Below, in pieces: positions 1 to 64,000 of a DNA stretch of 64,000 bases; the stretch's first letter is position 1, and the number at the start of each line of letters is the position of its first letter. The position numbers were made by a program, and so were the translations under genes. The notes beneath the pieces were generated by a model. It did not search any database. It was not told the origin of the DNA and saw nothing but the letters and a program-made list of their open reading frames with translations. Location: contig CAWJRG010000009.1 in assembly GCA_963845185.1 (NCBI GenBank), positions 576,001 through 640,000 on the forward strand, in the 5' to 3' direction. This DNA is from an uncultured bacterium. Its GTDB lineage: Bacteria; Oederibacteriota; PGYV01; CAWJRG01.

Positions 1-100
1 TATGAACCGATTAATTTCTATATTTGCGCGTTTGTATCAGTTATTTCTCTTTTTATTTTGATTCTGTTTGGATTATTTTACTATAAAAAGGATATAAATT

Positions 101-2104
101 ATGCAAACTAATTTCAGGAAAAGATTAATATCAATTATCTATTTATTAATTGCATTTATTTTGGTTTGGATCGCCAGTGTTAATATGGTTGCGCCCACAT
201 TTAATTCCGACGATAGCCCGGAAACAACAGTTGCTTTTCAAACTATGGGAATTCAGCATCCTCCCGGTTATCCTCTTGACACTTTAATAGGTAAAATATT
301 TACAATGATTCCTGTTGGTAACGTAATGTTTAGAAGCAATCTCATGGCAATGTTTTTTAATATTATAACAGCTTTTTTTATATTTATTTTTGTCAAAATA
401 AATCTTCGCATTGATACCAAGGAAAGCCTGGTCAATTATATCTTTGCTGGGTTATCGGCTCTTTTCTATTTATTCAGTAATTCGGTTTTTTTACAATCGA
501 CTTTTGCCAAAGGCAGTATTTACACTCTGAATTCTTTTTTTACTATTACAATAGTGGCGCTTCTATTAAATCTAAAAAAGAACATTAAATACTTTTTTCT
601 TTTTTCGTTTTTATACGGGTTATCATTAGGCAATCACTGGCAAAGCATTATAGTGATTTTTCCGGCGGTTGCTTTTTACCTTTTTATTAACTGGAAGTAT
701 TTAAACGCAGGAGCCATTGTTAAAAGCATTTTTTTCTTTATGATTGGGATTTCAATCTATATTTTTATTTTTATAAGAAGCACGGAGCAGCCAATTTATT
801 CATGGGGGGATATTAAAAGCCTTAAGGATTTTATTTGGCTGATAAGTAGAGCCCAGTATTCTACAGTGGAAGGAGTACATACAATACATAACACAATAAA
901 TTTATTAAGGTTCTATATTAATGACCTTTTTTCGAGTCAATATCCATTTTTTATTGCCATATTTTTATTCCCGGGAGGTTATTTTCTGTTAAAGAAATTG
1001 CGAACAGAAACAATTACGATCTTAATTGCTTACTTATTCCTCATCGCAAGCGTAGTAAGGTTTGCAACACCGCCGCCGAATACGGAATGGCTTATTAAAG
1101 CATATTTAATTTCGTCCTATATTTTTATTGCAATATTCATGTCAGCAGGAATATGTTATATAATAAATTCCATAAAAGGATTAAGTAATATAGTAAAACT
1201 TTCAGTTTATTTGTTGGTAACTGTTATTATTATTATTTCGCTAAGGCTTCATGTGCCTGATTATTCACGATATTTTATAGGGTATGATTATTCGGAAAAT
1301 ATTGTTAAAAGTATGCCCCAAGGTTCAATATTTATTGCTGAAGGAGACATGAATATCGGAGCGGCGCTCTATGAACGTTTAATCAAAAAGGAAAATTTTA
1401 TATCCATAATACCTGTTGTACTTGGTTATTCGTGGTACCGAGATCAATTGATGCGTATTTATGATGGTGATTTAAAGCTTGCGCCGCTTGCGCCCAATAT
1501 GATAGAGGAGCTTAATAATATTATGATGAATAACAAGGAAAAGAATATTTATTATTCTAATGTGTACACAAAAGAATGGCAAAAACTTTTACTGAAACCT
1601 GAGGGAATCGTTTATAAGGTCTTGACGGATACCTCGATTAAAAACTATGTCAGCGATGCAAATTTTAATATCTACTCGTACAGGGGTATTATTGATAATG
1701 GGGTAAAATACGATGATTTTACAAAAAGGCTCGTTGTCGAAAATTATGGGGTTAGTTATTATATGACAGGCGATATTTTTAGGAAATCAGGCAGGAATGA
1801 TGTGGCTGTAAAATTATATAAAAATGGCTTTGTTTTTTTGCCGAGCGATTCTGCCTTGCTTAATATAGGTATTTGTTATTACACCATGAAAGATATGCCA
1901 AACGCTGAAAAATACTGGAGGGAAGCATTAGAATTGAACCCACGCTTGTCTGTTGCTTATTCAAACCTAGCTTTCATTTATTTAAATAAAAATGAAACTG
2001 CGAAAGCCTTAGAATATGTTGATAAAGCTTTGGAATATGACCAAAATAATTCGTCTGCACGCCAGTTAAAAGACGTGCTTAATAAAGCTGGTATTCATAG
2101 ATAA
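101..2104 (+). CDS. DUF2723/TMEM260-like multi-pass membrane glycosyltransferase (GT-C) with C-terminal TPR
   Basis: N-terminal DSPE...HPPGYPL motif, many TM segments, GD(M)N motif, TPR-like C-terminus. Confidence 0.8.
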   Translation: MQTNFRKRLISIIYLLIAFILVWIASVNMVAPTFNSDDSPETTVAFQTMGIQHPPGYPLDTLIGKIFTMIPVGNVMFRSNLMAMFFNIITAFFIFIFVKINLRIDTKESLVNYIFAGLSALFYLFSNSVFLQSTFAKGSIYTLNSFFTITIVALLLNLKKNIKYFFLFSFLYGLSLGNHWQSIIVIFPAVAFYLFINWKYLNAGAIVKSIFFFMIGISIYIFIFIRSTEQPIYSWGDIKSLKDFIWLISRAQYSTVEGVHTIHNTINLLRFYINDLFSSQYPFFIAIFLFPGGYFLLKKLRTETITILIAYLFLIASVVRFATPPPNTEWLIKAYLISSYIFIAIFMSAGICYIINSIKGLSNIVKLSVYLLVTVIIIISLRLHVPDYSRYFIGYDYSENIVKSMPQGSIFIAEGDMNIGAALYERLIKKENFISIIPVVLGYSWYRDQLMRIYDGDLKLAPLAPNMIEELNNIMMNNKEKNIYYSNVYTKEWQKLLLKPEGIVYKVLTDTSIKNYVSDANFNIYSYRGIIDNGVKYDDFTKRLVVENYGVSYYMTGDIFRKSGRNDVAVKLYKNGFVFLPSDSALLNIGICYYTMKDMPNAEKYWREALELNPRLSVAYSNLAFIYLNKNETAKALEYVDKALEYDQNNSSARQLKDVLNKAGIHR

Positions 2105-2138
2105 AAGCAAGGCATCAAAAATCAAAAGGAAACATAAA

Positions 2139-4226
2139 ATGAGAATAATTTTCGCTTTTATATCGTTGATAATATTTTTTGTTTTCCTTAGAACAGCGCC
2201 ACCTACAATTTACCTTGGCGATAGCGGCGAAATCGTAGCTGCCGCATATAATATGGGTATAGGTCATCCACCGGGCTATCCTTTATTTATGCTTGGGGCT
2301 AAAATAGCTTCTTTTGTGCCATTGGGTGATATTGGTTTCAGAATTAATCTTTTTTCTGTTTTTTTAGGCATACTTTGTTTTCTGTTATTTTATTTAACAG
2401 GCGTCGAATTTGTAAAATTCCTCTTTAAAATAAATAAAAAAGGGATACTGCCTGTTAAATTAACAGCACTTGCCTTGGCGCTTATATATACCTTTTCAAA
2501 TATTTTTTGGTTCCAGGCAGTTCATGCAAAAGGCGCTATATATACCTTTATGCATCTCGCAGTCTTACTTGCCATTTTTGTAGTTTTAAAATTTAAAACA
2601 ACAAAAGAAAATAAATATTTTTATCTTGCTTTTTATTTGGCCGGCTTTTTAACCGTTGTTCACCAATCAACGCTGCTTTTTACGGTTTTTATAGTTGCCA
2701 TTCTACTGGCAGACAATATAAAAAAATTATATTATAAACGAACTTTTTTAGGAATACTGTTTTTTTTGACAGCAGCGATCTCGCCGTATCTATATTTATT
2801 TATCAGAATGAAAACCAGGGCTGCTGTTCAGTGGTCAAATATAAGCACATTTTCTCAGCTAATCAGCCATATTTTAAGAAGAATTTATTTTCCTAACAGT
2901 AGTTATATTTGGGTTTTACCAGATGTTCTGATTTTCAGGCTTAAATACTATATGGAGGAATGTGTTAGAAATTATAATATATTAGTAATATTTTTTTTAA
3001 TCGGGCTTTTTATTTTATACAAAAAAAACAAAAAATTGTTTATAGGTATATCCGGATTTCTTGTTTTAAACTATACTGCGCTTGTTTTAGGCGTTAACAC
3101 GGTCGCCGGTTTTGCGCCGAATTCCATATCACCATTTTTTATGTATACAACAAAAAATTTTTACATGATGAACGAGATTCTAGCCATGATTATTAGTATT
3201 GCTGGACTTTATGGAGCTGTTGAATTATTCATACGAAACGACAATTCAAAAAAAACACCATTGTTTATATTTTTGTTTATGGTACCTGTGGCCATGGTTT
3301 TGGGTAATTATAAATTAAACGACCTTTCCAGGAATTATCTTACCTACGACCGTGCAGAAAATATTTTTAAAACACTGAAAAACGGTGATATTTTATTTGC
3401 GAATGAAGATTTTGATGTATTTTCAATACTTTATACTCAATATGTTAGGCGCGCTTATAGAAATATACGCACAATTGACATGGCTGGAACTTTTCTGGAC
3501 ACATCAATATACAAAGATTTGAAAAACTCCGAAATAAAAGTTGTTTTTAATAATAAGGTGCCGGGAGCTGAGAAGTTCAAGTTTCAGCTAACACAGATGA
3601 TTAAAAATAACGCCGAATTGGATATTTTTAAACAAAACCCTAGAAAAGTTTACTATGCTTCTTTTACCGAATATACAAAAGAAAAATTCAGGACTAAGCC
3701 ATATAGCGTAATATTCAAATTATATAAAGAAGATGAAAAAACTCCTGATTCGGAACGATTACTAAAATTTTGTTCAATAAGAGACTATTACAACAATAAG
3801 AACCTGGATTTATATTGTAAGGATGTACTGGCTAGGTATTTTTTGCAGAAAGCGCGATTTGCAGCTGTAAATAGCGATATTGAGGTCTTTGAGAAGTATC
3901 GGCAGGTAGCTGAGGAATTGGCAGGCGAATGCGGTGACATATTAAACCTTATATGTTCAATTTACCTATATGATCTAAAAAAACCGGAATATGCTGTAAA
4001 ATATATGGAAAAAATTCTAGAATTGGATCCTTATGATTATAAATCCTTAAATGTTTTAATAAAACTCTGCATGGAATACGATCCGGAAAAGGCAATTGAA
4101 TGGCTAAAATATTTATATTCCAAAATAGATGACGAACAGCAAAGGAATAACATTTTAGTAACGATAACCAAAATAAAAGAAATGCTAGAAAAGGAAACTA
4201 ATGGAGCCGGAAGTAACCTGCATTAG
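2139..4226 (+). CDS. DUF2723/TMEM260-like membrane glycosyltransferase, tandem paralog
   Basis: GDSGE...HPPGYPLF motif, multi-TM, TPR-like tail. Confidence 0.8.
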   Translation: MRIIFAFISLIIFFVFLRTAPPTIYLGDSGEIVAAAYNMGIGHPPGYPLFMLGAKIASFVPLGDIGFRINLFSVFLGILCFLLFYLTGVEFVKFLFKINKKGILPVKLTALALALIYTFSNIFWFQAVHAKGAIYTFMHLAVLLAIFVVLKFKTTKENKYFYLAFYLAGFLTVVHQSTLLFTVFIVAILLADNIKKLYYKRTFLGILFFLTAAISPYLYLFIRMKTRAAVQWSNISTFSQLISHILRRIYFPNSSYIWVLPDVLIFRLKYYMEECVRNYNILVIFFLIGLFILYKKNKKLFIGISGFLVLNYTALVLGVNTVAGFAPNSISPFFMYTTKNFYMMNEILAMIISIAGLYGAVELFIRNDNSKKTPLFIFLFMVPVAMVLGNYKLNDLSRNYLTYDRAENIFKTLKNGDILFANEDFDVFSILYTQYVRRAYRNIRTIDMAGTFLDTSIYKDLKNSEIKVVFNNKVPGAEKFKFQLTQMIKNNAELDIFKQNPRKVYYASFTEYTKEKFRTKPYSVIFKLYKEDEKTPDSERLLKFCSIRDYYNNKNLDLYCKDVLARYFLQKARFAAVNSDIEVFEKYRQVAEELAGECGDILNLICSIYLYDLKKPEYAVKYMEKILELDPYDYKSLNVLIKLCMEYDPEKAIEWLKYLYSKIDDEQQRNNILVTITKIKEMLEKETNGAGSNLH

Positions 4227-4464
4227 GCTGAAATATTTTTATAGTTATGTATATCCGGATGCCAAAGGGCATAGGAGACTACATAAATATTTTTTTAAAT
4301 AACTGCAGAATGCAATAAATACATTATATAAAGGTGCAATTGGCGAAAAATTAGCTGCGGAAATAAAAGAACGGCTAACATACTGGTTTATTCTGCATAT
4401 CCGGAAAAGTGGCATAAAACTCAGTTCATATGTGTTGAAAAAGCAGCTCCTATGCTGCTTTTAA
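4201..4464 (+). pseudogene. degraded hemerythrin-like fragment with internal stop
   Basis: One frame reads YPDAKGHRRLHKYFFK*...LTYWFILHIRKSG (YPxxxxHxxxH and WxxxHI motifs); TAA at 4300-4302. Confidence 0.55.
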
Positions 4465-4480
4465 GCTAAAAACATGCATA

Positions 4481-4509
4481 TTGACAAAGATTTAAATAGC
4501 GGATATAAT
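4481..4509 (+). promoter_or_regulatory. sigma70 promoter
   Basis: TTGACA-17bp-TATAAT perfect consensus. Confidence 0.85.
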
Positions 4510-4546
4510 TAGCCCATAAAATTTCGGAAAATGAGGAGGCATATAA

Positions 4547-5002
4547 ATGAAGATAGGACATGCAGTAAAAATAACAAATCTTGATTACTTTAACGATCCT
4601 AACGCTAAAAAAAGAAGCAAATCATTGGTTGGGAAAGTAGGTAAAATAGTCAATATTACGCTTGGTGTTTTTAAGGTGCAATTTGACGACGGCGAGGTTG
4701 ATTTTTTTGACGGAAGGGAACTTGAATTCGCTGAAAAATTGGAACCAAGGGCTATTGACCTTGTTTTTGTATCCTGGCAAAAAGAGGGAAAAAGCGTATA
4801 CGACACAGAAGAGGGCGACAAACTTTTTATAGGTGATTTTCATCATGGAACAATTTTTAAAGGAACTATTGAACTTGACGAAGAAGAAACAAGTAGAATA
4901 AAACAGGCTTGGAAAGCAGGAATACATCCTGTTTTTGATATAAGGGTAAGGGAAGAAGATGACAAAAGAAAAAACAGGCGGGAAGATAAGCCTAATTCCT
5001 GA
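4547..5002 (+). CDS. hypothetical protein (possible SH3/KOW-like N-terminus)
   Basis: 151 aa ORF with GAGGAGG RBS and consensus promoter. Confidence 0.65.
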   Translation: MKIGHAVKITNLDYFNDPNAKKRSKSLVGKVGKIVNITLGVFKVQFDDGEVDFFDGRELEFAEKLEPRAIDLVFVSWQKEGKSVYDTEEGDKLFIGDFHHGTIFKGTIELDEEETSRIKQAWKAGIHPVFDIRVREEDDKRKNRREDKPNS

Positions 5003-5090
5003 TAGAATTTTGGCTGCTAATCCCTTTTGAAAACCGAAATCCTTTAAATATTTCAAATATAATGAATATAAATTTTGTATATTATTTAGT

Positions 5091-5167
5091 GGGCGCATAG
5101 CTCAGTTGGTTAGAGTATCAGCTCGACAAGCTGAGGGTCACTGGTTCGATCCCAGTTGCGCCCACCA
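5091..5167 (+). tRNA. tRNA-Val(GAC)
   Basis: Cloverleaf, TTCGA T-loop, anticodon stem TCAGC/GCTGA with GAC at 5125-5127, encoded CCA. Confidence 0.95.
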
Positions 5168-5189
5168 TAATTTAATAGGAGACAATACA

Positions 5190-7304
5190 ATGAAATTTAA
5201 GATTAACTTGAATGGTAAATGGAAATTCAAAGTTCAGGGTAAAGAAACAAAAATTAAGGTGCCATCAAACTGGTATTTGCAGGGGCATGATATTTTCGGC
5301 AAAGCAGAGTACTCGAGGGATTTTATAGTTAAAAAAATCAAATCAACTAATTATTTTGTTATTTTTGACGGTGTTGATTATTTCACCGATGTCTATATCA
5401 ACAACAAGCCGGCAGGCAGGCATGAAGGGTATTTCCAACGATTCAGATTTGACATAACAAAATTGCTGAAAGATGGAAAGAACGAAATAAAAGTTATTGT
5501 CGATTCTCCCAAGGAATCTGAAGAAATATGGCCAGATAAAAAGATACTTATCAAGGGCATATTTAACCATCACGATACCAGGCCGGGCTCATGGAGTAAA
5601 AAATTCGGGCAGGATAAAAATACAGGCGGTATATGGAATAATGTTTATATTACTGCAGTTAATTCTGTTGAGATTGAAAGAGTCAAGATAACGCCTTTGT
5701 TAAAAGACGATGAAAATTGGAATGTGTCGCATGAATTGCTTATAAATAATTACACAGGAAAAGCACTGGAATGTGCAATAAACGCGCTGATTGTCTCGGT
5801 TAATTTCAGGGGAGCTTCAAAAGAGATTAAAAACAGCGTATTGCTGCAGCCCGGTGTGAATAAAATCCAATTAAGTAATGACATGAAAAATCCGGCTTTG
5901 TGGTGGACCTGGGATTTCGGCAAGCAGAATCTTTATAAGTTTACTTACCTTATTAACGCAGGAGGTATTAAAGACAGTTATTCGGACATCAGCGGCATAA
6001 GGGAATTTAAACGCAGAGAGGACAAGTGCTGGTATTTAAACGGCAAAAGAATATTTCTGCGCGGAACGAATATCATACCTACGCAGTGGCTTTCCGAATA
6101 CACCAATGCCAAGATAAGAAAAGACGCTGAACTTTTAAAAGGTGCTAACATGAATATAGTGAGGATTCATGCCCACGTCAACAGGGAAGAACTTTACAGG
6201 GAAATGGACAGGGCAGGCATTATGGTGTGGCAGGATTTTGCCCTTCAGTGGGCATATGAAGAAACCGAGGAATTTACACGCAATGCATCAGCACAGATAA
6301 AGGACATGGTAAACCAGCATTATAACAGGCCTTCGATAACAATTTGGTGCTGCCATAACGAGCCGTTTGTTAATTTAAAACAACTCGACCCTGTTCTTGT
6401 GACAAAAGTAAGGGAAGAAGACCCTGTGAGATATATTGAAAAGGCTTCGGATTTCGGACAGCATTTTTATCCTGGCTGGTATGTTGACGCGACGCCCGGG
6501 AATTTCAGCAGGGACATGTTGAATGCGAAAAAACAGCTGCTTGCATCCGAATACGGGGCACAGGCACTGCCTTGCCTTGCCTCCATGAAAAAAATATTCA
6601 AACCGTGCGAGCTTTTTCCTCCTGACCTGGAAAAGTGGATGTACCATGATTTCCAGCCAGAACAAACATTTAATCAGGCTCACATTAACATAGGAAAAAA
6701 TATAAGTGAATTTATCGAAAATTCCCAGCAGTACCAAGCAGATCTTTTAAAAGATATTACCGAGACATTCAGGAAAGCAAGGTACGAAGTTGTCGGCGGT
6801 TTGCTGCAGTTTATGTTTTCCGAATGCTGGCCGTCTATAGCATGGGGGGTTGTCGATTATTTCAGGGTGCCTAAAAAAGGATATTATTATTTAAAAACAG
6901 CTTTTCAGCCGGTTTACCCCGGATATGTGCTGACAAGAAAAAACAAGTCAAAAGGAGAAAGAATAAGCTGGGGGACTTTATGGGATTCATTTTTTATAAT
7001 AAACGACCTTCCTTATCCGTTGAAAAATATTACTGCGAGAATGAAGTTTATTGATGCAAAAGGGAAAGTTTATTATGATGTTAAAAGTGTTGCGAAAAAT
7101 ATTCAGGCAGATTCCATGATTTATCCTTTTGAAGAAAAAGAGTTGCGTGCTGGAGAAAGGGACTCCTTTGAGATACCTGAAGATTCGGCTGCAGGCCAGC
7201 ATAAAATTGTAATTGATTTATACGACAAGAGGAATAAAAAAATGGCGCATAATTATTATGATTTTTTTGTTAATGAGCACTATGTGGCTCATAAATACAG
7301 ATAA
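5190..7304 (+). CDS. glycoside hydrolase family 2 (beta-mannosidase/galactosidase-like)
   Basis: LNGKWKF, FDGVDY, HEGYF, WCCHNEP and SEYGAQ motifs; start moved to ATG 5190 (ORF-track start overlaps the tRNA). Confidence 0.9.
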   Translation: MKFKINLNGKWKFKVQGKETKIKVPSNWYLQGHDIFGKAEYSRDFIVKKIKSTNYFVIFDGVDYFTDVYINNKPAGRHEGYFQRFRFDITKLLKDGKNEIKVIVDSPKESEEIWPDKKILIKGIFNHHDTRPGSWSKKFGQDKNTGGIWNNVYITAVNSVEIERVKITPLLKDDENWNVSHELLINNYTGKALECAINALIVSVNFRGASKEIKNSVLLQPGVNKIQLSNDMKNPALWWTWDFGKQNLYKFTYLINAGGIKDSYSDISGIREFKRREDKCWYLNGKRIFLRGTNIIPTQWLSEYTNAKIRKDAELLKGANMNIVRIHAHVNREELYREMDRAGIMVWQDFALQWAYEETEEFTRNASAQIKDMVNQHYNRPSITIWCCHNEPFVNLKQLDPVLVTKVREEDPVRYIEKASDFGQHFYPGWYVDATPGNFSRDMLNAKKQLLASEYGAQALPCLASMKKIFKPCELFPPDLEKWMYHDFQPEQTFNQAHINIGKNISEFIENSQQYQADLLKDITETFRKARYEVVGGLLQFMFSECWPSIAWGVVDYFRVPKKGYYYLKTAFQPVYPGYVLTRKNKSKGERISWGTLWDSFFIINDLPYPLKNITARMKFIDAKGKVYYDVKSVAKNIQADSMIYPFEEKELRAGERDSFEIPEDSAAGQHKIVIDLYDKRNKKMAHNYYDFFVNEHYVAHKYR

Positions 7305-7356
7305 TGTAAGCTTGGATTGAAAAAAACCTTTATTCAAAACTTAAATAGAGGCAGAT

Positions 7357-8571
7357 ATGGCAACGGATGATACAAAAAAATCAATACAGTTGTTAATGCT
7401 TTTCGGGCTTATAAGTCTTTTTGGGGATATTGTATATGAAGGTGCAAGGAGCGTAAATGGTCCATACCTTAAAACCCTTGCCATGAACGCAGCGATGGTA
7501 GGCTTTATAACCGGGCTTGGGGAATTCGCCGGTTACGCGCTGCGTCTTTTGACAGGCTTTTATTCCGATAAAACAAAAGCTTACTGGTTTTTTACTTTTT
7601 TGGGTTACGGTCTTATAATTGCAATACCAATGCTTTCCTTGACCGGTGTATGGCAGATAGCGGCTGTTTTAATGGTCATGGAAAGGGTTGGAAAGGGAAT
7701 AAGGGCGCCTGCCAAAGATTCCATCGTGTCAAGCGCGGCAAAAAGAATAGGCACAGGTAAGGGGTTTGCAATACAGGAGGTTATGGACCAGTTTGGCGCG
7801 ATGATTGGGCCGCTTATTTTCGCAGGATATTTTGCGCTGACCGGAGGCGGTTCGAAAAACGCACTGGACTACAGGCACGCTTACGGTCTGTTCTGGATTC
7901 CATTTCTTCTTGTTATGTTCTTTGCCGTAATTGCTTATACACGCGTGCCTGACCCGAGTAAACTGGAGCCTCCAAAGAAGGCGCAGGAACCGGACCGCAT
8001 AACAAAACTTTTCTGGATTTATAATATATTTTCTTTTATTACATCGCTTGGTTTTATAAGTTATGCCTTAATCGGTTTTCATTTTAAAGCGGATAACGTG
8101 ATAAGCGATGCCATGATACCTGTATTTTACGCAATCGCCATGGCAGTTGACGGCGCGGCAGCTTTTATAATCGGAAACTTATATGATAAAATAAAAGATA
8201 AATCAGGGCATCCCGGCGGCGGTCTTACAACCCTTATAATGATACCACTGCTTTCCGCAATCATTCCTTTTCTTGCTTTTACGAAGAGCGCATATCTTGC
8301 ACTTGGGGCAGCAGTATTGTGGGGTATAGTAATGGGCTCGCACGAAACCATAATGAAAGCAGCCATCGCAGATATAACACCTATTAAGAAAAGGGGCACT
8401 GGTTATGGAATATTTAATTTTTCCTACGGCATGGCAATGCTTGCGGGCGGTTATCTTGCCGGCCTTATGTATGATATTTCCATACCTGTTTTATGCTGGG
8501 CGGTCGCAGGCCTGCAGACAATAGGTCTTGGTATGTTTTTTGTTATGAAAAAAGAAATACAGAGTAATTAA
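7357..8571 (+). CDS. MFS transporter
   Basis: ~12 TM segments, ERVGKGIRAPAKD motif. Confidence 0.9.
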   Translation: MATDDTKKSIQLLMLFGLISLFGDIVYEGARSVNGPYLKTLAMNAAMVGFITGLGEFAGYALRLLTGFYSDKTKAYWFFTFLGYGLIIAIPMLSLTGVWQIAAVLMVMERVGKGIRAPAKDSIVSSAAKRIGTGKGFAIQEVMDQFGAMIGPLIFAGYFALTGGGSKNALDYRHAYGLFWIPFLLVMFFAVIAYTRVPDPSKLEPPKKAQEPDRITKLFWIYNIFSFITSLGFISYALIGFHFKADNVISDAMIPVFYAIAMAVDGAAAFIIGNLYDKIKDKSGHPGGGLTTLIMIPLLSAIIPFLAFTKSAYLALGAAVLWGIVMGSHETIMKAAIADITPIKKRGTGYGIFNFSYGMAMLAGGYLAGLMYDISIPVLCWAVAGLQTIGLGMFFVMKKEIQSN

Positions 8572-8625
8572 GTTACGTAGGTTTTATTACAGTATGGCTT
8601 CATCATAATGTATAAAGGGGATTAA

Positions 8626-9897
8626 ATGCCAACAACAGAACAGATTAAAAAATTATTAAAAACTGGATTAGACTCAAAAACTTTTTATTTAATAAAAAAA
8701 ACAGGCGCTTTTGCCGATAAAGAAGGCATAAAAGCATATATTGTCGGCGGCATGGTGCGCGATATGCTCCTTAAAAGAAAAACACTTGATATTGATATAG
8801 TTGTCGAAGGCGATGGTACTGAATTTGCGAGGCGCCTTGCCGACAGTTTACGTGGAGCATATAAGAAATTCGACAAGTTTAAAACAGCAAAAATTTTCCT
8901 CAAAAACAGGCGGATAGACATAGCGAGCGCAAGGACTGAGATATACGCAAACCCTGCTGCTCTGCCTGACGTTGATTTTACTGATTTAAAAAAAGATTTA
9001 TTCCGTAGGGATTTTACAATAAATGCCATGTCTGTATGCATTAACAGGGGAAGATTCGGCGAGTTTATAGATTATTTTTACGGGTATAAGGATTTAAAAA
9101 CAGGAATTTTAAAAACGCTTCATGATAAAAGTTTTATGGATGACCCTACACGGATACTGAGGCTTGTTAGGTTTGAAACGAGGTTTGATTTTAAAATAGA
9201 GCATAAGACTTTGTTGCTTTTAAAAGATGCGCTAAAAAAAGATATATTTGACATAGTGCCGGGAGAAAGGTTAAGAGACGAGATTTTGATATTGCTCGAC
9301 GAAAAAGATCCGTTAAAAGCATTGTTGCGGCTTCAACAGCTAAAAATACTAAAAAAATTAAATAAAAATTTCTTTATAGATTCAAATACAATAAAATTAT
9401 ATAAAAAATTGGAAACTATAAAATTCAGGGAAACCGAAAGCGATTCCATTATTATTCTCTTCATGGTTTTTACAACGGAACTGGATATTAAATCTATCAT
9501 TGACTTATTAAACAGATTAAAATTCAGCAATGACTGGAAAAAGATAGTGCTTGATGCTAAGCGTGATAGTGCCAGGGTTTTAAAGAGCCTCGATGCTAAA
9601 AAAATAAGAGACAGCAGAATATATGATTTGTTAAAAAAATATAGGATTGAAACCCTGCTTTATTTTGCTTTAATTTCAGACAATAAAAAAGTAAATGACA
9701 GGATAAAACTATATATTAAGGTTTTAAAAAACTCCAAGATTGCCATATCCGGAAAAGACCTTAAGGATATGGGCGTAAAAGAAGGGCCAAAATACGGCAA
9801 GATACTTGATAAAGTAATGGCAGCAAAAATCGACGGAAAGGTAAAAGGAAGAGCGCAGGAGCTAGCACTGGCCGGGAGATTATTTAAAATTGAATAA
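8626..9897 (+). CDS. cca: class II tRNA nucleotidyltransferase (CCA/A-adding)
   Basis: VGGMVRD...DIDI, DLFRRDFTINAM, DDPTRILR and ERLRDE motifs. Confidence 0.85.
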   Translation: MPTTEQIKKLLKTGLDSKTFYLIKKTGAFADKEGIKAYIVGGMVRDMLLKRKTLDIDIVVEGDGTEFARRLADSLRGAYKKFDKFKTAKIFLKNRRIDIASARTEIYANPAALPDVDFTDLKKDLFRRDFTINAMSVCINRGRFGEFIDYFYGYKDLKTGILKTLHDKSFMDDPTRILRLVRFETRFDFKIEHKTLLLLKDALKKDIFDIVPGERLRDEILILLDEKDPLKALLRLQQLKILKKLNKNFFIDSNTIKLYKKLETIKFRETESDSIIILFMVFTTELDIKSIIDLLNRLKFSNDWKKIVLDAKRDSARVLKSLDAKKIRDSRIYDLLKKYRIETLLYFALISDNKKVNDRIKLYIKVLKNSKIAISGKDLKDMGVKEGPKYGKILDKVMAAKIDGKVKGRAQELALAGRLFKIE

Positions 9898-9899
9898 AA

Positions 9900-9928
9900 G
9901 TAGAGACGTTGCGCCGCAACGTCTTTAC
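9900..9928. repeat. GTAG-type REP palindrome
   Basis: GTAGAGACGTTGCG-C-CGCAACGTCTTTAC. Confidence 0.65.
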
Positions 9929-9956
9929 TGTAATGGTTTTATGAAGGAGGTTGAAC

Positions 9957-10457
9957 ATGGAAACATTTAATGCAATCAAAGGCAGGCGCAGCATAAGAAA
10001 GTATAAAAAGGGGGCAGTTATTGATAAAAAAACACTTGAAGAAATTGTTGAGACAGGAAAGTATGCGCCAAGCGCAAGAGCGGAATATCCTTGGCAATTT
10101 ATAATCATCACTGAACCGGATCGTATTAAAGAATTAACTAAAATAGTTGGTCAGTACGGCAAATTTATGGTAAATGCTGCGGCTTCCATAGTTGTAACTA
10201 GCAAAGACGCGAAATATTATCTCGAGGATGGCTCGGCCGCGACACAGAATATACTGCTTGCCGCGTACGCAAAAGGCATAGGAACATGCTGGATTGCAGG
10301 CGATAAAAAGGATTATTGCCCAAAAGTGATGGAATTCATCAATGCGCCTGCAGGCTACAAACTTGTCAGCATAATATCAGTAGGCGTACCTGACGAAAAA
10401 CCCAAGAAACTGAAACCTAATAACAGTGAAATAATACATTGGGAAAAATTTAAATAA
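9957..10457 (+). CDS. nitroreductase family protein
   Basis: RRSIRKY, APSA...PWQF, QNILLAA...GIGTCW; AAGGAGG RBS. Confidence 0.92.
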   Translation: METFNAIKGRRSIRKYKKGAVIDKKTLEEIVETGKYAPSARAEYPWQFIIITEPDRIKELTKIVGQYGKFMVNAAASIVVTSKDAKYYLEDGSAATQNILLAAYAKGIGTCWIAGDKKDYCPKVMEFINAPAGYKLVSIISVGVPDEKPKKLKPNNSEIIHWEKFK

Positions 10458-10602
10458 GACAGATGACATATTCTTTGTAATCAATTGCAATATAAGGTAT
10501 TAGCGATTTTCAAAATGCCTTTCAAAACGCTTGACAGTTTGCTGGTTTTATTATAATATTTGTTATTCCTGAATTAACTTTGAATCGGGAAATTTTTTGT
10601 TT

Positions 10603-10725
10603 GTGGAACCCCGCCGACAGGATTCGGCGGTCTTTAAAAACCACCGGAGGTCTATCATAAGTTCCCTCCGGAAAGGCATAATACATCCCCCAACTGGGAG
10701 TTGGGGGATTTCTTTCTGGATTAAA
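10603..10725 (-). mobile_element. ~125-bp non-autonomous palindromic element (IS200/IS605-end-like), copy A, in the rplM leader
   Basis: Reverse complement closely matches 56841-56964; hairpins near both ends. Confidence 0.6.
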
Positions 10726-10733
10726 GGAGGACT

Positions 10734-11168
10734 TTGAATCAGATGAACAGTTACATGGCAAAAACAGAGGAAATAAAAAGAAAATGGTATGTAATAGACG
10801 CCAGCGATAAAATACTCGGAAGGCTGGCGAGCAGAGTAGCAAGCATTTTAAGAGGTAAACACAAACCTATTTTTACGCCCCATGTGGACACGGGTGATTT
10901 TGTTATAGTAATCAACGCGGCTAAGGTGAAACTTTCCGGGAAGAAAGAATCGTTAAAGACCTATATTTCACACAGCGGTTATCCGGGCGGCTTGAAAATG
11001 GAAAAATTCGAGCATTTAAAACAGAGATATCCGGAAAAAATAATAGAGCTTGCCGTAAAAGGCATGCTTCCCAAAGGCAAGCTGGGGAAGAAAATATATC
11101 AAAAACTTAAAATATATAAAGGCGCTACGCATCCTCACAAGACGCAAAAGCCTGAAGTTCTAAATTAA
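10734..11168 (+). CDS. rplM: 50S ribosomal protein L13
   Basis: WYVIDA...LGRLAS...[15 protein letters not shown]; start TTG 10734 or ATG 10743. Confidence 0.98.
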
Positions 11169-11181
11169 GGAGGAAATAAAA

Positions 11182-11571
11182 TTGAGCTCAGTATTAACTG
11201 CAACAGGAAGAAGAAAGACATCAATCGCTAAAGTATGGCTTAAAAGCGGCGACGGCAAGATTACCGTAAACAAGAAAGACGTGAAGGTTTTTTTTAACAG
11301 GGATACACATATAGCGCATATTATGGAGCCTCTGGAGGCGACATCAACCGTTGGAAAATATGACATAAATTGCACGGCGATGGGAGGAGGGCAGACAGGC
11401 CAGTCAGGCGCTATAATGATGGCCATAGCAAGGGCGCTTTCCAAATCAGACGAAAGCATGAAAGTAATTCTCGCAAAGGGAGGGTTTTTAACAAGGGATT
11501 CCAGGATGGTTGAAAGAAAGAAATACGGCAGGATGAAAGCAAGAAGGAGATACCAGTTCTCAAAAAGATAA
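11182..11571 (+). CDS. rpsI: 30S ribosomal protein S9
   Basis: TGRRKTS...ERKKYG...QFSKR. Confidence 0.98.
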   Translation: MSSVLTATGRRKTSIAKVWLKSGDGKITVNKKDVKVFFNRDTHIAHIMEPLEATSTVGKYDINCTAMGGGQTGQSGAIMMAIARALSKSDESMKVILAKGGFLTRDSRMVERKKYGRMKARRRYQFSKR

Positions 11572-11604
11572 TTGCGGATTCTTCTTCACGAAAAAATATA
11601 ATAC

Positions 11605-11635
11605 AAAGGCGGCCTTCATGGCCGCCTTTTGTTTT
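11605..11635 (+). terminator. intrinsic terminator after rpsI
   Basis: AAAGGCGGCC-TTCAT-GGCCGCCTTTT followed by GTTTT. Confidence 0.85.
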
Positions 11636-11646
11636 AGAGGTGCAGG

Positions 11647-11820
11647 ATGCTTAACACAAGAAATTTAAGGCACGGCAAGAAGCCTTTTATGGCTGCCAGG
11701 TTTAAGGATGCGGCGAAATTCGGCAAAGGCGCAGTGCCGAAAGGATACGCAAGCACAAAAAAGCAAAAACAATTTAATCAACCAACACAAAAATCCGATA
11801 GTTCCGCAAATCAAAAATAA
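11647..11820 (+). CDS. small basic hypothetical protein (57 aa, below ORF-track cutoff)
   Basis: GAGGTG RBS, ATG 11647, MLNTRNLRHGKKPFMAARFK...NQK*. Confidence 0.45.
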   Translation: MLNTRNLRHGKKPFMAARFKDAAKFGKGAVPKGYASTKKQKQFNQPTQKSDSSANQK

Positions 11821-11848
11821 TACTTAATTTCATGGTGGGTTTTATTGA

Positions 11849-11877
11849 TTGACAGAGCCATAAACAGGGGGTATAAT
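11849..11877 (+). promoter_or_regulatory. sigma70 promoter
   Basis: TTGACA-17bp-TATAAT perfect consensus. Confidence 0.85.
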
Positions 11878-11915
11878 TTTATACGGTAATTGATTCTAAT
11901 TTCAGGAGGGCAAGT

Positions 11916-13046
11916 ATGAAAAAACTTTTCATATCAGTTTGTTTTACTTGGTTTTTATTTATGTTATTCACTATGGGGTGCAGCAAGAAAAGTCCAACTC
12001 AAGCAGAACCTACTAACACGCCATATGTAATCACAGCAACATTCACAAACACACCAAATATGACAGCAACCACACAGACTGCAGCAACGCAAACAGTTAT
12101 TGCCTTAAAAACAGCTGGCCCTTCAGCACAAGCTACAGCAACAGCCCAGGTACAACAAACAGCAACCATGACTGCGATGTTTGTAACACAATGGGGTAGC
12201 GTTGGAAGCAACAACGGACAACTTTATCATCCTTTTGGAGTAGCAGTAGACAACAGTGGTGGAAGTAGTAACGGAGATGTATATGTTGCAGATAATGGTA
12301 ATAACAGAATTCAAAAATTCAGCAATACAGGTGCATTTATAGCCTCATGGGGAATTGTTGGTGGGCAGGCGGGAAGTGGTGATGGGCAGCTTAATTGGCC
12401 TCAGGGAGTAGCTGTAGATAGTGGTGGAAATGTGTATGTTTCAGAAGTAGGTAATGATCGAATACAAGAATTTAATAGCGCAGGAACATATATAACTAAA
12501 TGGGGTAGTAGCGGAAGCGGCAACGGGCAGTTTAATTATCCCGTTGGAGTTGCGATAGACAATATTAGTGGAGATGTATATATTGCCGATACTGGGAATA
12601 GCAGGATCCAAAAATTCAACAGTACAGGAACATATATAACACAATGGGGTGGTTCTGGAACAGGCAATGGACAATTTAAGGGTTTCGGAGTGGCAGTTGA
12701 CAGCAACGAAGATGTTTATGTCGCAGATACAAGTAATAACAGAATTCAAAAATTTGATAGTACGGGAACATATATAACACAATGGGGTGGTTCTGGAACT
12801 GGTAACGGGCAGTTTAACCAACCCACAGGGGTAGCAATAGACAGCAACGGAAACGTGTATGTTGCAGACTCTGTTAATAGCAGAATACAAGAATTTAACA
12901 GTACAGGTACATATATAACACAATGGGGTAGTAGTGGAACCGGTAATGGGCAATTTGTTAGTCCTTATGGAGTAGCAGTAGACAGTAGTGGAGATGTTTA
13001 TGTTGCTGAATGGACTAATAACAAAATTGATAAATTTCATCCATAA
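11916..13046 (+). CDS. NHL-repeat (6-bladed beta-propeller) lipoprotein
   Basis: Lipoprotein-like signal ending MGC, Thr-rich linker, six P.GVAVD...VYVAD..N.RIQ.F repeats. Confidence 0.92.
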   Translation: MKKLFISVCFTWFLFMLFTMGCSKKSPTQAEPTNTPYVITATFTNTPNMTATTQTAATQTVIALKTAGPSAQATATAQVQQTATMTAMFVTQWGSVGSNNGQLYHPFGVAVDNSGGSSNGDVYVADNGNNRIQKFSNTGAFIASWGIVGGQAGSGDGQLNWPQGVAVDSGGNVYVSEVGNDRIQEFNSAGTYITKWGSSGSGNGQFNYPVGVAIDNISGDVYIADTGNSRIQKFNSTGTYITQWGGSGTGNGQFKGFGVAVDSNEDVYVADTSNNRIQKFDSTGTYITQWGGSGTGNGQFNQPTGVAIDSNGNVYVADSVNSRIQEFNSTGTYITQWGSSGTGNGQFVSPYGVAVDSSGDVYVAEWTNNKIDKFHP

Positions 13047-13075
13047 GGTTTTTAGGTTTAAGTAGTAAAATCTGA

Positions 13076-13172
13076 TACCGCTTGTCCGGTTTGAAACCGG
13101 ACTTGAGCGGGTACATGATTTCGTAATACTTTGCTTGCACCTGTTGACGGCTTGTCAAAGTAAACGAAATCA
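13076..13172 (+). ncRNA. structured leader RNA motif, copy 1
   Basis: Two hairpins shared, with covariation, with 15716-15813 and 39520-39621; abuts GGAGG RBS. Confidence 0.75.
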
Positions 13173-13185
13173 AGGGAGGCGGTCA

Positions 13186-14158
13186 ATGAAAAAAGTTTTA
13201 ATTCCAGTGTTAATTCTCATCGTAATTTTAATTTCAATTACTTGCTCAAAAAAATCCTCACCTACTTCCCCTGCGGCAACAGCGATTCCAACAATTAACT
13301 ATTTGGCGCTTGTGTCGGTTCCTGGCGGGACATTTACCCAAACTGACGGCACAAATATGTTCAGTAATACAATTTCCACTTTCAGTATTGGAAAGTATCA
13401 AGTCACATATGAATTGTGGTACACAGTATATCAATGGGCTATTGCTAACGGTTATACCTTCCAAAACTCAGGTACCGAAGGCAGCGTAGGAACAGCCGGC
13501 GCAGCACCAACCACTTTAAATCAACCAGTAACTACTATAAATTGGCGGGATGCCATAGTGTGGTGTAATGCTTACAGCATGAAAACCGGATTAACGCCTT
13601 TGTATTATCAAGATTCAGGTTTCACTACATTGATCAAAGATTCTACAAACGGAGCATATGGCAGCAGTATAAATACAACAGCAGGAAGTTTTGATAACCC
13701 ATATGTGGATTGGAACGCAAACGGATATAGGTTACCAACAGAAGGAGAATATCAATACACGGCAAGTTATATAGACGGAACGAACTGGACGCCGTATAAC
13801 TATGCCAGCGGCGCAACAGACGCCTATACCGACACCACGGCAACCGCGCTTGTAGCGTGGTATAGCGGGAATTGCAGCAATACGCAGGCTATAGGCACAT
13901 TAGCCGCGAATAAGCTTGATATCTATGGATGATATGTCAGGTAATGTTTGGGAATGGTGCTTTGATTGGTATGGAGCATATCCAACAACTTCAGAAGTAA
14001 ATTATACAGGACCTACAAGCGGATCTGCTCGTATGAATAGGGGCGGTGGTTTTGTTGATGCCGCAGTAAACTTACAAGTGGGCTACCGCCACACTAGTTT
14101 TATGCCAGGACCGTATCAAGCGTTAGTCAACTACGGCTTTCGCATTGCACAGCATTAA
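13186..14158 (+). pseudogene. FGE-sulfatase (SUMF1) domain lipoprotein, frameshifted
   Basis: PVTTINWRDAIVWCN, YRLPTEGE; the LDIY-DMSGNVWEWC motif is split across frames at ~13927; GFRIA C-terminus. Confidence 0.85.
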
Positions 14159-14193
14159 TAATAAATATAATTAGTTTAAAAGGAGGATTCAAT

Positions 14194-14643
14194 ATGAGTA
14201 AATTAATCAAGAAATGCGAACATCCGATATTCAAATTTGAATTATATGATGATTGTATTATTTATAAAAGGACGAACTCGGCGGGTAATAAATTTATTGG
14301 AGCATTAACTGGATATGAAATGTTAAAATCTGATATAAATCAAACCATATTTTTAAAAGATATTACGGATATTGAAATAAAGAAAACTACTTGGTTGGAA
14401 CCTGGTTATTTTAGAATAAAAGCAGGCGGTGTCACACAAGTTGAAATTGTTTATATAAAGGATTTTTGTGAGAAGCTGCAAGAAGATATTAATAAAATAA
14501 AAAATGATTATAGTCAACGTACCAATATTGCATCGGGTAAAAGCGATTTAAATGATTTAGAAAAATTGGCCGAATTAAAATCAAAAGGGATTATAACTGA
14601 AGAGGAATTTCAAGCGAAGAAAAAACAAATACTTGGTTTATAA
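14194..14643 (+). CDS. SHOCT-domain protein (PH-like N-terminus)
   Basis: C-terminal LEKLAELKSKGIITEEEFQAKKKQIL. Confidence 0.85.
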   Translation: MSKLIKKCEHPIFKFELYDDCIIYKRTNSAGNKFIGALTGYEMLKSDINQTIFLKDITDIEIKKTTWLEPGYFRIKAGGVTQVEIVYIKDFCEKLQEDINKIKNDYSQRTNIASGKSDLNDLEKLAELKSKGIITEEEFQAKKKQILGL

Positions 14644-14701
14644 ATAATAATTGCTGTTTTAATCTTATCTCAAAATGATGAATGCGGAGAGGAAAAAATA
14701 A

Positions 14702-15280
14702 GTGGAAACAGAAAAAGTTTGGTATGCTGCGTATGGTTCGAATATATTTTATGATAGATTTTTATATTATATTAAAGGTGGGAAATTTGAAAAAGAGAAT
14801 GGAACATCTAAGTATTATCCCAAGTGCGAGGGCGATTCCGAGCCATCTGATAAAATTTTTAAAAGGGTAAATGGGTTTTCACTTATATTTGGAAACGAAT
14901 CAGGGACATGGATAGAAAAGAATGAAAGAAAACCAGGCGTGGCATTTATTGATGAAAAGAATGATTGTTCAACATTTGTTTATATGAAGTATTATTTGAT
15001 TTCAAGATTGCAGTTTGAACATTGTTGGGAACAAGAAGTAAAAAGCCCGGAATGGTATGGAAAAAAAATCCCTCTTACAAAGAGGGGTGACATCCCTGTT
15101 TATACTTTTTCTTATGAAATAAGACCTGAAATCAATAAACCTTCTGATAGATATTTAACAACGATAATAAAAGGGCTAAAATCAGAGGGACTTGAAGATG
15201 AAAATATAATAGAATATATGATTGGGGCGCAAGGCGTCGGCCGTTCAAAAGAACAATTGATAAAATTACTTGCTATATAG
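14702..15280 (+). CDS. gamma-glutamylcyclotransferase-like fold protein
   Basis: VWYAAYGSN start and PSDRYLTTIIKGL C-terminal motif; GTG start. Confidence 0.6.
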   Translation: METEKVWYAAYGSNIFYDRFLYYIKGGKFEKENGTSKYYPKCEGDSEPSDKIFKRVNGFSLIFGNESGTWIEKNERKPGVAFIDEKNDCSTFVYMKYYLISRLQFEHCWEQEVKSPEWYGKKIPLTKRGDIPVYTFSYEIRPEINKPSDRYLTTIIKGLKSEGLEDENIIEYMIGAQGVGRSKEQLIKLLAI

Positions 15281-15327
15281 TTTTGCCGGAAGGAACGAAA
15301 AGATGTGTAAATAATTTTAAATTTTAT

Positions 15328-15356
15328 TTGACATTAACCAATATTTTTGTTATACA
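15328..15356 (+). promoter_or_regulatory. putative promoter of the ilv leader
   Basis: TTGACA-17bp-TATACA with extended TG. Confidence 0.6.
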
Positions 15357-15387
15357 TATATCAACTCAAAACAGGAGGCTGTTGAAA

Positions 15388-15522
15388 ATGAAAGCAGGAA
15401 GAAGCAAGAAAAATTTCAAAAATTCTCCTGCTATAATTCTGCCCTCCGCTTTGAATCCGAAGACACTAACACTCGTAGTAGTACTCTTATTGGTCGTTCT
15501 GCGACTTACAGTCGTCCTGTAA
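15388..15522 (+). CDS. Leu/Val-rich leader peptide of the ilv-leu operon (44 aa)
   Basis: AGGAGG RBS at 15373; last 19 codons encode TLTLVVVLLLVVLRLTVVL. Confidence 0.7.
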   Translation: MKAGRSKKNFKNSPAIILPSALNPKTLTLVVVLLLVVLRLTVVL

Positions 15523-15635
15523 TATCGGGCGAAAGTAAGCGCAGGATAAGGCTAAAACCCCGAAAAAACCCCTTATTTTACGCTTACGCCCGAATAAACA
15601 GGATTGTTTTATAGGGCAAAAAAGCCTTGTTTTTT
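15508..15635 (+). promoter_or_regulatory. putative attenuator: long hairpin plus weak terminator
   Basis: TCCTGT/ACAGGA, TCGGGC/GCCCGA, GTAAGCG/CGCTTAC, ATAAGG/CCTTAT stems; AGGGC-A6-GCCTT then T-run. Confidence 0.6.
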
Positions 15636-15715
15636 AGCTGTTTCGTATGGTAATATATAACGCTTTTCAATAAATATTGGATTGCGGGTATATAAAAGAT
15701 ATTGAGATATAAGAA

Positions 15716-15813
15716 GCACCACTTGTCCTCGGCTTTACAGCCTCGGACTGGAACGGGTGCAAGCAAGAGTAATATTTTGCTGCGCCCTGTTAGCTTGCAA
15801 AATAAACTCTTGC
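15716..15813 (+). ncRNA. structured leader RNA motif, copy 2 (before ilvD)
   Basis: GCACC/GGTGC, GCAAGAGT/ACTCTTGC and TATTTTGC/GCAAAATA stems; CTGTT in loop. Confidence 0.75.
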
Positions 15814-15827
15814 ATAGGAGGCTTATT

Positions 15828-17507
15828 ATGAGAAGCGATAAAATGAAAAAAGGAATAGAAAGGACGCCGCATAGGGCGCTTTTTAAAGCAATTGGATACA
15901 CTGAAGAGGAATTGAAAAGGCCTATTATCGGAGTTGTCAACTCATTTAATGAAGTAATACCCGGACATATACATTTGAATACCATATGCCAAGCAGTAAA
16001 AGACGGCATTAGGATGGCAGGCGGTACTCCTATGGAGTTTCCGACAATAGGAATTTGCGACGGAATTGCCATGGGGCTTGAAGGCATGAAATATTCCCTT
16101 GTCAGCAGGGAACATATAGCAGACAGTGTTGAGATAATGGCCAGTGCTTATCTTTTTGACGGGCTTGTGTTTATACCGAACTGCGACAAGATAATTCCGG
16201 GTATGTTAATGGCAGCGGCGCGATTGAATATACCGGCAATATTTGTGTCCGGCGGGCCCATGCTCAAAGGCAGATTCAAGGATAAAGTTTACGATCTGAT
16301 TTCCGGCGGTTATGAATCAGTCGGCGAGTTTATGGCAGGCAAGATAGACGAAGAGACATTGAAAATCAGGGAGGATATCATGTGCCCGACCTGCGGCTCG
16401 TGCTCGGGCATGTACACGGCAAACACGATGAACTGCATGACCGAAGCAATAGGCATGGGGTTGCCTGGGAACGGCACGATACCGGCTGTGTATTCGGCAA
16501 GAATCAGGCTCGCCAAAGAAACAGGCATGAAAATAATGGAGCTGTTGGAAAAGGACATTAAACCGCGGGACATAATGACGGAAAAGGCGTTTAACAACAC
16601 TTTTACTGTTGATATGGCCCTTGGCGGGTCTACCAACACGGTTCTGCATCTTCCGGCCATTGCCAATGAGTGCGGAATAAAATTCGACCTGGCAAAGATT
16701 AACGCGATATCGGAAAAAACACCGACACTTTGTAAACTGTCGCCTTCAAAACTTCCGTCAGGCGGCCAGCACCACATAGAGGACCTTTGCGCGGCAGGCG
16801 GCGTGCAGGCAGTCATGAAAGAACTTTCGAAGAAAAAACTTATAAATCTCGACCTGATTACCGCGACAGGCAGAAAAGTAAAGGATAATTTAAAAACCAC
16901 GCAGAACATGGATGCGAATGTAATCAGGACGCCTGAAAACGCATATTCGCAGCAGGGCGGCCTTGCAATACTTTTTGGAAACCTGGCACCTGAAGGAGCT
17001 GTAGTCAAACAGTCGGGCGTGGCGCCTGAAATGATGAAGCAGGAATGCAAAGCAAGGGTTTTTGATTCTGAAGACGACGCACAAAAAGCAATATTCGGAA
17101 AAAAAATAAAGCCGGGCGACTGCGTTGTCATAAGGTACGAAGGCCCAAAAGGAGGGCCGGGCATGAGGGAAATGCTCGGGCCAACTTCGGCAATAGAGGG
17201 CATGGGGCTTGATACGCAGGTATCTCTTATAACAGACGGCAGGTTTTCCGGCGGCACAAGAGGAGCGGCGATAGGCCACATATCCCCAGAAGCAATGGAA
17301 GGCGGGCCCATAGGTTTGATAAACGAAGGTGATATTATATCAATAGACATAGCGGCGAAAAAAATAGAACTCAAAGTAAGCGACGAGGAACTGGAAAAAC
17401 GGAAAAAAGAATGGAAACAGCCGCCTTATAAAATAACAGAGGGCGTGTTATATAGATATGCGCAGATGGTGACATCTGCAAGCACAGGTGCGGTTTTTAA
17501 GAAATAA
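15828..17507 (+). CDS. ilvD: dihydroxy-acid dehydratase
   Basis: [35 protein letters not shown]; start at ATG 15828 after AGGAGG. Confidence 0.98.
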
Positions 17508-17519
17508 GCGGTTGTTTTT

Positions 17520-17684
17520 ATGAACGGCGCGAAGATACTTATTAATTCTCTGCTGTGCGAAGGAGTGGATACGATATTTGGTTATCCAGGCGCAGCTATT
17601 ATAAACTTGCTTGATGAATTGTATAAAATCGAACCCAGAGCCCGGGATTCAAATGGCATGGGCCGAAAAAAAAGGAGTGAAGAT
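17520..17684 (+). pseudogene. N-terminal remnant of a second ilvB, in frame with ilvB
   Basis: [24 protein letters not shown] duplicates [24 protein letters not shown]. Confidence 0.7.
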
Positions 17685-19358
17685 ATGAAAGGCTCCAAAA
17701 TACTTCTTGAAAGCTTAAAGAAAGAAGGCGTGGACACGATATTCGGCTATCCTGGCGGAGTTGTGCTGCCTTTATTTGACGAGATATATTCCGAAAAAGA
17801 AATAAACCTTTATCTTGTGCGGCATGAGCAGGGAGCTGCACACATGGCTGACGGATATGCACGCTCGTCCGGCAAGGTTGGTGTATGTCTCGCTACATCA
17901 GGCCCTGGTGCGACAAACCTTGTTACCGGCATTGCGACAGCATATATGGATTCCATTCCTATAGTTGCCTTGACGGGTCAGGTTGCCACAAACCTCATTG
18001 GAAATGACGCTTTTCAGGAAGCTGACATTACAGGCATTACACGGCCAATTGTAAAGCATAATTACATTGTAAAAGATGTGCAGCATCTCGCGCAGACTGT
18101 GAAGAATGCTTTTTATATAGCTAGGACAGGCAGGCCCGGGCCTGTTGTCATTGACTTGCCAAAGGACGTGTTTACTACAGAGGCGGATTTTGTTTATCCT
18201 GAAAGGCCAAACCTTCGCGGCTATAAGCCGACTTATGAAGGCAATAAAATGGCCATAAAAAAGGCTGTAGAAATGATTGACAAATCCGAGAAGCCGCTTT
18301 TATATGTGGGCGGTGGCGTGGAGCTTTCAAACGCTTCTTCTGAACTTATGGAATTTGTTGAAAAGACAGGCATACCGTTTACGACAACTTTGATGGCAAT
18401 GGATGTCGCTCCGTACGATCATCCGCTGAACATGAATATGCTCGGTATGCACGGTACAAAATACGCGAATTACGCCGTGCAGCAGGCTGACCTTTTGATA
18501 GCGGTAGGCGCGCGTTTTGACGACAGAGTTACAGGGAAGGTGGAGGAATTCGCATCTCACGCAAAAATAATTCATATAGACATAGACCCGTCATCCGTCA
18601 GCAAGATTATAAGGGTTGACGTGCCTGTCGTTGGCGACGCTAAATATGTTTTAAAGGAAATGACCACTATGGTGAAAAAAATAGACAGAAAAAAATGGGA
18701 CGAACAGGTGCAGCAGTGGAAGAAGGAATTCCCGCTTGTGTACAAACAAAACGGCGACATCATAAAACCGCAGTATGTCATTGAGAAGATTTCCGAGATT
18801 ACAGGCGGAGACTGTATAATAACAACCGAAGTGGGTCAGAACCAGATGTGGACCGCTCAGTTTTTTAAATTCAAAAGGCCAAGGACTTTTTTAACGTCAG
18901 GAGGCCTTGGCACTATGGGCTACGGGTTCCCGGCAGCTCTGGGCGCGCAGGCCGCAAACCCGGGAAAACTGGTAATAGACATTGCGGGCGACGGCTCCAT
19001 ACAGATGAATATACAGGAAATGGCAACAGCCGTTAAATATAACCTTCCTGTGAAAATAGCGATATTAAACAACGGGTACCTTGGAATGGTAAGGCAGTGG
19101 CAGGAGCTTTTTTACGGCAAGAGATATTCGCACACGCATATAGAGCACAGCGTTGATTTTGTTAAACTAGCCGAAGCCTACGGTGCGAAAGGCATACGCG
19201 TTGACAAAAAAGACGCGGTTGAAAGCTCGTTAAAGGAAGCGTTCAACCATAAAGGCCCGGTCATGATTGATTTTGTGGTGGAACAGGAAGAAAACGTTTA
19301 TCCCATGGTGCCGACAGGCGCTGCTTTACATTCAATGCTGGACGGCGGATTGGCATAA
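17685..19358 (+). CDS. ilvB: acetolactate synthase large subunit
   Basis: [31 protein letters not shown] before ATG 17685. Confidence 0.97.
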
Positions 19359-19410
19359 AATTTTGCAGGCAAAATTTTCGGAAGGTTGATAACCGAAAAA
19401 GGAGAAAAAT

Positions 19411-19908
19411 ATGGAACTAAAGAAAACGATTTCAATTCTAGTGGAGAACCAGCCCGGTGTGCTTGCCAGGATAGCAAGCCTTTTCTCAGGCAGGGCTTTT
19501 AATATAGACAGCCTTGCGGTCGGAGAAACCGAGGACCCGACTACTTCCAGGATGACTATAGTGGCGAAAGGCGATGAGCAGGTTTTGGAACAGATAATGA
19601 AACAGCTTAACAAGCTTATAGACGTAATCAAGGTTGTTGACATGACTGCGGAAACCCATGTTGAGAGAGAGCTTGCGATAGTAAAAATAAACGCAGGCAA
19701 AAAAAAGGCAGACCTCTTGAACATATTCAAGCTTTTCAAGGCAAAGGTACTGGATGTAGCAAAAGATGCGTATATTGTGGAGGTTACAGGCTCTGACGAA
19801 AAGATTAATTCATTCCTGGAATCAGTGGAGGAATTCGGAGTGAAGGAAATGGTAAGGACAGGCACAATAGCGATGACAAGGACAAAGAAGGCGAAAGCAA
19901 ATAAATAA
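19411..19908 (+). CDS. ilvN: acetolactate synthase small subunit
   Basis: VENQPGVLARIASLFSGRAFNIDSL ACT domain. Confidence 0.97.
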   Translation: MELKKTISILVENQPGVLARIASLFSGRAFNIDSLAVGETEDPTTSRMTIVAKGDEQVLEQIMKQLNKLIDVIKVVDMTAETHVERELAIVKINAGKKKADLLNIFKLFKAKVLDVAKDAYIVEVTGSDEKINSFLESVEEFGVKEMVRTGTIAMTRTKKAKANK

Positions 19909-21027
<1,119 letters not shown>

Positions 21028-21062
21028 AAGCCTGCTAAATAAATAAAACAGAAGGTGATGTC

Positions 21063-22595
21063 ATGAGTACCAATGAAAAGATATTAATTTTTGATACAAC
21101 TTTACGCGACGGCGAGCAGGTTCCAGGAGCATCTCTAACAAAAACAGAAAAATTAGAGATAGCGTTTCAGCTCGAAAAGCTTAATGTGGACATTATAGAG
21201 GCTGGATTTCCTATATCTTCTCCGGGCGACTTGGAATCTGTCAGGGAGATAGCTACGCTCGTCAAGAAGCCTATAATAGCAGGGCTTTGCCGTGCGGTAA
21301 AAAAAGACATTGATGCCTGTGCTGAAGCTTTTAAAAAGGCAAAAAAGCCAAGGATACACACATTCATCGGTACTTCACCTCAGCATGTAAAGTTTATCAC
21401 CAGGACAACTGACGAGGAAGTTTTAAGGCGCTCAATAGAGTCTGTCAAGTACGCCAGGACTCTGTGCGATGATGTTGAGTATTCTGCAATGGATGCTACA
21501 AGGACAGGTTTTGATTACTTGTGCAGGATAGTCGAGGAGACAATAAAGGCAGGCGCACAGACAATAGACATACCTGACTCTGTAGGCTACACAACCCCAG
21601 AGGAATACGGTGCCTTAATAAAAAAGCTAATGAACACGGTACCAAACATAAACAAGGCAGTGATAGCAGTGCATTGCCATAATGACCTTGGCATGGCGAC
21701 TGCAAACTCGCTTGCTGCTGTAATGAACGGAGCACGCCAGATCGAATGTACCATAAACGGGCTTGGCGAGAGGGCCGGAAATGCGTCGCTTGAAGAAGTA
21801 GTTATGGCGCTCAAGACAAGGAAAGATGTTTATGGTTTTGACACAAACATAAAAACAGAGGAGATATACAAAGCATCAAAAATGGTCACGCATCTGACAG
21901 GCATTCCTGTGCAGCCAAACAAGGCTATAGTAGGTGCAAATGCTTTTGCGCATGCCTCGGGTATACACCAGGACGCCATACTTAAGGACGAGTCGACTTT
22001 CGGCATAATGACGCCGAAGTCAATAGGTATACCGGGCCACGAGCTTGTGCTTACTAGCCGCTCAGGCAGGCATGCGCTGGCACACAGGCTTGAGTACCTT
22101 GGCTTTAAGGTAAAGGAAGAGCAGCTTAACGACATATATACGAAGTTTTTGACCATAGCAGACAAGAAAAAAGAGGTATTTGACGAGGACCTGCTTTCTT
22201 TGATGCCGTCTGAAGGGCAAAAGGGTGCAGATATTTATAAATTAAATTATTTGTACGCAGCCACAGGCACAAGCATGATACCTACAGCCACGGTTGAAGT
22301 AAAAAAAGGAGATAAAGTTTCCAGGCAGGCTTCTTTAGGGGACGGCCCGGTTGACGCGACTTTCAAGGCCATTAACGAGATAGTGAAGGAACACGTTGTC
22401 CTGCTTGATTACCAGATAAAATCAGTGACAAAGGGTGAGGAAGCCCAGGGCGAAGTAACTGTCAGGGTAAAAAAAGGCAATACTGAGGTAAACGGCAGGG
22501 GCGTTTCGACCGATATTATTGAAGCGAGTGCAAAGGCTTACCTCGACGCGCTGTCAAAGCTGGAAAGAGCAAAGGCAGTGAAAATAAGAAAATAA
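21063..22595 (+). CDS. leuA: 2-isopropylmalate synthase
   Basis: DTTLRDGEQ, HCHNDLGMA, GERAGNA. Confidence 0.96.
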   Translation: MSTNEKILIFDTTLRDGEQVPGASLTKTEKLEIAFQLEKLNVDIIEAGFPISSPGDLESVREIATLVKKPIIAGLCRAVKKDIDACAEAFKKAKKPRIHTFIGTSPQHVKFITRTTDEEVLRRSIESVKYARTLCDDVEYSAMDATRTGFDYLCRIVEETIKAGAQTIDIPDSVGYTTPEEYGALIKKLMNTVPNINKAVIAVHCHNDLGMATANSLAAVMNGARQIECTINGLGERAGNASLEEVVMALKTRKDVYGFDTNIKTEEIYKASKMVTHLTGIPVQPNKAIVGANAFAHASGIHQDAILKDESTFGIMTPKSIGIPGHELVLTSRSGRHALAHRLEYLGFKVKEEQLNDIYTKFLTIADKKKEVFDEDLLSLMPSEGQKGADIYKLNYLYAATGTSMIPTATVEVKKGDKVSRQASLGDGPVDATFKAINEIVKEHVVLLDYQIKSVTKGEEAQGEVTVRVKKGNTEVNGRGVSTDIIEASAKAYLDALSKLERAKAVKIRK

Positions 22596-22670
22596 AGTGT
22601 TAAGTGGGAAGTGGTAGGTGGTAAGCAAAAGATTTTTCACACACCACTTAGCACATACCACATATCACTT
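22596..22670. repeat. degenerate heptamer repeat with complementary arms
   Basis: AAGTGTT/AAGTGGG/AAGTGGT/AGGTGGT followed by ACCACTT/AGCACAT/ACCACAT/ATCACTT. Confidence 0.7.
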
Positions 22671-22687
22671 CGATAAGGAGCAAAACA

Positions 22688-23947
22688 ATGAAGATGACCA
22701 TAGCTGAAAAAATATTAGCCGCGAAATGCGGCAAGAAATATGTGGAGCCGGGCGAGCTTATCATAGCCAATGTCGATATAGTATTGGCAAACGACATTAC
22801 CGCACCTTTTGCCATAAAAGAATTCAGGGCATCGGGCGCGACAAAAGTATTTGACAGGAAAAAAATAGTGCTTTTGTCCGACCATTTCACTCCGAATAAG
22901 GATATAAAATCAGCGGAGCAGGCAAAAATTCTGCGTGACTTTGCGCATGAACAGAAGCTCACGCATTATTACGAGCAGGGAGAGGTAGGCATAGAGCACG
23001 CCTTATTGCCTGAGCAGGGAGTTGTGGTGCCGGGCGACCTGGTTATTGGCGCAGACTCACACACGTGCACCTACGGCGCGCTTGGGGCTTTTGCCACAGG
23101 CGTCGGCTCGACTGATGTTGCATTTGCCATGATTACAGGCAAGCTCTGGTTTAAGGTCCCACAATCCATAAAGTTTATTTATAACGGTAAGCTAAAAAAA
23201 TGGGTAAGTTCAAAGGACCTGATACTTTATACCATAGGAAAGATAGGCGTGGACGGAGCCCTTTACAGGGCAATGGAGTTCACAGGACCGGTGATTGACA
23301 GCCTTTCTGTTGATGCAAGGCTCACCATGTCAAACATGGCAATAGAAGCAGGTGGCAAGGCAGGGCTCATGGAAGCTGACGCCAAAACCATAGCCTATGA
23401 AAAAACAAGGGCCGAGAGAAAGTGGAAGGTTTACAGGAGCGACAAGGATGCCAAATATGAGAAGGTTATAGAGTTTGACTGCTCAAAAATAGAGCCGCAG
23501 GTGTCTTTCCCGCACCTGCCTGAGAATACAAAGCCCATATCAAAGGTTGGCAACATAAAAATAGACCAGTCTGTTATAGGTTCCTGCACAAATGGCAGGA
23601 TAGAGGATTTAAGGATAGCAGCAGGCATTTTAAAGGGCAAGAAGGTGAATTCCAGGGTCAGGTGCCTTATTTTCCCGGGCACACCCGCAATATACCTCCA
23701 GGCGCTTAAGGAAGGCCTGATAGAGGCCTTTGTGAAGGCTGGCGCAGTGGTTTCTCCGCCTACATGCGGCCCATGCCTTGGCGGGCATATGGGCATACTT
23801 GCAAAGGGCGAGACAGCCATTTCCACCACAAACAGGAACTTTGTAGGCAGGATGGGCAGTCCGGGAAGCTTTGTTTATCTTGCTTCACCTGCAATAGCTG
23901 CGGCGAGCGCAGTACTTGGCAGGATTGCTTCGCCTGAAGAGCTGTAA
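22688..23947 (+). CDS. leuC: 3-isopropylmalate dehydratase large subunit
   Basis: [35 protein letters not shown]. Confidence 0.97.
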
Positions 23948-23950
23948 ATA

Positions 23951-24024
23951 CGTGCAACGTGCGACGTGAGGCGTGCGACGCAAAGATAGTTTTTCGCAGT
24001 ACGTGGCACACAGCACGCATCACA
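23951..24024. repeat. degenerate heptamer repeat with complementary arms
   Basis: CGTGCAA CGTGCGA CGTGAGG CGTGCGA ... GCACACA GCACGCA TCACA. Confidence 0.6.
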
Positions 24025-24059
24025 TTTAAAGTAAAGAATAAAGCAAAAGGAGAATGCTT

Positions 24060-24557
24060 ATGAAGATAACCGGAAAGACGTGGAAGTTCAAGGATGACAT
24101 TAACACGGATTTGATCATACCTGCAAGATATTTGAATACTTCTGACCCTGTAGAGCTTGGCAGGCACTGCATGGAAGACGAGGACAAGGACTTTGTGAAG
24201 AAGATAGCCAAAGGCGACATCATAGTGGCAGGCAAGAACTTTGGCTGTGGCTCGTCCAGGGAACATGCTCCTGTGACCATAAAGGCAGCAGGCATATCCT
24301 GCGTCATTGCAAAGGACTTTGCCAGGATATTCTACAGGAACTCGTTTAATATAGGACTACCCATATTCGAGTCAGAAGAGGCGTCAAAAAATATATCCCA
24401 GGGCGATAAGGTCGAAATAGACGCTAACAGCGGCATTATAAAGAATCTGACCAAGGGTGAGGAATATACGGTAAAGCCGATACCGCCTTTTATGCAGGAG
24501 CTGGTCAGTGCAGGCGGCCTCATGGCATACGCAAAGAAGAAATTCACGATAAAGTAG
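24060..24557 (+). CDS. leuD: 3-isopropylmalate dehydratase small subunit
   Basis: [34 protein letters not shown]. Confidence 0.97.
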
Positions 24558-24563
24558 ATGGTT

Positions 24564-24658
24564 TTCCCTTCTCCCCTTGAGGGAGAAGGTGAGGATGAGG
24601 GGTGCGGAGAAAAGGATTTCACCCTCACCCTGGCCCTCTCCCGTCGAGGGAGAGGGAA
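24564..24658. repeat. REP-like composite palindrome (CCCTCACCC..CCCTCTCCC family)
   Basis: Two inverted half-elements; relatives at 40594-40628 and 40727-40766, partial at 32121-32156. Confidence 0.75.
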
Positions 24659-24705
24659 TTGATTGAGAATAACACATATCACACACTCTCGAGAGGAGAA
24701 CAGAA

Positions 24706-25773
24706 ATGGCAAAGAGTTACAACATTGCAGTAATGGGCGGAGACGGAACAGGCCCTGAAGTAGTAGCAGAAGGTCTTAAGGTTCTAAATGCGGCATCATC
24801 CAAGTATGGTGTAAAGCTTAATTACACCAAATATGACTTCGGCGGGGAAAAGTACTTGAAAACCGGAGTATTGCTTCCGGAGTCAGGCATAGAAGAGCTT
24901 AGAAAGCACGATGCCATATATCTTGGCGCCATAGGTCACCCGGACGTAAAGCCGGGTATCCTTGAGCCGGGAATACTCCTGAAGCTTCGCTTCGCGCTCG
25001 ACCAGTATATCAACCTGCGTCCTGTAAAGCTTTATCCAAACGTGGAAACACCTTTGAAAGACAAAGGGCCGGAGCAGATTGACTTTGTGGTCATCAGGGA
25101 AAACAGCGGAGGCATTTACACAGGCATGGGTGGCGTGACAATGAAAGGCACACAAAACGAAATAGCGACACAGCTCATGGTTTATTCAAGGCCCGTAGTT
25201 GACCGCTGCATTAAATACGCTTACGAGCTTACCAAAAAGCGCAACAAAAAGAAAATGCTGACGCTCGTGCATAAAACCAACGTTCTCACTCACTGTGGCG
25301 ACCTGTGGGTAAGGGCGCACAAGGAAATGGGCGACAAGAACTACCCGGATATAAAGCAGGATTACGCGCATGTCGACGCGACAACAATGTGGTTTGTGAA
25401 GAACCCGGAATTTTTTGACGTCATTGTCACCGAGAACCTGTTTGGCGACATAATCACGGACCTTGGCGCCATGATACAGGGCGGCATGGGAATAGCAGCA
25501 GGCGGAAATATAAACCCTGAAGGCGTATCCATGTTCGAGCCTATCGGCGGTTCTGCGCCGAAGTACACAGGCAAAAACGTCATTAACCCGCTTGCGGCAA
25601 TAAACGCAGCGACAATGATGATGGAAACGCTCGGCGAAGAAAAGATGGCTGCTGCCATGGAAAATGCGGTTGTAGACGCGCTGAAATCCGGCAAAATTAA
25701 GAGCATGTCAGCCGGTAAGATGGGCATGAGTACTACCGAGATGGGTGACTTTGTAGCATTGTTAGTGAAATAA
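24706..25773 (+). CDS. leuB: 3-isopropylmalate dehydrogenase
   Basis: GDGTGPEV, NLRPVKL, NLFGDIITDL, FEPIGGSAP; follows leuCD. Confidence 0.95.
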   Translation: MAKSYNIAVMGGDGTGPEVVAEGLKVLNAASSKYGVKLNYTKYDFGGEKYLKTGVLLPESGIEELRKHDAIYLGAIGHPDVKPGILEPGILLKLRFALDQYINLRPVKLYPNVETPLKDKGPEQIDFVVIRENSGGIYTGMGGVTMKGTQNEIATQLMVYSRPVVDRCIKYAYELTKKRNKKKMLTLVHKTNVLTHCGDLWVRAHKEMGDKNYPDIKQDYAHVDATTMWFVKNPEFFDVIVTENLFGDIITDLGAMIQGGMGIAAGGNINPEGVSMFEPIGGSAPKYTGKNVINPLAAINAATMMMETLGEEKMAAAMENAVVDALKSGKIKSMSAGKMGMSTTEMGDFVALLVK

Positions 25774-25830
25774 AATTTGGCATCATTAGGAATTCGGCAT
25801 TTGGCAGGTATGTTGAAAAACGCTGGAATG

Positions 25831-25928
25831 TGTCATTGCGAGCCCCGCTTTTATTTTTATGGGCGTGGCAATCTCATTTTTGCTTTTAATTGCGAGATTG
25901 CTTCGTCGCTTCGCCCCTCACAATGACA
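25831..25928. repeat. REP-like element (TGTCATTGCGAG...GCAATCTC/GAGATTGC...CAATGACA)
   Basis: Nested inverted repeats visible. Confidence 0.75.
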
Positions 25929-25982
25929 TCGCAAAATAGTTTTTAACATATGTTAGACATTAATTAGGAAAGGAGTTTCTTT

Positions 25983-26900
25983 ATGAAAAAACTTTTACCT
26001 ATTATTTTACTCATATTTTGTTTCAGTATTTTTTCTTATTCAAATGACGCTGAAAAATATTTAAAAGAAGGTTTTGCTAAAGGCGAATTAGGCGATTACA
26101 AAGACGCTATTGATGATTATAATAAAGTAATAGATATTGATCCTGAAATTCCACTGGCTTATTTTAACCGAGGGACAATTGAAAAAGATTTGGGCAATTA
26201 CACCGAAGCGATAAAAGATTTTGATAAAGCAATAAAGCTTAATCCTAAATATGATGAAGCTTATATTAACCGTGGTATTGTTAAGAGAGATATAAACGAT
26301 AAAAAAGGCGCAATCAAAGATTGTAATTCGGCTATTCGAATCGAGCAAATAAATTTGATTACAAGGAAAATGTTTGCATTTATTAGTAAAATAATAGGTG
26401 ACAAGGATGGTGCAATTGAAGAATTGAAATCGGTGATAAAATTTAAACAGAATGAAAGTAAGGCTTATAATGCTCGGGGTATAGCAAAATACGATTTGGG
26501 TAATTATAAAGGTGCGATGGAAGATTATATTAAGGCAATAGCGCTTGATTCAACATATGCGGAGCCTTATGGCAACCTTGGGAATGTTAAAGTTAAAATG
26601 AGTAATATTAAAGGAGCAATGGAAGACTATACAAAAGCAATAGAACTTGACCCAAAGTATATGCATGCTTTTTGCGGTCGCGGTATTGCTAATGATTTAT
26701 TAAACGATGATAAAGCTGCAATTAAAGATTATGACAAGGCAATACAGCTTGACGCACAGTTTTCGATAGCTTATTACTACCGCGCGGTTGCTAAATATAA
26801 ATTAGGCGATAAGAAAGGCACGATTGAAGATTTAAATAAGGCAGGAGAATTGGGGTTTAAACAAGCGTATGACAAAATTAAGGAAATTAAAGGCAAGTAA
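25983..26900 (+). CDS. secreted TPR-repeat protein
   Basis: Signal peptide followed by repeated AY.NRG...AI.D..KAI.LDP units. Confidence 0.92.
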   Translation: MKKLLPIILLIFCFSIFSYSNDAEKYLKEGFAKGELGDYKDAIDDYNKVIDIDPEIPLAYFNRGTIEKDLGNYTEAIKDFDKAIKLNPKYDEAYINRGIVKRDINDKKGAIKDCNSAIRIEQINLITRKMFAFISKIIGDKDGAIEELKSVIKFKQNESKAYNARGIAKYDLGNYKGAMEDYIKAIALDSTYAEPYGNLGNVKVKMSNIKGAMEDYTKAIELDPKYMHAFCGRGIANDLLNDDKAAIKDYDKAIQLDAQFSIAYYYRAVAKYKLGDKKGTIEDLNKAGELGFKQAYDKIKEIKGK

Positions 26901-26970
26901 AAGAATTATCAATTCGGCATTCGAATCTAAAATCCCAAATGCCAAATGGTAAATACTGGAGGATTGTGTC

Positions 26971-27990
26971 ATGAGTAAAGAATATAACGTCGCCATCATG
27001 GGCGCGACCGGAGCAGTGGGAAAAGAACTGCTCTCAATAGTTGAGGAAAGGAAATTTCCGGTAAAGAGCTTAAAGCTCCTTGCTTCCGAGAGGTCAAAAG
27101 GCAAGGAAATGACCTATCAAGGCAGGAAATTGAAAGTTGAAGTGCTTGATTCCAACTCATTCAAAGGAGTTGATATAGTGCTGGCGTCAGCCGGCGCGTC
27201 TGTTTCAAAACAGTTTTTAAAGGACATGATGGACGCAAAAGTGCTGTGCATAGACAATACTTCCGCATTCAGGATGGAAAAGGACGTGCCGCTCGTGGTT
27301 CCGGAGATAAACCCGGAAGACTGCAAATGGAACAAGGGATTGATAGCAAACCCGAACTGTACGACCATAATAGCCATAGTGCCGCTTAAGCCTTTGCACG
27401 ACGCGGCAAAGATAAAAAGGATGGTTGTATGCAGTTACCAGGCGGCATCCGGAGCCGGTGAAAAAGCCATGTTTGAGCTGGAACAACAGGCAAAAGACTG
27501 GGCAGCAGGGAAACCCATGAAAGTTGAGAAGTTCCCGTACCAGTTGCTTTGGAACGTGATACCCCACATAGATGTTTTCATGGAAAACGGATACACCAAA
27601 GAGGAAATGAAAGTAGTTAACGAGACCAGGAAAATAATGCACGCGCCTGATATGATGATATCGGCAACTACGGTCAGGGTGCCGGTATTGCGCGCGCATT
27701 CAGAGTCGATAATAATCGAAACCGAAAAAAAGCTGACGCCAGACGAGGCCAGGGCGCTTATGTCAAAGGCGCCGGGCGTAACTGTCCTGGATGAACCCGC
27801 GAATAAAAAATACCCGATGCCTTTGATTGCGTCGGGCAAGGATAATGTATTTGTCGGCAGGGTACGCGAGGACATTTCCTGCGAAAAAAACGGCCTGAAT
27901 TTGTTTGTTGTCGGCGACCAGATAAGAAAAGGCGCGGCTCTGAACGCCGTGCAGATAGCCGAAATAGTTTATAAAGAGGGTTTGAAGTAA
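26971..27990 (+). CDS. asd: aspartate-semialdehyde dehydrogenase
   Basis: GATGAVG, ANPNCTT, VRVPVLRAHS, DQIRKGAALNAVQIAE. Confidence 0.98.
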   Translation: MSKEYNVAIMGATGAVGKELLSIVEERKFPVKSLKLLASERSKGKEMTYQGRKLKVEVLDSNSFKGVDIVLASAGASVSKQFLKDMMDAKVLCIDNTSAFRMEKDVPLVVPEINPEDCKWNKGLIANPNCTTIIAIVPLKPLHDAAKIKRMVVCSYQAASGAGEKAMFELEQQAKDWAAGKPMKVEKFPYQLLWNVIPHIDVFMENGYTKEEMKVVNETRKIMHAPDMMISATTVRVPVLRAHSESIIIETEKKLTPDEARALMSKAPGVTVLDEPANKKYPMPLIASGKDNVFVGRVREDISCEKNGLNLFVVGDQIRKGAALNAVQIAEIVYKEGLK

Positions 27991-28003
27991 AAATGTTTTT
28001 AAA

Positions 28004-28073
28004 GTAGGGGCGATTCATGAATCGCCCAAAACGAAAGAATCGACAAGTAGGGTAATTCGTGAATTACCCCTAC
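28004..28073. repeat. two GTAG-type REP palindromes
   Basis: GTAGGGGCGATTCATGAATCGCCC and GTAGGGTAATTCGTGAATTACCCCTAC. Confidence 0.75.
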
Positions 28074-28088
28074 AAATAAAAAACCAAA

Positions 28089-28122
28089 ACGGCGGATGCA
28101 GGAGACTGCACCGCCGTTTTTT
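28089..28122 (+). terminator. intrinsic terminator; left copy of island-flanking 34-bp direct repeat
   Basis: ACGGCGG-ATGCA...TGCA-CCGCCGT followed by T-run; 32/34 identical to 37996-38029. Confidence 0.8.
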
Positions 28123-28164
28123 GTTTATCTGCCTGCGCAACAAATATTTGTAGAGAAGGGGCTT

Positions 28165-29780
28165 GGAGTCTGTCTCAAAAGCCTCTTAATTCTTTGACAT
28201 AAATGGTATAATGGTTTCAAAATTTAGCGAAGGAGAAACCAAATGCCAACGATAAGAGCCGATAGAAATCAAATGTATCTACTGCCACCGGCAATAGAAG
28301 ATTGGGTTTCAAAAGATCATTTAGCTCGATTTGTCGTAGAATTCGTAGAAGAATTACCGCTTGAAGAGATGGGTTTTAAAATGGAAGAAGAAACCGGAAG
28401 ACCGGGATATTTTGTAGATCTTTTACTTGGGGCATGGATGTACGGCATACTGGAAGGAAAAAAGAGCAGCAGAAAAGTTGAAAAAATGACTTACGATTCA
28501 ATGGGGATGATATGGATAACCGGGAATAATCATCCCGACCATAATACGCTATGGAGATTTTTTAAAGGAAATAAAGAGCAGATAAGGGTTTTACTGAAGG
28601 AGACGGTGCGTGTGGCAACAAACAACAATTTGGTTGGTTTTGAAATCCAAGCCGTGGACGGCACAAAAATACAGGCAGATGTAAATAAGGAAAAGACCAA
28701 AACAATAAAAGACATGAATAAAAAAATACAAGAATTAGACAGAGAAATAGACAAAATAATGGTGGAAATTGAGAAAAATGACGAACAAGACGATGAAGAG
28801 GGCAAAAGTAAGTGCGGAATGCCAAAAGAATTGCAGGAAAAGGAGAAACTGCGTCAGGTAATAAGAGAACATATAGAACGTATGAAAAGTGAAGGAAAAA
28901 CAACTGAAAACCCCACAGATAGAGACAGCCGGTTCATGATGACAAGAGGTAAAGGACTGCAACAGGCATATAACTCACAGGTTGTTGTGGACGCAAAGAA
29001 ACAGATAATTGTGGCAGAGAATGTGACAAACAAGGAATCGGATGCTCACATGCTGAATGATATGATAGAAAAAGCAGAGTCGAATACCGGACAAAAATCA
29101 GGAGTAACGCTTGCGGATGGAGGGTATTATTCACCGGAAGAACTGGCAAAAGCCAAAGAAGAAAAAAGGAATATAATTGTTAACTTGCCGGAGGATGACA
29201 GCGATAGGCCGTATGGCAAAGCGCATTTTAAATACGACAAAGAAAAAAACGAATATGTATGTCCTAAAAATGGCAGGCTTGAATATACCAGTATAAGGAA
29301 GAAGAAAAACGGAAAAGAGACAATGATATACCGATGCGGGGATCATAGGGATTGTATTTATAAATACGAATGCAGCAAGGTAAAATCCGGAAGGATAATA
29401 GAAGCAAATAAGCATGAGTATGAGGAGATAGTGTCAATATACAGAGAAGAAGCTAGGGTCAATAACTGGAAAGAACAGCTTCGAAAGAGAAAAACAATAG
29501 TTGAGCCATTATTGGGACGTATAAAAAACGTACTTGGTTTTACAAGATTTAGTGTTAGAGGAATCGAAAGCGTAAAAACACAATGGTCTTTTATATGCGC
29601 CGCCCATAACATAAAGACAATGTATGCCTTGTGGAGGGAAGGTAAGGTTAAATTAAGGTTCGCAACCTGACAAGAAAAGAACCACAAATCGAAAAGAAGA
29701 GAAATAATAAAGATAGGGGCTAAAAAACGCGATAAGTGTAGGCAATGCAAGGCGTTTAAAAGAGTTTTGAGACAGACTCC
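28165..29780 (+). mobile_element. IS1182-family insertion sequence, copy 1
   Basis: 16-bp terminal IR GGAGTCTGTCTCAAAA/TTTTGAGACAGACTCC enclosing a transposase. Confidence 0.93.
28243..29670 (+). CDS. IS1182-family DDE transposase
   Basis: PDHNTLWRF, AVDGTKIQA, TDRDSRFM, LADGGYYS, VEPLLGRIK. Confidence 0.95.
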   Translation: MPTIRADRNQMYLLPPAIEDWVSKDHLARFVVEFVEELPLEEMGFKMEEETGRPGYFVDLLLGAWMYGILEGKKSSRKVEKMTYDSMGMIWITGNNHPDHNTLWRFFKGNKEQIRVLLKETVRVATNNNLVGFEIQAVDGTKIQADVNKEKTKTIKDMNKKIQELDREIDKIMVEIEKNDEQDDEEGKSKCGMPKELQEKEKLRQVIREHIERMKSEGKTTENPTDRDSRFMMTRGKGLQQAYNSQVVVDAKKQIIVAENVTNKESDAHMLNDMIEKAESNTGQKSGVTLADGGYYSPEELAKAKEEKRNIIVNLPEDDSDRPYGKAHFKYDKEKNEYVCPKNGRLEYTSIRKKKNGKETMIYRCGDHRDCIYKYECSKVKSGRIIEANKHEYEEIVSIYREEARVNNWKEQLRKRKTIVEPLLGRIKNVLGFTRFSVRGIESVKTQWSFICAAHNIKTMYALWREGKVKLRFAT

Positions 29781-29814
29781 AAGCTCCTTCTCCGGCAAAT
29801 ACGAGAGGCAGCAA

Positions 29815-31430
29815 GGAGTCTGTCTCAAAAGCCTCTTAATTCTTTGACATAAATGGTATAATGGTTTCAAAATTTAGCGAAGGAGAAACCAAATGCCAAC
29901 GATAAGAGCCGATAGAAATCAAATGTATCTACTGCCACCGGCAATAGAAGATTGGGTTTCAAAAGATCATTTAGCTCGATTTGTCGTAGAATTCGTAGAA
30001 GAATTACCGCTTGAAGAGATGGGTTTTAAAATGGAAGAAGAAACCGGAAGACCGGGATATTTTGTAGATCTTTTACTTGGGGCATGGATGTACGGCATAC
30101 TGGAAGGAAAAAAGAGCAGCAGAAAAGTTGAAAAAATGACTTACGATTCAATGGGGATGATATGGATAACCGGGAATAATCATCCCGACCATAATACGCT
30201 ATGGAGATTTTTTAAAGGAAATAAAGAGCAGATAAGGGTTTTACTGAAGGAGACGGTGCGTGTGGCAACAAACAACAATTTGGTTGGTTTTGAAATCCAA
30301 GCCGTGGACGGCACAAAAATACAGGCAGATGTAAATAAGGAAAAGACCAAAACAATAAAAGACATGAATAAAAAAATACAAGAATTAGACAGAGAAATAG
30401 ACAAAATAATGGTGGAAATTGAGAAAAATGACGAACAAGACGATGAAGAGGGCAAAAGTAAGTGCGGAATGCCAAAAGAATTGCAGGAAAAGGAGAAACT
30501 GCGTCAGGTAATAAGAGAACATATAGAACGTATGAAAAGTGAAGGAAAAACAACTGAAAACCCCACAGATAGAGACAGCCGGTTCATGATGACAAGAGGT
30601 AAAGGACTGCAACAGGCATATAACTCACAGGTTGTTGTGGACGCAAAGAAACAGATAATTGTGGCAGAGAATGTGACAAACAAGGAATCGGATGCTCACA
30701 TGCTGAATGATATGATAGAAAAAGCAGAGTCGAATACCGGACAAAAATCAGGAGTAACGCTTGCGGATGGAGGGTATTATTCACCGGAAGAACTGGCAAA
30801 AGCCAAAGAAGAAAAAAGGAATATAATTGTTAACTTGCCGGAGGATGACAGCGATAGGCCGTATGGCAAAGCGCATTTTAAATACGACAAAGAAAAAAAC
30901 GAATATGTATGTCCTAAAAATGGCAGGCTTGAATATACCAGTATAAGGAAGAAGAAAAACGGAAAAGAGACAATGATATACCGATGCGGGGATCATAGGG
31001 ATTGTATTTATAAATACGAATGCAGCAAGGTAAAATCCGGAAGGATAATAGAAGCAAATAAGCATGAGTATGAGGAGATAGTGTCAATATACAGAGAAGA
31101 AGCTAGGGTCAATAACTGGAAAGAACAGCTTCGAAAGAGAAAAACAATAGTTGAGCCATTATTGGGACGTATAAAAAACGTACTTGGTTTTACAAGATTT
31201 AGTGTTAGAGGAATCGAAAGCGTAAAAACACAATGGTCTTTTATATGCGCCGCCCATAACATAAAGACAATGTATGCCTTGTGGAGGGAAGGTAAGGTTA
31301 AATTAAGGTTCGCAACCTGACAAGAAAAGAACCACAAATCGAAAAGAAGAGAAATAATAAAGATAGGGGCTAAAAAACGCGATAAGTGTAGGCAATGCAA
31401 GGCGTTTAAAAGAGTTTTGAGACAGACTCC
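29815..31430 (+). mobile_element. IS1182-family insertion sequence, copy 2
   Basis: Same IRs, 1650-bp offset from copy 1, identical protein. Confidence 0.93.
29893..31320 (+). CDS. IS1182-family DDE transposase
   Basis: Identical protein to 28243-29670. Confidence 0.95.
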   Translation: MPTIRADRNQMYLLPPAIEDWVSKDHLARFVVEFVEELPLEEMGFKMEEETGRPGYFVDLLLGAWMYGILEGKKSSRKVEKMTYDSMGMIWITGNNHPDHNTLWRFFKGNKEQIRVLLKETVRVATNNNLVGFEIQAVDGTKIQADVNKEKTKTIKDMNKKIQELDREIDKIMVEIEKNDEQDDEEGKSKCGMPKELQEKEKLRQVIREHIERMKSEGKTTENPTDRDSRFMMTRGKGLQQAYNSQVVVDAKKQIIVAENVTNKESDAHMLNDMIEKAESNTGQKSGVTLADGGYYSPEELAKAKEEKRNIIVNLPEDDSDRPYGKAHFKYDKEKNEYVCPKNGRLEYTSIRKKKNGKETMIYRCGDHRDCIYKYECSKVKSGRIIEANKHEYEEIVSIYREEARVNNWKEQLRKRKTIVEPLLGRIKNVLGFTRFSVRGIESVKTQWSFICAAHNIKTMYALWREGKVKLRFAT

Positions 31431-31595
31431 AAGCCGCATCTCTGCGTGAATAAAAGAAGATACGGGGGATTTCTTTCCGAATTAAAATTCCTTGATTCGT
31501 ATATCCGGTTGTAATATAATTATATTCAGTAATTCTGGAATTTAAGAGTTATGTGATCACAATTTGTGACTTCAAGTTAAAAAAAGGGAGGATAG

Positions 31596-32111
31596 ATGAA
31601 AGAACTAATACCAGTGGAAGTAATAGCGCAGAAAATTTACTTAATCAGGGGCCAGAAAGTAATGCTTGATTCAGACCTTGCGGAATTATACGGAGTTGAA
31701 ATAAAGGCATTAAATCAGGCAGTAAAAAGAAATAAGGACCGCTTTCCGGAAAATTTTATGTTTCAGTTAACAAAAGTAGAATATGATTCTTTAAGGTCAC
31801 AATTTGTGACCTTAAAGAGAGGGGAACACAGGAAATACCTTCCTTATACCTTTACCGAGCACGGAGTCGTCATGCTTTCCAGCGTACTTAACAGCAGGAG
31901 GGCGATACAGGTGAGCCTGATGGTTGTCGAGGCCTTCGTTAAGCTGCGCCAGATGCTCTCGACAAACAAAGAACTTAGCCATAAGCTCGAGCAACTGGAA
32001 AGGAAAATCGAAAAGCACGATGAAGAAATAACGGCAATATTTGATGCCATACGCCAGCTAATACGCCAGCCAGAGAAACCCAAACATAAACAAATCGGGT
32101 TCAGGCCGTAA
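31596..32111 (+). CDS. ORF6N-domain DNA-binding protein
   Basis: IRGQKVMLDSDLAELYGV, NQAVKRN..RFP..FMFQL, FTEHGVVMLSSVLNS, IGF tail. Confidence 0.93.
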   Translation: MKELIPVEVIAQKIYLIRGQKVMLDSDLAELYGVEIKALNQAVKRNKDRFPENFMFQLTKVEYDSLRSQFVTLKRGEHRKYLPYTFTEHGVVMLSSVLNSRRAIQVSLMVVEAFVKLRQMLSTNKELSHKLEQLERKIEKHDEEITAIFDAIRQLIRQPEKPKHKQIGFRP

Positions 32112-32239
32112 ATTCTTTATCTTCTCCCCCTTGTGGAGGAGAAAACAAGAGAGGGGATAAAAATGAAAATACCAATCTCAAACCATAAACCACTCACTTT
32201 CGTTCGGGTATATGGTTGCTATTTTAAGGGGGTTCTATT

Positions 32240-33427
32240 ATGAGGATAGCAATTTCCAAAATCAAAGAAAATCCCAATAACCCGAGGCATGTCTTTGACC
32301 AGGCAGAGGACGACAGCCTGGCCGCGTCCATGCAAAAACAGGGACAGCTTGTCGCCTGCGTGGTCAGGCAGGCTGCGTCTGACAGCTTTCAGCTTATTTC
32401 CGGCGCACGCAGGCTGAGGGCAGCCAAAAAGAACGGGTGGCCAGAGCTGGAATGCGTCATTGAGGATAAGTCAGAGGGGGATGAGGCCATAGAGCTCATG
32501 GTGTACAACGGCGGAAAGAAGCTTTTCTGGCTGGAGGAGTACGAGGGTATTGAATATGCCCGGTCAAAGAACCCAGGTATGACCCAGCAGGAGCTTGCAG
32601 ACAGACTTGAGGTAACTCAGCAAAAGGTAAGTTGCGTCCAAAAAGCCTTGTCGTTATTGAATAAATCGGCGCGGGAGGCAATTTACCGGAATCCGGTAAA
32701 ATCTGATAATTGGATGGTTACAGAGGCTGCTGTTCTAGCTCTGATCAAGCTGGCAAATGGCCAACCTGATGACCAAGACGGGGTAGAGCAGGCTTTGAGG
32801 GTCGTTCTTGACCGCCGAATGACCGAAAAACAGGTAAAGAAGCTGATAGCATGGATTAAGAAAGGCAATTCGCCCGAGACCTTCCCCCAGGACGGTAAGC
32901 TGTCAGGGGTAAAGGGGGCAAAACAGCAGAACTTTGACCCTAATGACCAGTATGCCGACCTCTGGCAGCCTTTGCCAAAGAATGTGGCAATCCACAAGAC
33001 TTCAAAGGGGTATAGGATAACCATGAATGTTTCCGAAGCCGAGGCACCGGGCATTGTATATGGGGCAATGGCGTTCAGGGAGTCCCTAGATCAAAAGCTC
33101 AATGGCCAAGGTTCAAATGGCAATAATAAGTACTCCGAAGCTCTGCCGGGGCTGCGGGAAAAGGCGGCGGAACGGATAAAGGCGTGCAACATGCCGGGTG
33201 CTCCGTGCGACGGGGATGGCTCCGAGCCAGGAACCAGGAATCAGAAATTAGAAACTTCAGGTAATTCCGGAAATGCCCCCATGACTCTGTTGAATGGCAT
33301 ATTGAACCAAAAAGTTATATCGACGAGCGCTGACCCTGTTGACCAGATTAAGGCCGAAATGTTAAATAATGGAGCTGATCTTTTAAAGAAAGGCGTAAAG
33401 AAGCTTTGGGATCATTTTAATAAGTAA
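32240..33427 (+). CDS. ParB N-terminal domain plus HTH protein
   Basis: NPNNPRHVF, LISGARRLRAA, MTQQELADRLEVTQQKVS. Confidence 0.8.
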   Translation: MRIAISKIKENPNNPRHVFDQAEDDSLAASMQKQGQLVACVVRQAASDSFQLISGARRLRAAKKNGWPELECVIEDKSEGDEAIELMVYNGGKKLFWLEEYEGIEYARSKNPGMTQQELADRLEVTQQKVSCVQKALSLLNKSAREAIYRNPVKSDNWMVTEAAVLALIKLANGQPDDQDGVEQALRVVLDRRMTEKQVKKLIAWIKKGNSPETFPQDGKLSGVKGAKQQNFDPNDQYADLWQPLPKNVAIHKTSKGYRITMNVSEAEAPGIVYGAMAFRESLDQKLNGQGSNGNNKYSEALPGLREKAAERIKACNMPGAPCDGDGSEPGTRNQKLETSGNSGNAPMTLLNGILNQKVISTSADPVDQIKAEMLNNGADLLKKGVKKLWDHFNK

Positions 33428-33675
33428 TCCTGAGCGAAATCGAAGGATGGGATCATTTTAGGAAGGATTTGTGATAAAATTGAAAATGAAAGGCGGCGGT
33501 AAATGATAAGATTTCAACTTTCTGTTCAAGATTTAAAACGCACGAAGCAAGGTCTGGCACTTTTTTTTCTTTTTATCAATTAAGAATTATCAATTTTCAA
33601 TGAAATGAAAGGCTTAAATTGACAACATTGACAACTGAGAATTGAAAATTATTAAAAAAGCAGGAGGAAAAAAAG

Positions 33676-34062
33676 ATGAAAAAAATGATTTTAATTATTT
33701 GTTGGTTGTTTTTAATTGTCTGCTGGCCCGTGGGAGTTATGTTGCGAGGCGGGGATAATGCCGGCGCCGGGATAAAAGCAGCTCCGGCCGCTTCGGCAGA
33801 GACGGCAAACAAAAACATACCGGGCGTGACAGAAGAAATAGGCTCAGACGGGGTAAAGACGGTGACGATAAACCTGTCTGAGATAGATGAGAACAAACTG
33901 CCGGAAAAATATGTGCCGGAAGTTATATTGGAGGCGCCGATAATCGGAGCTGAAAGCGGGGAAGGAACGCTTGAATTAAACGGAAAAATGATTGCCAAAC
34001 AGGACATGAATGGAATAATGAATCTCGGGGATAAAAGTTTCACACCCGATGGGACAATCTGA
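33676..34062 (+). pseudogene. truncated paralog of the 34502 secreted protein
   Basis: Near-identical to the 34502 ORF up to FTPDGT, then joins the IS110 relic. Confidence 0.8.
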
Positions 34063-34190
34063 AACGTAAAACCATGACTGTTCTTTGTGAAGATCAACTC
34101 CGACATAATGCATGTGTGGTTCCTCCTTTGTTATTTTGTTACTCGCATAACTATTTTAACAAAGATTTGGAACCCACGTGCATTCTAATA
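34057..34190 (-). mobile_element. IS110-family relic (left end plus first 19 codons of recombinase)
   Basis: Minus strand: AAGGAGG RBS, ATG at 34113, MHYVGVDLHKEQSWFYVSD (DEDD N-terminal motif). Confidence 0.7.
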
Positions 34191-34207
34191 AACACTTAAC
34201 ATATTAT

Positions 34208-34305
34208 CAGACCTTGCTTGTTGCATTTTTAAAAGAAAGGGCCGTCGGCAAATGAAAAGATTTCAATTTTCTGTCCGGGATTTAAAACGCACGAAGCAAG
34301 GTCTG
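34208..34305. mobile_element. ~98-bp MITE-like element with 12-bp terminal IR
   Basis: CAGACCTTGCTT...AAGCAAGGTCTG; partial second copy at ~33489-33561. Confidence 0.55.
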
Positions 34306-34321
34306 GCACTCTTACCGTTCT

Positions 34322-34408
34322 TCCAGCACAGTATATAACAACGAAATGTGGGTAATAGGCGGATATAACGGCATAAATTATTTAAATGACGTTTGGTGGA
34401 GCTATTAA
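34322..34408 (+). pseudogene. orphan Kelch-repeat C-terminal fragment
   Basis: SSTVYNNEMWVIGGYNGINYLNDVWWSY*. Confidence 0.65.
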
Positions 34409-34501
34409 AGCAATTATTAATTAAGAATTATCAGTTTTCATTTTAACGATTAGTTAAAAATTGGAAAGTGAAAATTATTAAAAAAGCAGGAGGAAAGAAA
34501 G

Positions 34502-35713
34502 ATGAAAAAAATAATTACAATAATTTGTTGTTTGTTTTTACTTGTTTGTTGGCCTACGGGAGTAATGGCGCAGGTAAATAATAATGCCATTGGGATAACG
34601 ACAACTCCATCCGTATCGGCAGAAACGACAAACAAAAACATACCCGGAGTGACAGAAGAAATAGGCTCAGACGGGGTAAAGACGGTGACGATAAACCTGT
34701 CTGAGATAGATGAGAACAAACTGCCGGAGCGATATGTGCCGGAGGTTATATTGGAGGCGCCGATAATCGGAGCTGAAAGCGGGGAAGGAACGCTTGAATT
34801 AAACGGAAAAATGATTGCCAAACAGGACATGAATGGAATAATGAATCTCGGGGATAAAAGTTTCACACCCGATGGGACGTTTTTAATGTCATCAGTGACC
34901 GACGGCTATCCTGACGAATCCTCGTTTGATGTAAAAATAGACGACAAAGGGAATATCTATATTTTGGATATTCTGAACGGCAGGATTCAAATGTTTAATA
35001 ATAAGGGCAAGCATGTGAAAAATATACCAATAAAAAATAGTTTTAAAACGCGCTGGGACGAAGTTAAAAGCTATAAAATTTACGAGAATTTTAAGAATGA
35101 AATTGCCATAACAGACGGCAAAATATACGTAAGGGACAGGAGTAAAAATAAAATCGAACAGCTTGATGAAACCGGCACAATAAAGGAAACCATAGACATA
35201 CCGGATAAGATAGAAGGACAAGATACAGCGGGAATGAAGCTCTGGGCAGATGAAGAAGGGGTGGGGGTGGGGAAGTGGAAAAATGTCAAGAAAGCGACAA
35301 ACACAATTGACGTTAAACAAATAACACCAAATGAATTTGAAATTTGGCAAAGAGGTCAGAAAATTATGATTGTTAAGAATATACCTTCTGAGGATAATAT
35401 GCAATTAATTTACACTGATAAATTTAATGACACATATTTTTATTTCTTTGGAATGAAGGATAACGGTATTATAAAAGTATCAAGAAATGGTTCGGTTTTA
35501 TCAATTATTAGAGATTGGAAATATCAGTTTGGTAAAGAGTGGTACGATGATTGCGGTAACAAGCCCCAGCCCTTGTTACTGAATTGGGCAAAAAGTATGA
35601 TATTTGATAGCAAAGGCAATCTATATATTTGTTATAAAAATTGTTGCAAAGAAAAAGAAAATTGTTTGAACAAAATTAAAATTATTAAATTGTCACCAGT
35701 TAAAGGAAAATAA
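34502..35713 (+). CDS. secreted beta-propeller (NHL-like) protein
   Basis: Signal peptide ending VMAQ; DDKGNIYILDILNGRIQMF repeat. Confidence 0.75.
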   Translation: MKKIITIICCLFLLVCWPTGVMAQVNNNAIGITTTPSVSAETTNKNIPGVTEEIGSDGVKTVTINLSEIDENKLPERYVPEVILEAPIIGAESGEGTLELNGKMIAKQDMNGIMNLGDKSFTPDGTFLMSSVTDGYPDESSFDVKIDDKGNIYILDILNGRIQMFNNKGKHVKNIPIKNSFKTRWDEVKSYKIYENFKNEIAITDGKIYVRDRSKNKIEQLDETGTIKETIDIPDKIEGQDTAGMKLWADEEGVGVGKWKNVKKATNTIDVKQITPNEFEIWQRGQKIMIVKNIPSEDNMQLIYTDKFNDTYFYFFGMKDNGIIKVSRNGSVLSIIRDWKYQFGKEWYDDCGNKPQPLLLNWAKSMIFDSKGNLYICYKNCCKEKENCLNKIKIIKLSPVKGK

Positions 35714-35962
35714 ATGAAACACAAATATTTGATCTTAGGAATATTCCCGGGAATTATGGGAATATTTTTATTTTCAAATATTTTATATGCTTTGACTGGA
35801 AGTCAAATAATAACAAATGCACAAAATTATGAAAATTTTCCATGGGCATGTAATGCTCAAAATGCAAGGCCTGCAAATACTGGCGCATGGAATTATTATG
35901 ATACAACTGGGGGTGGTGGTAACGGCACAAATTATTTAAATGACGTATGGTGGAGCTATTAA
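35714..35962 (+). pseudogene. secreted protein N-terminus fused to a Kelch tail (internal deletion)
   Basis: Signal peptide, ends GGGNGTNYLNDVWWSY* like the 34322 fragment. Confidence 0.55.
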
Positions 35963-36070
35963 AGCAATTATCAATTAAGAATTATCAATTTTCAATGAAA
36001 TGAAAGGCTTAAATTGACAACATTGACAACTGAGAATTGAAAATTATTAAAAAAGCAGGAGGAAAGAAAG

Positions 36071-37127
36071 ATGAAAAAGACAATTTTAATTATTTGTTGG
36101 TTATTTTTAATTGTTTGCTGGCCGGGGGGGGTACTGGCGCAGGGGGAGAATACAGGAGTTACAACAAGCCGTAACACAACAGGCTGAATCAGAAACAATA
36201 ATGGCTCAGGGTGAAGGAAATGCAAAATTAAAAGTTGAAGAAGTTTTATTTTGTCCATGGGGAAATGGCAAAGGAAAAATCAATATTAAGGAAGAAAAAT
36301 ACACTACAAATATGGGTCAGGAAGCATTTGAAAGGCATGGGCCTGAAGAATTAAAAGTAGATAATAACGGTGATATATATATATATATTTATGACGGAAA
36401 AAATAAATATATTAAGAAATTTGAGGATGGTCAAGAAAAGAATGTAATATTAAATCCACTTACACCGCAGAGTTGGAAAATTGATGAAGAGGGAAGCATT
36501 ATTATTACAAATGGTATGTATGAACTTAAAACTGAAATATACGATAAAAATTTAAATAAAATGTTATCGAAAACATATATAGATAAAAAAGGATGGGGAT
36601 ATGTTCATTTTTATGGGAATGAAATGGCATTAAGTAACGGGATTTTTGATAAATCAAAAATGGAAAAAATTAAATTCAGGGATAAAGTATATAAAAAAGA
36701 AAAAAAATATCACTCTTTTGATATAACAACTCAAGTTACTTATCCTGATCCTATGCGCCCGGTAGTTAATGAAAAAATCATAATAAGTAACTTAAAAAAT
36801 ATCGGCTGGGACAAAGATGTTTTAGTGCTATCAAGACCAGGTAAAGATGATGTGGGTAGTGTAGAAATATTACATATAAATGACAATGGAGATATATTTA
36901 TTTGCCTTCGAATGTACGAAGCGCGACCTGTAAATATGAGCAGAGATAGTGCGATAATGAAAATAAATAAAAATGGAATAATCGAATATGAATATAAAAC
37001 AATAAAAGATGACTTTATTGAATCTGACGGCAGTGGTCGTTATGCCGTGGATGACAATGATAATGTTTATTATATGTATACAAATGAAAAAGGAGTGCAT
37101 GTTATAAAAATCAGCGAGGTAAAATGA
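36071..37127 (+). pseudogene. secreted beta-propeller-like protein, frameshifted after its signal peptide
   Basis: ATG 36071 with RBS gives MKKTILIICWLFLIVCWPGGVLAQ in a different frame from the 36111-37127 body. Confidence 0.7.
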
Positions 37128-37354
37128 AAAAATTTTGTTTACTTTTAGGCCTTGCGAGTTTAATGATATTGTTTTTTATAGAAAATATTTTATGCCTGGA
37201 TAATATAAATTTCACACAGACTTTTAATGTAGATAATGTATATGCAAATAATGTTCCCGATCAAATATCAATAAAAAATTATATTAAAAGGGTTATTATC
37301 GGCGAAATTGGACAGACATGGAGTCAACAAGCAAATTATTTAAACGGAACGTAG
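37124..37354 (+). pseudogene. truncated secreted protein, possible SpoIID/LytB-like start
   Basis: Signal peptide, YIKRVIIGEIGQTW, ends NYLNGT*. Confidence 0.4.
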
Positions 37355-37486
37355 CGGAGGAGTGGAAGCATGGAAGTTCGGGAAACGGAAGGAAGCCGCC
37401 GACTCCTGCGCGCGGGTTCCACTGTACCCAAAACATTTGATTTTCACGCAAATTTTTAGTATTATTAAGACAAGCGAGGTGCAACA

Positions 37487-37678
37487 ATGCATAAAATAAA
37501 AGAAGAATTTATCACGGACAAAAAAGGAAAAAAAACAGCGGTTATTATTCCAATAAAGGAATATGAAGAGTTGATGGAAGACCTTCACGATATTTCAATA
37601 GTCGCGGAAAGAAAAGACGAGTCCACAATATCTTTTGAAGAGGTTGAAAAAAGGTTGAAGAAAAATGGGCGGGTATAG
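37487..37678 (+). CDS. type II antitoxin
   Basis: 63 aa, ITDKKGKKTAVIIPIKEYEELMEDL, overlaps the toxin gene. Confidence 0.8.
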   Translation: MHKIKEEFITDKKGKKTAVIIPIKEYEELMEDLHDISIVAERKDESTISFEEVEKRLKKNGRV

Positions 37679-37931
37679 GATAGATTTAAAAAATTCCGCG
37701 TATCACGACCTGAAAAAAATTGACAGGCATATGCAGGCCAAAATACTTGGAGAAATCAAAGGCCTATCGCATAATCCATTTCCATCTGACGTGAAAAAAC
37801 TAAAAGGCACTGAAAGCATTTATCGGATAAGAACGGGGGATTACAGAGTTATTTATAAAATCGAAGAAAACACAATAATTATTTATTATATAAGGCACAG
37901 GAAAGATGCATACGGGTTTTTAAATAGTTAA
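37665..37931 (+). CDS. RelE/ParE-family toxin
   Basis: KKLKG...YRIRTGDYRVIY...IRHRKDAY. Confidence 0.92.
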   Translation: MGGYRIDLKNSAYHDLKKIDRHMQAKILGEIKGLSHNPFPSDVKKLKGTESIYRIRTGDYRVIYKIEENTIIIYYIRHRKDAYGFLNS

Positions 37932-37995
37932 GCAATGCTTTTGTTATTTTACTCTGTAAATTGGGAATCCTTTAAAGGCTCAAAACAATACAAAC

Positions 37996-38030
37996 ACGGC
38001 GGATGCGGGAAACTGCACCGCCGTTTTTTT
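37996..38030 (+). terminator. intrinsic terminator; right copy of island-flanking direct repeat
   Basis: ACGGCGGATGCGGGAAACTGCACCGCCG followed by T7. Confidence 0.8.
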
Positions 38031-38098
38031 GTTTTCAATAGCCCCAAGTTGTGCGATAATATCCTTATTGACAATAATAAAAACAGCGAGGTGACGTC

Positions 38099-39388
38099 AT
38101 GATTAAAAGATATACTCTTGAAAAGATGGGCGCATTATGGTCAGAGGAAGCAAAATATAATTCATGGCTCAATGTCGAGATAGCGGTATGCGAGGCATGG
38201 GCAAAGCAGGGCAAAATACCGAAAAAGGACCTTGCCAGCATAAAGAAAAAAGCCAAATTTGACGTTAAGCAGATTGAGGAAATAGAGGCCATAAGGCGGC
38301 ATGACGTGATTGCTTTTACTGAATCAGTCGCAAAGCACGTAGGCCCGGCGGCGCGCTATATCCACATGGGCATCACTTCTTCTGATATCGTGGATACGGC
38401 ATTTGCGCTGAGGCTTGTTAAAGCCTGCGATATAGTGATGGAAGACACAACAAAATTAATAGCAACTTTGAAAAAACTTGCCATAAAGTATAAATATACC
38501 GTGCAGATAGGCCGTACGCACAACGTACACGCAGAGCCTATAACTTTCGGGCTGAAAATACTTGTATGGTATTTTGAAATGAAAAGGAACTATGACAGGC
38601 TCAAATACGCAAGGGAAGGCGTGAGGGTGGGTAAACTCTCGGGCGCAGTAGGCAATTACGCCAACATACCTCCTTCGATTGAAAGTTTTACATTATCGCG
38701 GCTTGGTCTGAAAAGGGCAGAGGCGACAAACCAGGTAATACAGCGCGACAGGTACGCGCAGCTCATGACTACGCTTGCCATAACCGCAGGCTCCATAGAA
38801 AAAATAGCCACGGAAATCAGGAATTTACAGCATACTGAGATACTCGAAGTTGAGGAGCCTTTTGCTGAGGGACAAAAGGGCTCGTCTGCCATGCCGCATA
38901 AAAGGAATCCGGTCGTATGCGAGCAGATAACAGGCCTTTCAAGGGTAATAAGGAGCAACTCTATAGCGGCGCTTGAGAACATCACTCTATGGCACGAGAG
39001 GGACATATCCCACTCGTCTGTAGAGAGGATAATAGTTCCGGACAGTTTTATACTCACGCACTACATCACAAACAAAATAAACTGGGTGCTTACTAACCTG
39101 CTTGTTTATCCTTCGAACATGAAAAGGAACCTGCATTATTTAAAAGGAGCCATATTCTCGCAGAGGCTTCTGCTCGCGCTTGTGCAAAAAGGCATGACAA
39201 GGGAAAAAGCATATGAGATAGTGCAGAGTAACGCGATGAAGGTATGGAAAGGCGAGTCGCCTGATTTTATAACAGCGCTGCTTGCCGACAAGGATGTGAA
39301 AAAAGATTTCACGGGCAAAGAGCTTGATAAGATTTTTGACGTGAATTATTATCTGAAGTACGTGGGCGAGTTTTACAAAAGGGTGTAG
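38099..39388 (+). CDS. purB: adenylosuccinate lyase
   Basis: HDVIAF, GRTHNVHAEP, GSSAMPHKRNP, WHERDISHSS. Confidence 0.97.
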   Translation: MIKRYTLEKMGALWSEEAKYNSWLNVEIAVCEAWAKQGKIPKKDLASIKKKAKFDVKQIEEIEAIRRHDVIAFTESVAKHVGPAARYIHMGITSSDIVDTAFALRLVKACDIVMEDTTKLIATLKKLAIKYKYTVQIGRTHNVHAEPITFGLKILVWYFEMKRNYDRLKYAREGVRVGKLSGAVGNYANIPPSIESFTLSRLGLKRAEATNQVIQRDRYAQLMTTLAITAGSIEKIATEIRNLQHTEILEVEEPFAEGQKGSSAMPHKRNPVVCEQITGLSRVIRSNSIAALENITLWHERDISHSSVERIIVPDSFILTHYITNKINWVLTNLLVYPSNMKRNLHYLKGAIFSQRLLLALVQKGMTREKAYEIVQSNAMKVWKGESPDFITALLADKDVKKDFTGKELDKIFDVNYYLKYVGEFYKRV

Positions 39389-39519
39389 TTGATTTTGCAT
39401 TACGGATTTCGTATATGCCGTTAAACTCTCCTTGGGGATTTAGTAGTAATATTGCAGTACCTTCCCTTTGACTCTGGATAGCTCTGAAAACTTTAAACTG
39501 ATTAATTACATGAGGGCAA

Positions 39520-39621
39520 ATACCGCTTGTCCTCGGCCCGAAAGGCCTCTGACTTGAGCGGGTATAAGACTCCGTAAGATTTTGCCTTCGCTGTTGACAC
39601 TCGGCAAAATCAACGGACTCT
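39520..39621 (+). ncRNA. structured leader RNA motif, copy 3 (before PfkB kinase)
   Basis: ATACCGCTTGTC...GACTTGAGCGGGTAT; GATTTTGCC/GGCAAAATC; CTGTTGAC loop. Confidence 0.75.
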
Positions 39622-39635
39622 AAGGAGCTCTGTAT

Positions 39636-40535
39636 ATGTCAATAGTCATAGTAGGTTCAATAGCCATGGATACGATAAAGACGCCTTTTGCCAAAAAGGA
39701 CCACATTCTCGGAGGCGCGGCTGTTTATTCATCAATATCAGCTTCCTTTTTTGCTAAGCCATACGTGGTTGGCGTCATTGGCGATGATTTTCCTGACGAG
39801 CACATTAAGCTTTTGCACTCAAAAGGTGTTGATACGGCAGGGGTAAAAAAAGAAAAAGGCAAGACATTCCACTGGGAAGGCGAATATGAGTTTGACATGA
39901 ATTCACGGCATACGATAGTAACCGAGCTTAATGTATTCGGCAACTTCGACCCTGTTATCCCGGAGCAGTATAAAAAGATGCCTTATTTGTTCCTGGCAAA
40001 TATCCAGCCGGATTTGCAGCTTAAAGTGCTGAATTCAATGGAACGCCTGAAGTTTTCGATTTGCGACACAATGAATTACTGGATTGAAAACGCAAAAGAC
40101 AAGTTGATTGAGGTTTTTAAAAAGGTTGACGCCGTGGTTTTAAACGATTCCGAGGTCCGGGAATTTACAGGCGCGACAAACCTCGCGACTGCCGCAAAAA
40201 AAATAAAAAAACTGGGTCCCAAATATGTTATAATCAAACGTGGTGAACACGGAGCCTCGATAATGGGCGACGATATGTACTTTGTCCTCGGCACTTACCC
40301 TGTCGAGAACGTAGTTGACCCCACAGGAGCAGGCGATTCGTTCGCAGGCGCTTTTATAGGTTATATTGCCAGGACAGGCAATACTAAAGATTCCACGCTA
40401 AAAAGGGCGCTTGCTTACGCGAACGTGGTCGCATCTTACAGTGTCGAGGATTTCGGCATAGACAGGCTGGTCAAGCTCTCCACAAAAGAAATTGAAAAAA
40501 GGATTAAAGAAGTAAAAAAAATGATTTCATTTTAA
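39636..40535 (+). CDS. PfkB-family carbohydrate/nucleoside kinase
   Basis: VGSIAMD, DPTGAGDSFAG. Confidence 0.93.
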   Translation: MSIVIVGSIAMDTIKTPFAKKDHILGGAAVYSSISASFFAKPYVVGVIGDDFPDEHIKLLHSKGVDTAGVKKEKGKTFHWEGEYEFDMNSRHTIVTELNVFGNFDPVIPEQYKKMPYLFLANIQPDLQLKVLNSMERLKFSICDTMNYWIENAKDKLIEVFKKVDAVVLNDSEVREFTGATNLATAAKKIKKLGPKYVIIKRGEHGASIMGDDMYFVLGTYPVENVVDPTGAGDSFAGAFIGYIARTGNTKDSTLKRALAYANVVASYSVEDFGIDRLVKLSTKEIEKRIKEVKKMISF

Positions 40536-40593
40536 ATGAAAACTTAAGCCACTAATTGGGCATGCGGGCAAAGGCCTCTCATGGTTGGCATCA

Positions 40594-40766
40594 CTCTCCC
40601 TTGATGGGAGAGGGTAGGGTGAGGGTGAAGTAGCAGTAACAGCTATGTAATTAAAGCTAAAATTATAGAATGCGAAATAAGAAAAAGAAGTTTTGGGATT
40701 GGGTGTTAGCGCGAAATGCCGCTACGTCACCCCCATCCCGGCCTTCCCCCGTCGAGGGGGAAGGGG
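40594..40766. repeat. REP-like inverted pair (same family as 24564)
   Basis: CTCTCCC..GGGAGAGGGTAGGGTGAGGGTG and CACCCCCATCCCGGCCTTCCCCC..GGGGGAAG. Confidence 0.7.
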
Positions 40767-40825
40767 TGTTCTTAAAGCCGTTGACAAACGGCGTAATTTA
40801 TTCATCACGACGGGAGATGATTTAT

Positions 40826-42040
40826 ATGATAGAAGAATTACACGGTGACCTTCTAAGGCTGCTTGAAAACCTTGAAGGCGAAAAATTAAAAAGCATCCCT
40901 CCGTATGTTTTTGGAGTGATAAAAAAAGAAATAGCCAAACTGCGCAAGGCAGGAGAGGACGTAATTGATTTTTCAATGGGAAATCCCGACGGCGCCACGC
41001 CCCAGCATATAGTTGACAAGCTTATAGAAGCGGCACAAAACCCGAGAAACCACAGGTATTCGGCCTCAAGGGGAATTAATAAATTAAACGCGGCCATAGC
41101 CGATTATTACAAAAGGCGTTTTAACGTGGACCTTGACCCAAACACCGAATGCATAACTACAATAGGCTCAAAAGAGGGCATTTCGCACCTGATGTACGCC
41201 ATAATAAACAGGGGGGACAGCGTAATAGTGCCGACGCCATGCTACCCGATACATGCTTATGCAGTAACATTGGCAGGAGGAAACGTAATATCTGTGCCAA
41301 TAGTCAAGGGCAAGGATTTTTTTGAGGATATGGTAAGAGTTGTCCAGAACATGTGGCCAAAACCTAAAATAATACTTTTGAATTATCCGAACAATCCGAC
41401 TACTGAAGTCGTGGACCTGGATTTTTTCGAGAAAATTGTCGACTTCGCTGTTAAAAATAACATAATAGTCCTTCATGACCTGGCATATGCCGAGCTTTAC
41501 TTTGACGGCTACGTGCCGCCAAGCTTTTTGCAGGTGCCGGGCGCAAAAGAAATAGGCGCGGAGTTTTACACGCTTTCAAAGACATATAACATGCCCGGAT
41601 GGCGGGTAGGATTCCTTGTCGGCAATAAAAACATAATCAAGGCCCTGGAAAAGATCAAAAGCTACCTTGATTACGGCATGTTCCAGCCCATACAGATAGC
41701 AGCCATACATGCCTTAAACAGCTCGGACGAGTGCGTAAAGGACATCAGGGAAAAATACAGGCAAAGGCGCGATGTGCTTGTGGATGGGCTGCAAAAATTG
41801 GGCTGGGAGGTAGAGAAGCCGAAAGCCACAATGTTTGTCTGGGCAAAAATTCCCGGGCAGTACAAAGACATGAAAAGCACTGATTTTGCAATGAAGCTTT
41901 TGAAAGAAGCAAAAACCGGTGTTTCTGATGGCTCTGGTTTCGGCGAGGGCGGCGAAGGATTTGTAAGGTTTGCTTTAATAGAAAACGAGCAGAGGACAAA
42001 ACAGGCTCTAAAGAACATGAAACAAATGATGGAAAAATAA
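40826..42040 (+). CDS. class I/II aminotransferase (AlaC or LL-DAP aminotransferase-like)
   Basis: GSKEGISH, NYPNNPT, HDLAY, SKTYNMPGWRVG; ORF-track N-terminal extension runs through the REP. Confidence 0.9.
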   Translation: MIEELHGDLLRLLENLEGEKLKSIPPYVFGVIKKEIAKLRKAGEDVIDFSMGNPDGATPQHIVDKLIEAAQNPRNHRYSASRGINKLNAAIADYYKRRFNVDLDPNTECITTIGSKEGISHLMYAIINRGDSVIVPTPCYPIHAYAVTLAGGNVISVPIVKGKDFFEDMVRVVQNMWPKPKIILLNYPNNPTTEVVDLDFFEKIVDFAVKNNIIVLHDLAYAELYFDGYVPPSFLQVPGAKEIGAEFYTLSKTYNMPGWRVGFLVGNKNIIKALEKIKSYLDYGMFQPIQIAAIHALNSSDECVKDIREKYRQRRDVLVDGLQKLGWEVEKPKATMFVWAKIPGQYKDMKSTDFAMKLLKEAKTGVSDGSGFGEGGEGFVRFALIENEQRTKQALKNMKQMMEK

Positions 42041-42042
42041 TA

Positions 42043-42112
42043 AAGTGGCAGGTGTTAAGTGCTAAGTGGTAAGTAATTTTACATACCACATATCCCTTAT
42101 CACACACCACAT
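42043..42112. repeat. degenerate heptamer repeat with complementary arms
   Basis: AAGTGGC AGGTGTT AAGTGCT AAGTGGT ... ACCACAT ATCCCTT ATCACAC ACCACAT. Confidence 0.7.
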
Positions 42113-42130
42113 TTTTAAAAGGAGGAAAGC

Positions 42131-43315
42131 ATGCTTGCAGAAAGAGCAAAAAAAGTTTCACCGTCGCTGACGCTGGCGATAGACGCAAAGGCAAAACAGA
42201 TGAAAAAAGACGGGATTGATGTCGTGGGATTCGGGGCAGGCGAGCCGGATTTTAATACGCCTGAGAACATAAAAGAAGCCGGAATAAAGGCCATAAGGGA
42301 CAACCAGACCAGGTATACGCCGGCGTCAGGTACAATAGAGCTTAAGACAGCTGTCGCGGAGAAGTTTAAAAGGGAAAACAACCTTGATTACAAACCGTCG
42401 GATATCATTATTTCCTGCGGGGCCAAGCACTCGCTTTATAATATATTCATGGCAATCATCAATCCGGGCGACGAGGTCATAATTTTTTCACCGTACTGGG
42501 TTTCTTACGAAGAGCAGGTAAAGCTTGCTGACGGCATACCTGTATTTGTGGAGCTGGACGAGTCAAGGAAATTTGAAATTGATTTTGGCCTCCTTGAGAA
42601 AAAAATAACGAAAAAAACAAAAGCAATGCTTATTAATTCTCCGTCAAACCCGACAGGCGCTATTTTTTCCGGAGAGACGCTCAAAAAGCTGGTTGAAATA
42701 GCGCTGAAAAACAACCTCATCATAATTACCGATGAAATTTACGAGAAATGCCTTTACAACGGGAAAAAACACATTTCAATAGCATCGTTTTCGAAAGAAA
42801 TAAAGGAAAGGACAATTGTTGTCAACGGCGTGTCCAAGTCTTACGCAATGACGGGCTGGAGGATAGGCTACCTGGCTTCTGACAACAAGGAAATAATAAC
42901 CGCAATAGACAACATACAGTCGCACTCGACGTCGAACCCGACTACCATTGCACAGGTAGCTGCAATCGAGGCGCTGAAAACCGACAATAAAGTCGTCCAG
43001 GCAATGGTGGCAGAGTTTGATAAAAGAAGGATATACATGCTTGAAAGGATAAGAAAAATAAACGGCATGACATGCGTAGAGCCTGACGGAGCTTTTTACC
43101 TTTTCCCGAATTTTTCCGGGATAACAGGCAGGGACATTAAAGGGAAGCAGATAAAAGGCTCGCTTGACCTGGCTGATTTGCTGCTCAGCGAGGCAAAAGT
43201 CGCTGTTGTGCCGGGCATAGCCTTTGGCTCAGACAAGCATTTCAGGCTTTCTTACGCGACTTCGATGGCGAATATAGAAAAAGGCCTGGACAGGATTGCA
43301 GAAATACTTAAGTAA
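42131..43315 (+). CDS. aspC: aspartate aminotransferase-like (class I)
   Basis: GAGEPDF, NSPSNPTG, DEIY, SKSYAMTGWRIG. Confidence 0.85.
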   Translation: MLAERAKKVSPSLTLAIDAKAKQMKKDGIDVVGFGAGEPDFNTPENIKEAGIKAIRDNQTRYTPASGTIELKTAVAEKFKRENNLDYKPSDIIISCGAKHSLYNIFMAIINPGDEVIIFSPYWVSYEEQVKLADGIPVFVELDESRKFEIDFGLLEKKITKKTKAMLINSPSNPTGAIFSGETLKKLVEIALKNNLIIITDEIYEKCLYNGKKHISIASFSKEIKERTIVVNGVSKSYAMTGWRIGYLASDNKEIITAIDNIQSHSTSNPTTIAQVAAIEALKTDNKVVQAMVAEFDKRRIYMLERIRKINGMTCVEPDGAFYLFPNFSGITGRDIKGKQIKGSLDLADLLLSEAKVAVVPGIAFGSDKHFRLSYATSMANIEKGLDRIAEILK

Positions 43316-43386
43316 CGTGTTTAGTGCCGTGTGGGACGTGCTGAGTGAAATACTTATGACAAAAAAATGTATGCGAGGTAGTTTAG

Positions 43387-44118
43387 ATGCTCAATGACCC
43401 GATATGGATGAAGGAAGTGCAGTGTAAGGCGTGCGACGCGAAGTTTAAGACAGCGAGGATTAAATCATCCGCTTTGAAAGTAAAAAGCATGGAAAGCGAT
43501 TTCCACAAGGTTTATGAGAATATAAACCCTTTGTTTTATGCAGTCACGGTATGTCCTGAATGCAATTACGCGGCCAGGGACGAGGATTTCGACAAGCAGG
43601 AGTTGCAATATTACCCGGAAGTATTAAACATAGCGCTCGCCATAAAACAGTCCCGTAAAAATGTCCAGTTCCCGTGCTCCAGGGAAACAAACATGGAAGA
43701 AGCCGTGAAAAAGCACCTTTTGGCCATAATTTTTTACAAGCAATTCAAACCGGAAAACCCGAACACCATTTCAGGCCTTTATATGCATATTACATGGATG
43801 TACAGGGAAGCAGGCCTTCCGGAAAGGGAAAAGGAATATTTGCAAAAGGCACTTGATTATTACATCAAGACTTTTGAGAGGGGCTCTTATGTGCCTGAAA
43901 AAATAGGCGAGCCCGGCATAATATACATGATAGGCGAGTTGAACCGCAGGCTGGGTAATTATCCTGAAGCTGTCAAATGGTTTTCCCGCGGAGTAAAGCA
44001 CGCTGAAATAGGTGCGTTCCCGAATATCGAGAACATGACCAGGGACGCGTGGGAAAAGATAACCGAGGAAAGAAAACAGAAAGAAAATACAAGGATGCAA
44101 ACCGGAGGTTCCAAATGA
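43387..44118 (+). CDS. DUF2225-like protein (CxxC pairs plus TPR-like tail)
   Basis: CKAC...DF...Y..INP.FY...VCPECNYA; YMIGELNRRLG. Confidence 0.8.
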   Translation: MLNDPIWMKEVQCKACDAKFKTARIKSSALKVKSMESDFHKVYENINPLFYAVTVCPECNYAARDEDFDKQELQYYPEVLNIALAIKQSRKNVQFPCSRETNMEEAVKKHLLAIIFYKQFKPENPNTISGLYMHITWMYREAGLPEREKEYLQKALDYYIKTFERGSYVPEKIGEPGIIYMIGELNRRLGNYPEAVKWFSRGVKHAEIGAFPNIENMTRDAWEKITEERKQKENTRMQTGGSK

Positions 44119-45299
44119 AAATAGCTTTGGTCACGGATACGTACAGACCCAGGGTAAACGGCGTTGTGGCTTCCATAGACACATTCGCGCACGAATACAG
44201 GAAGATGGGGCATGATGTGAGGATAATAGCCCCGGAATTCCCCACGGAACAGGTGGACGTGAAGGACAAGGCAAATGAGGACTGCGTCATCAGGATAAAA
44301 TCGCATTATCTGTTTTTCGACCCTGAGGACAGGCTGCCTGCGCCGTGGTCGTCCGCTGCCAAAAAAATGATAAAAGAACAGATAATCGGTTTTAATTTCG
44401 ACATAGTACACACGCAGACGCCTTTTACGCTCGGCATTGAAGCCATAAAATGGGCAAAAAAAATGAAATGCCCCATACTGCACACCTACCACACCATGTT
44501 CGAGGCTTATGTGCATTATTTCAAGTTCCTGCCGAAGGCCGTGTCGGTCTCGCTTGCCAAAAGGATAAGCAGGTGGTACTGCAACAAGATGGACCTGAAC
44601 ATCACGCCGTCCACGCAGATGAAAGACCTGCTCGTGTCATATAAAATCAAGAAACCGGTTGAAGTGAACCCCACAGGAATAAAAATGGACAAGTTCAAGA
44701 ACTTCAACGGCGACGACTTCAGGAAAAAATACAACATTTCAGACGATACTACGCTTTTTCTTTTTATGGGCAGGATAGGCACGGAAAAAAATATACCATT
44801 TCTTTTCGAAGTCCTGAAGAATGTACTGCAGAAAATGCCGGATACGAAATTAATCGTGGCAGGCAAGGGCCCGGCAGAGGAAGAAGTGCATGAGGCATGC
44901 GAGAAAATAGGGGTAAAGGACAATGTGATATTCCTGGGCTATTTTGAGCCGCAGGATTGGGTAAACTGCTACGCGGCCGCGGACCTTTTTACATTTGCCT
45001 CGGTTACAGAGACACAGGGCCTTGTCGTCACGGAAGCCATGGCAGTCGGGACCCCTGTGGTGGCAGTTGGTGAAATGGGCGTGGCAGAAGTCATGGCAGG
45101 CAACAAGGGCGGCCTGCTGACAAAGCTTGACGTGAATGAATTCACAGGCGCTGTTTTCAGGATGCTTGACGATAAAGAGCTTTATGAAACCAAGAAAAAA
45201 GAAGCTTTTGAATACGCGAAAGAATGGTCTGCCGAAGCCATGGCAAAGAAAATGATGGAAAAATACGAAAGATTGATAAAACAGAAAAAAGGCGTATAA
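44115..45299 (+). CDS. GT4 glycosyltransferase (diacylglycerol glucosyltransferase-like)
   Basis: TDTYRPRVNGV, HTYHT, ETQGLVVTEAMA. Confidence 0.9.
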   Translation: MKIALVTDTYRPRVNGVVASIDTFAHEYRKMGHDVRIIAPEFPTEQVDVKDKANEDCVIRIKSHYLFFDPEDRLPAPWSSAAKKMIKEQIIGFNFDIVHTQTPFTLGIEAIKWAKKMKCPILHTYHTMFEAYVHYFKFLPKAVSVSLAKRISRWYCNKMDLNITPSTQMKDLLVSYKIKKPVEVNPTGIKMDKFKNFNGDDFRKKYNISDDTTLFLFMGRIGTEKNIPFLFEVLKNVLQKMPDTKLIVAGKGPAEEEVHEACEKIGVKDNVIFLGYFEPQDWVNCYAAADLFTFASVTETQGLVVTEAMAVGTPVVAVGEMGVAEVMAGNKGGLLTKLDVNEFTGAVFRMLDDKELYETKKKEAFEYAKEWSAEAMAKKMMEKYERLIKQKKGV

Positions 45300-45357
45300 A
45301 TCATATTTTCCCCTTAATAAGGTGGAACAAAAGGGGGTAAAAGTTAAAGGAGCAGAT

Positions 45358-45711
45358 ATGAAAAAGCTTCTTTTAGCAACAGCAGTATTAGTGATTGTGT
45401 TTTTGGCAGGATGCAGGCCCGGATTCGAGCGCAAGCCCATGATAATAGAGCTCGGGTTCATGACCTGCGACCACTGCATGCAAATGAAGCAGGTCCTTGC
45501 TGAAGTGGAAAAAGAATATAAAGGGAAAGTTAGAGTAATGTTTTACGACCTTGACTCGCCGGCGGGGCAAAAACAGGAAGCCATCTACGGGGTACAAAAC
45601 GTCCCGACAACAGTATTTTTGGATAAAGACGGTTACGAGTATTTTAAAGCCAACGACGCTTTGCTGAAAGAGCAGGTCATCGCAATACTGAAGTCGGCAC
45701 GTATAAATTAA
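45358..45711 (+). CDS. thioredoxin-like lipoprotein
   Basis: LAGC lipobox, CDHC, VPT. Confidence 0.85.
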   Translation: MKKLLLATAVLVIVFLAGCRPGFERKPMIIELGFMTCDHCMQMKQVLAEVEKEYKGKVRVMFYDLDSPAGQKQEAIYGVQNVPTTVFLDKDGYEYFKANDALLKEQVIAILKSARIN

Positions 45712-45714
45712 AGC

Positions 45715-46608
45715 CTATAACTTACATTCCTTTGAATGGTCAAAATCCGGGCCCTCGAGCTGGATAGTCGAGTGCCCGATATTAAAATCACATACCAAAA
45801 TTTCATTTATCTTGTTTATTATGGCATCGGTTTGTTTCAGGCATTTTTTTGCCACAACCACATGCGCGTCAAAAATTACGTCCTCGCTCGATATGTTCCA
45901 TATGTGCACATGGTGCACGCCGCGCACGCATAATTTTCTCTCTTTTTTCAGCCTCGCGATGATTTTATTCACGTCAATGCCCTTGGGCGTGCCCTGCATC
46001 AGGATATTGACCGTGTCCATGAAAACGCTGAAACTTTCTTTCATGATATAAGCCACTATAAAAAACGACGCGATTGAATCCAGGAAATACCATTTTACAA
46101 AGAAAAGCATGAATGCAACTACGAGCACAGCAGCCGAAGATATCGCATCACCGAACATATGAAGGTACGAGCTTTTGATATTGATATTTTTACCAGAGCC
46201 GCCGTGCAAAAGCATGGCTGATAAACCGTTTATCAAAAGTCCCAGCAGGGCAATTGCAAACATTATCGGCGCGTTTATGTGCTGCGGTGAATAAAGCCTT
46301 TTGACTGCTTCATATACGACAAAACCGCATATAAAAAACAGTAAAAGGATGTTAAACAGGGCAGTCAGTATCTCGGCGCGCTTGTAGCCGTAGGTTTTTA
46401 CATTGGTTGATGGTTTTTTTGCCACATTTATGGCGACATAGGATATTATCAGGGAAAAGACGTCGGAAAAATTATGGAACGCGTCTGAAAACAGTGCAAG
46501 ACTGCCTGAAACAATCCCACCTATAATTTCGGCAATGGTTATTACTATGTTCAGGACAATTGCTGTAAAAAGGTTTTTAATATTCCTGTTTTCTTCGTGT
46601 ATGTGCAT
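45715..46608 (-). CDS. cation diffusion facilitator (CzcD-like)
   Basis: SLALFSDAFHNFSD, TYGYKRAE, HMFGD, HHVHIW. Confidence 0.95.
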   Translation of the reverse strand: MHIHEENRNIKNLFTAIVLNIVITIAEIIGGIVSGSLALFSDAFHNFSDVFSLIISYVAINVAKKPSTNVKTYGYKRAEILTALFNILLLFFICGFVVYEAVKRLYSPQHINAPIMFAIALLGLLINGLSAMLLHGGSGKNINIKSSYLHMFGDAISSAAVLVVAFMLFFVKWYFLDSIASFFIVAYIMKESFSVFMDTVNILMQGTPKGIDVNKIIARLKKERKLCVRGVHHVHIWNISSEDVIFDAHVVVAKKCLKQTDAIINKINEILVCDFNIGHSTIQLEGPDFDHSKECKL

Positions 46609-46627
46609 TTAAACCGCCGGCAATAAA

Positions 46628-46702
46628 TGGTACCGCTACGGGGAATCGAACCCCGATCTGATGGCTGAGAACCACCTGTCCTAACCGTTAGACGATAGCG
46701 GC
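46628..46702 (-). tRNA. tRNA-Glu(CTC)
   Basis: Reverse complement GCCGCTA...GGTGG-TTCTCAG-CCATC...TTCGA...TAGCGGT-ACCA. Confidence 0.95.
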
Positions 46703-47120
46703 ATTAATGCAATTAATAACAGGAAAATATTTAACATTAAAAACAAGGTTGTGTCAAGGATTTAGTAGGTGTCTTGTATTTTTTCCCCTCCTTAACAAAA
46801 AGGGGTTGAATATTCTTGCAGAATAGTTAAATAATCCGGTGGATTATTTAACGTTGAGGATCACACGATTAAGTATTTCTCGACAGGAACAGGAAGGTTT
46901 GCATTATTTTTTTATCCCCCTTTAATAAAGGGGGATATAGGGGGATTTGTCGGTATCCCGTATCCCTTTTCCCAAATTCAGTTTTTTATTGTATATCTAA
47001 TTGGGCAACAAATAACTTGATAAAATCCGAATGTTGGAGTATAACTTATTGTATTGCTGGTCTCTTACAAGCCAGGGACTTATACCGGCAAAACAAACGG
47101 AATTAAAGGAGAAAATAAAA

Positions 47121-47510
47121 ATGGCCGATAAAAAGAAAATCGTAATTGTCGACGACGAACCCATCATGATTTCAATGCTTACGGAAGTCCTTTCCGATGC
47201 TTACAATGTTTATTCAGCGGTAAACGGTAGGCTGGCGATATCAGAGGTGGAAAAGACAAAACCTGATATGGTCATCCTGGATATTCTCATGCCTGTAATG
47301 GACGGGATTGAGGCGTGCAAAGAGCTGAAAAAGAACAAAGTTACCTCCGCAATTCCCGTAATACTCCTGACCGCAAAGGGCATGATAACCGACATTGAAA
47401 AAGGCCTTAAGTCAGGTGCAGACGCTTACGTCGTAAAGCCGTTTTCGCCTTTTAAGCTTATTCAGAAAGTCGAGGAAATTTTCGAGAAAAGCCATAAACC
47501 TTTCTCCTAG
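47121..47510 (+). CDS. single-domain response regulator
   Basis: IVDDE, LDILMP, LLTA, KPF; AAGGAG RBS before ATG 47121. Confidence 0.92.
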   Translation: MADKKKIVIVDDEPIMISMLTEVLSDAYNVYSAVNGRLAISEVEKTKPDMVILDILMPVMDGIEACKELKKNKVTSAIPVILLTAKGMITDIEKGLKSGADAYVVKPFSPFKLIQKVEEIFEKSHKPFS

Positions 47511-47608
47511 CGCAGGTTTATGGCCATGTACCGGAATGTAGAGACTGGTATATGGAATTTTTAGAAGCCTTTAATTGATGACATGGCAATTGATAATTGA
47601 GGTAAAAC

Positions 47609-47815
47609 ATGCCTTCTGATTGCAAATATTTTCAACTTAAAAAAGGAATTAAATATATGTATGGAGAGGATATCCCCAAAACAAGCCAGGAGTTTGCCCA
47701 ATGCACTAAGGCTTTGGAATTCGGCGGTATTTTAGACCCATGTCCTTTGTATCTGTCCAATATGAACCCGGAAAAAGAATGCCCGTTTTTCAGGGAAAGA
47801 CCGAAGCAGATATAA
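47609..47815 (+). CDS. small four-Cys hypothetical protein
   Basis: 68 aa, GAGGT RBS, CKYF...C...CP...CPFF. Confidence 0.55.
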   Translation: MPSDCKYFQLKKGIKYMYGEDIPKTSQEFAQCTKALEFGGILDPCPLYLSNMNPEKECPFFRERPKQI

Positions 47816-47869
47816 ATATCATAAAGTTGTGTGTTTAATTCCCGTAAATTTTTTTGTAATATAAGTAAA

Positions 47870-47898
47870 TTGACAAAGCAACAAACAAGTGGTATAAT
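47870..47898 (+). promoter_or_regulatory. sigma70 promoter
   Basis: TTGACA-17bp-TATAAT with TG extension. Confidence 0.85.
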
Positions 47899-47942
47899 TA
47901 GCCATACAAGGAAATAAAGTCATAATTCGGGAGGCATGTAAA

Positions 47943-48185
47943 ATGAGAGAAAAAGGCAGGTTCAGGAAAGAAAGAAAGATACTGATAAGGGTGAGTGAAG
48001 ATGAAAAGAAGTCAGCAGAAGAGTTATCGCAAAAAGAGGGGAAAAACACTTCGGAGTTTTTCAGAGATTTGCTTGAAGAACACCGCCAAAAGAAATTTAT
48101 GGATATCCATATGGAAATAGTCGGAAAGTACGAAAACATGCTTGAAAAATACAGGCAGTTACTGGCGGAACACAAAAAGAAATAG
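47943..48185 (+). CDS. ribbon-helix-helix DNA-binding protein
   Basis: ILIRVSEDEK...GKNTSEFFRDLL; GGAGG RBS. Confidence 0.7.
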   Translation: MREKGRFRKERKILIRVSEDEKKSAEELSQKEGKNTSEFFRDLLEEHRQKKFMDIHMEIVGKYENMLEKYRQLLAEHKKK

Positions 48186-48188
48186 GAA

Positions 48189-48405
48189 TTTGATCCCACT
48201 CCGCGATAATCCCCGCTAGTAGGGCTTCGACTGAGCTCAGCCGAAGTCAGGCGGGGATAGGAAGATATCCCGGTGGGAATATCTGACCGCTCCGGGGAGG
48301 GAGCATATTATAGACGGCAATTCGAAAGAAAGCAAACTCGGCGAGGTAAAACCTAGCCGAGTTTTTTTTAAAGGTGCCCCGCCTGTGAAGGCGGGGGGGC
48401 TCCAC
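48189..48405 (+). mobile_element. diverged IS200/IS605-end-like palindromic element, copy C, with nested CTTCGACTGAGCTCAGCCGAAG repeat
   Basis: AATCCCC..GGGGAT..GATA, GGAGGGA..TTATA and CCCCGCC-TGTGAA-GGCGGGG..TCCAC parallel 56841-56964. Confidence 0.5.
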
Positions 48406-48490
48406 TTGTTGGCATAAAACAAATAAATTTTTTTTTCAAACGGAAAAATTGTAATTTTTTTTCTTATTATGCGGTTCACACCACAATGAC

Positions 48491-48511
48491 CCGGCGCAAG
48501 CCGGTTTTTTC
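48491..48511 (+). terminator. intrinsic terminator
   Basis: CCGGC-GCAA-GCCGG followed by T-run. Confidence 0.6.
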
Positions 48512-48593
48512 AATATAACCTGCATTAGCACAAGTAAAGTTTCCAGCATTTAAAAAACAAAAACATATCACTATTGGTTGTATGTATTTTATC

Positions 48594-48622
48594 TTGACTC
48601 AAAGGCTTTTGCGATATACAAT
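48594..48622 (+). promoter_or_regulatory. putative promoter of the ketosynthase cluster
   Basis: TTGACT-17bp-TACAAT. Confidence 0.6.
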
Positions 48623-48722
48623 GTTTTGCATTAAGAAACAGCCTGGAGAGCTGATTTGGGAAAATTCTGTACGTCCTGTAAGGAAATCATTGAACAAAAT
48701 CTCATGAAAGGAAGTGGTATTT

Positions 48723-49970
48723 ATGTATTTTAAAAAACGAAGGGTAGTTGTAACAGGCATGGGCGTGGTGGCGCCAAATGGGAAAAACAAAGATGAATAC
48801 TGGGAATCACTATTACATGGCAGATCGGGTGTCAGGAAAATCAGTCTTTTTGACGTTTCTGAATTTCAAACTCAGATAGGAGGCGAGATCAGCGATTTTA
48901 ATCCGGAGGATTACGGCATTGATAAAAAAGAATCCAAAAGGATGGGAAGGTTTTCCAAGTTTGCGCTTGCCGCGGCCAAAATGGCTGTTGTGGATGCGGG
49001 TATTTTTATCGATGAAGAGATGCAGGAAAAAATCGGAGTAGTGATGGGTGTAAGCGTGAATGGAGTGGAAATAATAGAGCGGGAAGCTGAAACCCTCAGG
49101 ACAAAAGGCGTCAAGATGATGAACCCTTTTGGCGTCCCAGGCGCCCTGCCAAACGCGGCAGCAAGCCATATTGCAATAGAGTTCGGGATAAAAGGCAAGG
49201 TATCTACGATTTCAACAGGCTGTTCCTCTACGTTGAACGCTATAGGCTACGCGCATGAATTGATAAAATACGGTAAAACCGATATGATAATCTGCGGCGG
49301 ATCCGAATCACCGCTCACGCCTTCGGTTTTAGGATCTTTTTGCGCGTCAAACAGCCTGTCCAAAAGAAATGAGGAACCGGAAAAAGCAAGCAGGCCTTTT
49401 GACAAAAACAGGGACGGGTATGTTTTGTGCGAAGGCGCGGCAATATTTGTGCTTGAAAGCCTCGAGTCTGCGATCAGGAGAGACGCGGAAATTTATGCTG
49501 AAATTATAGGGTATGGCGACACATCGGACGCATTCAGCATGTATAAGATTGAAGAGAGCGGGAACCAGGCTGCCCGCGCAATGGCAATGTGTATGAATGA
49601 TGCGGACATAGACCTTTGCGAAGTTGATTATATCAACGCGCACGGAAGTTCTTCCTATATTTCGGACATAAGGGAAACAGTAGCAATAAAAAAGGTATTT
49701 GGAGATTATGCTGGAAAGATACCGGTTTCTTCTGTAAAATCGATGATAGGGCACGGGCTTGGCGTAGCAGGGGGGTTCCAGACAGCAGCGACACTGCTTG
49801 CCGGCAAAAACGGATACATCCCGGCGACGATTAATTACGAGCATGAGGACCCGAACTGCGACCTTGATTACGTGCCGAACGAAGCAATAAGGAAAAGAAT
49901 CAATGTTGCCATGGTAAATTCCTTCGGCATGGGCGGCAATAACGCGAGTTTGCTTTTCAGGATGTTTTAA
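48723..49970 (+). CDS. FabF-like beta-ketoacyl synthase (stand-alone paralog)
   Basis: RRVVVTGMG, STGCSS, NAHGS, GHGLG, NSFGMGG; no acpP/fabG nearby; alternative GTG start at 48714. Confidence 0.9.
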   Translation: MYFKKRRVVVTGMGVVAPNGKNKDEYWESLLHGRSGVRKISLFDVSEFQTQIGGEISDFNPEDYGIDKKESKRMGRFSKFALAAAKMAVVDAGIFIDEEMQEKIGVVMGVSVNGVEIIEREAETLRTKGVKMMNPFGVPGALPNAAASHIAIEFGIKGKVSTISTGCSSTLNAIGYAHELIKYGKTDMIICGGSESPLTPSVLGSFCASNSLSKRNEEPEKASRPFDKNRDGYVLCEGAAIFVLESLESAIRRDAEIYAEIIGYGDTSDAFSMYKIEESGNQAARAMAMCMNDADIDLCEVDYINAHGSSSYISDIRETVAIKKVFGDYAGKIPVSSVKSMIGHGLGVAGGFQTAATLLAGKNGYIPATINYEHEDPNCDLDYVPNEAIRKRINVAMVNSFGMGGNNASLLFRMF

Positions 49971-50454
49971 AAAACAAGATAAATAGTGGAGATAATAATC
50001 AATGGCAAAAGGAAATTTTAAGAAAAAAACAGAAAAAATATTTTGGGATTCTTATGCAAGCGCTTATGACGACATGGCGAAATATTATGAACCGTACAAA
50101 CAGCTTGTAAATGAAATTACAGGGTTTTTGGCAACAAATGCAGGAAAAGATAGCAGGGTTTTGGACGCCGGTTGTGGAACAGGAGCATTATCCATTAAAC
50201 TTGCAGAAAAAAAATATGCAGTATACTCCATGGATATGTCAAATGCAATGCTCAGTGTTTTTAGAGGGAAAATAAAAAAAATGAATTTGGATAATTTATA
50301 TATAAGTAACGGCGATTTGAATAAAAAACTTGTGTATAAAAGCAAATATTTTAATATAGTTATAAACGTGCATTCATTATTTATGCTGGATAATATCTTT
50401 TTTACTTTGGATGAATTTAACAGTGGAATGAACCCCTTCGTTTGGACACTCGGA

Positions 50455-51264
50455 TTAGAACAAACCGGCCTGTTCCTGTAGTTTAGTTTCAAATTCTACC
50501 GGTGGAACGTAGCCTATTGCCGAATGCAATCTTTTTTGATTATACACCTCCTCTATAAAAAATGGAATCCTTTTCAAGACGTCATCGATAGTTTTATAAT
50601 CCCACATATAAACTTCTTCACATTTAATTGTTTTCATAAAACTCTCGGCTCCGGCGTTGTCGTACGGGTTGCCTTTGCGCGACATGCTGATAGTAAATTC
50701 GTGTTCCTTCAAGATGCCAACGTAATCGTTGCAGGCATACTGCACGCCGCGGTCTGAATGATGGACTACGCCTGTTCCGGGCTTACGTCTCTCTATGGCC
50801 ATTTTAAGCGCTCCTATAGCAAGGTCGGCATCAAGATACAGCGAAATATTGTAGCCTATGACCTTTCTTGAAAAAGCGTCCAGTATCACCGCTAAATACA
50901 CGAAGCCAAGCAAAATTCTGATGTATGTTATGTCTGAACGCCAGAGCTGGTTTAACGTTGTCAGGATCATGTCCTTCGCTATATTCGGGTAAATCCTGAA
51001 CGGGTGATTGGAGTCTGTGGTTTTTACCCACTTGCGTTTGTACACCACCAAAAGCGAGCTTTCACGCATGATTCTTTGTACTCTTTTGTGGTTTACAATC
51101 ACACCTTCACGGTGAAGCTGTTTTGTAACCCGCCTATATCCATATCCTGCAAACTCAAGAACTATCCGTTCAATTTTATCTCTTAAATCACAGTCCACCT
51201 TTAATTTTTTCTGGTTTTTTTCTTTGGGTTTGTAGTAATAACTGCTTCGGCTCAACCCAGTCAT
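50455..51264 (-). CDS. IS3 OrfB integrase-core transposase
   Basis: WRSDITYI, HHSDRGVQY, DNAGAESF. Confidence 0.95.
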   Translation of the reverse strand: MTGLSRSSYYYKPKEKNQKKLKVDCDLRDKIERIVLEFAGYGYRRVTKQLHREGVIVNHKRVQRIMRESSLLVVYKRKWVKTTDSNHPFRIYPNIAKDMILTTLNQLWRSDITYIRILLGFVYLAVILDAFSRKVIGYNISLYLDADLAIGALKMAIERRKPGTGVVHHSDRGVQYACNDYVGILKEHEFTISMSRKGNPYDNAGAESFMKTIKCEEVYMWDYKTIDDVLKRIPFFIEEVYNQKRLHSAIGYVPPVEFETKLQEQAGLF

Positions 51265-51620
51265 TTTGCACCATCTTTTAACTTCTCCTTGCCTTCTTCG
51301 CCCGGATATGGCCCGCCGAATAAACTCTCTCTTTTCTTTGGTGCTTTTGCAAGGTGTTGACAGGCTTTTTTTAAAAAGTCATTGTCCATAGTCATCTGCC
51401 CAAGCTTGCGTTCAAGCTCCCGGACATGTTCTTTAAGCCCCTCGACTTCATCAGGTTCATTGCCGTATTTGCCACGGGCATAATTTTGCTTCCAATTCTG
51501 GAGTAATCCCCCTGATATTCCATATTTCCGGCTTATCTGCGCCGGCGTACTTACCTTGGATAGCAATTCTTCTACTACTTGTATCCTAAATTCTTTGTCA
51601 AAAACTCTCTTTGGTTTCAT
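51261..51620 (-). CDS. IS3 OrfA (HTH)
   Basis: FDKEFRIQVV...ISRKYGIS; A7G slippery site at 51372-51365. Confidence 0.92.
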   Translation of the reverse strand: MKPKRVFDKEFRIQVVEELLSKVSTPAQISRKYGISGGLLQNWKQNYARGKYGNEPDEVEGLKEHVRELERKLGQMTMDNDFLKKACQHLAKAPKKRESLFGGPYPGEEGKEKLKDGAK

Positions 51621-52016
51621 AGATGGTCTCCTTTGCCTTATCAGGCCAGGTCTCCGTCTATTCTAACACATGTGTCCAGTCTCTTGGGTGCAGCCCACAG
51701 GGTATTAAAATCAAAAGGTTATTTAATAATAGCGCATCCGAAACCAATGAAATTATCTGTAATTATTTCACTGATAAGAGATGAAGGGGTTTTTAATGGT
51801 ATATGGACTTTATTGAAACTTTCCAAAGTGTTCTTTTTTAACGTGCTTTTAAAGTTCTTATATAAGAGGGTTTATGGGGAAATTCCCGCCAGCGATATAA
51901 TAGAATATATGAAGAAAAAAAAATACAAATTACTAATGCGAAAAAGTATTTACAGCAATATCGATGATTTAATTATACTTAAAAAAGTAAAATAAATTAT
52001 TTAACGGAGGTATTAG

Positions 52017-53395
52017 ATGGACAAAATAAAGAAAATAGTGCTTGTGAATCCCATGTATAAAAGGCCGGGTTATTATGGAGGGCTTCACAGTGGATATCAG
52101 CCGCTTGCGCTGGGAGTGCTGGCTACGCTAACCCCTAAAGATATCGAAATAATACTGATAGATGAAAAATTTGAGAATTATGACGAGGCAATTAAAAAGA
52201 TACAAAATGTTGATATCGTAGGCATTACCGGATTTACTACAAATATCACTCGTGGATATGAAATAGCAAAAAAAACCAAGGAAAATGGCATACCGGTTAT
52301 CATGGGAGGCGTGCATGTTTCTTTTATGCCTGAAGAAGCGCTGAAATATTGTGATAGCGTTGTAATAGGAGAGGCAGAAGGATTATGGGAACAGGTTCTC
52401 GCAGATGCAGAACAAGGTTCGTTAAAAAAAACATATGTGCATAATGGAAATATTGAAGATATTAAGCCCCGGGCGGCAAGACGTGATATCTTTGATAAAT
52501 ATGATTATGCAATAGGGGGGCTACAAACAGCAAGAGGCTGCCCTATGAACTGCGATTTTTGTTCGGTTACTGCTTATAATGGTTTCAAGTACAGGAAAAG
52601 GGATATAGACGATGTCATAAATGAATTAAAGCAGATCAAACAAAAAGAGATCCTCGTTTTTGATGATAATATCATTGGAAGAACAAAAGAACAAAAAGAA
52701 CATTCACTTAATTTATTTAAAAGGATAGTCAAGGAAAAAATAAATAAATTATGGGTCTGCCAGTCATCTTTAAACGTTGCTGAAGATGAGGAACTCCTTA
52801 AATGGATGTATAAAAGCGGATGCAGGATAATGCTTGTTGGCATTGAAAGCGTTGATAAAGACAATCTTAGAGCCATGAATAAAGCATATAATCTGAGTGC
52901 ATACGAAAGGTATGCGGAGCTCATAAACAGGATACATAAAAACGGCATGGCCTTAATTGGATCTTTCATTATAGGGTATCCAAACGACGGCATGCATACA
53001 GTAAAGGCAATATCCGATTTTATCAATGATTTTAAAATCGATGTTTTTGTTATATCACATTTGACTCCCTTGCCGGGACCAGGCTTTTTCAAAAAATGCA
53101 AAATGAAAACAGGGTATTGACTTCTAATTACCCCGAAGATTGGAAGAGGTATTCATTAGTCAACGTTGTTTATAAACATGAGAAACTTTCAAAAGAAGAA
53201 CTTGAAAAAATAATGTACGAACTCAGAGAAAAATTAACCGTGCCTTTTAATTTTTTATTAGTGAGATTTTTCAGGACGCTTAGGGAGACGGGAAAACTGC
53301 TAACGGCATTTTTAGCATTAAGGCACAGTTTTTTTTACAGGCAGACCTACATGAAAAGATATAAACTTATTAAAAAATCGCAGAATGTAATTTAA
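52017..53395 (+). pseudogene. cobalamin-binding radical SAM protein, frameshifted near 53077
   Basis: MGGVH, VVIGEAE, RGCPMNCDFC; adding one base restores TPLPGTRL and joins 53096-53395. Confidence 0.85.
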
Positions 53396-53448
53396 GATTT
53401 TGTACGAAAAAAGCCGATATAAATATTTTTTTTAACCGGGAGCCAATT

Positions 53449-55536
53449 GTGAGAAATATTGTTTTTAATTTAGGTTTATACGAAATACAAACGCTTATAG
53501 CTGCTTTGGGGACGCTTTTATTCGGCTTAGTGAGTTTATTAAGAAATCCCAAAAATAAATTAAATATTACCCTCGCTCTTTTTAATTTTATGGTTATGTT
53601 TTGGATGATAGATTTGTTTCTTATAAGGACTGCAAATAGTGTTAATGCGGCAAATACTATATCGAGATTTCTAAGGCCGACCTTGTTATTCATACCTGTT
53701 TTTTTCATAAGATTTGTAATCTTGTTTGTAAAATTAGAAAACCGCTGGATAAAACTAATATATAACTTTTTGTTATATTTCATGGTTATTATTTCAATAT
53801 TGAATATAATGGGTATTGGATTTAAGGGTTTTTCATATAAACCTGAGTATGGTTACGTGGCGAAGCCTGATTTTATTTATTTTTGTCTTATTATAAATTT
53901 TCTAACTGCATTAACGATAGGCATATATACGCTTATAAAAAAATATTTATCGTCAAACATACTATCTATTGAGAAAAAACAAACACAATATCTATTATTG
54001 GCATTTGTAATATTAACCATTTTTGGTGTAATGAATGTCCTTAATATTTTTGGCATAAAAATATATCCCATGGGCGGTTTTGGCGGGCTTTTATATACAT
54101 TTATCATCACTTATGCCGTATTGAATTATGATTTATTAAGAATAAAGGAATTATTGGTTAAAGCACTTGTATATTGCATCATTGGCCTGGTTTTATTATC
54201 TATATACGCCATATTGCTGCCTGTCCTGGAAAAAATTCCGGATATTAAAAGGCAGCTCGCGGTCAGCTTGTTCGCCGGTATAACGGCAATATTTTTAATT
54301 ACCAAGCTGTATGAAATATTAAATAAATTCGCGGGCGAGATATTTTTAAACAAAAAAGACCTGGAAAGGTCAGCCGTCACCATCCGGGAACAAACAGCAA
54401 CCAAGACAAATCTGGATGAAATTCTTAATGAAATCAACAGCGCGGCAATAAAAGTACTTGAGCTGAAAAGCTCGTATTTTTTAGTCCAATACGGAAAAGA
54501 CAATAATTTTGCCAATGCTGAAAAAAGGGCAAACCTGACGCAGGAACACCCGCTGATAAAATTGCTTATTTCAAAAAAGCAAAAAATATATTTTGAGGAA
54601 TTAAACAACCGGTTATATTATTTAATAGGCGAAAAGGGGATAAAAAGCGATATTGAGCAAATGATTGCCGTGATGAAACAGTTTGAGGCGGCTGCGTGTT
54701 TTCCTGTTTTTATCGGCAGCAATTTAAAAGGCGCATGGTTTTTGGGAGAAAGAAAATCAAAGAACGTATATTCCCGTGAGGAGATAAGGTTTATAAACAG
54801 CGTTATTTACAACCTTTCGGTGCGCATGGAAAATATATTGCTTTACGAACAGCTTGCGAGTTCTGAGAGGCTTGTCATGCTCGGTAAAATGGCCGCTGCT
54901 GTCGCGCATGAAATAAGAAACCCGCTTACAGGACTCGGCGGTTTTGTGGAAATGATGGCAAGCAAAAAAAACGGGGACGCAGTGCTGATGGGGAAATTCC
55001 TGGAAATAGCCCCTGCTGAGTTCAAGAGGCTGGAAAAACTCACCGATAATCTTTTAGCCCTCAGCCATACGACAAAAATCAAGCTGGAAAATGTCGATAT
55101 AGCCGCTGTAATTGACGATGTAAATTTATTTATGTCGCATGTCCACAAAATGTATGGAATACAGGTAGTAAAGAATTTTAATCAACTGCCTCTTATTCAC
55201 GCGGACAAGGAACAAACCATGCAGGTTATTCTTAATGTAATGATAAACGCGATACAGTCTATGCCCGAAGGCGGCACAGTCGAGGTTACTGCTAATAATG
55301 AAATGCGTGACGGCAAAGAATATTTAATAATAAGCGTTAAAGACACGGGCTGCGGAATAGATGAAAACATAAAGGATAAAATATTCGAACCTTTTTTTAC
55401 GACAAAAGCCGACGGTACAGGACTGGGGCTTGCGGTAAGCAAAAAGATAATGGAACTGCATAACGGGTTCATAGAAGTAAAAACCAGGAAGGGGGAAGGC
55501 AGCACTTTTTATTTGTGGTTCCCTTTAAAACAATAA
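53449..55536 (+). CDS. membrane sensor histidine kinase (multi-TM N-terminus, GAF-like, HisKA, HATPase)
   Basis: AHEIRNPL, NAIQS, DTGCGI, FFTTK..GTGLGL. Confidence 0.93.
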   Translation: MRNIVFNLGLYEIQTLIAALGTLLFGLVSLLRNPKNKLNITLALFNFMVMFWMIDLFLIRTANSVNAANTISRFLRPTLLFIPVFFIRFVILFVKLENRWIKLIYNFLLYFMVIISILNIMGIGFKGFSYKPEYGYVAKPDFIYFCLIINFLTALTIGIYTLIKKYLSSNILSIEKKQTQYLLLAFVILTIFGVMNVLNIFGIKIYPMGGFGGLLYTFIITYAVLNYDLLRIKELLVKALVYCIIGLVLLSIYAILLPVLEKIPDIKRQLAVSLFAGITAIFLITKLYEILNKFAGEIFLNKKDLERSAVTIREQTATKTNLDEILNEINSAAIKVLELKSSYFLVQYGKDNNFANAEKRANLTQEHPLIKLLISKKQKIYFEELNNRLYYLIGEKGIKSDIEQMIAVMKQFEAAACFPVFIGSNLKGAWFLGERKSKNVYSREEIRFINSVIYNLSVRMENILLYEQLASSERLVMLGKMAAAVAHEIRNPLTGLGGFVEMMASKKNGDAVLMGKFLEIAPAEFKRLEKLTDNLLALSHTTKIKLENVDIAAVIDDVNLFMSHVHKMYGIQVVKNFNQLPLIHADKEQTMQVILNVMINAIQSMPEGGTVEVTANNEMRDGKEYLIISVKDTGCGIDENIKDKIFEPFFTTKADGTGLGLAVSKKIMELHNGFIEVKTRKGEGSTFYLWFPLKQ

Positions 55537-55706
55537 TTTATATCTTAAATAATTATATTAAAGAGTCATAAAATTCCTTCCAAAAATCAAACAAACAATT
55601 ACATTCCAGCAAAAAAAAAATTAAAGATCGCTTGCCATTTGTAAATACATTTGATACACTATACTTAGTTCCAGTAAACTTAAATTAATTAAACGGAGAG
55701 TGAAAA

Positions 55707-56840
55707 ATGCTGGAAAGCAGGTTGCTTATTGTTGACGATGAATATTCGATAAGGGAAGCACTGAAACTTTTTTTCGATGGCAAGGGGTTTAAAACAGAAA
55801 TAGCCGTAAACGGCCTTGAAGCGATAGATTTTATAGAAAAAGAAGATTTTGATATAGTTGTTTCCGATGTCCGCATGGACAAAATCGACGGGCTGGCCCT
55901 CCTGAAAAAAATAAAAGAATACAACAGAAAAATGCCTGTCATACTTATCACGGCATACGCGGATTTAAACGGCGCAATTGAGGCCCTGAGGAACGGGGCT
56001 TCGGAATACGTAATCAAGCCGTTTAACATGGAAGCCATGGCTGAAAAAGTCGACAAAGTCTTAAAACTGGCAAAAGACACATCAGAAGAAACTTATGTAA
56101 AAAAATATGAGGAGCAAAAAGTTGATTTTATAACACGGTTTTCGCATGAATTGAGGACACCCTTGACGCCGGTTTACGGATATATAAGCCTTATGCTTAA
56201 AAAAGAATTCGGGGAAATTCCAATTCCACAAATGGAAGTGGTCAAAACAATACATAAAAACAGCAAAAGGCTTAAAAGAATAATCGACGACCTTATAATG
56301 ATTTACTATATTGATTATATGAATGAAATACCCGTGATCCAGAAATATGAAATAGTAAAACTAATTGACGACACCCTTAAGGAAGAAGATGAGGTTATCA
56401 AAAAGAAAAATCAGGCAGTGGAAATAAAAATTTACGACGGGATTGAAACCGTAGACTGCGACAGGGATAAAATGAAAAGGGTTTTATTTCACCTTATTGA
56501 CAACGCTGTCAAGTTCAGCCCTGCCTCGTCGAAAATTATCATAGAAATCAGCAACTTCGAGCACAGGGGCAAAGATCATATCAAATTTTCAGTTAAAGAC
56601 AACAGCGTGAGGCTGAAAACAAACAAGCGGCTTATATTCAGGCAATTTTACGAGTTTACAAGCAACGCCGACGACCCTTTTGTAAGCAAGGAAATCAAGG
56701 GCATGGGCATCGGCCTTACCCTGTCGAAGAGCATAGTCGAGTTACACGGCGGGAAAATCTGGATTGAAAGTGAAGGCGAAGATTTACTGTCGGGAAATAC
56801 TTTCAGTTTTATCCTGCCGATAGTGCAGTTAAGAAAATAA
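55707..56840 (+). CDS. hybrid receiver-histidine kinase
   Basis: IVDDE...SDVRM...KPF, then SHELRTPL, DNAVKF, GMGIGL. Confidence 0.92.
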   Translation: MLESRLLIVDDEYSIREALKLFFDGKGFKTEIAVNGLEAIDFIEKEDFDIVVSDVRMDKIDGLALLKKIKEYNRKMPVILITAYADLNGAIEALRNGASEYVIKPFNMEAMAEKVDKVLKLAKDTSEETYVKKYEEQKVDFITRFSHELRTPLTPVYGYISLMLKKEFGEIPIPQMEVVKTIHKNSKRLKRIIDDLIMIYYIDYMNEIPVIQKYEIVKLIDDTLKEEDEVIKKKNQAVEIKIYDGIETVDCDRDKMKRVLFHLIDNAVKFSPASSKIIIEISNFEHRGKDHIKFSVKDNSVRLKTNKRLIFRQFYEFTSNADDPFVSKEIKGMGIGLTLSKSIVELHGGKIWIESEGEDLLSGNTFSFILPIVQLRK

Positions 56841-56964
56841 TTTAATCCAGAAAGAAATCCCCCAACTTCAGTTGGTGGGATGAATGATACCTTTCTGGAG
56901 GGAACTCTTTATAACCTCCGGTGGGTTTTAGAGGAGCCGCCGACTTCAGTCGGCGGGGTTCCAC
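56841..56964 (+). mobile_element. IS200/IS605-end-like palindromic element, copy B
   Basis: CCAAC-TTCA-GTTGG and CCGCCGAC-TTCA-GTCGGCGG hairpins, ends TTCCAC; inverted match to 10603-10725. Confidence 0.6.
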
Positions 56965-57167
56965 TACTAGGCATTAAATCAAAAAAACAAAACCCGCTAA
57001 TATATGTTCCGGCCATGTCAAGCCTGTTTCTCATCAACCTTTGGTTTCCCGGTTTAAATATATGATATAATATTTTTGATGTATCTTTGCATGCCTATCC
57101 GGGCTGATATCTGGGCAGACAGGCACCCAAGCACAGCAGGCATTGGGCAGAAAGCAGGTTAAAAAGC

Positions 57168-59084
57168 ATGATTAGGCGTACCTTGAATCATACAATTGTC
57201 CGTAAGCTAAAAAGTCCTGAAACAATAAAGGTTCCTTTTGGAAAGTATTTTTTAGTACTTATATTTATTTTTGTTTGCGCAAATTTATACTCAAATTCGG
57301 ATAATCAAAACGCAACTTATCTTGTCTGGGAAGACACAAGCCAGGATGAGGGCCAGCTCCATATATTTGCAGTGTTTCCAAACACAACAGTTACGGTTTA
57401 TAAGGCAGAAGTGCCGGGAAATATAATACAGGAGGCCACTGGCATAACCAATTATAGTCTGGCTTATGCTGGCCAGCCCATTAACTGGATAAACATAGCG
57501 GGCGGGCCTTTTGAAAGGGAATTTTTCAAAATAACATCCAATTATCCTGTGATAGCACAATTACAGACCGAAATCAGCGTGCAAAGCCGTGATTTTGAAA
57601 CAGACCTTATTTCAACAAACGGGACTTATACAGGCAGTACATTTTATACATATATGCAGTACATGACCGATGATAATACAACGTCGTACGGTAGTGTCAT
57701 TACTGTTTTTAATCCTGACACGGTTGCTAAAACAGTAACTATAAGCGGCTGGGGAGGGACGGCATACAGTGTTGCCCCTTATGTTTTTTCAGTGCCGTCC
57801 GACGGCGTATATACCTATGGCGGAACCAATGCCTCAGCCACAGGATATTATCAAATACAATGTTCAGACGGCAATATATCCGTTATGGAAGGCAACGGCC
57901 AGACAAGCGATAACGATAACTGGTTTGAGTATGGTGTTGACTGGAATACAGGCAGAAAAATAGGTGGTTTGATATACGGTAAATTCGGCAGCAACCCAAC
58001 TAAAATTATTATTACAGGCGTAAGCGGGGCGCCGTCATACCAGGTTTATACCATGCCCATACCTGCATTGATGAGCTCAAGTAATGCATGGACATTTTAT
58101 GCATCCGGCACAGTAGGGGTAGGAGCTGAAGAACTTTTAAACCCTCCGGACAGCACAGGCGCGTATAAAGTGGTTGTGACCGGGGGGACGGTGAATGTAG
58201 GCGGCGGAACCGACGACCTGTCAATGGGCGTGTCGGACGGGGATTATATTTCGGGGACAAATACAAATTCACCGCTTGACAATGATTTTTATTTTTCGAC
58301 AGCGACACTGCCTATGGGAATCAACGGAAGCATGACCCTGTCTGTTGTATGCCCGACATCCGGTACGGCGGTAAACCTGTCGCCCGCAGGCGGTACTACA
58401 ATGAACGGAATAAACCCGACCACGGCCGAGGACATGGCTATTGACTGGCTGGGCCTGCCCTTTAACACAACTTTTCATGTGACATCAAATAACCCTGTTT
58501 ATTGTTTTATACAGGGGCCTGACGGCGGCGAAAAAGCCATTAGCATGTCTTTCCTGCTCATACCATCTCCTACAATAACTCCAATTGTTACGGAAATACC
58601 AACGCCCACATTTACTATAACGCCGACCAATACAATCACGAATATTGATACTTCAACCATAACAGCGACATCAACTATAACCGCCACAGAAACCATAACC
58701 GCTTCGCAAACAAATACCATTACAACAACACAAACTCAAACATCTACAGCAAGTATGACTTGCACAATAACAGTAACACCTACGCCTTTAGTTCCGCTTT
58801 GCCTGATTTTATACAAAAATTCGCCGAACCCATGTTCAGACAGCACAAATATAATTTATCAGTTATGTGATGAGGCAAATGTAAATGTAAAAATATACAC
58901 GATAAGCGGCGAGGTTGTGAGGGGATTTTCGCAGCAGGGCGTTGCGGGCATGAACAGCATATACTGGGACACTAAAAATAAAGCAGGCAAAGGAGTGGCA
59001 AGCGGCGTGTATATTTACAGCCTGGAGGCAGCGGACAGCAGGACAAAGCAAAAAGCATGGGGAAAGATGGCAGTTGTAAAATAG
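57168..59084 (+). CDS. secreted protein with Thr-rich linker and FlgD-Ig/T9SS-like C-terminal domain
   Basis: Hydrophobic N-region, long T-x-T tract, NSPNP...KIYTISGE...WD...ASGVYIY; start uncertain. Confidence 0.75.
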   Translation: MIRRTLNHTIVRKLKSPETIKVPFGKYFLVLIFIFVCANLYSNSDNQNATYLVWEDTSQDEGQLHIFAVFPNTTVTVYKAEVPGNIIQEATGITNYSLAYAGQPINWINIAGGPFEREFFKITSNYPVIAQLQTEISVQSRDFETDLISTNGTYTGSTFYTYMQYMTDDNTTSYGSVITVFNPDTVAKTVTISGWGGTAYSVAPYVFSVPSDGVYTYGGTNASATGYYQIQCSDGNISVMEGNGQTSDNDNWFEYGVDWNTGRKIGGLIYGKFGSNPTKIIITGVSGAPSYQVYTMPIPALMSSSNAWTFYASGTVGVGAEELLNPPDSTGAYKVVVTGGTVNVGGGTDDLSMGVSDGDYISGTNTNSPLDNDFYFSTATLPMGINGSMTLSVVCPTSGTAVNLSPAGGTTMNGINPTTAEDMAIDWLGLPFNTTFHVTSNNPVYCFIQGPDGGEKAISMSFLLIPSPTITPIVTEIPTPTFTITPTNTITNIDTSTITATSTITATETITASQTNTITTTQTQTSTASMTCTITVTPTPLVPLCLILYKNSPNPCSDSTNIIYQLCDEANVNVKIYTISGEVVRGFSQQGVAGMNSIYWDTKNKAGKGVASGVYIYSLEAADSRTKQKAWGKMAVVK

Positions 59085-59162
59085 TCGGAACTTTTCAACC
59101 TGAGGTTTGTCTAATTATCGCAATAAAAAAAATTCAGTTTTTACGATATGAGGAGATTATAA

Positions 59163-61889
59163 ATGCGTTTAAGATTTTTTTTATGTGGCCTCTTATTAAT
59201 TTCTATTTGCGCGCCTGTTCATGCCGATGTCTGGGCAGACAGGCACGGCACGACAAGCACGGCAGGCATGGATTCAGGCACAAGATATAACCCGTACACT
59301 ACATCAATACCGCCGCTGGTATTGCTTTGGTCGCATACAAACTGGGACGGCACAGGGGTAAATACATTACAGGAATCTTCACCCGCAATAGTAAACGGTA
59401 TTGTTTATGCAGGCTCTTCAAACAATTTCAACGCGGCAAGCCATGGTTTATATGCATGGGATACAAATACAGGCACGCCTATTGCGGGTTTTCCAATAAG
59501 TACTCCCAATGACGTAATTTCGTCGCCTGCAGTGGCAAACGGGCTTGTGTATGACGCTTCATACGTAAGCGCCGGAAGCTTATACGCATTCAACGCGCTT
59601 ACAGGCGCGGGCATTGCCGGATTTCCCGGGGTCACAGGAAACCAGATATGGGCATCGCCTGCAGTAGCAAACGGGATTGTATATGAAGGAAGCCTGGACA
59701 ATAACTTATACGCATGGGACGCCGCGACCGGAGCCCCTGTTACAGGTTTTCCTGTGACTACAAGCGCGGCAATTTATTCATCACCTGCAATAGCAAATGG
59801 TATTGTTTATGTAGGTTCCACTGATTATAACTTATATGCCTGGAACGCAGCAACCGGAATCCCTATTGCAGGTTTTCCTGTGAGTACCGGCGGTGCAATT
59901 GTTTCGTCGCCTGCAGTCGCAAACGGAATAGTTTATGCAGGTTCGGATGATGGTGAATTACATGCATGGGACGCGGCGACAGGCTCAATTATTGCAGGTT
60001 TTCCTGCAACTACATCGCCAGTCAGGCCAATTGAATCATCACCGGCCATAGCGAATGGCGTAGTTTATATAAGTTCGGAAAATGGTAAAGTATATGCATG
60101 GAATGCCGCAACAGGCGCGAGTGTGACAGGTTTTCCGGTGCAATTGAACGGGCAAACAGATTCATCCCCGGCCGTAGCAAACGGTTATTTATATGTCGGT
60201 GACGACACCAATAACATCTATGCGATTGACATAACAAATGGAGCCCTTGTCTGGCGGTACCAGTTTCCGGATAATTATGCCGCTGAAGGCATTGATTTTT
60301 GTTCGCCCGCAATAGCAGAAAACAAGTTGTTTGTGACAACTGACGAGGGCAACGGAATATATGTATTTAGCATGTCAAACCCGGCTGTAACACCTACAAT
60401 AACCGAAACGCAGCCGGCTGCGACGGCTTCTGCGGTAATAACTCCAACTTTAACAATGACACCTACAAATTCATTTTCATCCACACCTACATATACTGCA
60501 ACTCCAATATCCGGGTCACCGCCCTGTTATATAACGCAATGGGGAACTTATGGAACCGGCAACGGGCAGTTTTATAGATCTGATGGAATAGCAGTAGACA
60601 GTGGCGGTAAAGTGTATGTCGCAGATACTCAGAACAACAGAATCCAGGAATTCAGCAATACAGGTACATATATCACCCAATGGGGCAGTGCCGGAACCGG
60701 CAATGGTCAGTTTGCAGAGCCTTGGAGAGTGGCAGTAGACAGTAGCGGGGATGTGTATGTCGCAGATACTCAGAACCATAGAATCCAGGAATTCAGCAAT
60801 ACGGGTACATATATAACCCAATGGGGCAGTGCCGGAACCGGCAACGGGCAGTTTGGGTCTCCTGAAGGAATAGCAATAGACAGCAGCGGAGACGTGTATG
60901 TTACAGATAATGGTAGTAATAGAATCCAGGAATTCAGCAATTCCGGCACATATATAACTCAATGGGGCAGTTATGGAAGCGGTAACGGGCAGTTTTGGGG
61001 TCCTGCTGGAATAGCAGTAGACAGTAGCGGAGACGTGTATGTTGCAGACGAAGGTAACAACAGAATCGAAGAATTCAGCAGTACAGGCGCGTATATAAAA
61101 CAATGGGGTGGACTTCCTTATGGAAGCGGTAATGGGCAATTTTATGTCCCTGAAGGAATAGCATTGGACAGCAACGGGAACGTGTATGTTACAGATGAAG
61201 GTAACAACAGAATAGAAGAATTCAGCAGTAATGGCACATATATAACCCAATGGGGCAGCGCCGGAACCGGCAACGGGCAATTTAATACCCCTGAAGGAAT
61301 AGCCGTAGACAGCAACGGGAATGTATATGTTGCAGACTCGGGTAATTACAGAATACAGGAATTCGGCGCATGCGCCAGCCCTATGCCGACTATGTTTGTT
61401 ACTTCTACGCAGACAAGCACTGTATCACCGACAATTACAATCACGGACACATATACAGCAACATTAACTATGACAGAAACGTTTACTGCAACACCAACTT
61501 CAACCATAACGCCGACCAATACTATTACAACAACACAAACATTTACGCTGACAGCAAGTATGACAAATACAGTAACCATAACACCCACGCCGGTAATACC
61601 GCTTTGTCTGTCTTTATATAAAAATTCGCCCAACCCATGTTCAAACAGTACGAATATAATTTACCAGTTATGCGATGAGGCAAATGTAAATGTAAAAATA
61701 TACACCATAAGCGGCGAGGTAGTTAGGGAGCTGACGCAGCAGGGCGTTGCGGGCATGAACAGCATATACTGGGACACTAAAAATAAAACAGGCAAAGGAG
61801 TGGCAAGCGGCGTGTATATTTACAGCCTGGAGGCAGCGGACAGCAGGACAAAGCAAAAAGCATGGGGAAAGATGGCTGTTTTAAAATAA
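59163..61889 (+). CDS. secreted PQQ-like propeller plus NHL propeller, Thr-rich linkers and FlgD-Ig/T9SS-like tail
   Basis: Signal peptide VHA-D, SSPAVANG repeats, six NHL repeats. Confidence 0.9.
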   Translation: MRLRFFLCGLLLISICAPVHADVWADRHGTTSTAGMDSGTRYNPYTTSIPPLVLLWSHTNWDGTGVNTLQESSPAIVNGIVYAGSSNNFNAASHGLYAWDTNTGTPIAGFPISTPNDVISSPAVANGLVYDASYVSAGSLYAFNALTGAGIAGFPGVTGNQIWASPAVANGIVYEGSLDNNLYAWDAATGAPVTGFPVTTSAAIYSSPAIANGIVYVGSTDYNLYAWNAATGIPIAGFPVSTGGAIVSSPAVANGIVYAGSDDGELHAWDAATGSIIAGFPATTSPVRPIESSPAIANGVVYISSENGKVYAWNAATGASVTGFPVQLNGQTDSSPAVANGYLYVGDDTNNIYAIDITNGALVWRYQFPDNYAAEGIDFCSPAIAENKLFVTTDEGNGIYVFSMSNPAVTPTITETQPAATASAVITPTLTMTPTNSFSSTPTYTATPISGSPPCYITQWGTYGTGNGQFYRSDGIAVDSGGKVYVADTQNNRIQEFSNTGTYITQWGSAGTGNGQFAEPWRVAVDSSGDVYVADTQNHRIQEFSNTGTYITQWGSAGTGNGQFGSPEGIAIDSSGDVYVTDNGSNRIQEFSNSGTYITQWGSYGSGNGQFWGPAGIAVDSSGDVYVADEGNNRIEEFSSTGAYIKQWGGLPYGSGNGQFYVPEGIALDSNGNVYVTDEGNNRIEEFSSNGTYITQWGSAGTGNGQFNTPEGIAVDSNGNVYVADSGNYRIQEFGACASPMPTMFVTSTQTSTVSPTITITDTYTATLTMTETFTATPTSTITPTNTITTTQTFTLTASMTNTVTITPTPVIPLCLSLYKNSPNPCSNSTNIIYQLCDEANVNVKIYTISGEVVRELTQQGVAGMNSIYWDTKNKTGKGVASGVYIYSLEAADSRTKQKAWGKMAVLK

Positions 61890-62039
61890 GATAGGGGCAA
61901 TTCAAGAATTGCCAGGTTCTTGCTGTTTACGCCTGCAAAATTAAACTTCATAATAACAAAAAAATATTGAATTAGTCTGTTTATAGGAGTATATTCCTTA
62001 TAACTGGCAGTTGAAAATTAGTAGAAAACGGAGGTTAAC

Positions 62040-63266
62040 ATGAAAAAAATTTTAATTCCCACGTTAATTCTTATCACAATCTTATTTGTATTTAATTGCA
62101 AAAAAATTTCTGCCCCTATTATGCCTGTTGCAACAAATACCCCAACTATCCAAACCAGCGTTTTCGTCCACCCTGGAGCGTGGTCGTCAGCCGGAGAGCT
62201 GAACTTCGTGAAGGCGCGGATCCAGGTAGGAAGCCAGCCCTGGACAAACCAGTTAAATATGATCGAGGGCTCGTCCCAGGGGAACCAGACAACTGCGCTG
62301 TTCTCCGGGACAAGCTTTAATTCATGCACCGTCGAGAGCCAGGGCCAGGCAGACTCCGAAGCTGCTTATGCAAACGCGCTCATCTGGTATTTGGAACCAA
62401 ACAGCGCCAAAGCCACAACCCACGCCAACATGGCGATTGCCATCCTAAATTCCTGGGCGAAAGTACAGAGCATCGTAGCCACAGGAGGCTGTTATAACGA
62501 ACAGAACATGCTGGACGCAGGGTGGTTCGGAGCGGATTTCGCGAATGCGGCTGAGATAATGCGAAGCTATCCGGGCTGGTCAGCCCCGGACATTAAAGCA
62601 TTTCAGAACATGTTAAAGACAGTGTTCTATCCCTTGCTGAATACAGCCAGCACCGGGAACGGGAACATAGACCTCACCCAGATCGACGCAATGATGTCCT
62701 GCGCCATATTCAACGATGACCAGACAGAATTCAACGCGGGCCTATCCAGGCTGCAACTCAGGGTCGCGGCCTACGTATATACTTATACTTCACCTACCAG
62801 TATCCCGCGCATTGCCGGAGACGCATGCTGCGGAACCTGGCCGGCAGCCTTCTGGTATAATCCAACCTCGTGGGTCATTGGGCTGGAACAGGAGACCTGC
62901 CGCGACAACGGTCACCACGTGCAGTTCGGCTTGAATTCGGCGATACACGCTGCGGAAATCGCCTGGCACCAGGGAACAGACGTTTACACTGCCTACCAGG
63001 CAGCCTTTGTGCCTGCCCTGGAGCTGCTGTCACTCCAGTTGACGTCAGGCAGCATGCAGGGCACCTGCAGCAACGACACGTCGGATAATATCAACTCCGA
63101 CCTCTTCGATACTTTTGAAATCGGTTACAACCACTACGCCCTGCGCAAGGGCCTGTCTTTGCCGAATACCAACAATATAATCATGAATCATGTAAGATGC
63201 TGCTCAAATAACTGGATTTTGTTTAACCTGGCATACGAGACACTGACCCACGCAGGGGTGTACTAA
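62040..63266 (+). CDS. alginate lyase-like lipoprotein
   Basis: Lipoprotein-like signal (FNC), FVHPG, AAEIMR, QETCRD.GH, AEIAWHQG.D.Y. Confidence 0.8.
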   Translation: MKKILIPTLILITILFVFNCKKISAPIMPVATNTPTIQTSVFVHPGAWSSAGELNFVKARIQVGSQPWTNQLNMIEGSSQGNQTTALFSGTSFNSCTVESQGQADSEAAYANALIWYLEPNSAKATTHANMAIAILNSWAKVQSIVATGGCYNEQNMLDAGWFGADFANAAEIMRSYPGWSAPDIKAFQNMLKTVFYPLLNTASTGNGNIDLTQIDAMMSCAIFNDDQTEFNAGLSRLQLRVAAYVYTYTSPTSIPRIAGDACCGTWPAAFWYNPTSWVIGLEQETCRDNGHHVQFGLNSAIHAAEIAWHQGTDVYTAYQAAFVPALELLSLQLTSGSMQGTCSNDTSDNINSDLFDTFEIGYNHYALRKGLSLPNTNNIIMNHVRCCSNNWILFNLAYETLTHAGVY

Positions 63267-63275
63267 GGAGGAACA

Positions 63276-63800
63276 ATGGTCGGGACTACCATGAATGTAA
63301 TTGCAAATTCATCCCTTGATAAAATTTTGACAATACTGCTGGTTTTATTTATCGGCCTGCTTGCGTTTATTATTTATAAATTTGAAAAGAAGTTCAGGGT
63401 AAGCAACCTGCTTGTTCACTTTCCCATTTCATTGATAACCAAAGAAGAAGAGAACATAAGCGCGGAATTTTCCAAGATCGGGGTTAATTATCGTGCGGTT
63501 ACAGAGCCCATAAACCAGTCTTTTATCGCGACTATTATCAGCAGCGTCCCGTTAAATGCCGCGGTAGCCCACTATATTAATTTTTTTGAGGGGCTGTGTG
63601 TTTTTGTTGACAAGAAAGTGTTTGACGAGCATGCGGCTGAAGAACTTTACGGCGATTATGTCGTGAAAACATATAAAAAATTTTCAGGTTTCATTGAAAA
63701 CCAGCGCAAGGCCGATAAAGATGAAGAACGCTGGAGATATATGGAAAAGTACGCAAAAAAATGGGCCAAACCGGAACAAAGGTATGACAGGGCAAGATGA
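63276..63800 (+). CDS. hypothetical single-TM protein
   Basis: 174 aa, AAGGAGG RBS, N-terminal TM. Confidence 0.6.
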   Translation: MVGTTMNVIANSSLDKILTILLVLFIGLLAFIIYKFEKKFRVSNLLVHFPISLITKEEENISAEFSKIGVNYRAVTEPINQSFIATIISSVPLNAAVAHYINFFEGLCVFVDKKVFDEHAAEELYGDYVVKTYKKFSGFIENQRKADKDEERWRYMEKYAKKWAKPEQRYDRAR

Positions 63801-63824
63801 TCTGGTATTTAGACGGAGTAATCA

Positions 63825-64000
63825 ATGGAAATAAAAGTTAAACTTACCCTTGATGACTACAGGAAATGGGCTTTCTGGCAATATTACGGCGGACTAAGAG
63901 GGAAAATACTGATCCTGCTGGCAGCGGTTTTTTTTGGCTGCTTTATATTATATATACTGCTTTCGGTGATGTCGGGCATCCATATTGACGCCAGGCTGAC
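63825..64000 (+). CDS. membrane protein, partial (possibly YcxB-like)
   Basis: GGAG RBS, MEIKVKLTLDDY..., runs off the window. Confidence 0.5.
   Translation, partial: MEIKVKLTLDDYRKWAFWQYYGGLRGKILILLAAVFFGCFILYILLSVMSGIHIDARL

Follow-up and report, generated by a model that had tools for sequence, protein, structure and literature searches.

Does the two-hairpin RNA motif that precedes three unrelated genes at this locus mark a small regulon, or is it part of something larger? The first-pass annotation of the window, that is, the whole 64,000-nucleotide stretch of DNA analyzed here, had described three diverged copies of the motif, each abutting a ribosome-binding site (RBS), and had proposed either a new cis-regulatory RNA regulon or leaders derived from IS110 elements.

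Three copies of the module in the window

The described architecture was recovered in all three copies (Table 1). In each copy, the arms of hairpin 1, ACC(G/A)CTTGTC and GACT(T/G)GA(G/A)CGGGT, have covarying closing pairs, and hairpin 2 combines covarying lower and upper stems with an internal loop of the AA/A type. Covariance model R1 matched copy A at 13073–13174 (102.2 bits), copy B at 15714–15816 (96.7 bits), and copy C at 39518–39623 (111.9 bits). Compared with shuffled sequences, the plus strands of copies A, B, and C folded with z = −3.5, −3.2, and −2.1, respectively, and the minus strands folded still better (z = −5.1, −4.8, and −3.8).

Each copy lies 0–3 nt from the Shine–Dalgarno (SD) sequence of the following gene, and Pfam agreed with the names previously given to these genes (FGE, ilvD, and PfkB). 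The FGE-sulfatase gene matched PF03781 at 13186–13932 and, in the next frame, at 13916–14158, and it is frameshifted, because these matches fall in two successive frames. Copy A begins 29 nt past the stop codon of an NHL-repeat gene (11916–13046). The ilvD product contains PF00920 and PF24877, and the PfkB-family kinase contains PF00294; the gene upstream of copy C is purB (38099–39388). Copy B is situated between a stretch conserved at metagenome locus L058 (within 15611–15715) and the ilvD SD, and we infer that the ilvD promoter must be within this conserved stretch, upstream of the copy.

As the first reading had it, the module matched neither T-box, ykkC, ZTP, purine, nor c-di-GMP elements, nor any other Rfam 15 family. 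At the Rfam gathering threshold, only two tRNAs were found in the whole window, and copies A and C, searched permissively, gave only noise (E > 1, far below the threshold).

Table 1. Coordinates of the module copies and adjoining features in the window
Feature	Position	Strand	Details
Copy A of the two-hairpin module	13076–13172	+	Hairpin 1, ~13078–13110; hairpin 2, ~13116–13172
SD core GGGAGG (13174–13179) and ATG (13186–13188)	13174–13188	+	FGE-sulfatase gene
Terminator-like hairpin (15611–15630) plus T run, then L058-conserved stretch	15611–15715	+	Terminator scan
Copy B	15716–15813	+	Hairpin 1, 15716–15760; hairpin 2, 15763–15813
SD AGGAGG (15816–15821) and ATG (15828–15830)	15816–15830	+	ilvD (15828–17507)
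Copy C	39520–39621	+	Hairpin 1, 39520–39565; hairpin 2, 39567–39621
SD AAGGAG (39622–39627) and ATG (39636–39638)	39622–39638	+	PfkB-family kinase gene (39636–40535)

The copies belong to a large family

The count of three copies did not hold beyond the window: these are three among 146–196 copies in this 3.5-Mb genome. A regular expression gave 163 matches and nhmmer 196, and at least 146 were matched by model R1 (E ≤ 1e-3) among the 150 of 324 candidates that were scored. The window motifs are ordinary representatives of this family, a ~100-nt structured RNA module of which roughly 150–200 copies are spread over 7 of the 11 contigs. The family includes seven head-to-tail dimers of dissimilar copies (65–77% identity, separated by −2 to 9 nt), one 7-unit array, and partial copies: hairpin 1 by itself, hairpin 2 by itself or inverted, and, in one case, a piece nested in the apex of hairpin 2. 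The CTGTT sequence reported in the loop of hairpin 2 is common in this genome but is not a family-wide feature; other copies here carry a TTCG-type apex or an insert of ~60 nt, and CTGTT is absent from the copies of other genomes. The median identity of a copy to its best partner was 88.5%, and only 8 of 118 copies had a partner at ≥95%. The copies are old, and recombination instead of transposition may therefore have been the means of spread.

Structure and covariation

The bulged core of hairpin 1 is nearly invariant; in hairpin 2, the AA/A internal loop is conserved and the apex varies. Among 77 distinct copies from this genome, 90.9% of cells were paired, compared with 77.0% in shuffles, none of which (0 of 500) reached the observed value, and the proportion dropped to 34–43% when the partners were slid; 25 of the 33 pairs changed on both sides. 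For 22 distinct copies from seven other genomes, the corresponding values were 91.0% and 71.7%, and 21 of 33 pairs covaried. The earlier observation that pairing is kept while the stems change is thus borne out by compensatory changes beyond those in shuffles, both in this genome and in the seven others. Within subfamilies (45 copies, threshold 0.20), variation at paired positions (7.5%) was half that at unpaired positions (15.2%), and double changes kept the pair 40 times and broke it once. As a separate point, templated mutation in DNA palindromes could imitate compensatory change without selection on RNA.

Position relative to the ribosome-binding site and downstream genes

The placement directly against an RBS, first seen in the window, recurs across the family. 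In 91 of the 158 copies with an intact 3′ end, the model end lies no more than 1 nt from the start of an SD core (GGAG or GAGG), whereas either tetramer occurred anywhere in a control window 150 nt upstream in only 14 of 158; 55 of 158 copies, about a third, lack an adjoining SD. An ORF of at least 60 amino acids begins 10–19 nt past the model end in 85 of these 158 copies. Among the nhmmer matches, the downstream gene was on the same strand in 169 of 196 cases and on the opposite strand in 20, a strong sense bias; orientation was a point that the first-pass annotation had left to be checked. Seventy-two SD-fused copies follow a gene on the same strand, and a quarter begin ≤26 nt past its stop codon. 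The similarity among copies stops at the SD, and the sequence past GGAG varies from copy to copy; tandem units have no SD, and the SD is mostly unpaired in the folds. No conserved promoter was found within the copies of this genome or upstream of them.

A GGAG core was present at 87 of 106 genes with the module and at 107 of 288 other genes. Because the core is far commoner at module-bearing genes, it is reasonable to describe the copies as leaders that accompany or donate an RBS, although the IS110 origin attached to it was not upheld (see below). The genes downstream of the module are functionally unrelated: the proteins belonged to unrelated Pfam families in 21 of 34 cases and to none in 13 of 34.

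Presence, absence, and probable insertion

Copy B is absent upstream of ilvD at L058, which comes from a close relative with a 93% identical IlvD. The two loci share 82% identity over 15309–15670, and the window contains 107 extra bases, the left edge of which (15715|15716) coincides with the first base of copy B; at this single empty site, the right edge could fall at more than one point in the SD region. The corresponding purine run of L058 is weaker and has no GGAG. The element was also missing at nine further ilvD loci and at all 11 pfkB orthologue loci of the same order. No target duplication was visible at L058, the sole empty site, with its ambiguous right edge. The module has no terminal inverted repeats: its 5′ end, (A/G)(T/C)ACC, is not the reverse complement of its 3′ end, ATCAAG or CTCTAA, and the inverted repeats are internal, forming two separate hairpins. 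As for a mobilizing enzyme, searches of this genome (99.38% complete) for Y1 transposases (PF01797) and the TnpB-type family (PF07282) gave no matches; the Y1 family was matched in control genomes.

Distribution and candidate stand-alone units in related genomes

The family is confined to one order. It was found in 10 of 23 other genomes of the order (metagenome-assembled genomes titled candidate division FCPU426), with 1–18 copies each, and in none of 75 genomes from other orders of the phylum. A strict hairpin-1 pattern matched only these assemblies among 185,579 species genomes, and it had no match in viral contigs. In the relatives, a GC hairpin and T run directly follow the module in 10 of 24 copies (the terminator detector gave 11, one of which was judged a false call), and conserved promoter-like boxes end a few bases before hairpin 1. 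The unit is single or tandem, with arrays of three units in G014 and seven in the present genome (G000), each array starting with a promoter-like box. In G019, G009, and G017, which represent two genera, one locus has been kept and shows compensatory changes. Judging from these sequence signals, the module in the relatives is mostly a stand-alone candidate small RNA gene, running from a promoter-like box to an intrinsic terminator.

A probable mobile leader or small RNA and rival readings

The observations are probably explained by a mobile structured RNA module that serves as an mRNA leader or a small RNA. The module would have multiplied in this genome by sense insertion into 5′ untranslated or intercistronic regions, with its 3′ end flush with the GGAG core, and would be transcribed together with the downstream gene. 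Some enzyme may have spread it through site-specific insertion, either into the purine-rich SD region or along with it. As RNA, it could act as a generic leader: a stable structure in the 5′ or intercistronic region, insulating and stabilizing the cistron that follows and presenting a strong SD. It may also be a processing or protein-binding site, and would not be a metabolite sensor.

An appreciable, if minor, possibility is that one trans-acting factor, either a protein or the ribosome, binds the module and would thereby place about 100 genes under common post-transcriptional control, with the stand-alone and tandem copies as titrating decoys comparable to CsrB/RsmZ and CsrA. The near-invariance of the hairpin 1 core and the hairpin 2 internal loop across families, in which stems and apices vary, argues for such a factor, as do the occurrence of the module as leader, putative promoter-to-terminator unit, and array, the locus kept across two genera, and the parallel with the repeats described in Beggiatoaceae (TAACTGA; PMC4679880). 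However, none of the inspected G014 copies is fused to an SD, which would leave a small RNA there without matching leaders to compete with, a third of the copies in the present genome have neither a gene nor an SD beside them, and no candidate partner was identified, CsrA itself not being found. Control by a trans-acting factor is compatible with mobility.

It is unlikely that the module has no role as RNA and is purely a DNA repeat, selfish or structural, like REP/BIME or MITE sequences, tolerated just upstream of the RBS. The modular, mosaic make-up (lone, inverted, and nested hairpins), the strong variation in copy number among genomes, and the folding of the minus strand, which is at least as good as that of the plus strand, are consistent with such a repeat. 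In the strand test, A–C cells, which would be G–U on the other strand, were also common (107, against 159 G–U cells). On the other hand, a U–G pair present in 74 of 77 copies would read as a C–A mismatch from the other strand, evolution at paired positions is half as fast as at unpaired ones, the orientation follows that of the downstream gene, and the putative promoter-to-terminator units of the relatives are conserved between genera. The lack of terminal inverted repeats speaks against a MITE, and that of a cognate Y1 HUH transposase in this genome against a RAYT-mobilized REP/BIME or an IS200/IS605 PATE.

An attC site is a single imperfect hairpin in which the R″ and R′ core sites pair, and such sites lie in one array. 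An integron attC array was rejected here: the module has two independent hairpins with unpaired outer ends, and the copies are dispersed over the contigs.

A metabolite- or signal-sensing riboswitch class with a very large regulon, using SD-proximal platforms here and terminator platforms in the relatives, is very improbable. The conserved internal-loop nucleotides, the same fold with an SD after it in some genomes and terminators in others, the tandem arrangements, and the absence from Rfam would suit it. Against it, the 3 window genes and the 34 further downstream proteins share no pathway, the SD is mostly free in the folds, no alternative pairing with terminators was seen, and two independent hairpins offer no junction pocket. 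Moreover, copy A precedes a frameshifted gene, and the ilvD and pfkB copies are not kept in orthologues. A ligand-sensing regulon of three genes, one form that the regulon initially proposed could take, is likewise at odds with 150–200 copies next to unrelated genes, with the missing ilvD copy at L058, and with the pfkB orthologues, none of which has the module.

A bridge RNA is a structured RNA that has two loops. It is scarcely credible that the copies are domesticated, bridge-RNA-like left ends of IS110-family elements, the other origin suggested at first: this genome does contain seven matches to the IS110 DEDD transposase family, but six of these genes are 9.5–30 kb from the nearest copy, the seventh is 1.5 kb away on the other strand, and a search of the 1.5-kb flanks of four transposases with model R2, filters off, gave a best score of 9.7 bits (E 0.52).

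Comparison with known systems

The dispersed repeats REP2 of Neisseria and IR-A/IR-B of Borrelia plasmids, as described by Delihas (2011, PMC3184786), resemble the module in several respects: they are ~120–180 bp long and have no terminal inverted repeats, two internal stem–loops are predicted at the RNA level, they lie immediately upstream of unrelated ORFs and are joined to the translation start region, and their origin and means of spread are, according to that account, not known. REP2 is described there as having its own promoter, RBS, and ATG, and about 26 copies. The module shares the two internal stem–loops immediately upstream of ORFs but does not fit the rest of this description: it has no ATG, its copies in this genome neither contain nor follow a conserved promoter, and its similarity ends at the SD, which is at its outer edge and not clearly inside. 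It is also modular, is 6–8 times more numerous, and in related genomes forms promoter-to-terminator candidate small-RNA units.

The TAACTGA direct repeats of marine Beggiatoaceae number >100 copies. They precede the start codons of functionally unrelated genes by no more than a few nucleotides, are patchy across lineages, and were proposed as the site of a post-transcriptional regulator (MacGregor 2015, PMC4679880). As described, they are unstructured direct repeats of 7 nt, whereas the module is a covarying two-hairpin fold of 100 nt that also forms putative independent transcription units.

Like the module, REP/BIME sequences, which go with RAYT transposases, and the IS200/IS605-derived PATEs are hairpin-based, mosaic, found in head-to-tail clusters, and devoid of terminal inverted repeats. 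Their insertions leave no target duplication; for the module, none was visible at the one empty site, which has an ambiguous right edge. The module differs from them in its two dissimilar hairpins, strong sense bias, and SD-flush position, and in that no PF01797 or PF07282 gene is present in this genome.

The TD-1 motif of Treponema denticola is a multi-copy structured RNA motif. Another such motif is bcr1, from the Bacillus cereus group (PMC3184786). As far as these are described, both are, like the module, lineage-restricted structured repeats in many 5′ untranslated regions of unrelated genes, some of which are expressed as small RNAs. The module has no Rfam match to families of this kind, and its copy number and exact abutment to the SD are unusual among them.

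Structure of the module in the window

The three window stretches described in the first-pass annotation proved to be copies of one module of approximately 100 nt. Hairpin 1 has the arms ACC(G/A)CTTGTC ... GACT(T/G)GA(G/A)CGGGT with covarying closing pairs, and in hairpin 2 of all three copies, covarying lower and upper stems flank a small AA/A internal loop. As had also been claimed, a Shine–Dalgarno (SD) sequence and a start codon lie directly 3' of each copy. Copy A begins 29 nt past the stop codon of an NHL gene, and the FGE-sulfatase gene behind it (13186–14158) is probably frameshifted, with Pfam positions 5–179 encoded in 13186–13932 and positions 180–254 in an overlapping frame (13916–14158). 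In the window, ilvD, behind copy B, is followed by an acetolactate-synthase-type gene. A promoter scan around the three copies returned as many sites as expected from shuffles.

The motif had been left unassigned to any known RNA class, and searches of Rfam 15 indeed gave no family for it: a gathering search of the whole window returned two tRNAs only, and permissive searches with copies A and C gave only noise. A minus-strand match to the Rfam 'Hairpin ribozyme' (E 5.2) was weak and represents a chance resemblance that does not fit the pairing seen. A likeness to Y-RNA and group II domain V helices was rejected because the pairing again does not fit.

Covariation was assessed in 77 distinct copies from the window and 20 other stretches of the same genome (G000). 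Standard pairs occupied 90.9% of the cells, compared with 77.0% in shuffles (0 of 500 reached the observed value) and 34–43% with slid partners, and both sides had changed at 25 of the 33 pairs. Seven other genomes supplied 22 distinct copies, the alignments of which were fitted to the covariance model and thus favour the structure; 91.0% of their cells were paired versus 71.7%, and 21 of 33 pairs had changed on both sides. Among 45 copies, departure from the subfamily consensus was 7.5% at paired and 15.2% at unpaired positions, and double changes at a pair kept the pair 40 times and broke it once. With regard to the strand, 159 G-U cells were counted versus 107 A-C cells, and one U-G pair in hairpin 1 was present in 74 of the 77 copies; the minus strand folds at least as well as the plus strand.

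Family size and modular forms

The module is not restricted to three copies, as first noted. In the 3.50-Mb genome, a hairpin 1 regular expression matched 163 places, an nhmmer profile gave 196 matches (129 full length, 36 without the 3' part, 29 without the 5' part, and 2 without both), and a covariance model derived from copies A, B, and C gave at least 146 matches at E ≤ 1e-3 (150 of 324 candidates scored). The median identity of a copy to its best partner was 88.5%, which speaks against a recent burst of copies.

The module is composite, and either hairpin may stand alone. In a long form, the hairpin 2 apex contains a two-hairpin insert of approximately 55–60 nt, the position of which is identical across several hairpin 2 subfamilies; these copies are still fused to an SD. 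The insert represents either a shuffled domain or another small mobile piece, with the hairpin 2 loop as its target. Upstream of a seven-unit tandem array, an extended −10-like box ends a few bases short of the first unit, and an ORF of 1099 amino acids with a signal-peptide-like start lies approximately 150–190 nt downstream. At four places, hairpin 1 is followed by an inverted hairpin 2; any transcript of this form would be antisense to one subfamily's hairpin 2. In another subfamily, the shared AT-rich tail containing TTTTCAATTTTCAAT may be a further recurrent 3' module.

Copies of the module and associated features. A, B, and C are given in window coordinates; G numbers are genomes, C numbers following a genome or a comma are contigs, and L numbers are fetched loci.
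Feature	Location	Strand	Remarks
Copy A	13076–13172	+	GGGAGG, then ATG 13186; FGE-sulfatase gene
Copy B	15716–15813	+	AGGAGG, then ATG 15828; ilvD
Copy C	39520–39621	+	AAGGAG, then ATG 39636; PfkB kinase gene
Long form, ~165 nt	L015:5738–5904 = G000:C9:112274–112440		About 12 other places
Seven-unit tandem array	L138:7021–7677 = G000:C9:916520–917176	−	100-bp period
Hairpin 1 then inverted hairpin 2	G000:C10:695740–695837, C10:122642–122738, C9:934946–935046, C9:258743–258842		nhmmer matches overlap on both strands
Subfamily with shared AT-rich tail	G000:C5:35395–35493, C1:208373–208471, C5:32831–32929, C9:671473–671571, C9:656515–656613		TTTTCAATTTTCAAT after hairpin 2; no SD
Locus conserved across two genera	L031 (G019:C2:553950–554450), L038 (G009), L041 (G017)		
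RVT_1 matches	G000:C9:700695, C9:811636, C9:845477, C10:383780, C10:832145, C11:62007		Identical scores; ORFs of 472–566 amino acids

Position relative to genes and ribosome-binding sites

According to a crude ORF caller, the downstream gene was on the strand of the element in 169 of the 196 matches and on the opposite strand in 20, and 145 matches lay between two co-directional genes. An ORF of at least 60 amino acids started within 60 nt of 109 of the 158 copies with an intact 3' end, and in 85 of those it started at 10–19 nt; the corresponding count for the 5' end, leaving on the other strand, was 34 of 158. Since 770 of 2000 random positions also satisfied the loose ORF criterion, it is the sharp peak at 10–19 nt that is informative. 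GGAG or GAGG started no more than 1 nt from the model end in 91 of the 158 copies, whereas a control window 150 nt upstream contained the motif anywhere in only 14. Similarly, GGAG occurred 3–13 nt before the start in 87 of 106 genes behind a copy, compared with 107 of 288 genes with an unambiguous start. Seventy-two SD-fused copies lie behind a gene on the same strand; measured from its stop codon, the median spacing was approximately 100 nt and the lower quartile 26 nt, so many copies must be intercistronic. No conserved promoter was found in the 5' flanks of the copies, which are AT-rich. The downstream genes are functionally unrelated.

Putative insertion sites

A metagenome scan with IlvD identified a locus syntenic with the window (L058), in which the protein is 93% identical and the DNA about 80–83% identical. 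Across this locus and nine other ilvD loci, 76,312 bases in total, the module is absent. Upstream of ilvD, a terminator-like hairpin and the stretch next to it are common to the window and L058 and are followed in the window by 107 extra bases. In this empty-site comparison, which consists of one close-relative locus, a long-gap alignment placed the left edge of the extra bases exactly at the start of copy B (15715|15716). On the right, the edge has more than one possible position in the purine-rich SD region, for which L058 shows a weaker run without GGAG. Copy A gives no empty-site information because it lies in a block of 3.5 kb (11793–15309, with the NHL-repeat gene, copy A, the FGE-sulfatase gene, a SHOCT-domain gene, and an ORF without a family) that is missing from L058 and, judged from this alignment, is a lineage-specific insertion or deletion. 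For copy C, a pfkB orthologue was present in 22 of 23 same-order genomes, and none of the 11 orthologue loci fetched carried the module; several module-free genera of one family, f10 (L145–L148 and L154), share a conserved promoter-like box (TTGATTTTA ... TAAATGTTA) upstream of pfkB. Seven head-to-tail dimers consist of dissimilar copies (65–77% identical, with gaps of −2 to 9 nt), which suggests that one kind of site has been targeted repeatedly.

Distribution and putative stand-alone units in relatives

G000 is the sole member of its family and genus in the genome collection. The module was found in 10 of the 23 other same-order genomes, with at least 1–18 copies each, and in none of 75 genomes from other orders of the phylum. 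A strict hairpin 1 pattern occurred at 13 loci among 185,579 species genomes, all from four of the module-bearing same-order relatives, and had no matches in viral contigs. These relatives are MAGs, and those with a name are titled 'candidate division FCPU426 bacterium'.

In the relatives, the copies usually do not appear to be leaders. An A run, a GC hairpin, and a T run directly follow 10 of 24 copies (a detector called 11, one falsely); the 24 also include five internal units of tandem arrays, three units antisense into a conserved gene, and two, in the relative G001, that are SD-fused as in G000. Hairpin 1 is preceded, at a distance of a few bases, by conserved promoter-like boxes, and certain loci are shared by different genera. 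The locus conserved across two genera (L031, L038, and L041) carries a promoter-like box of its own and lacks a terminator; it reads antisense into the 3' end of a conserved opposite-strand gene, the stop codon of which appears to overlap the end of hairpin 2. In G000, one copy only (C1:39733–39811) is followed by a convincing terminator.

Interpretation

The module is most likely a lineage-specific structured RNA that exists as predicted small-RNA genes. In G000 and G001, it would also be a mobile insertion at the 5' edge of ribosome-binding sites, co-transcribed with the gene. For such copies, the sequence evidence leads us to favour, as the most likely reading, a generic leader role, in which a stable structure would insulate and stabilise the downstream cistron beside a strong SD; the leader may also be a site of processing or binding. 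Should the module influence translation or mRNA stability, a single RNA element would connect roughly 4% of the genes in a candidate phylum about which little is known and would constitute a natural "insulator plus strong RBS" cassette.

A bolder explanation than the generic leader, which we keep alive, invokes a common trans-factor and decoy RNAs. The module would then be a mobile regulatory port, that is, a protein- or ribosome-binding fold that, by copying itself to the upstream edge of SD sequences, enrols more than 100 unrelated genes in one post-transcriptional regulon, with the free-standing and tandem small RNAs as titrating decoys. The invariant loop sequences, tandem arrays, and stand-alone copies are consistent with this explanation, but one candidate trans-factor, CsrA, was searched for and not found, and we consider the regulatory port unlikely. 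If it were true, it would be a bacterial transposable RNA element that builds a translation-control network, and it would land on the SD itself, which is not known as a target of any mobile element. Even if purely selfish, the module would establish the 5' edge of the SD as a new target preference. A metabolite riboswitch is unlikely.

The first-pass annotation had alternatively proposed domesticated IS110 leaders; this origin failed when tested, as IS110 genes showed no association with module copies. The module has no terminal inverted repeats, and no target duplication was visible at the one empty site (L058). Neither PF01797 nor PF07282 was found in G000. The six identical RVT_1 copies, probably one active group II intron family, had no general association with the module; the copy on C11 lies approximately 830 nt from a module copy on the same strand (C11:63528–63623). 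A search for an autonomous parent, as a hairpin-1-only match followed by a hairpin-2-only match within 6 kb, returned only the long-form apical insert and no coding element.

Comparison with known repeats

No description of the module was found in the open-access FCPU426/Goldbacteria literature searched, and the passages of PMC7031533 on this group mention no repeat or non-coding RNA of its kind. For annotation, the module adds a family of more than 200 instances, including those in relatives, that is absent from Rfam. The nearest described elements, according to PMC3184786, are the REP2 repeats of Neisseria and the IR repeats of Borrelia, two-stem-loop elements without terminal inverted repeats that are joined to translation starts; the start-proximal TAACTGA repeats of Beggiatoaceae, as presented in PMC4679880, are a second parallel. 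The module differs from both, as described there, in the absence of a promoter and an ATG of its own, in its higher copy number, in its exact abutment on the SD, and in its occurrence as a predicted small RNA as well as a predicted leader. Dispersed structured repeats are already known; what is unusual here is that the spread is not explained by any transposase of known type, that sister lineages are predicted to encode the same fold as a self-contained small-RNA gene, and that the module lies flush against the ribosome-binding site of about 90–100 unrelated genes in one genome.
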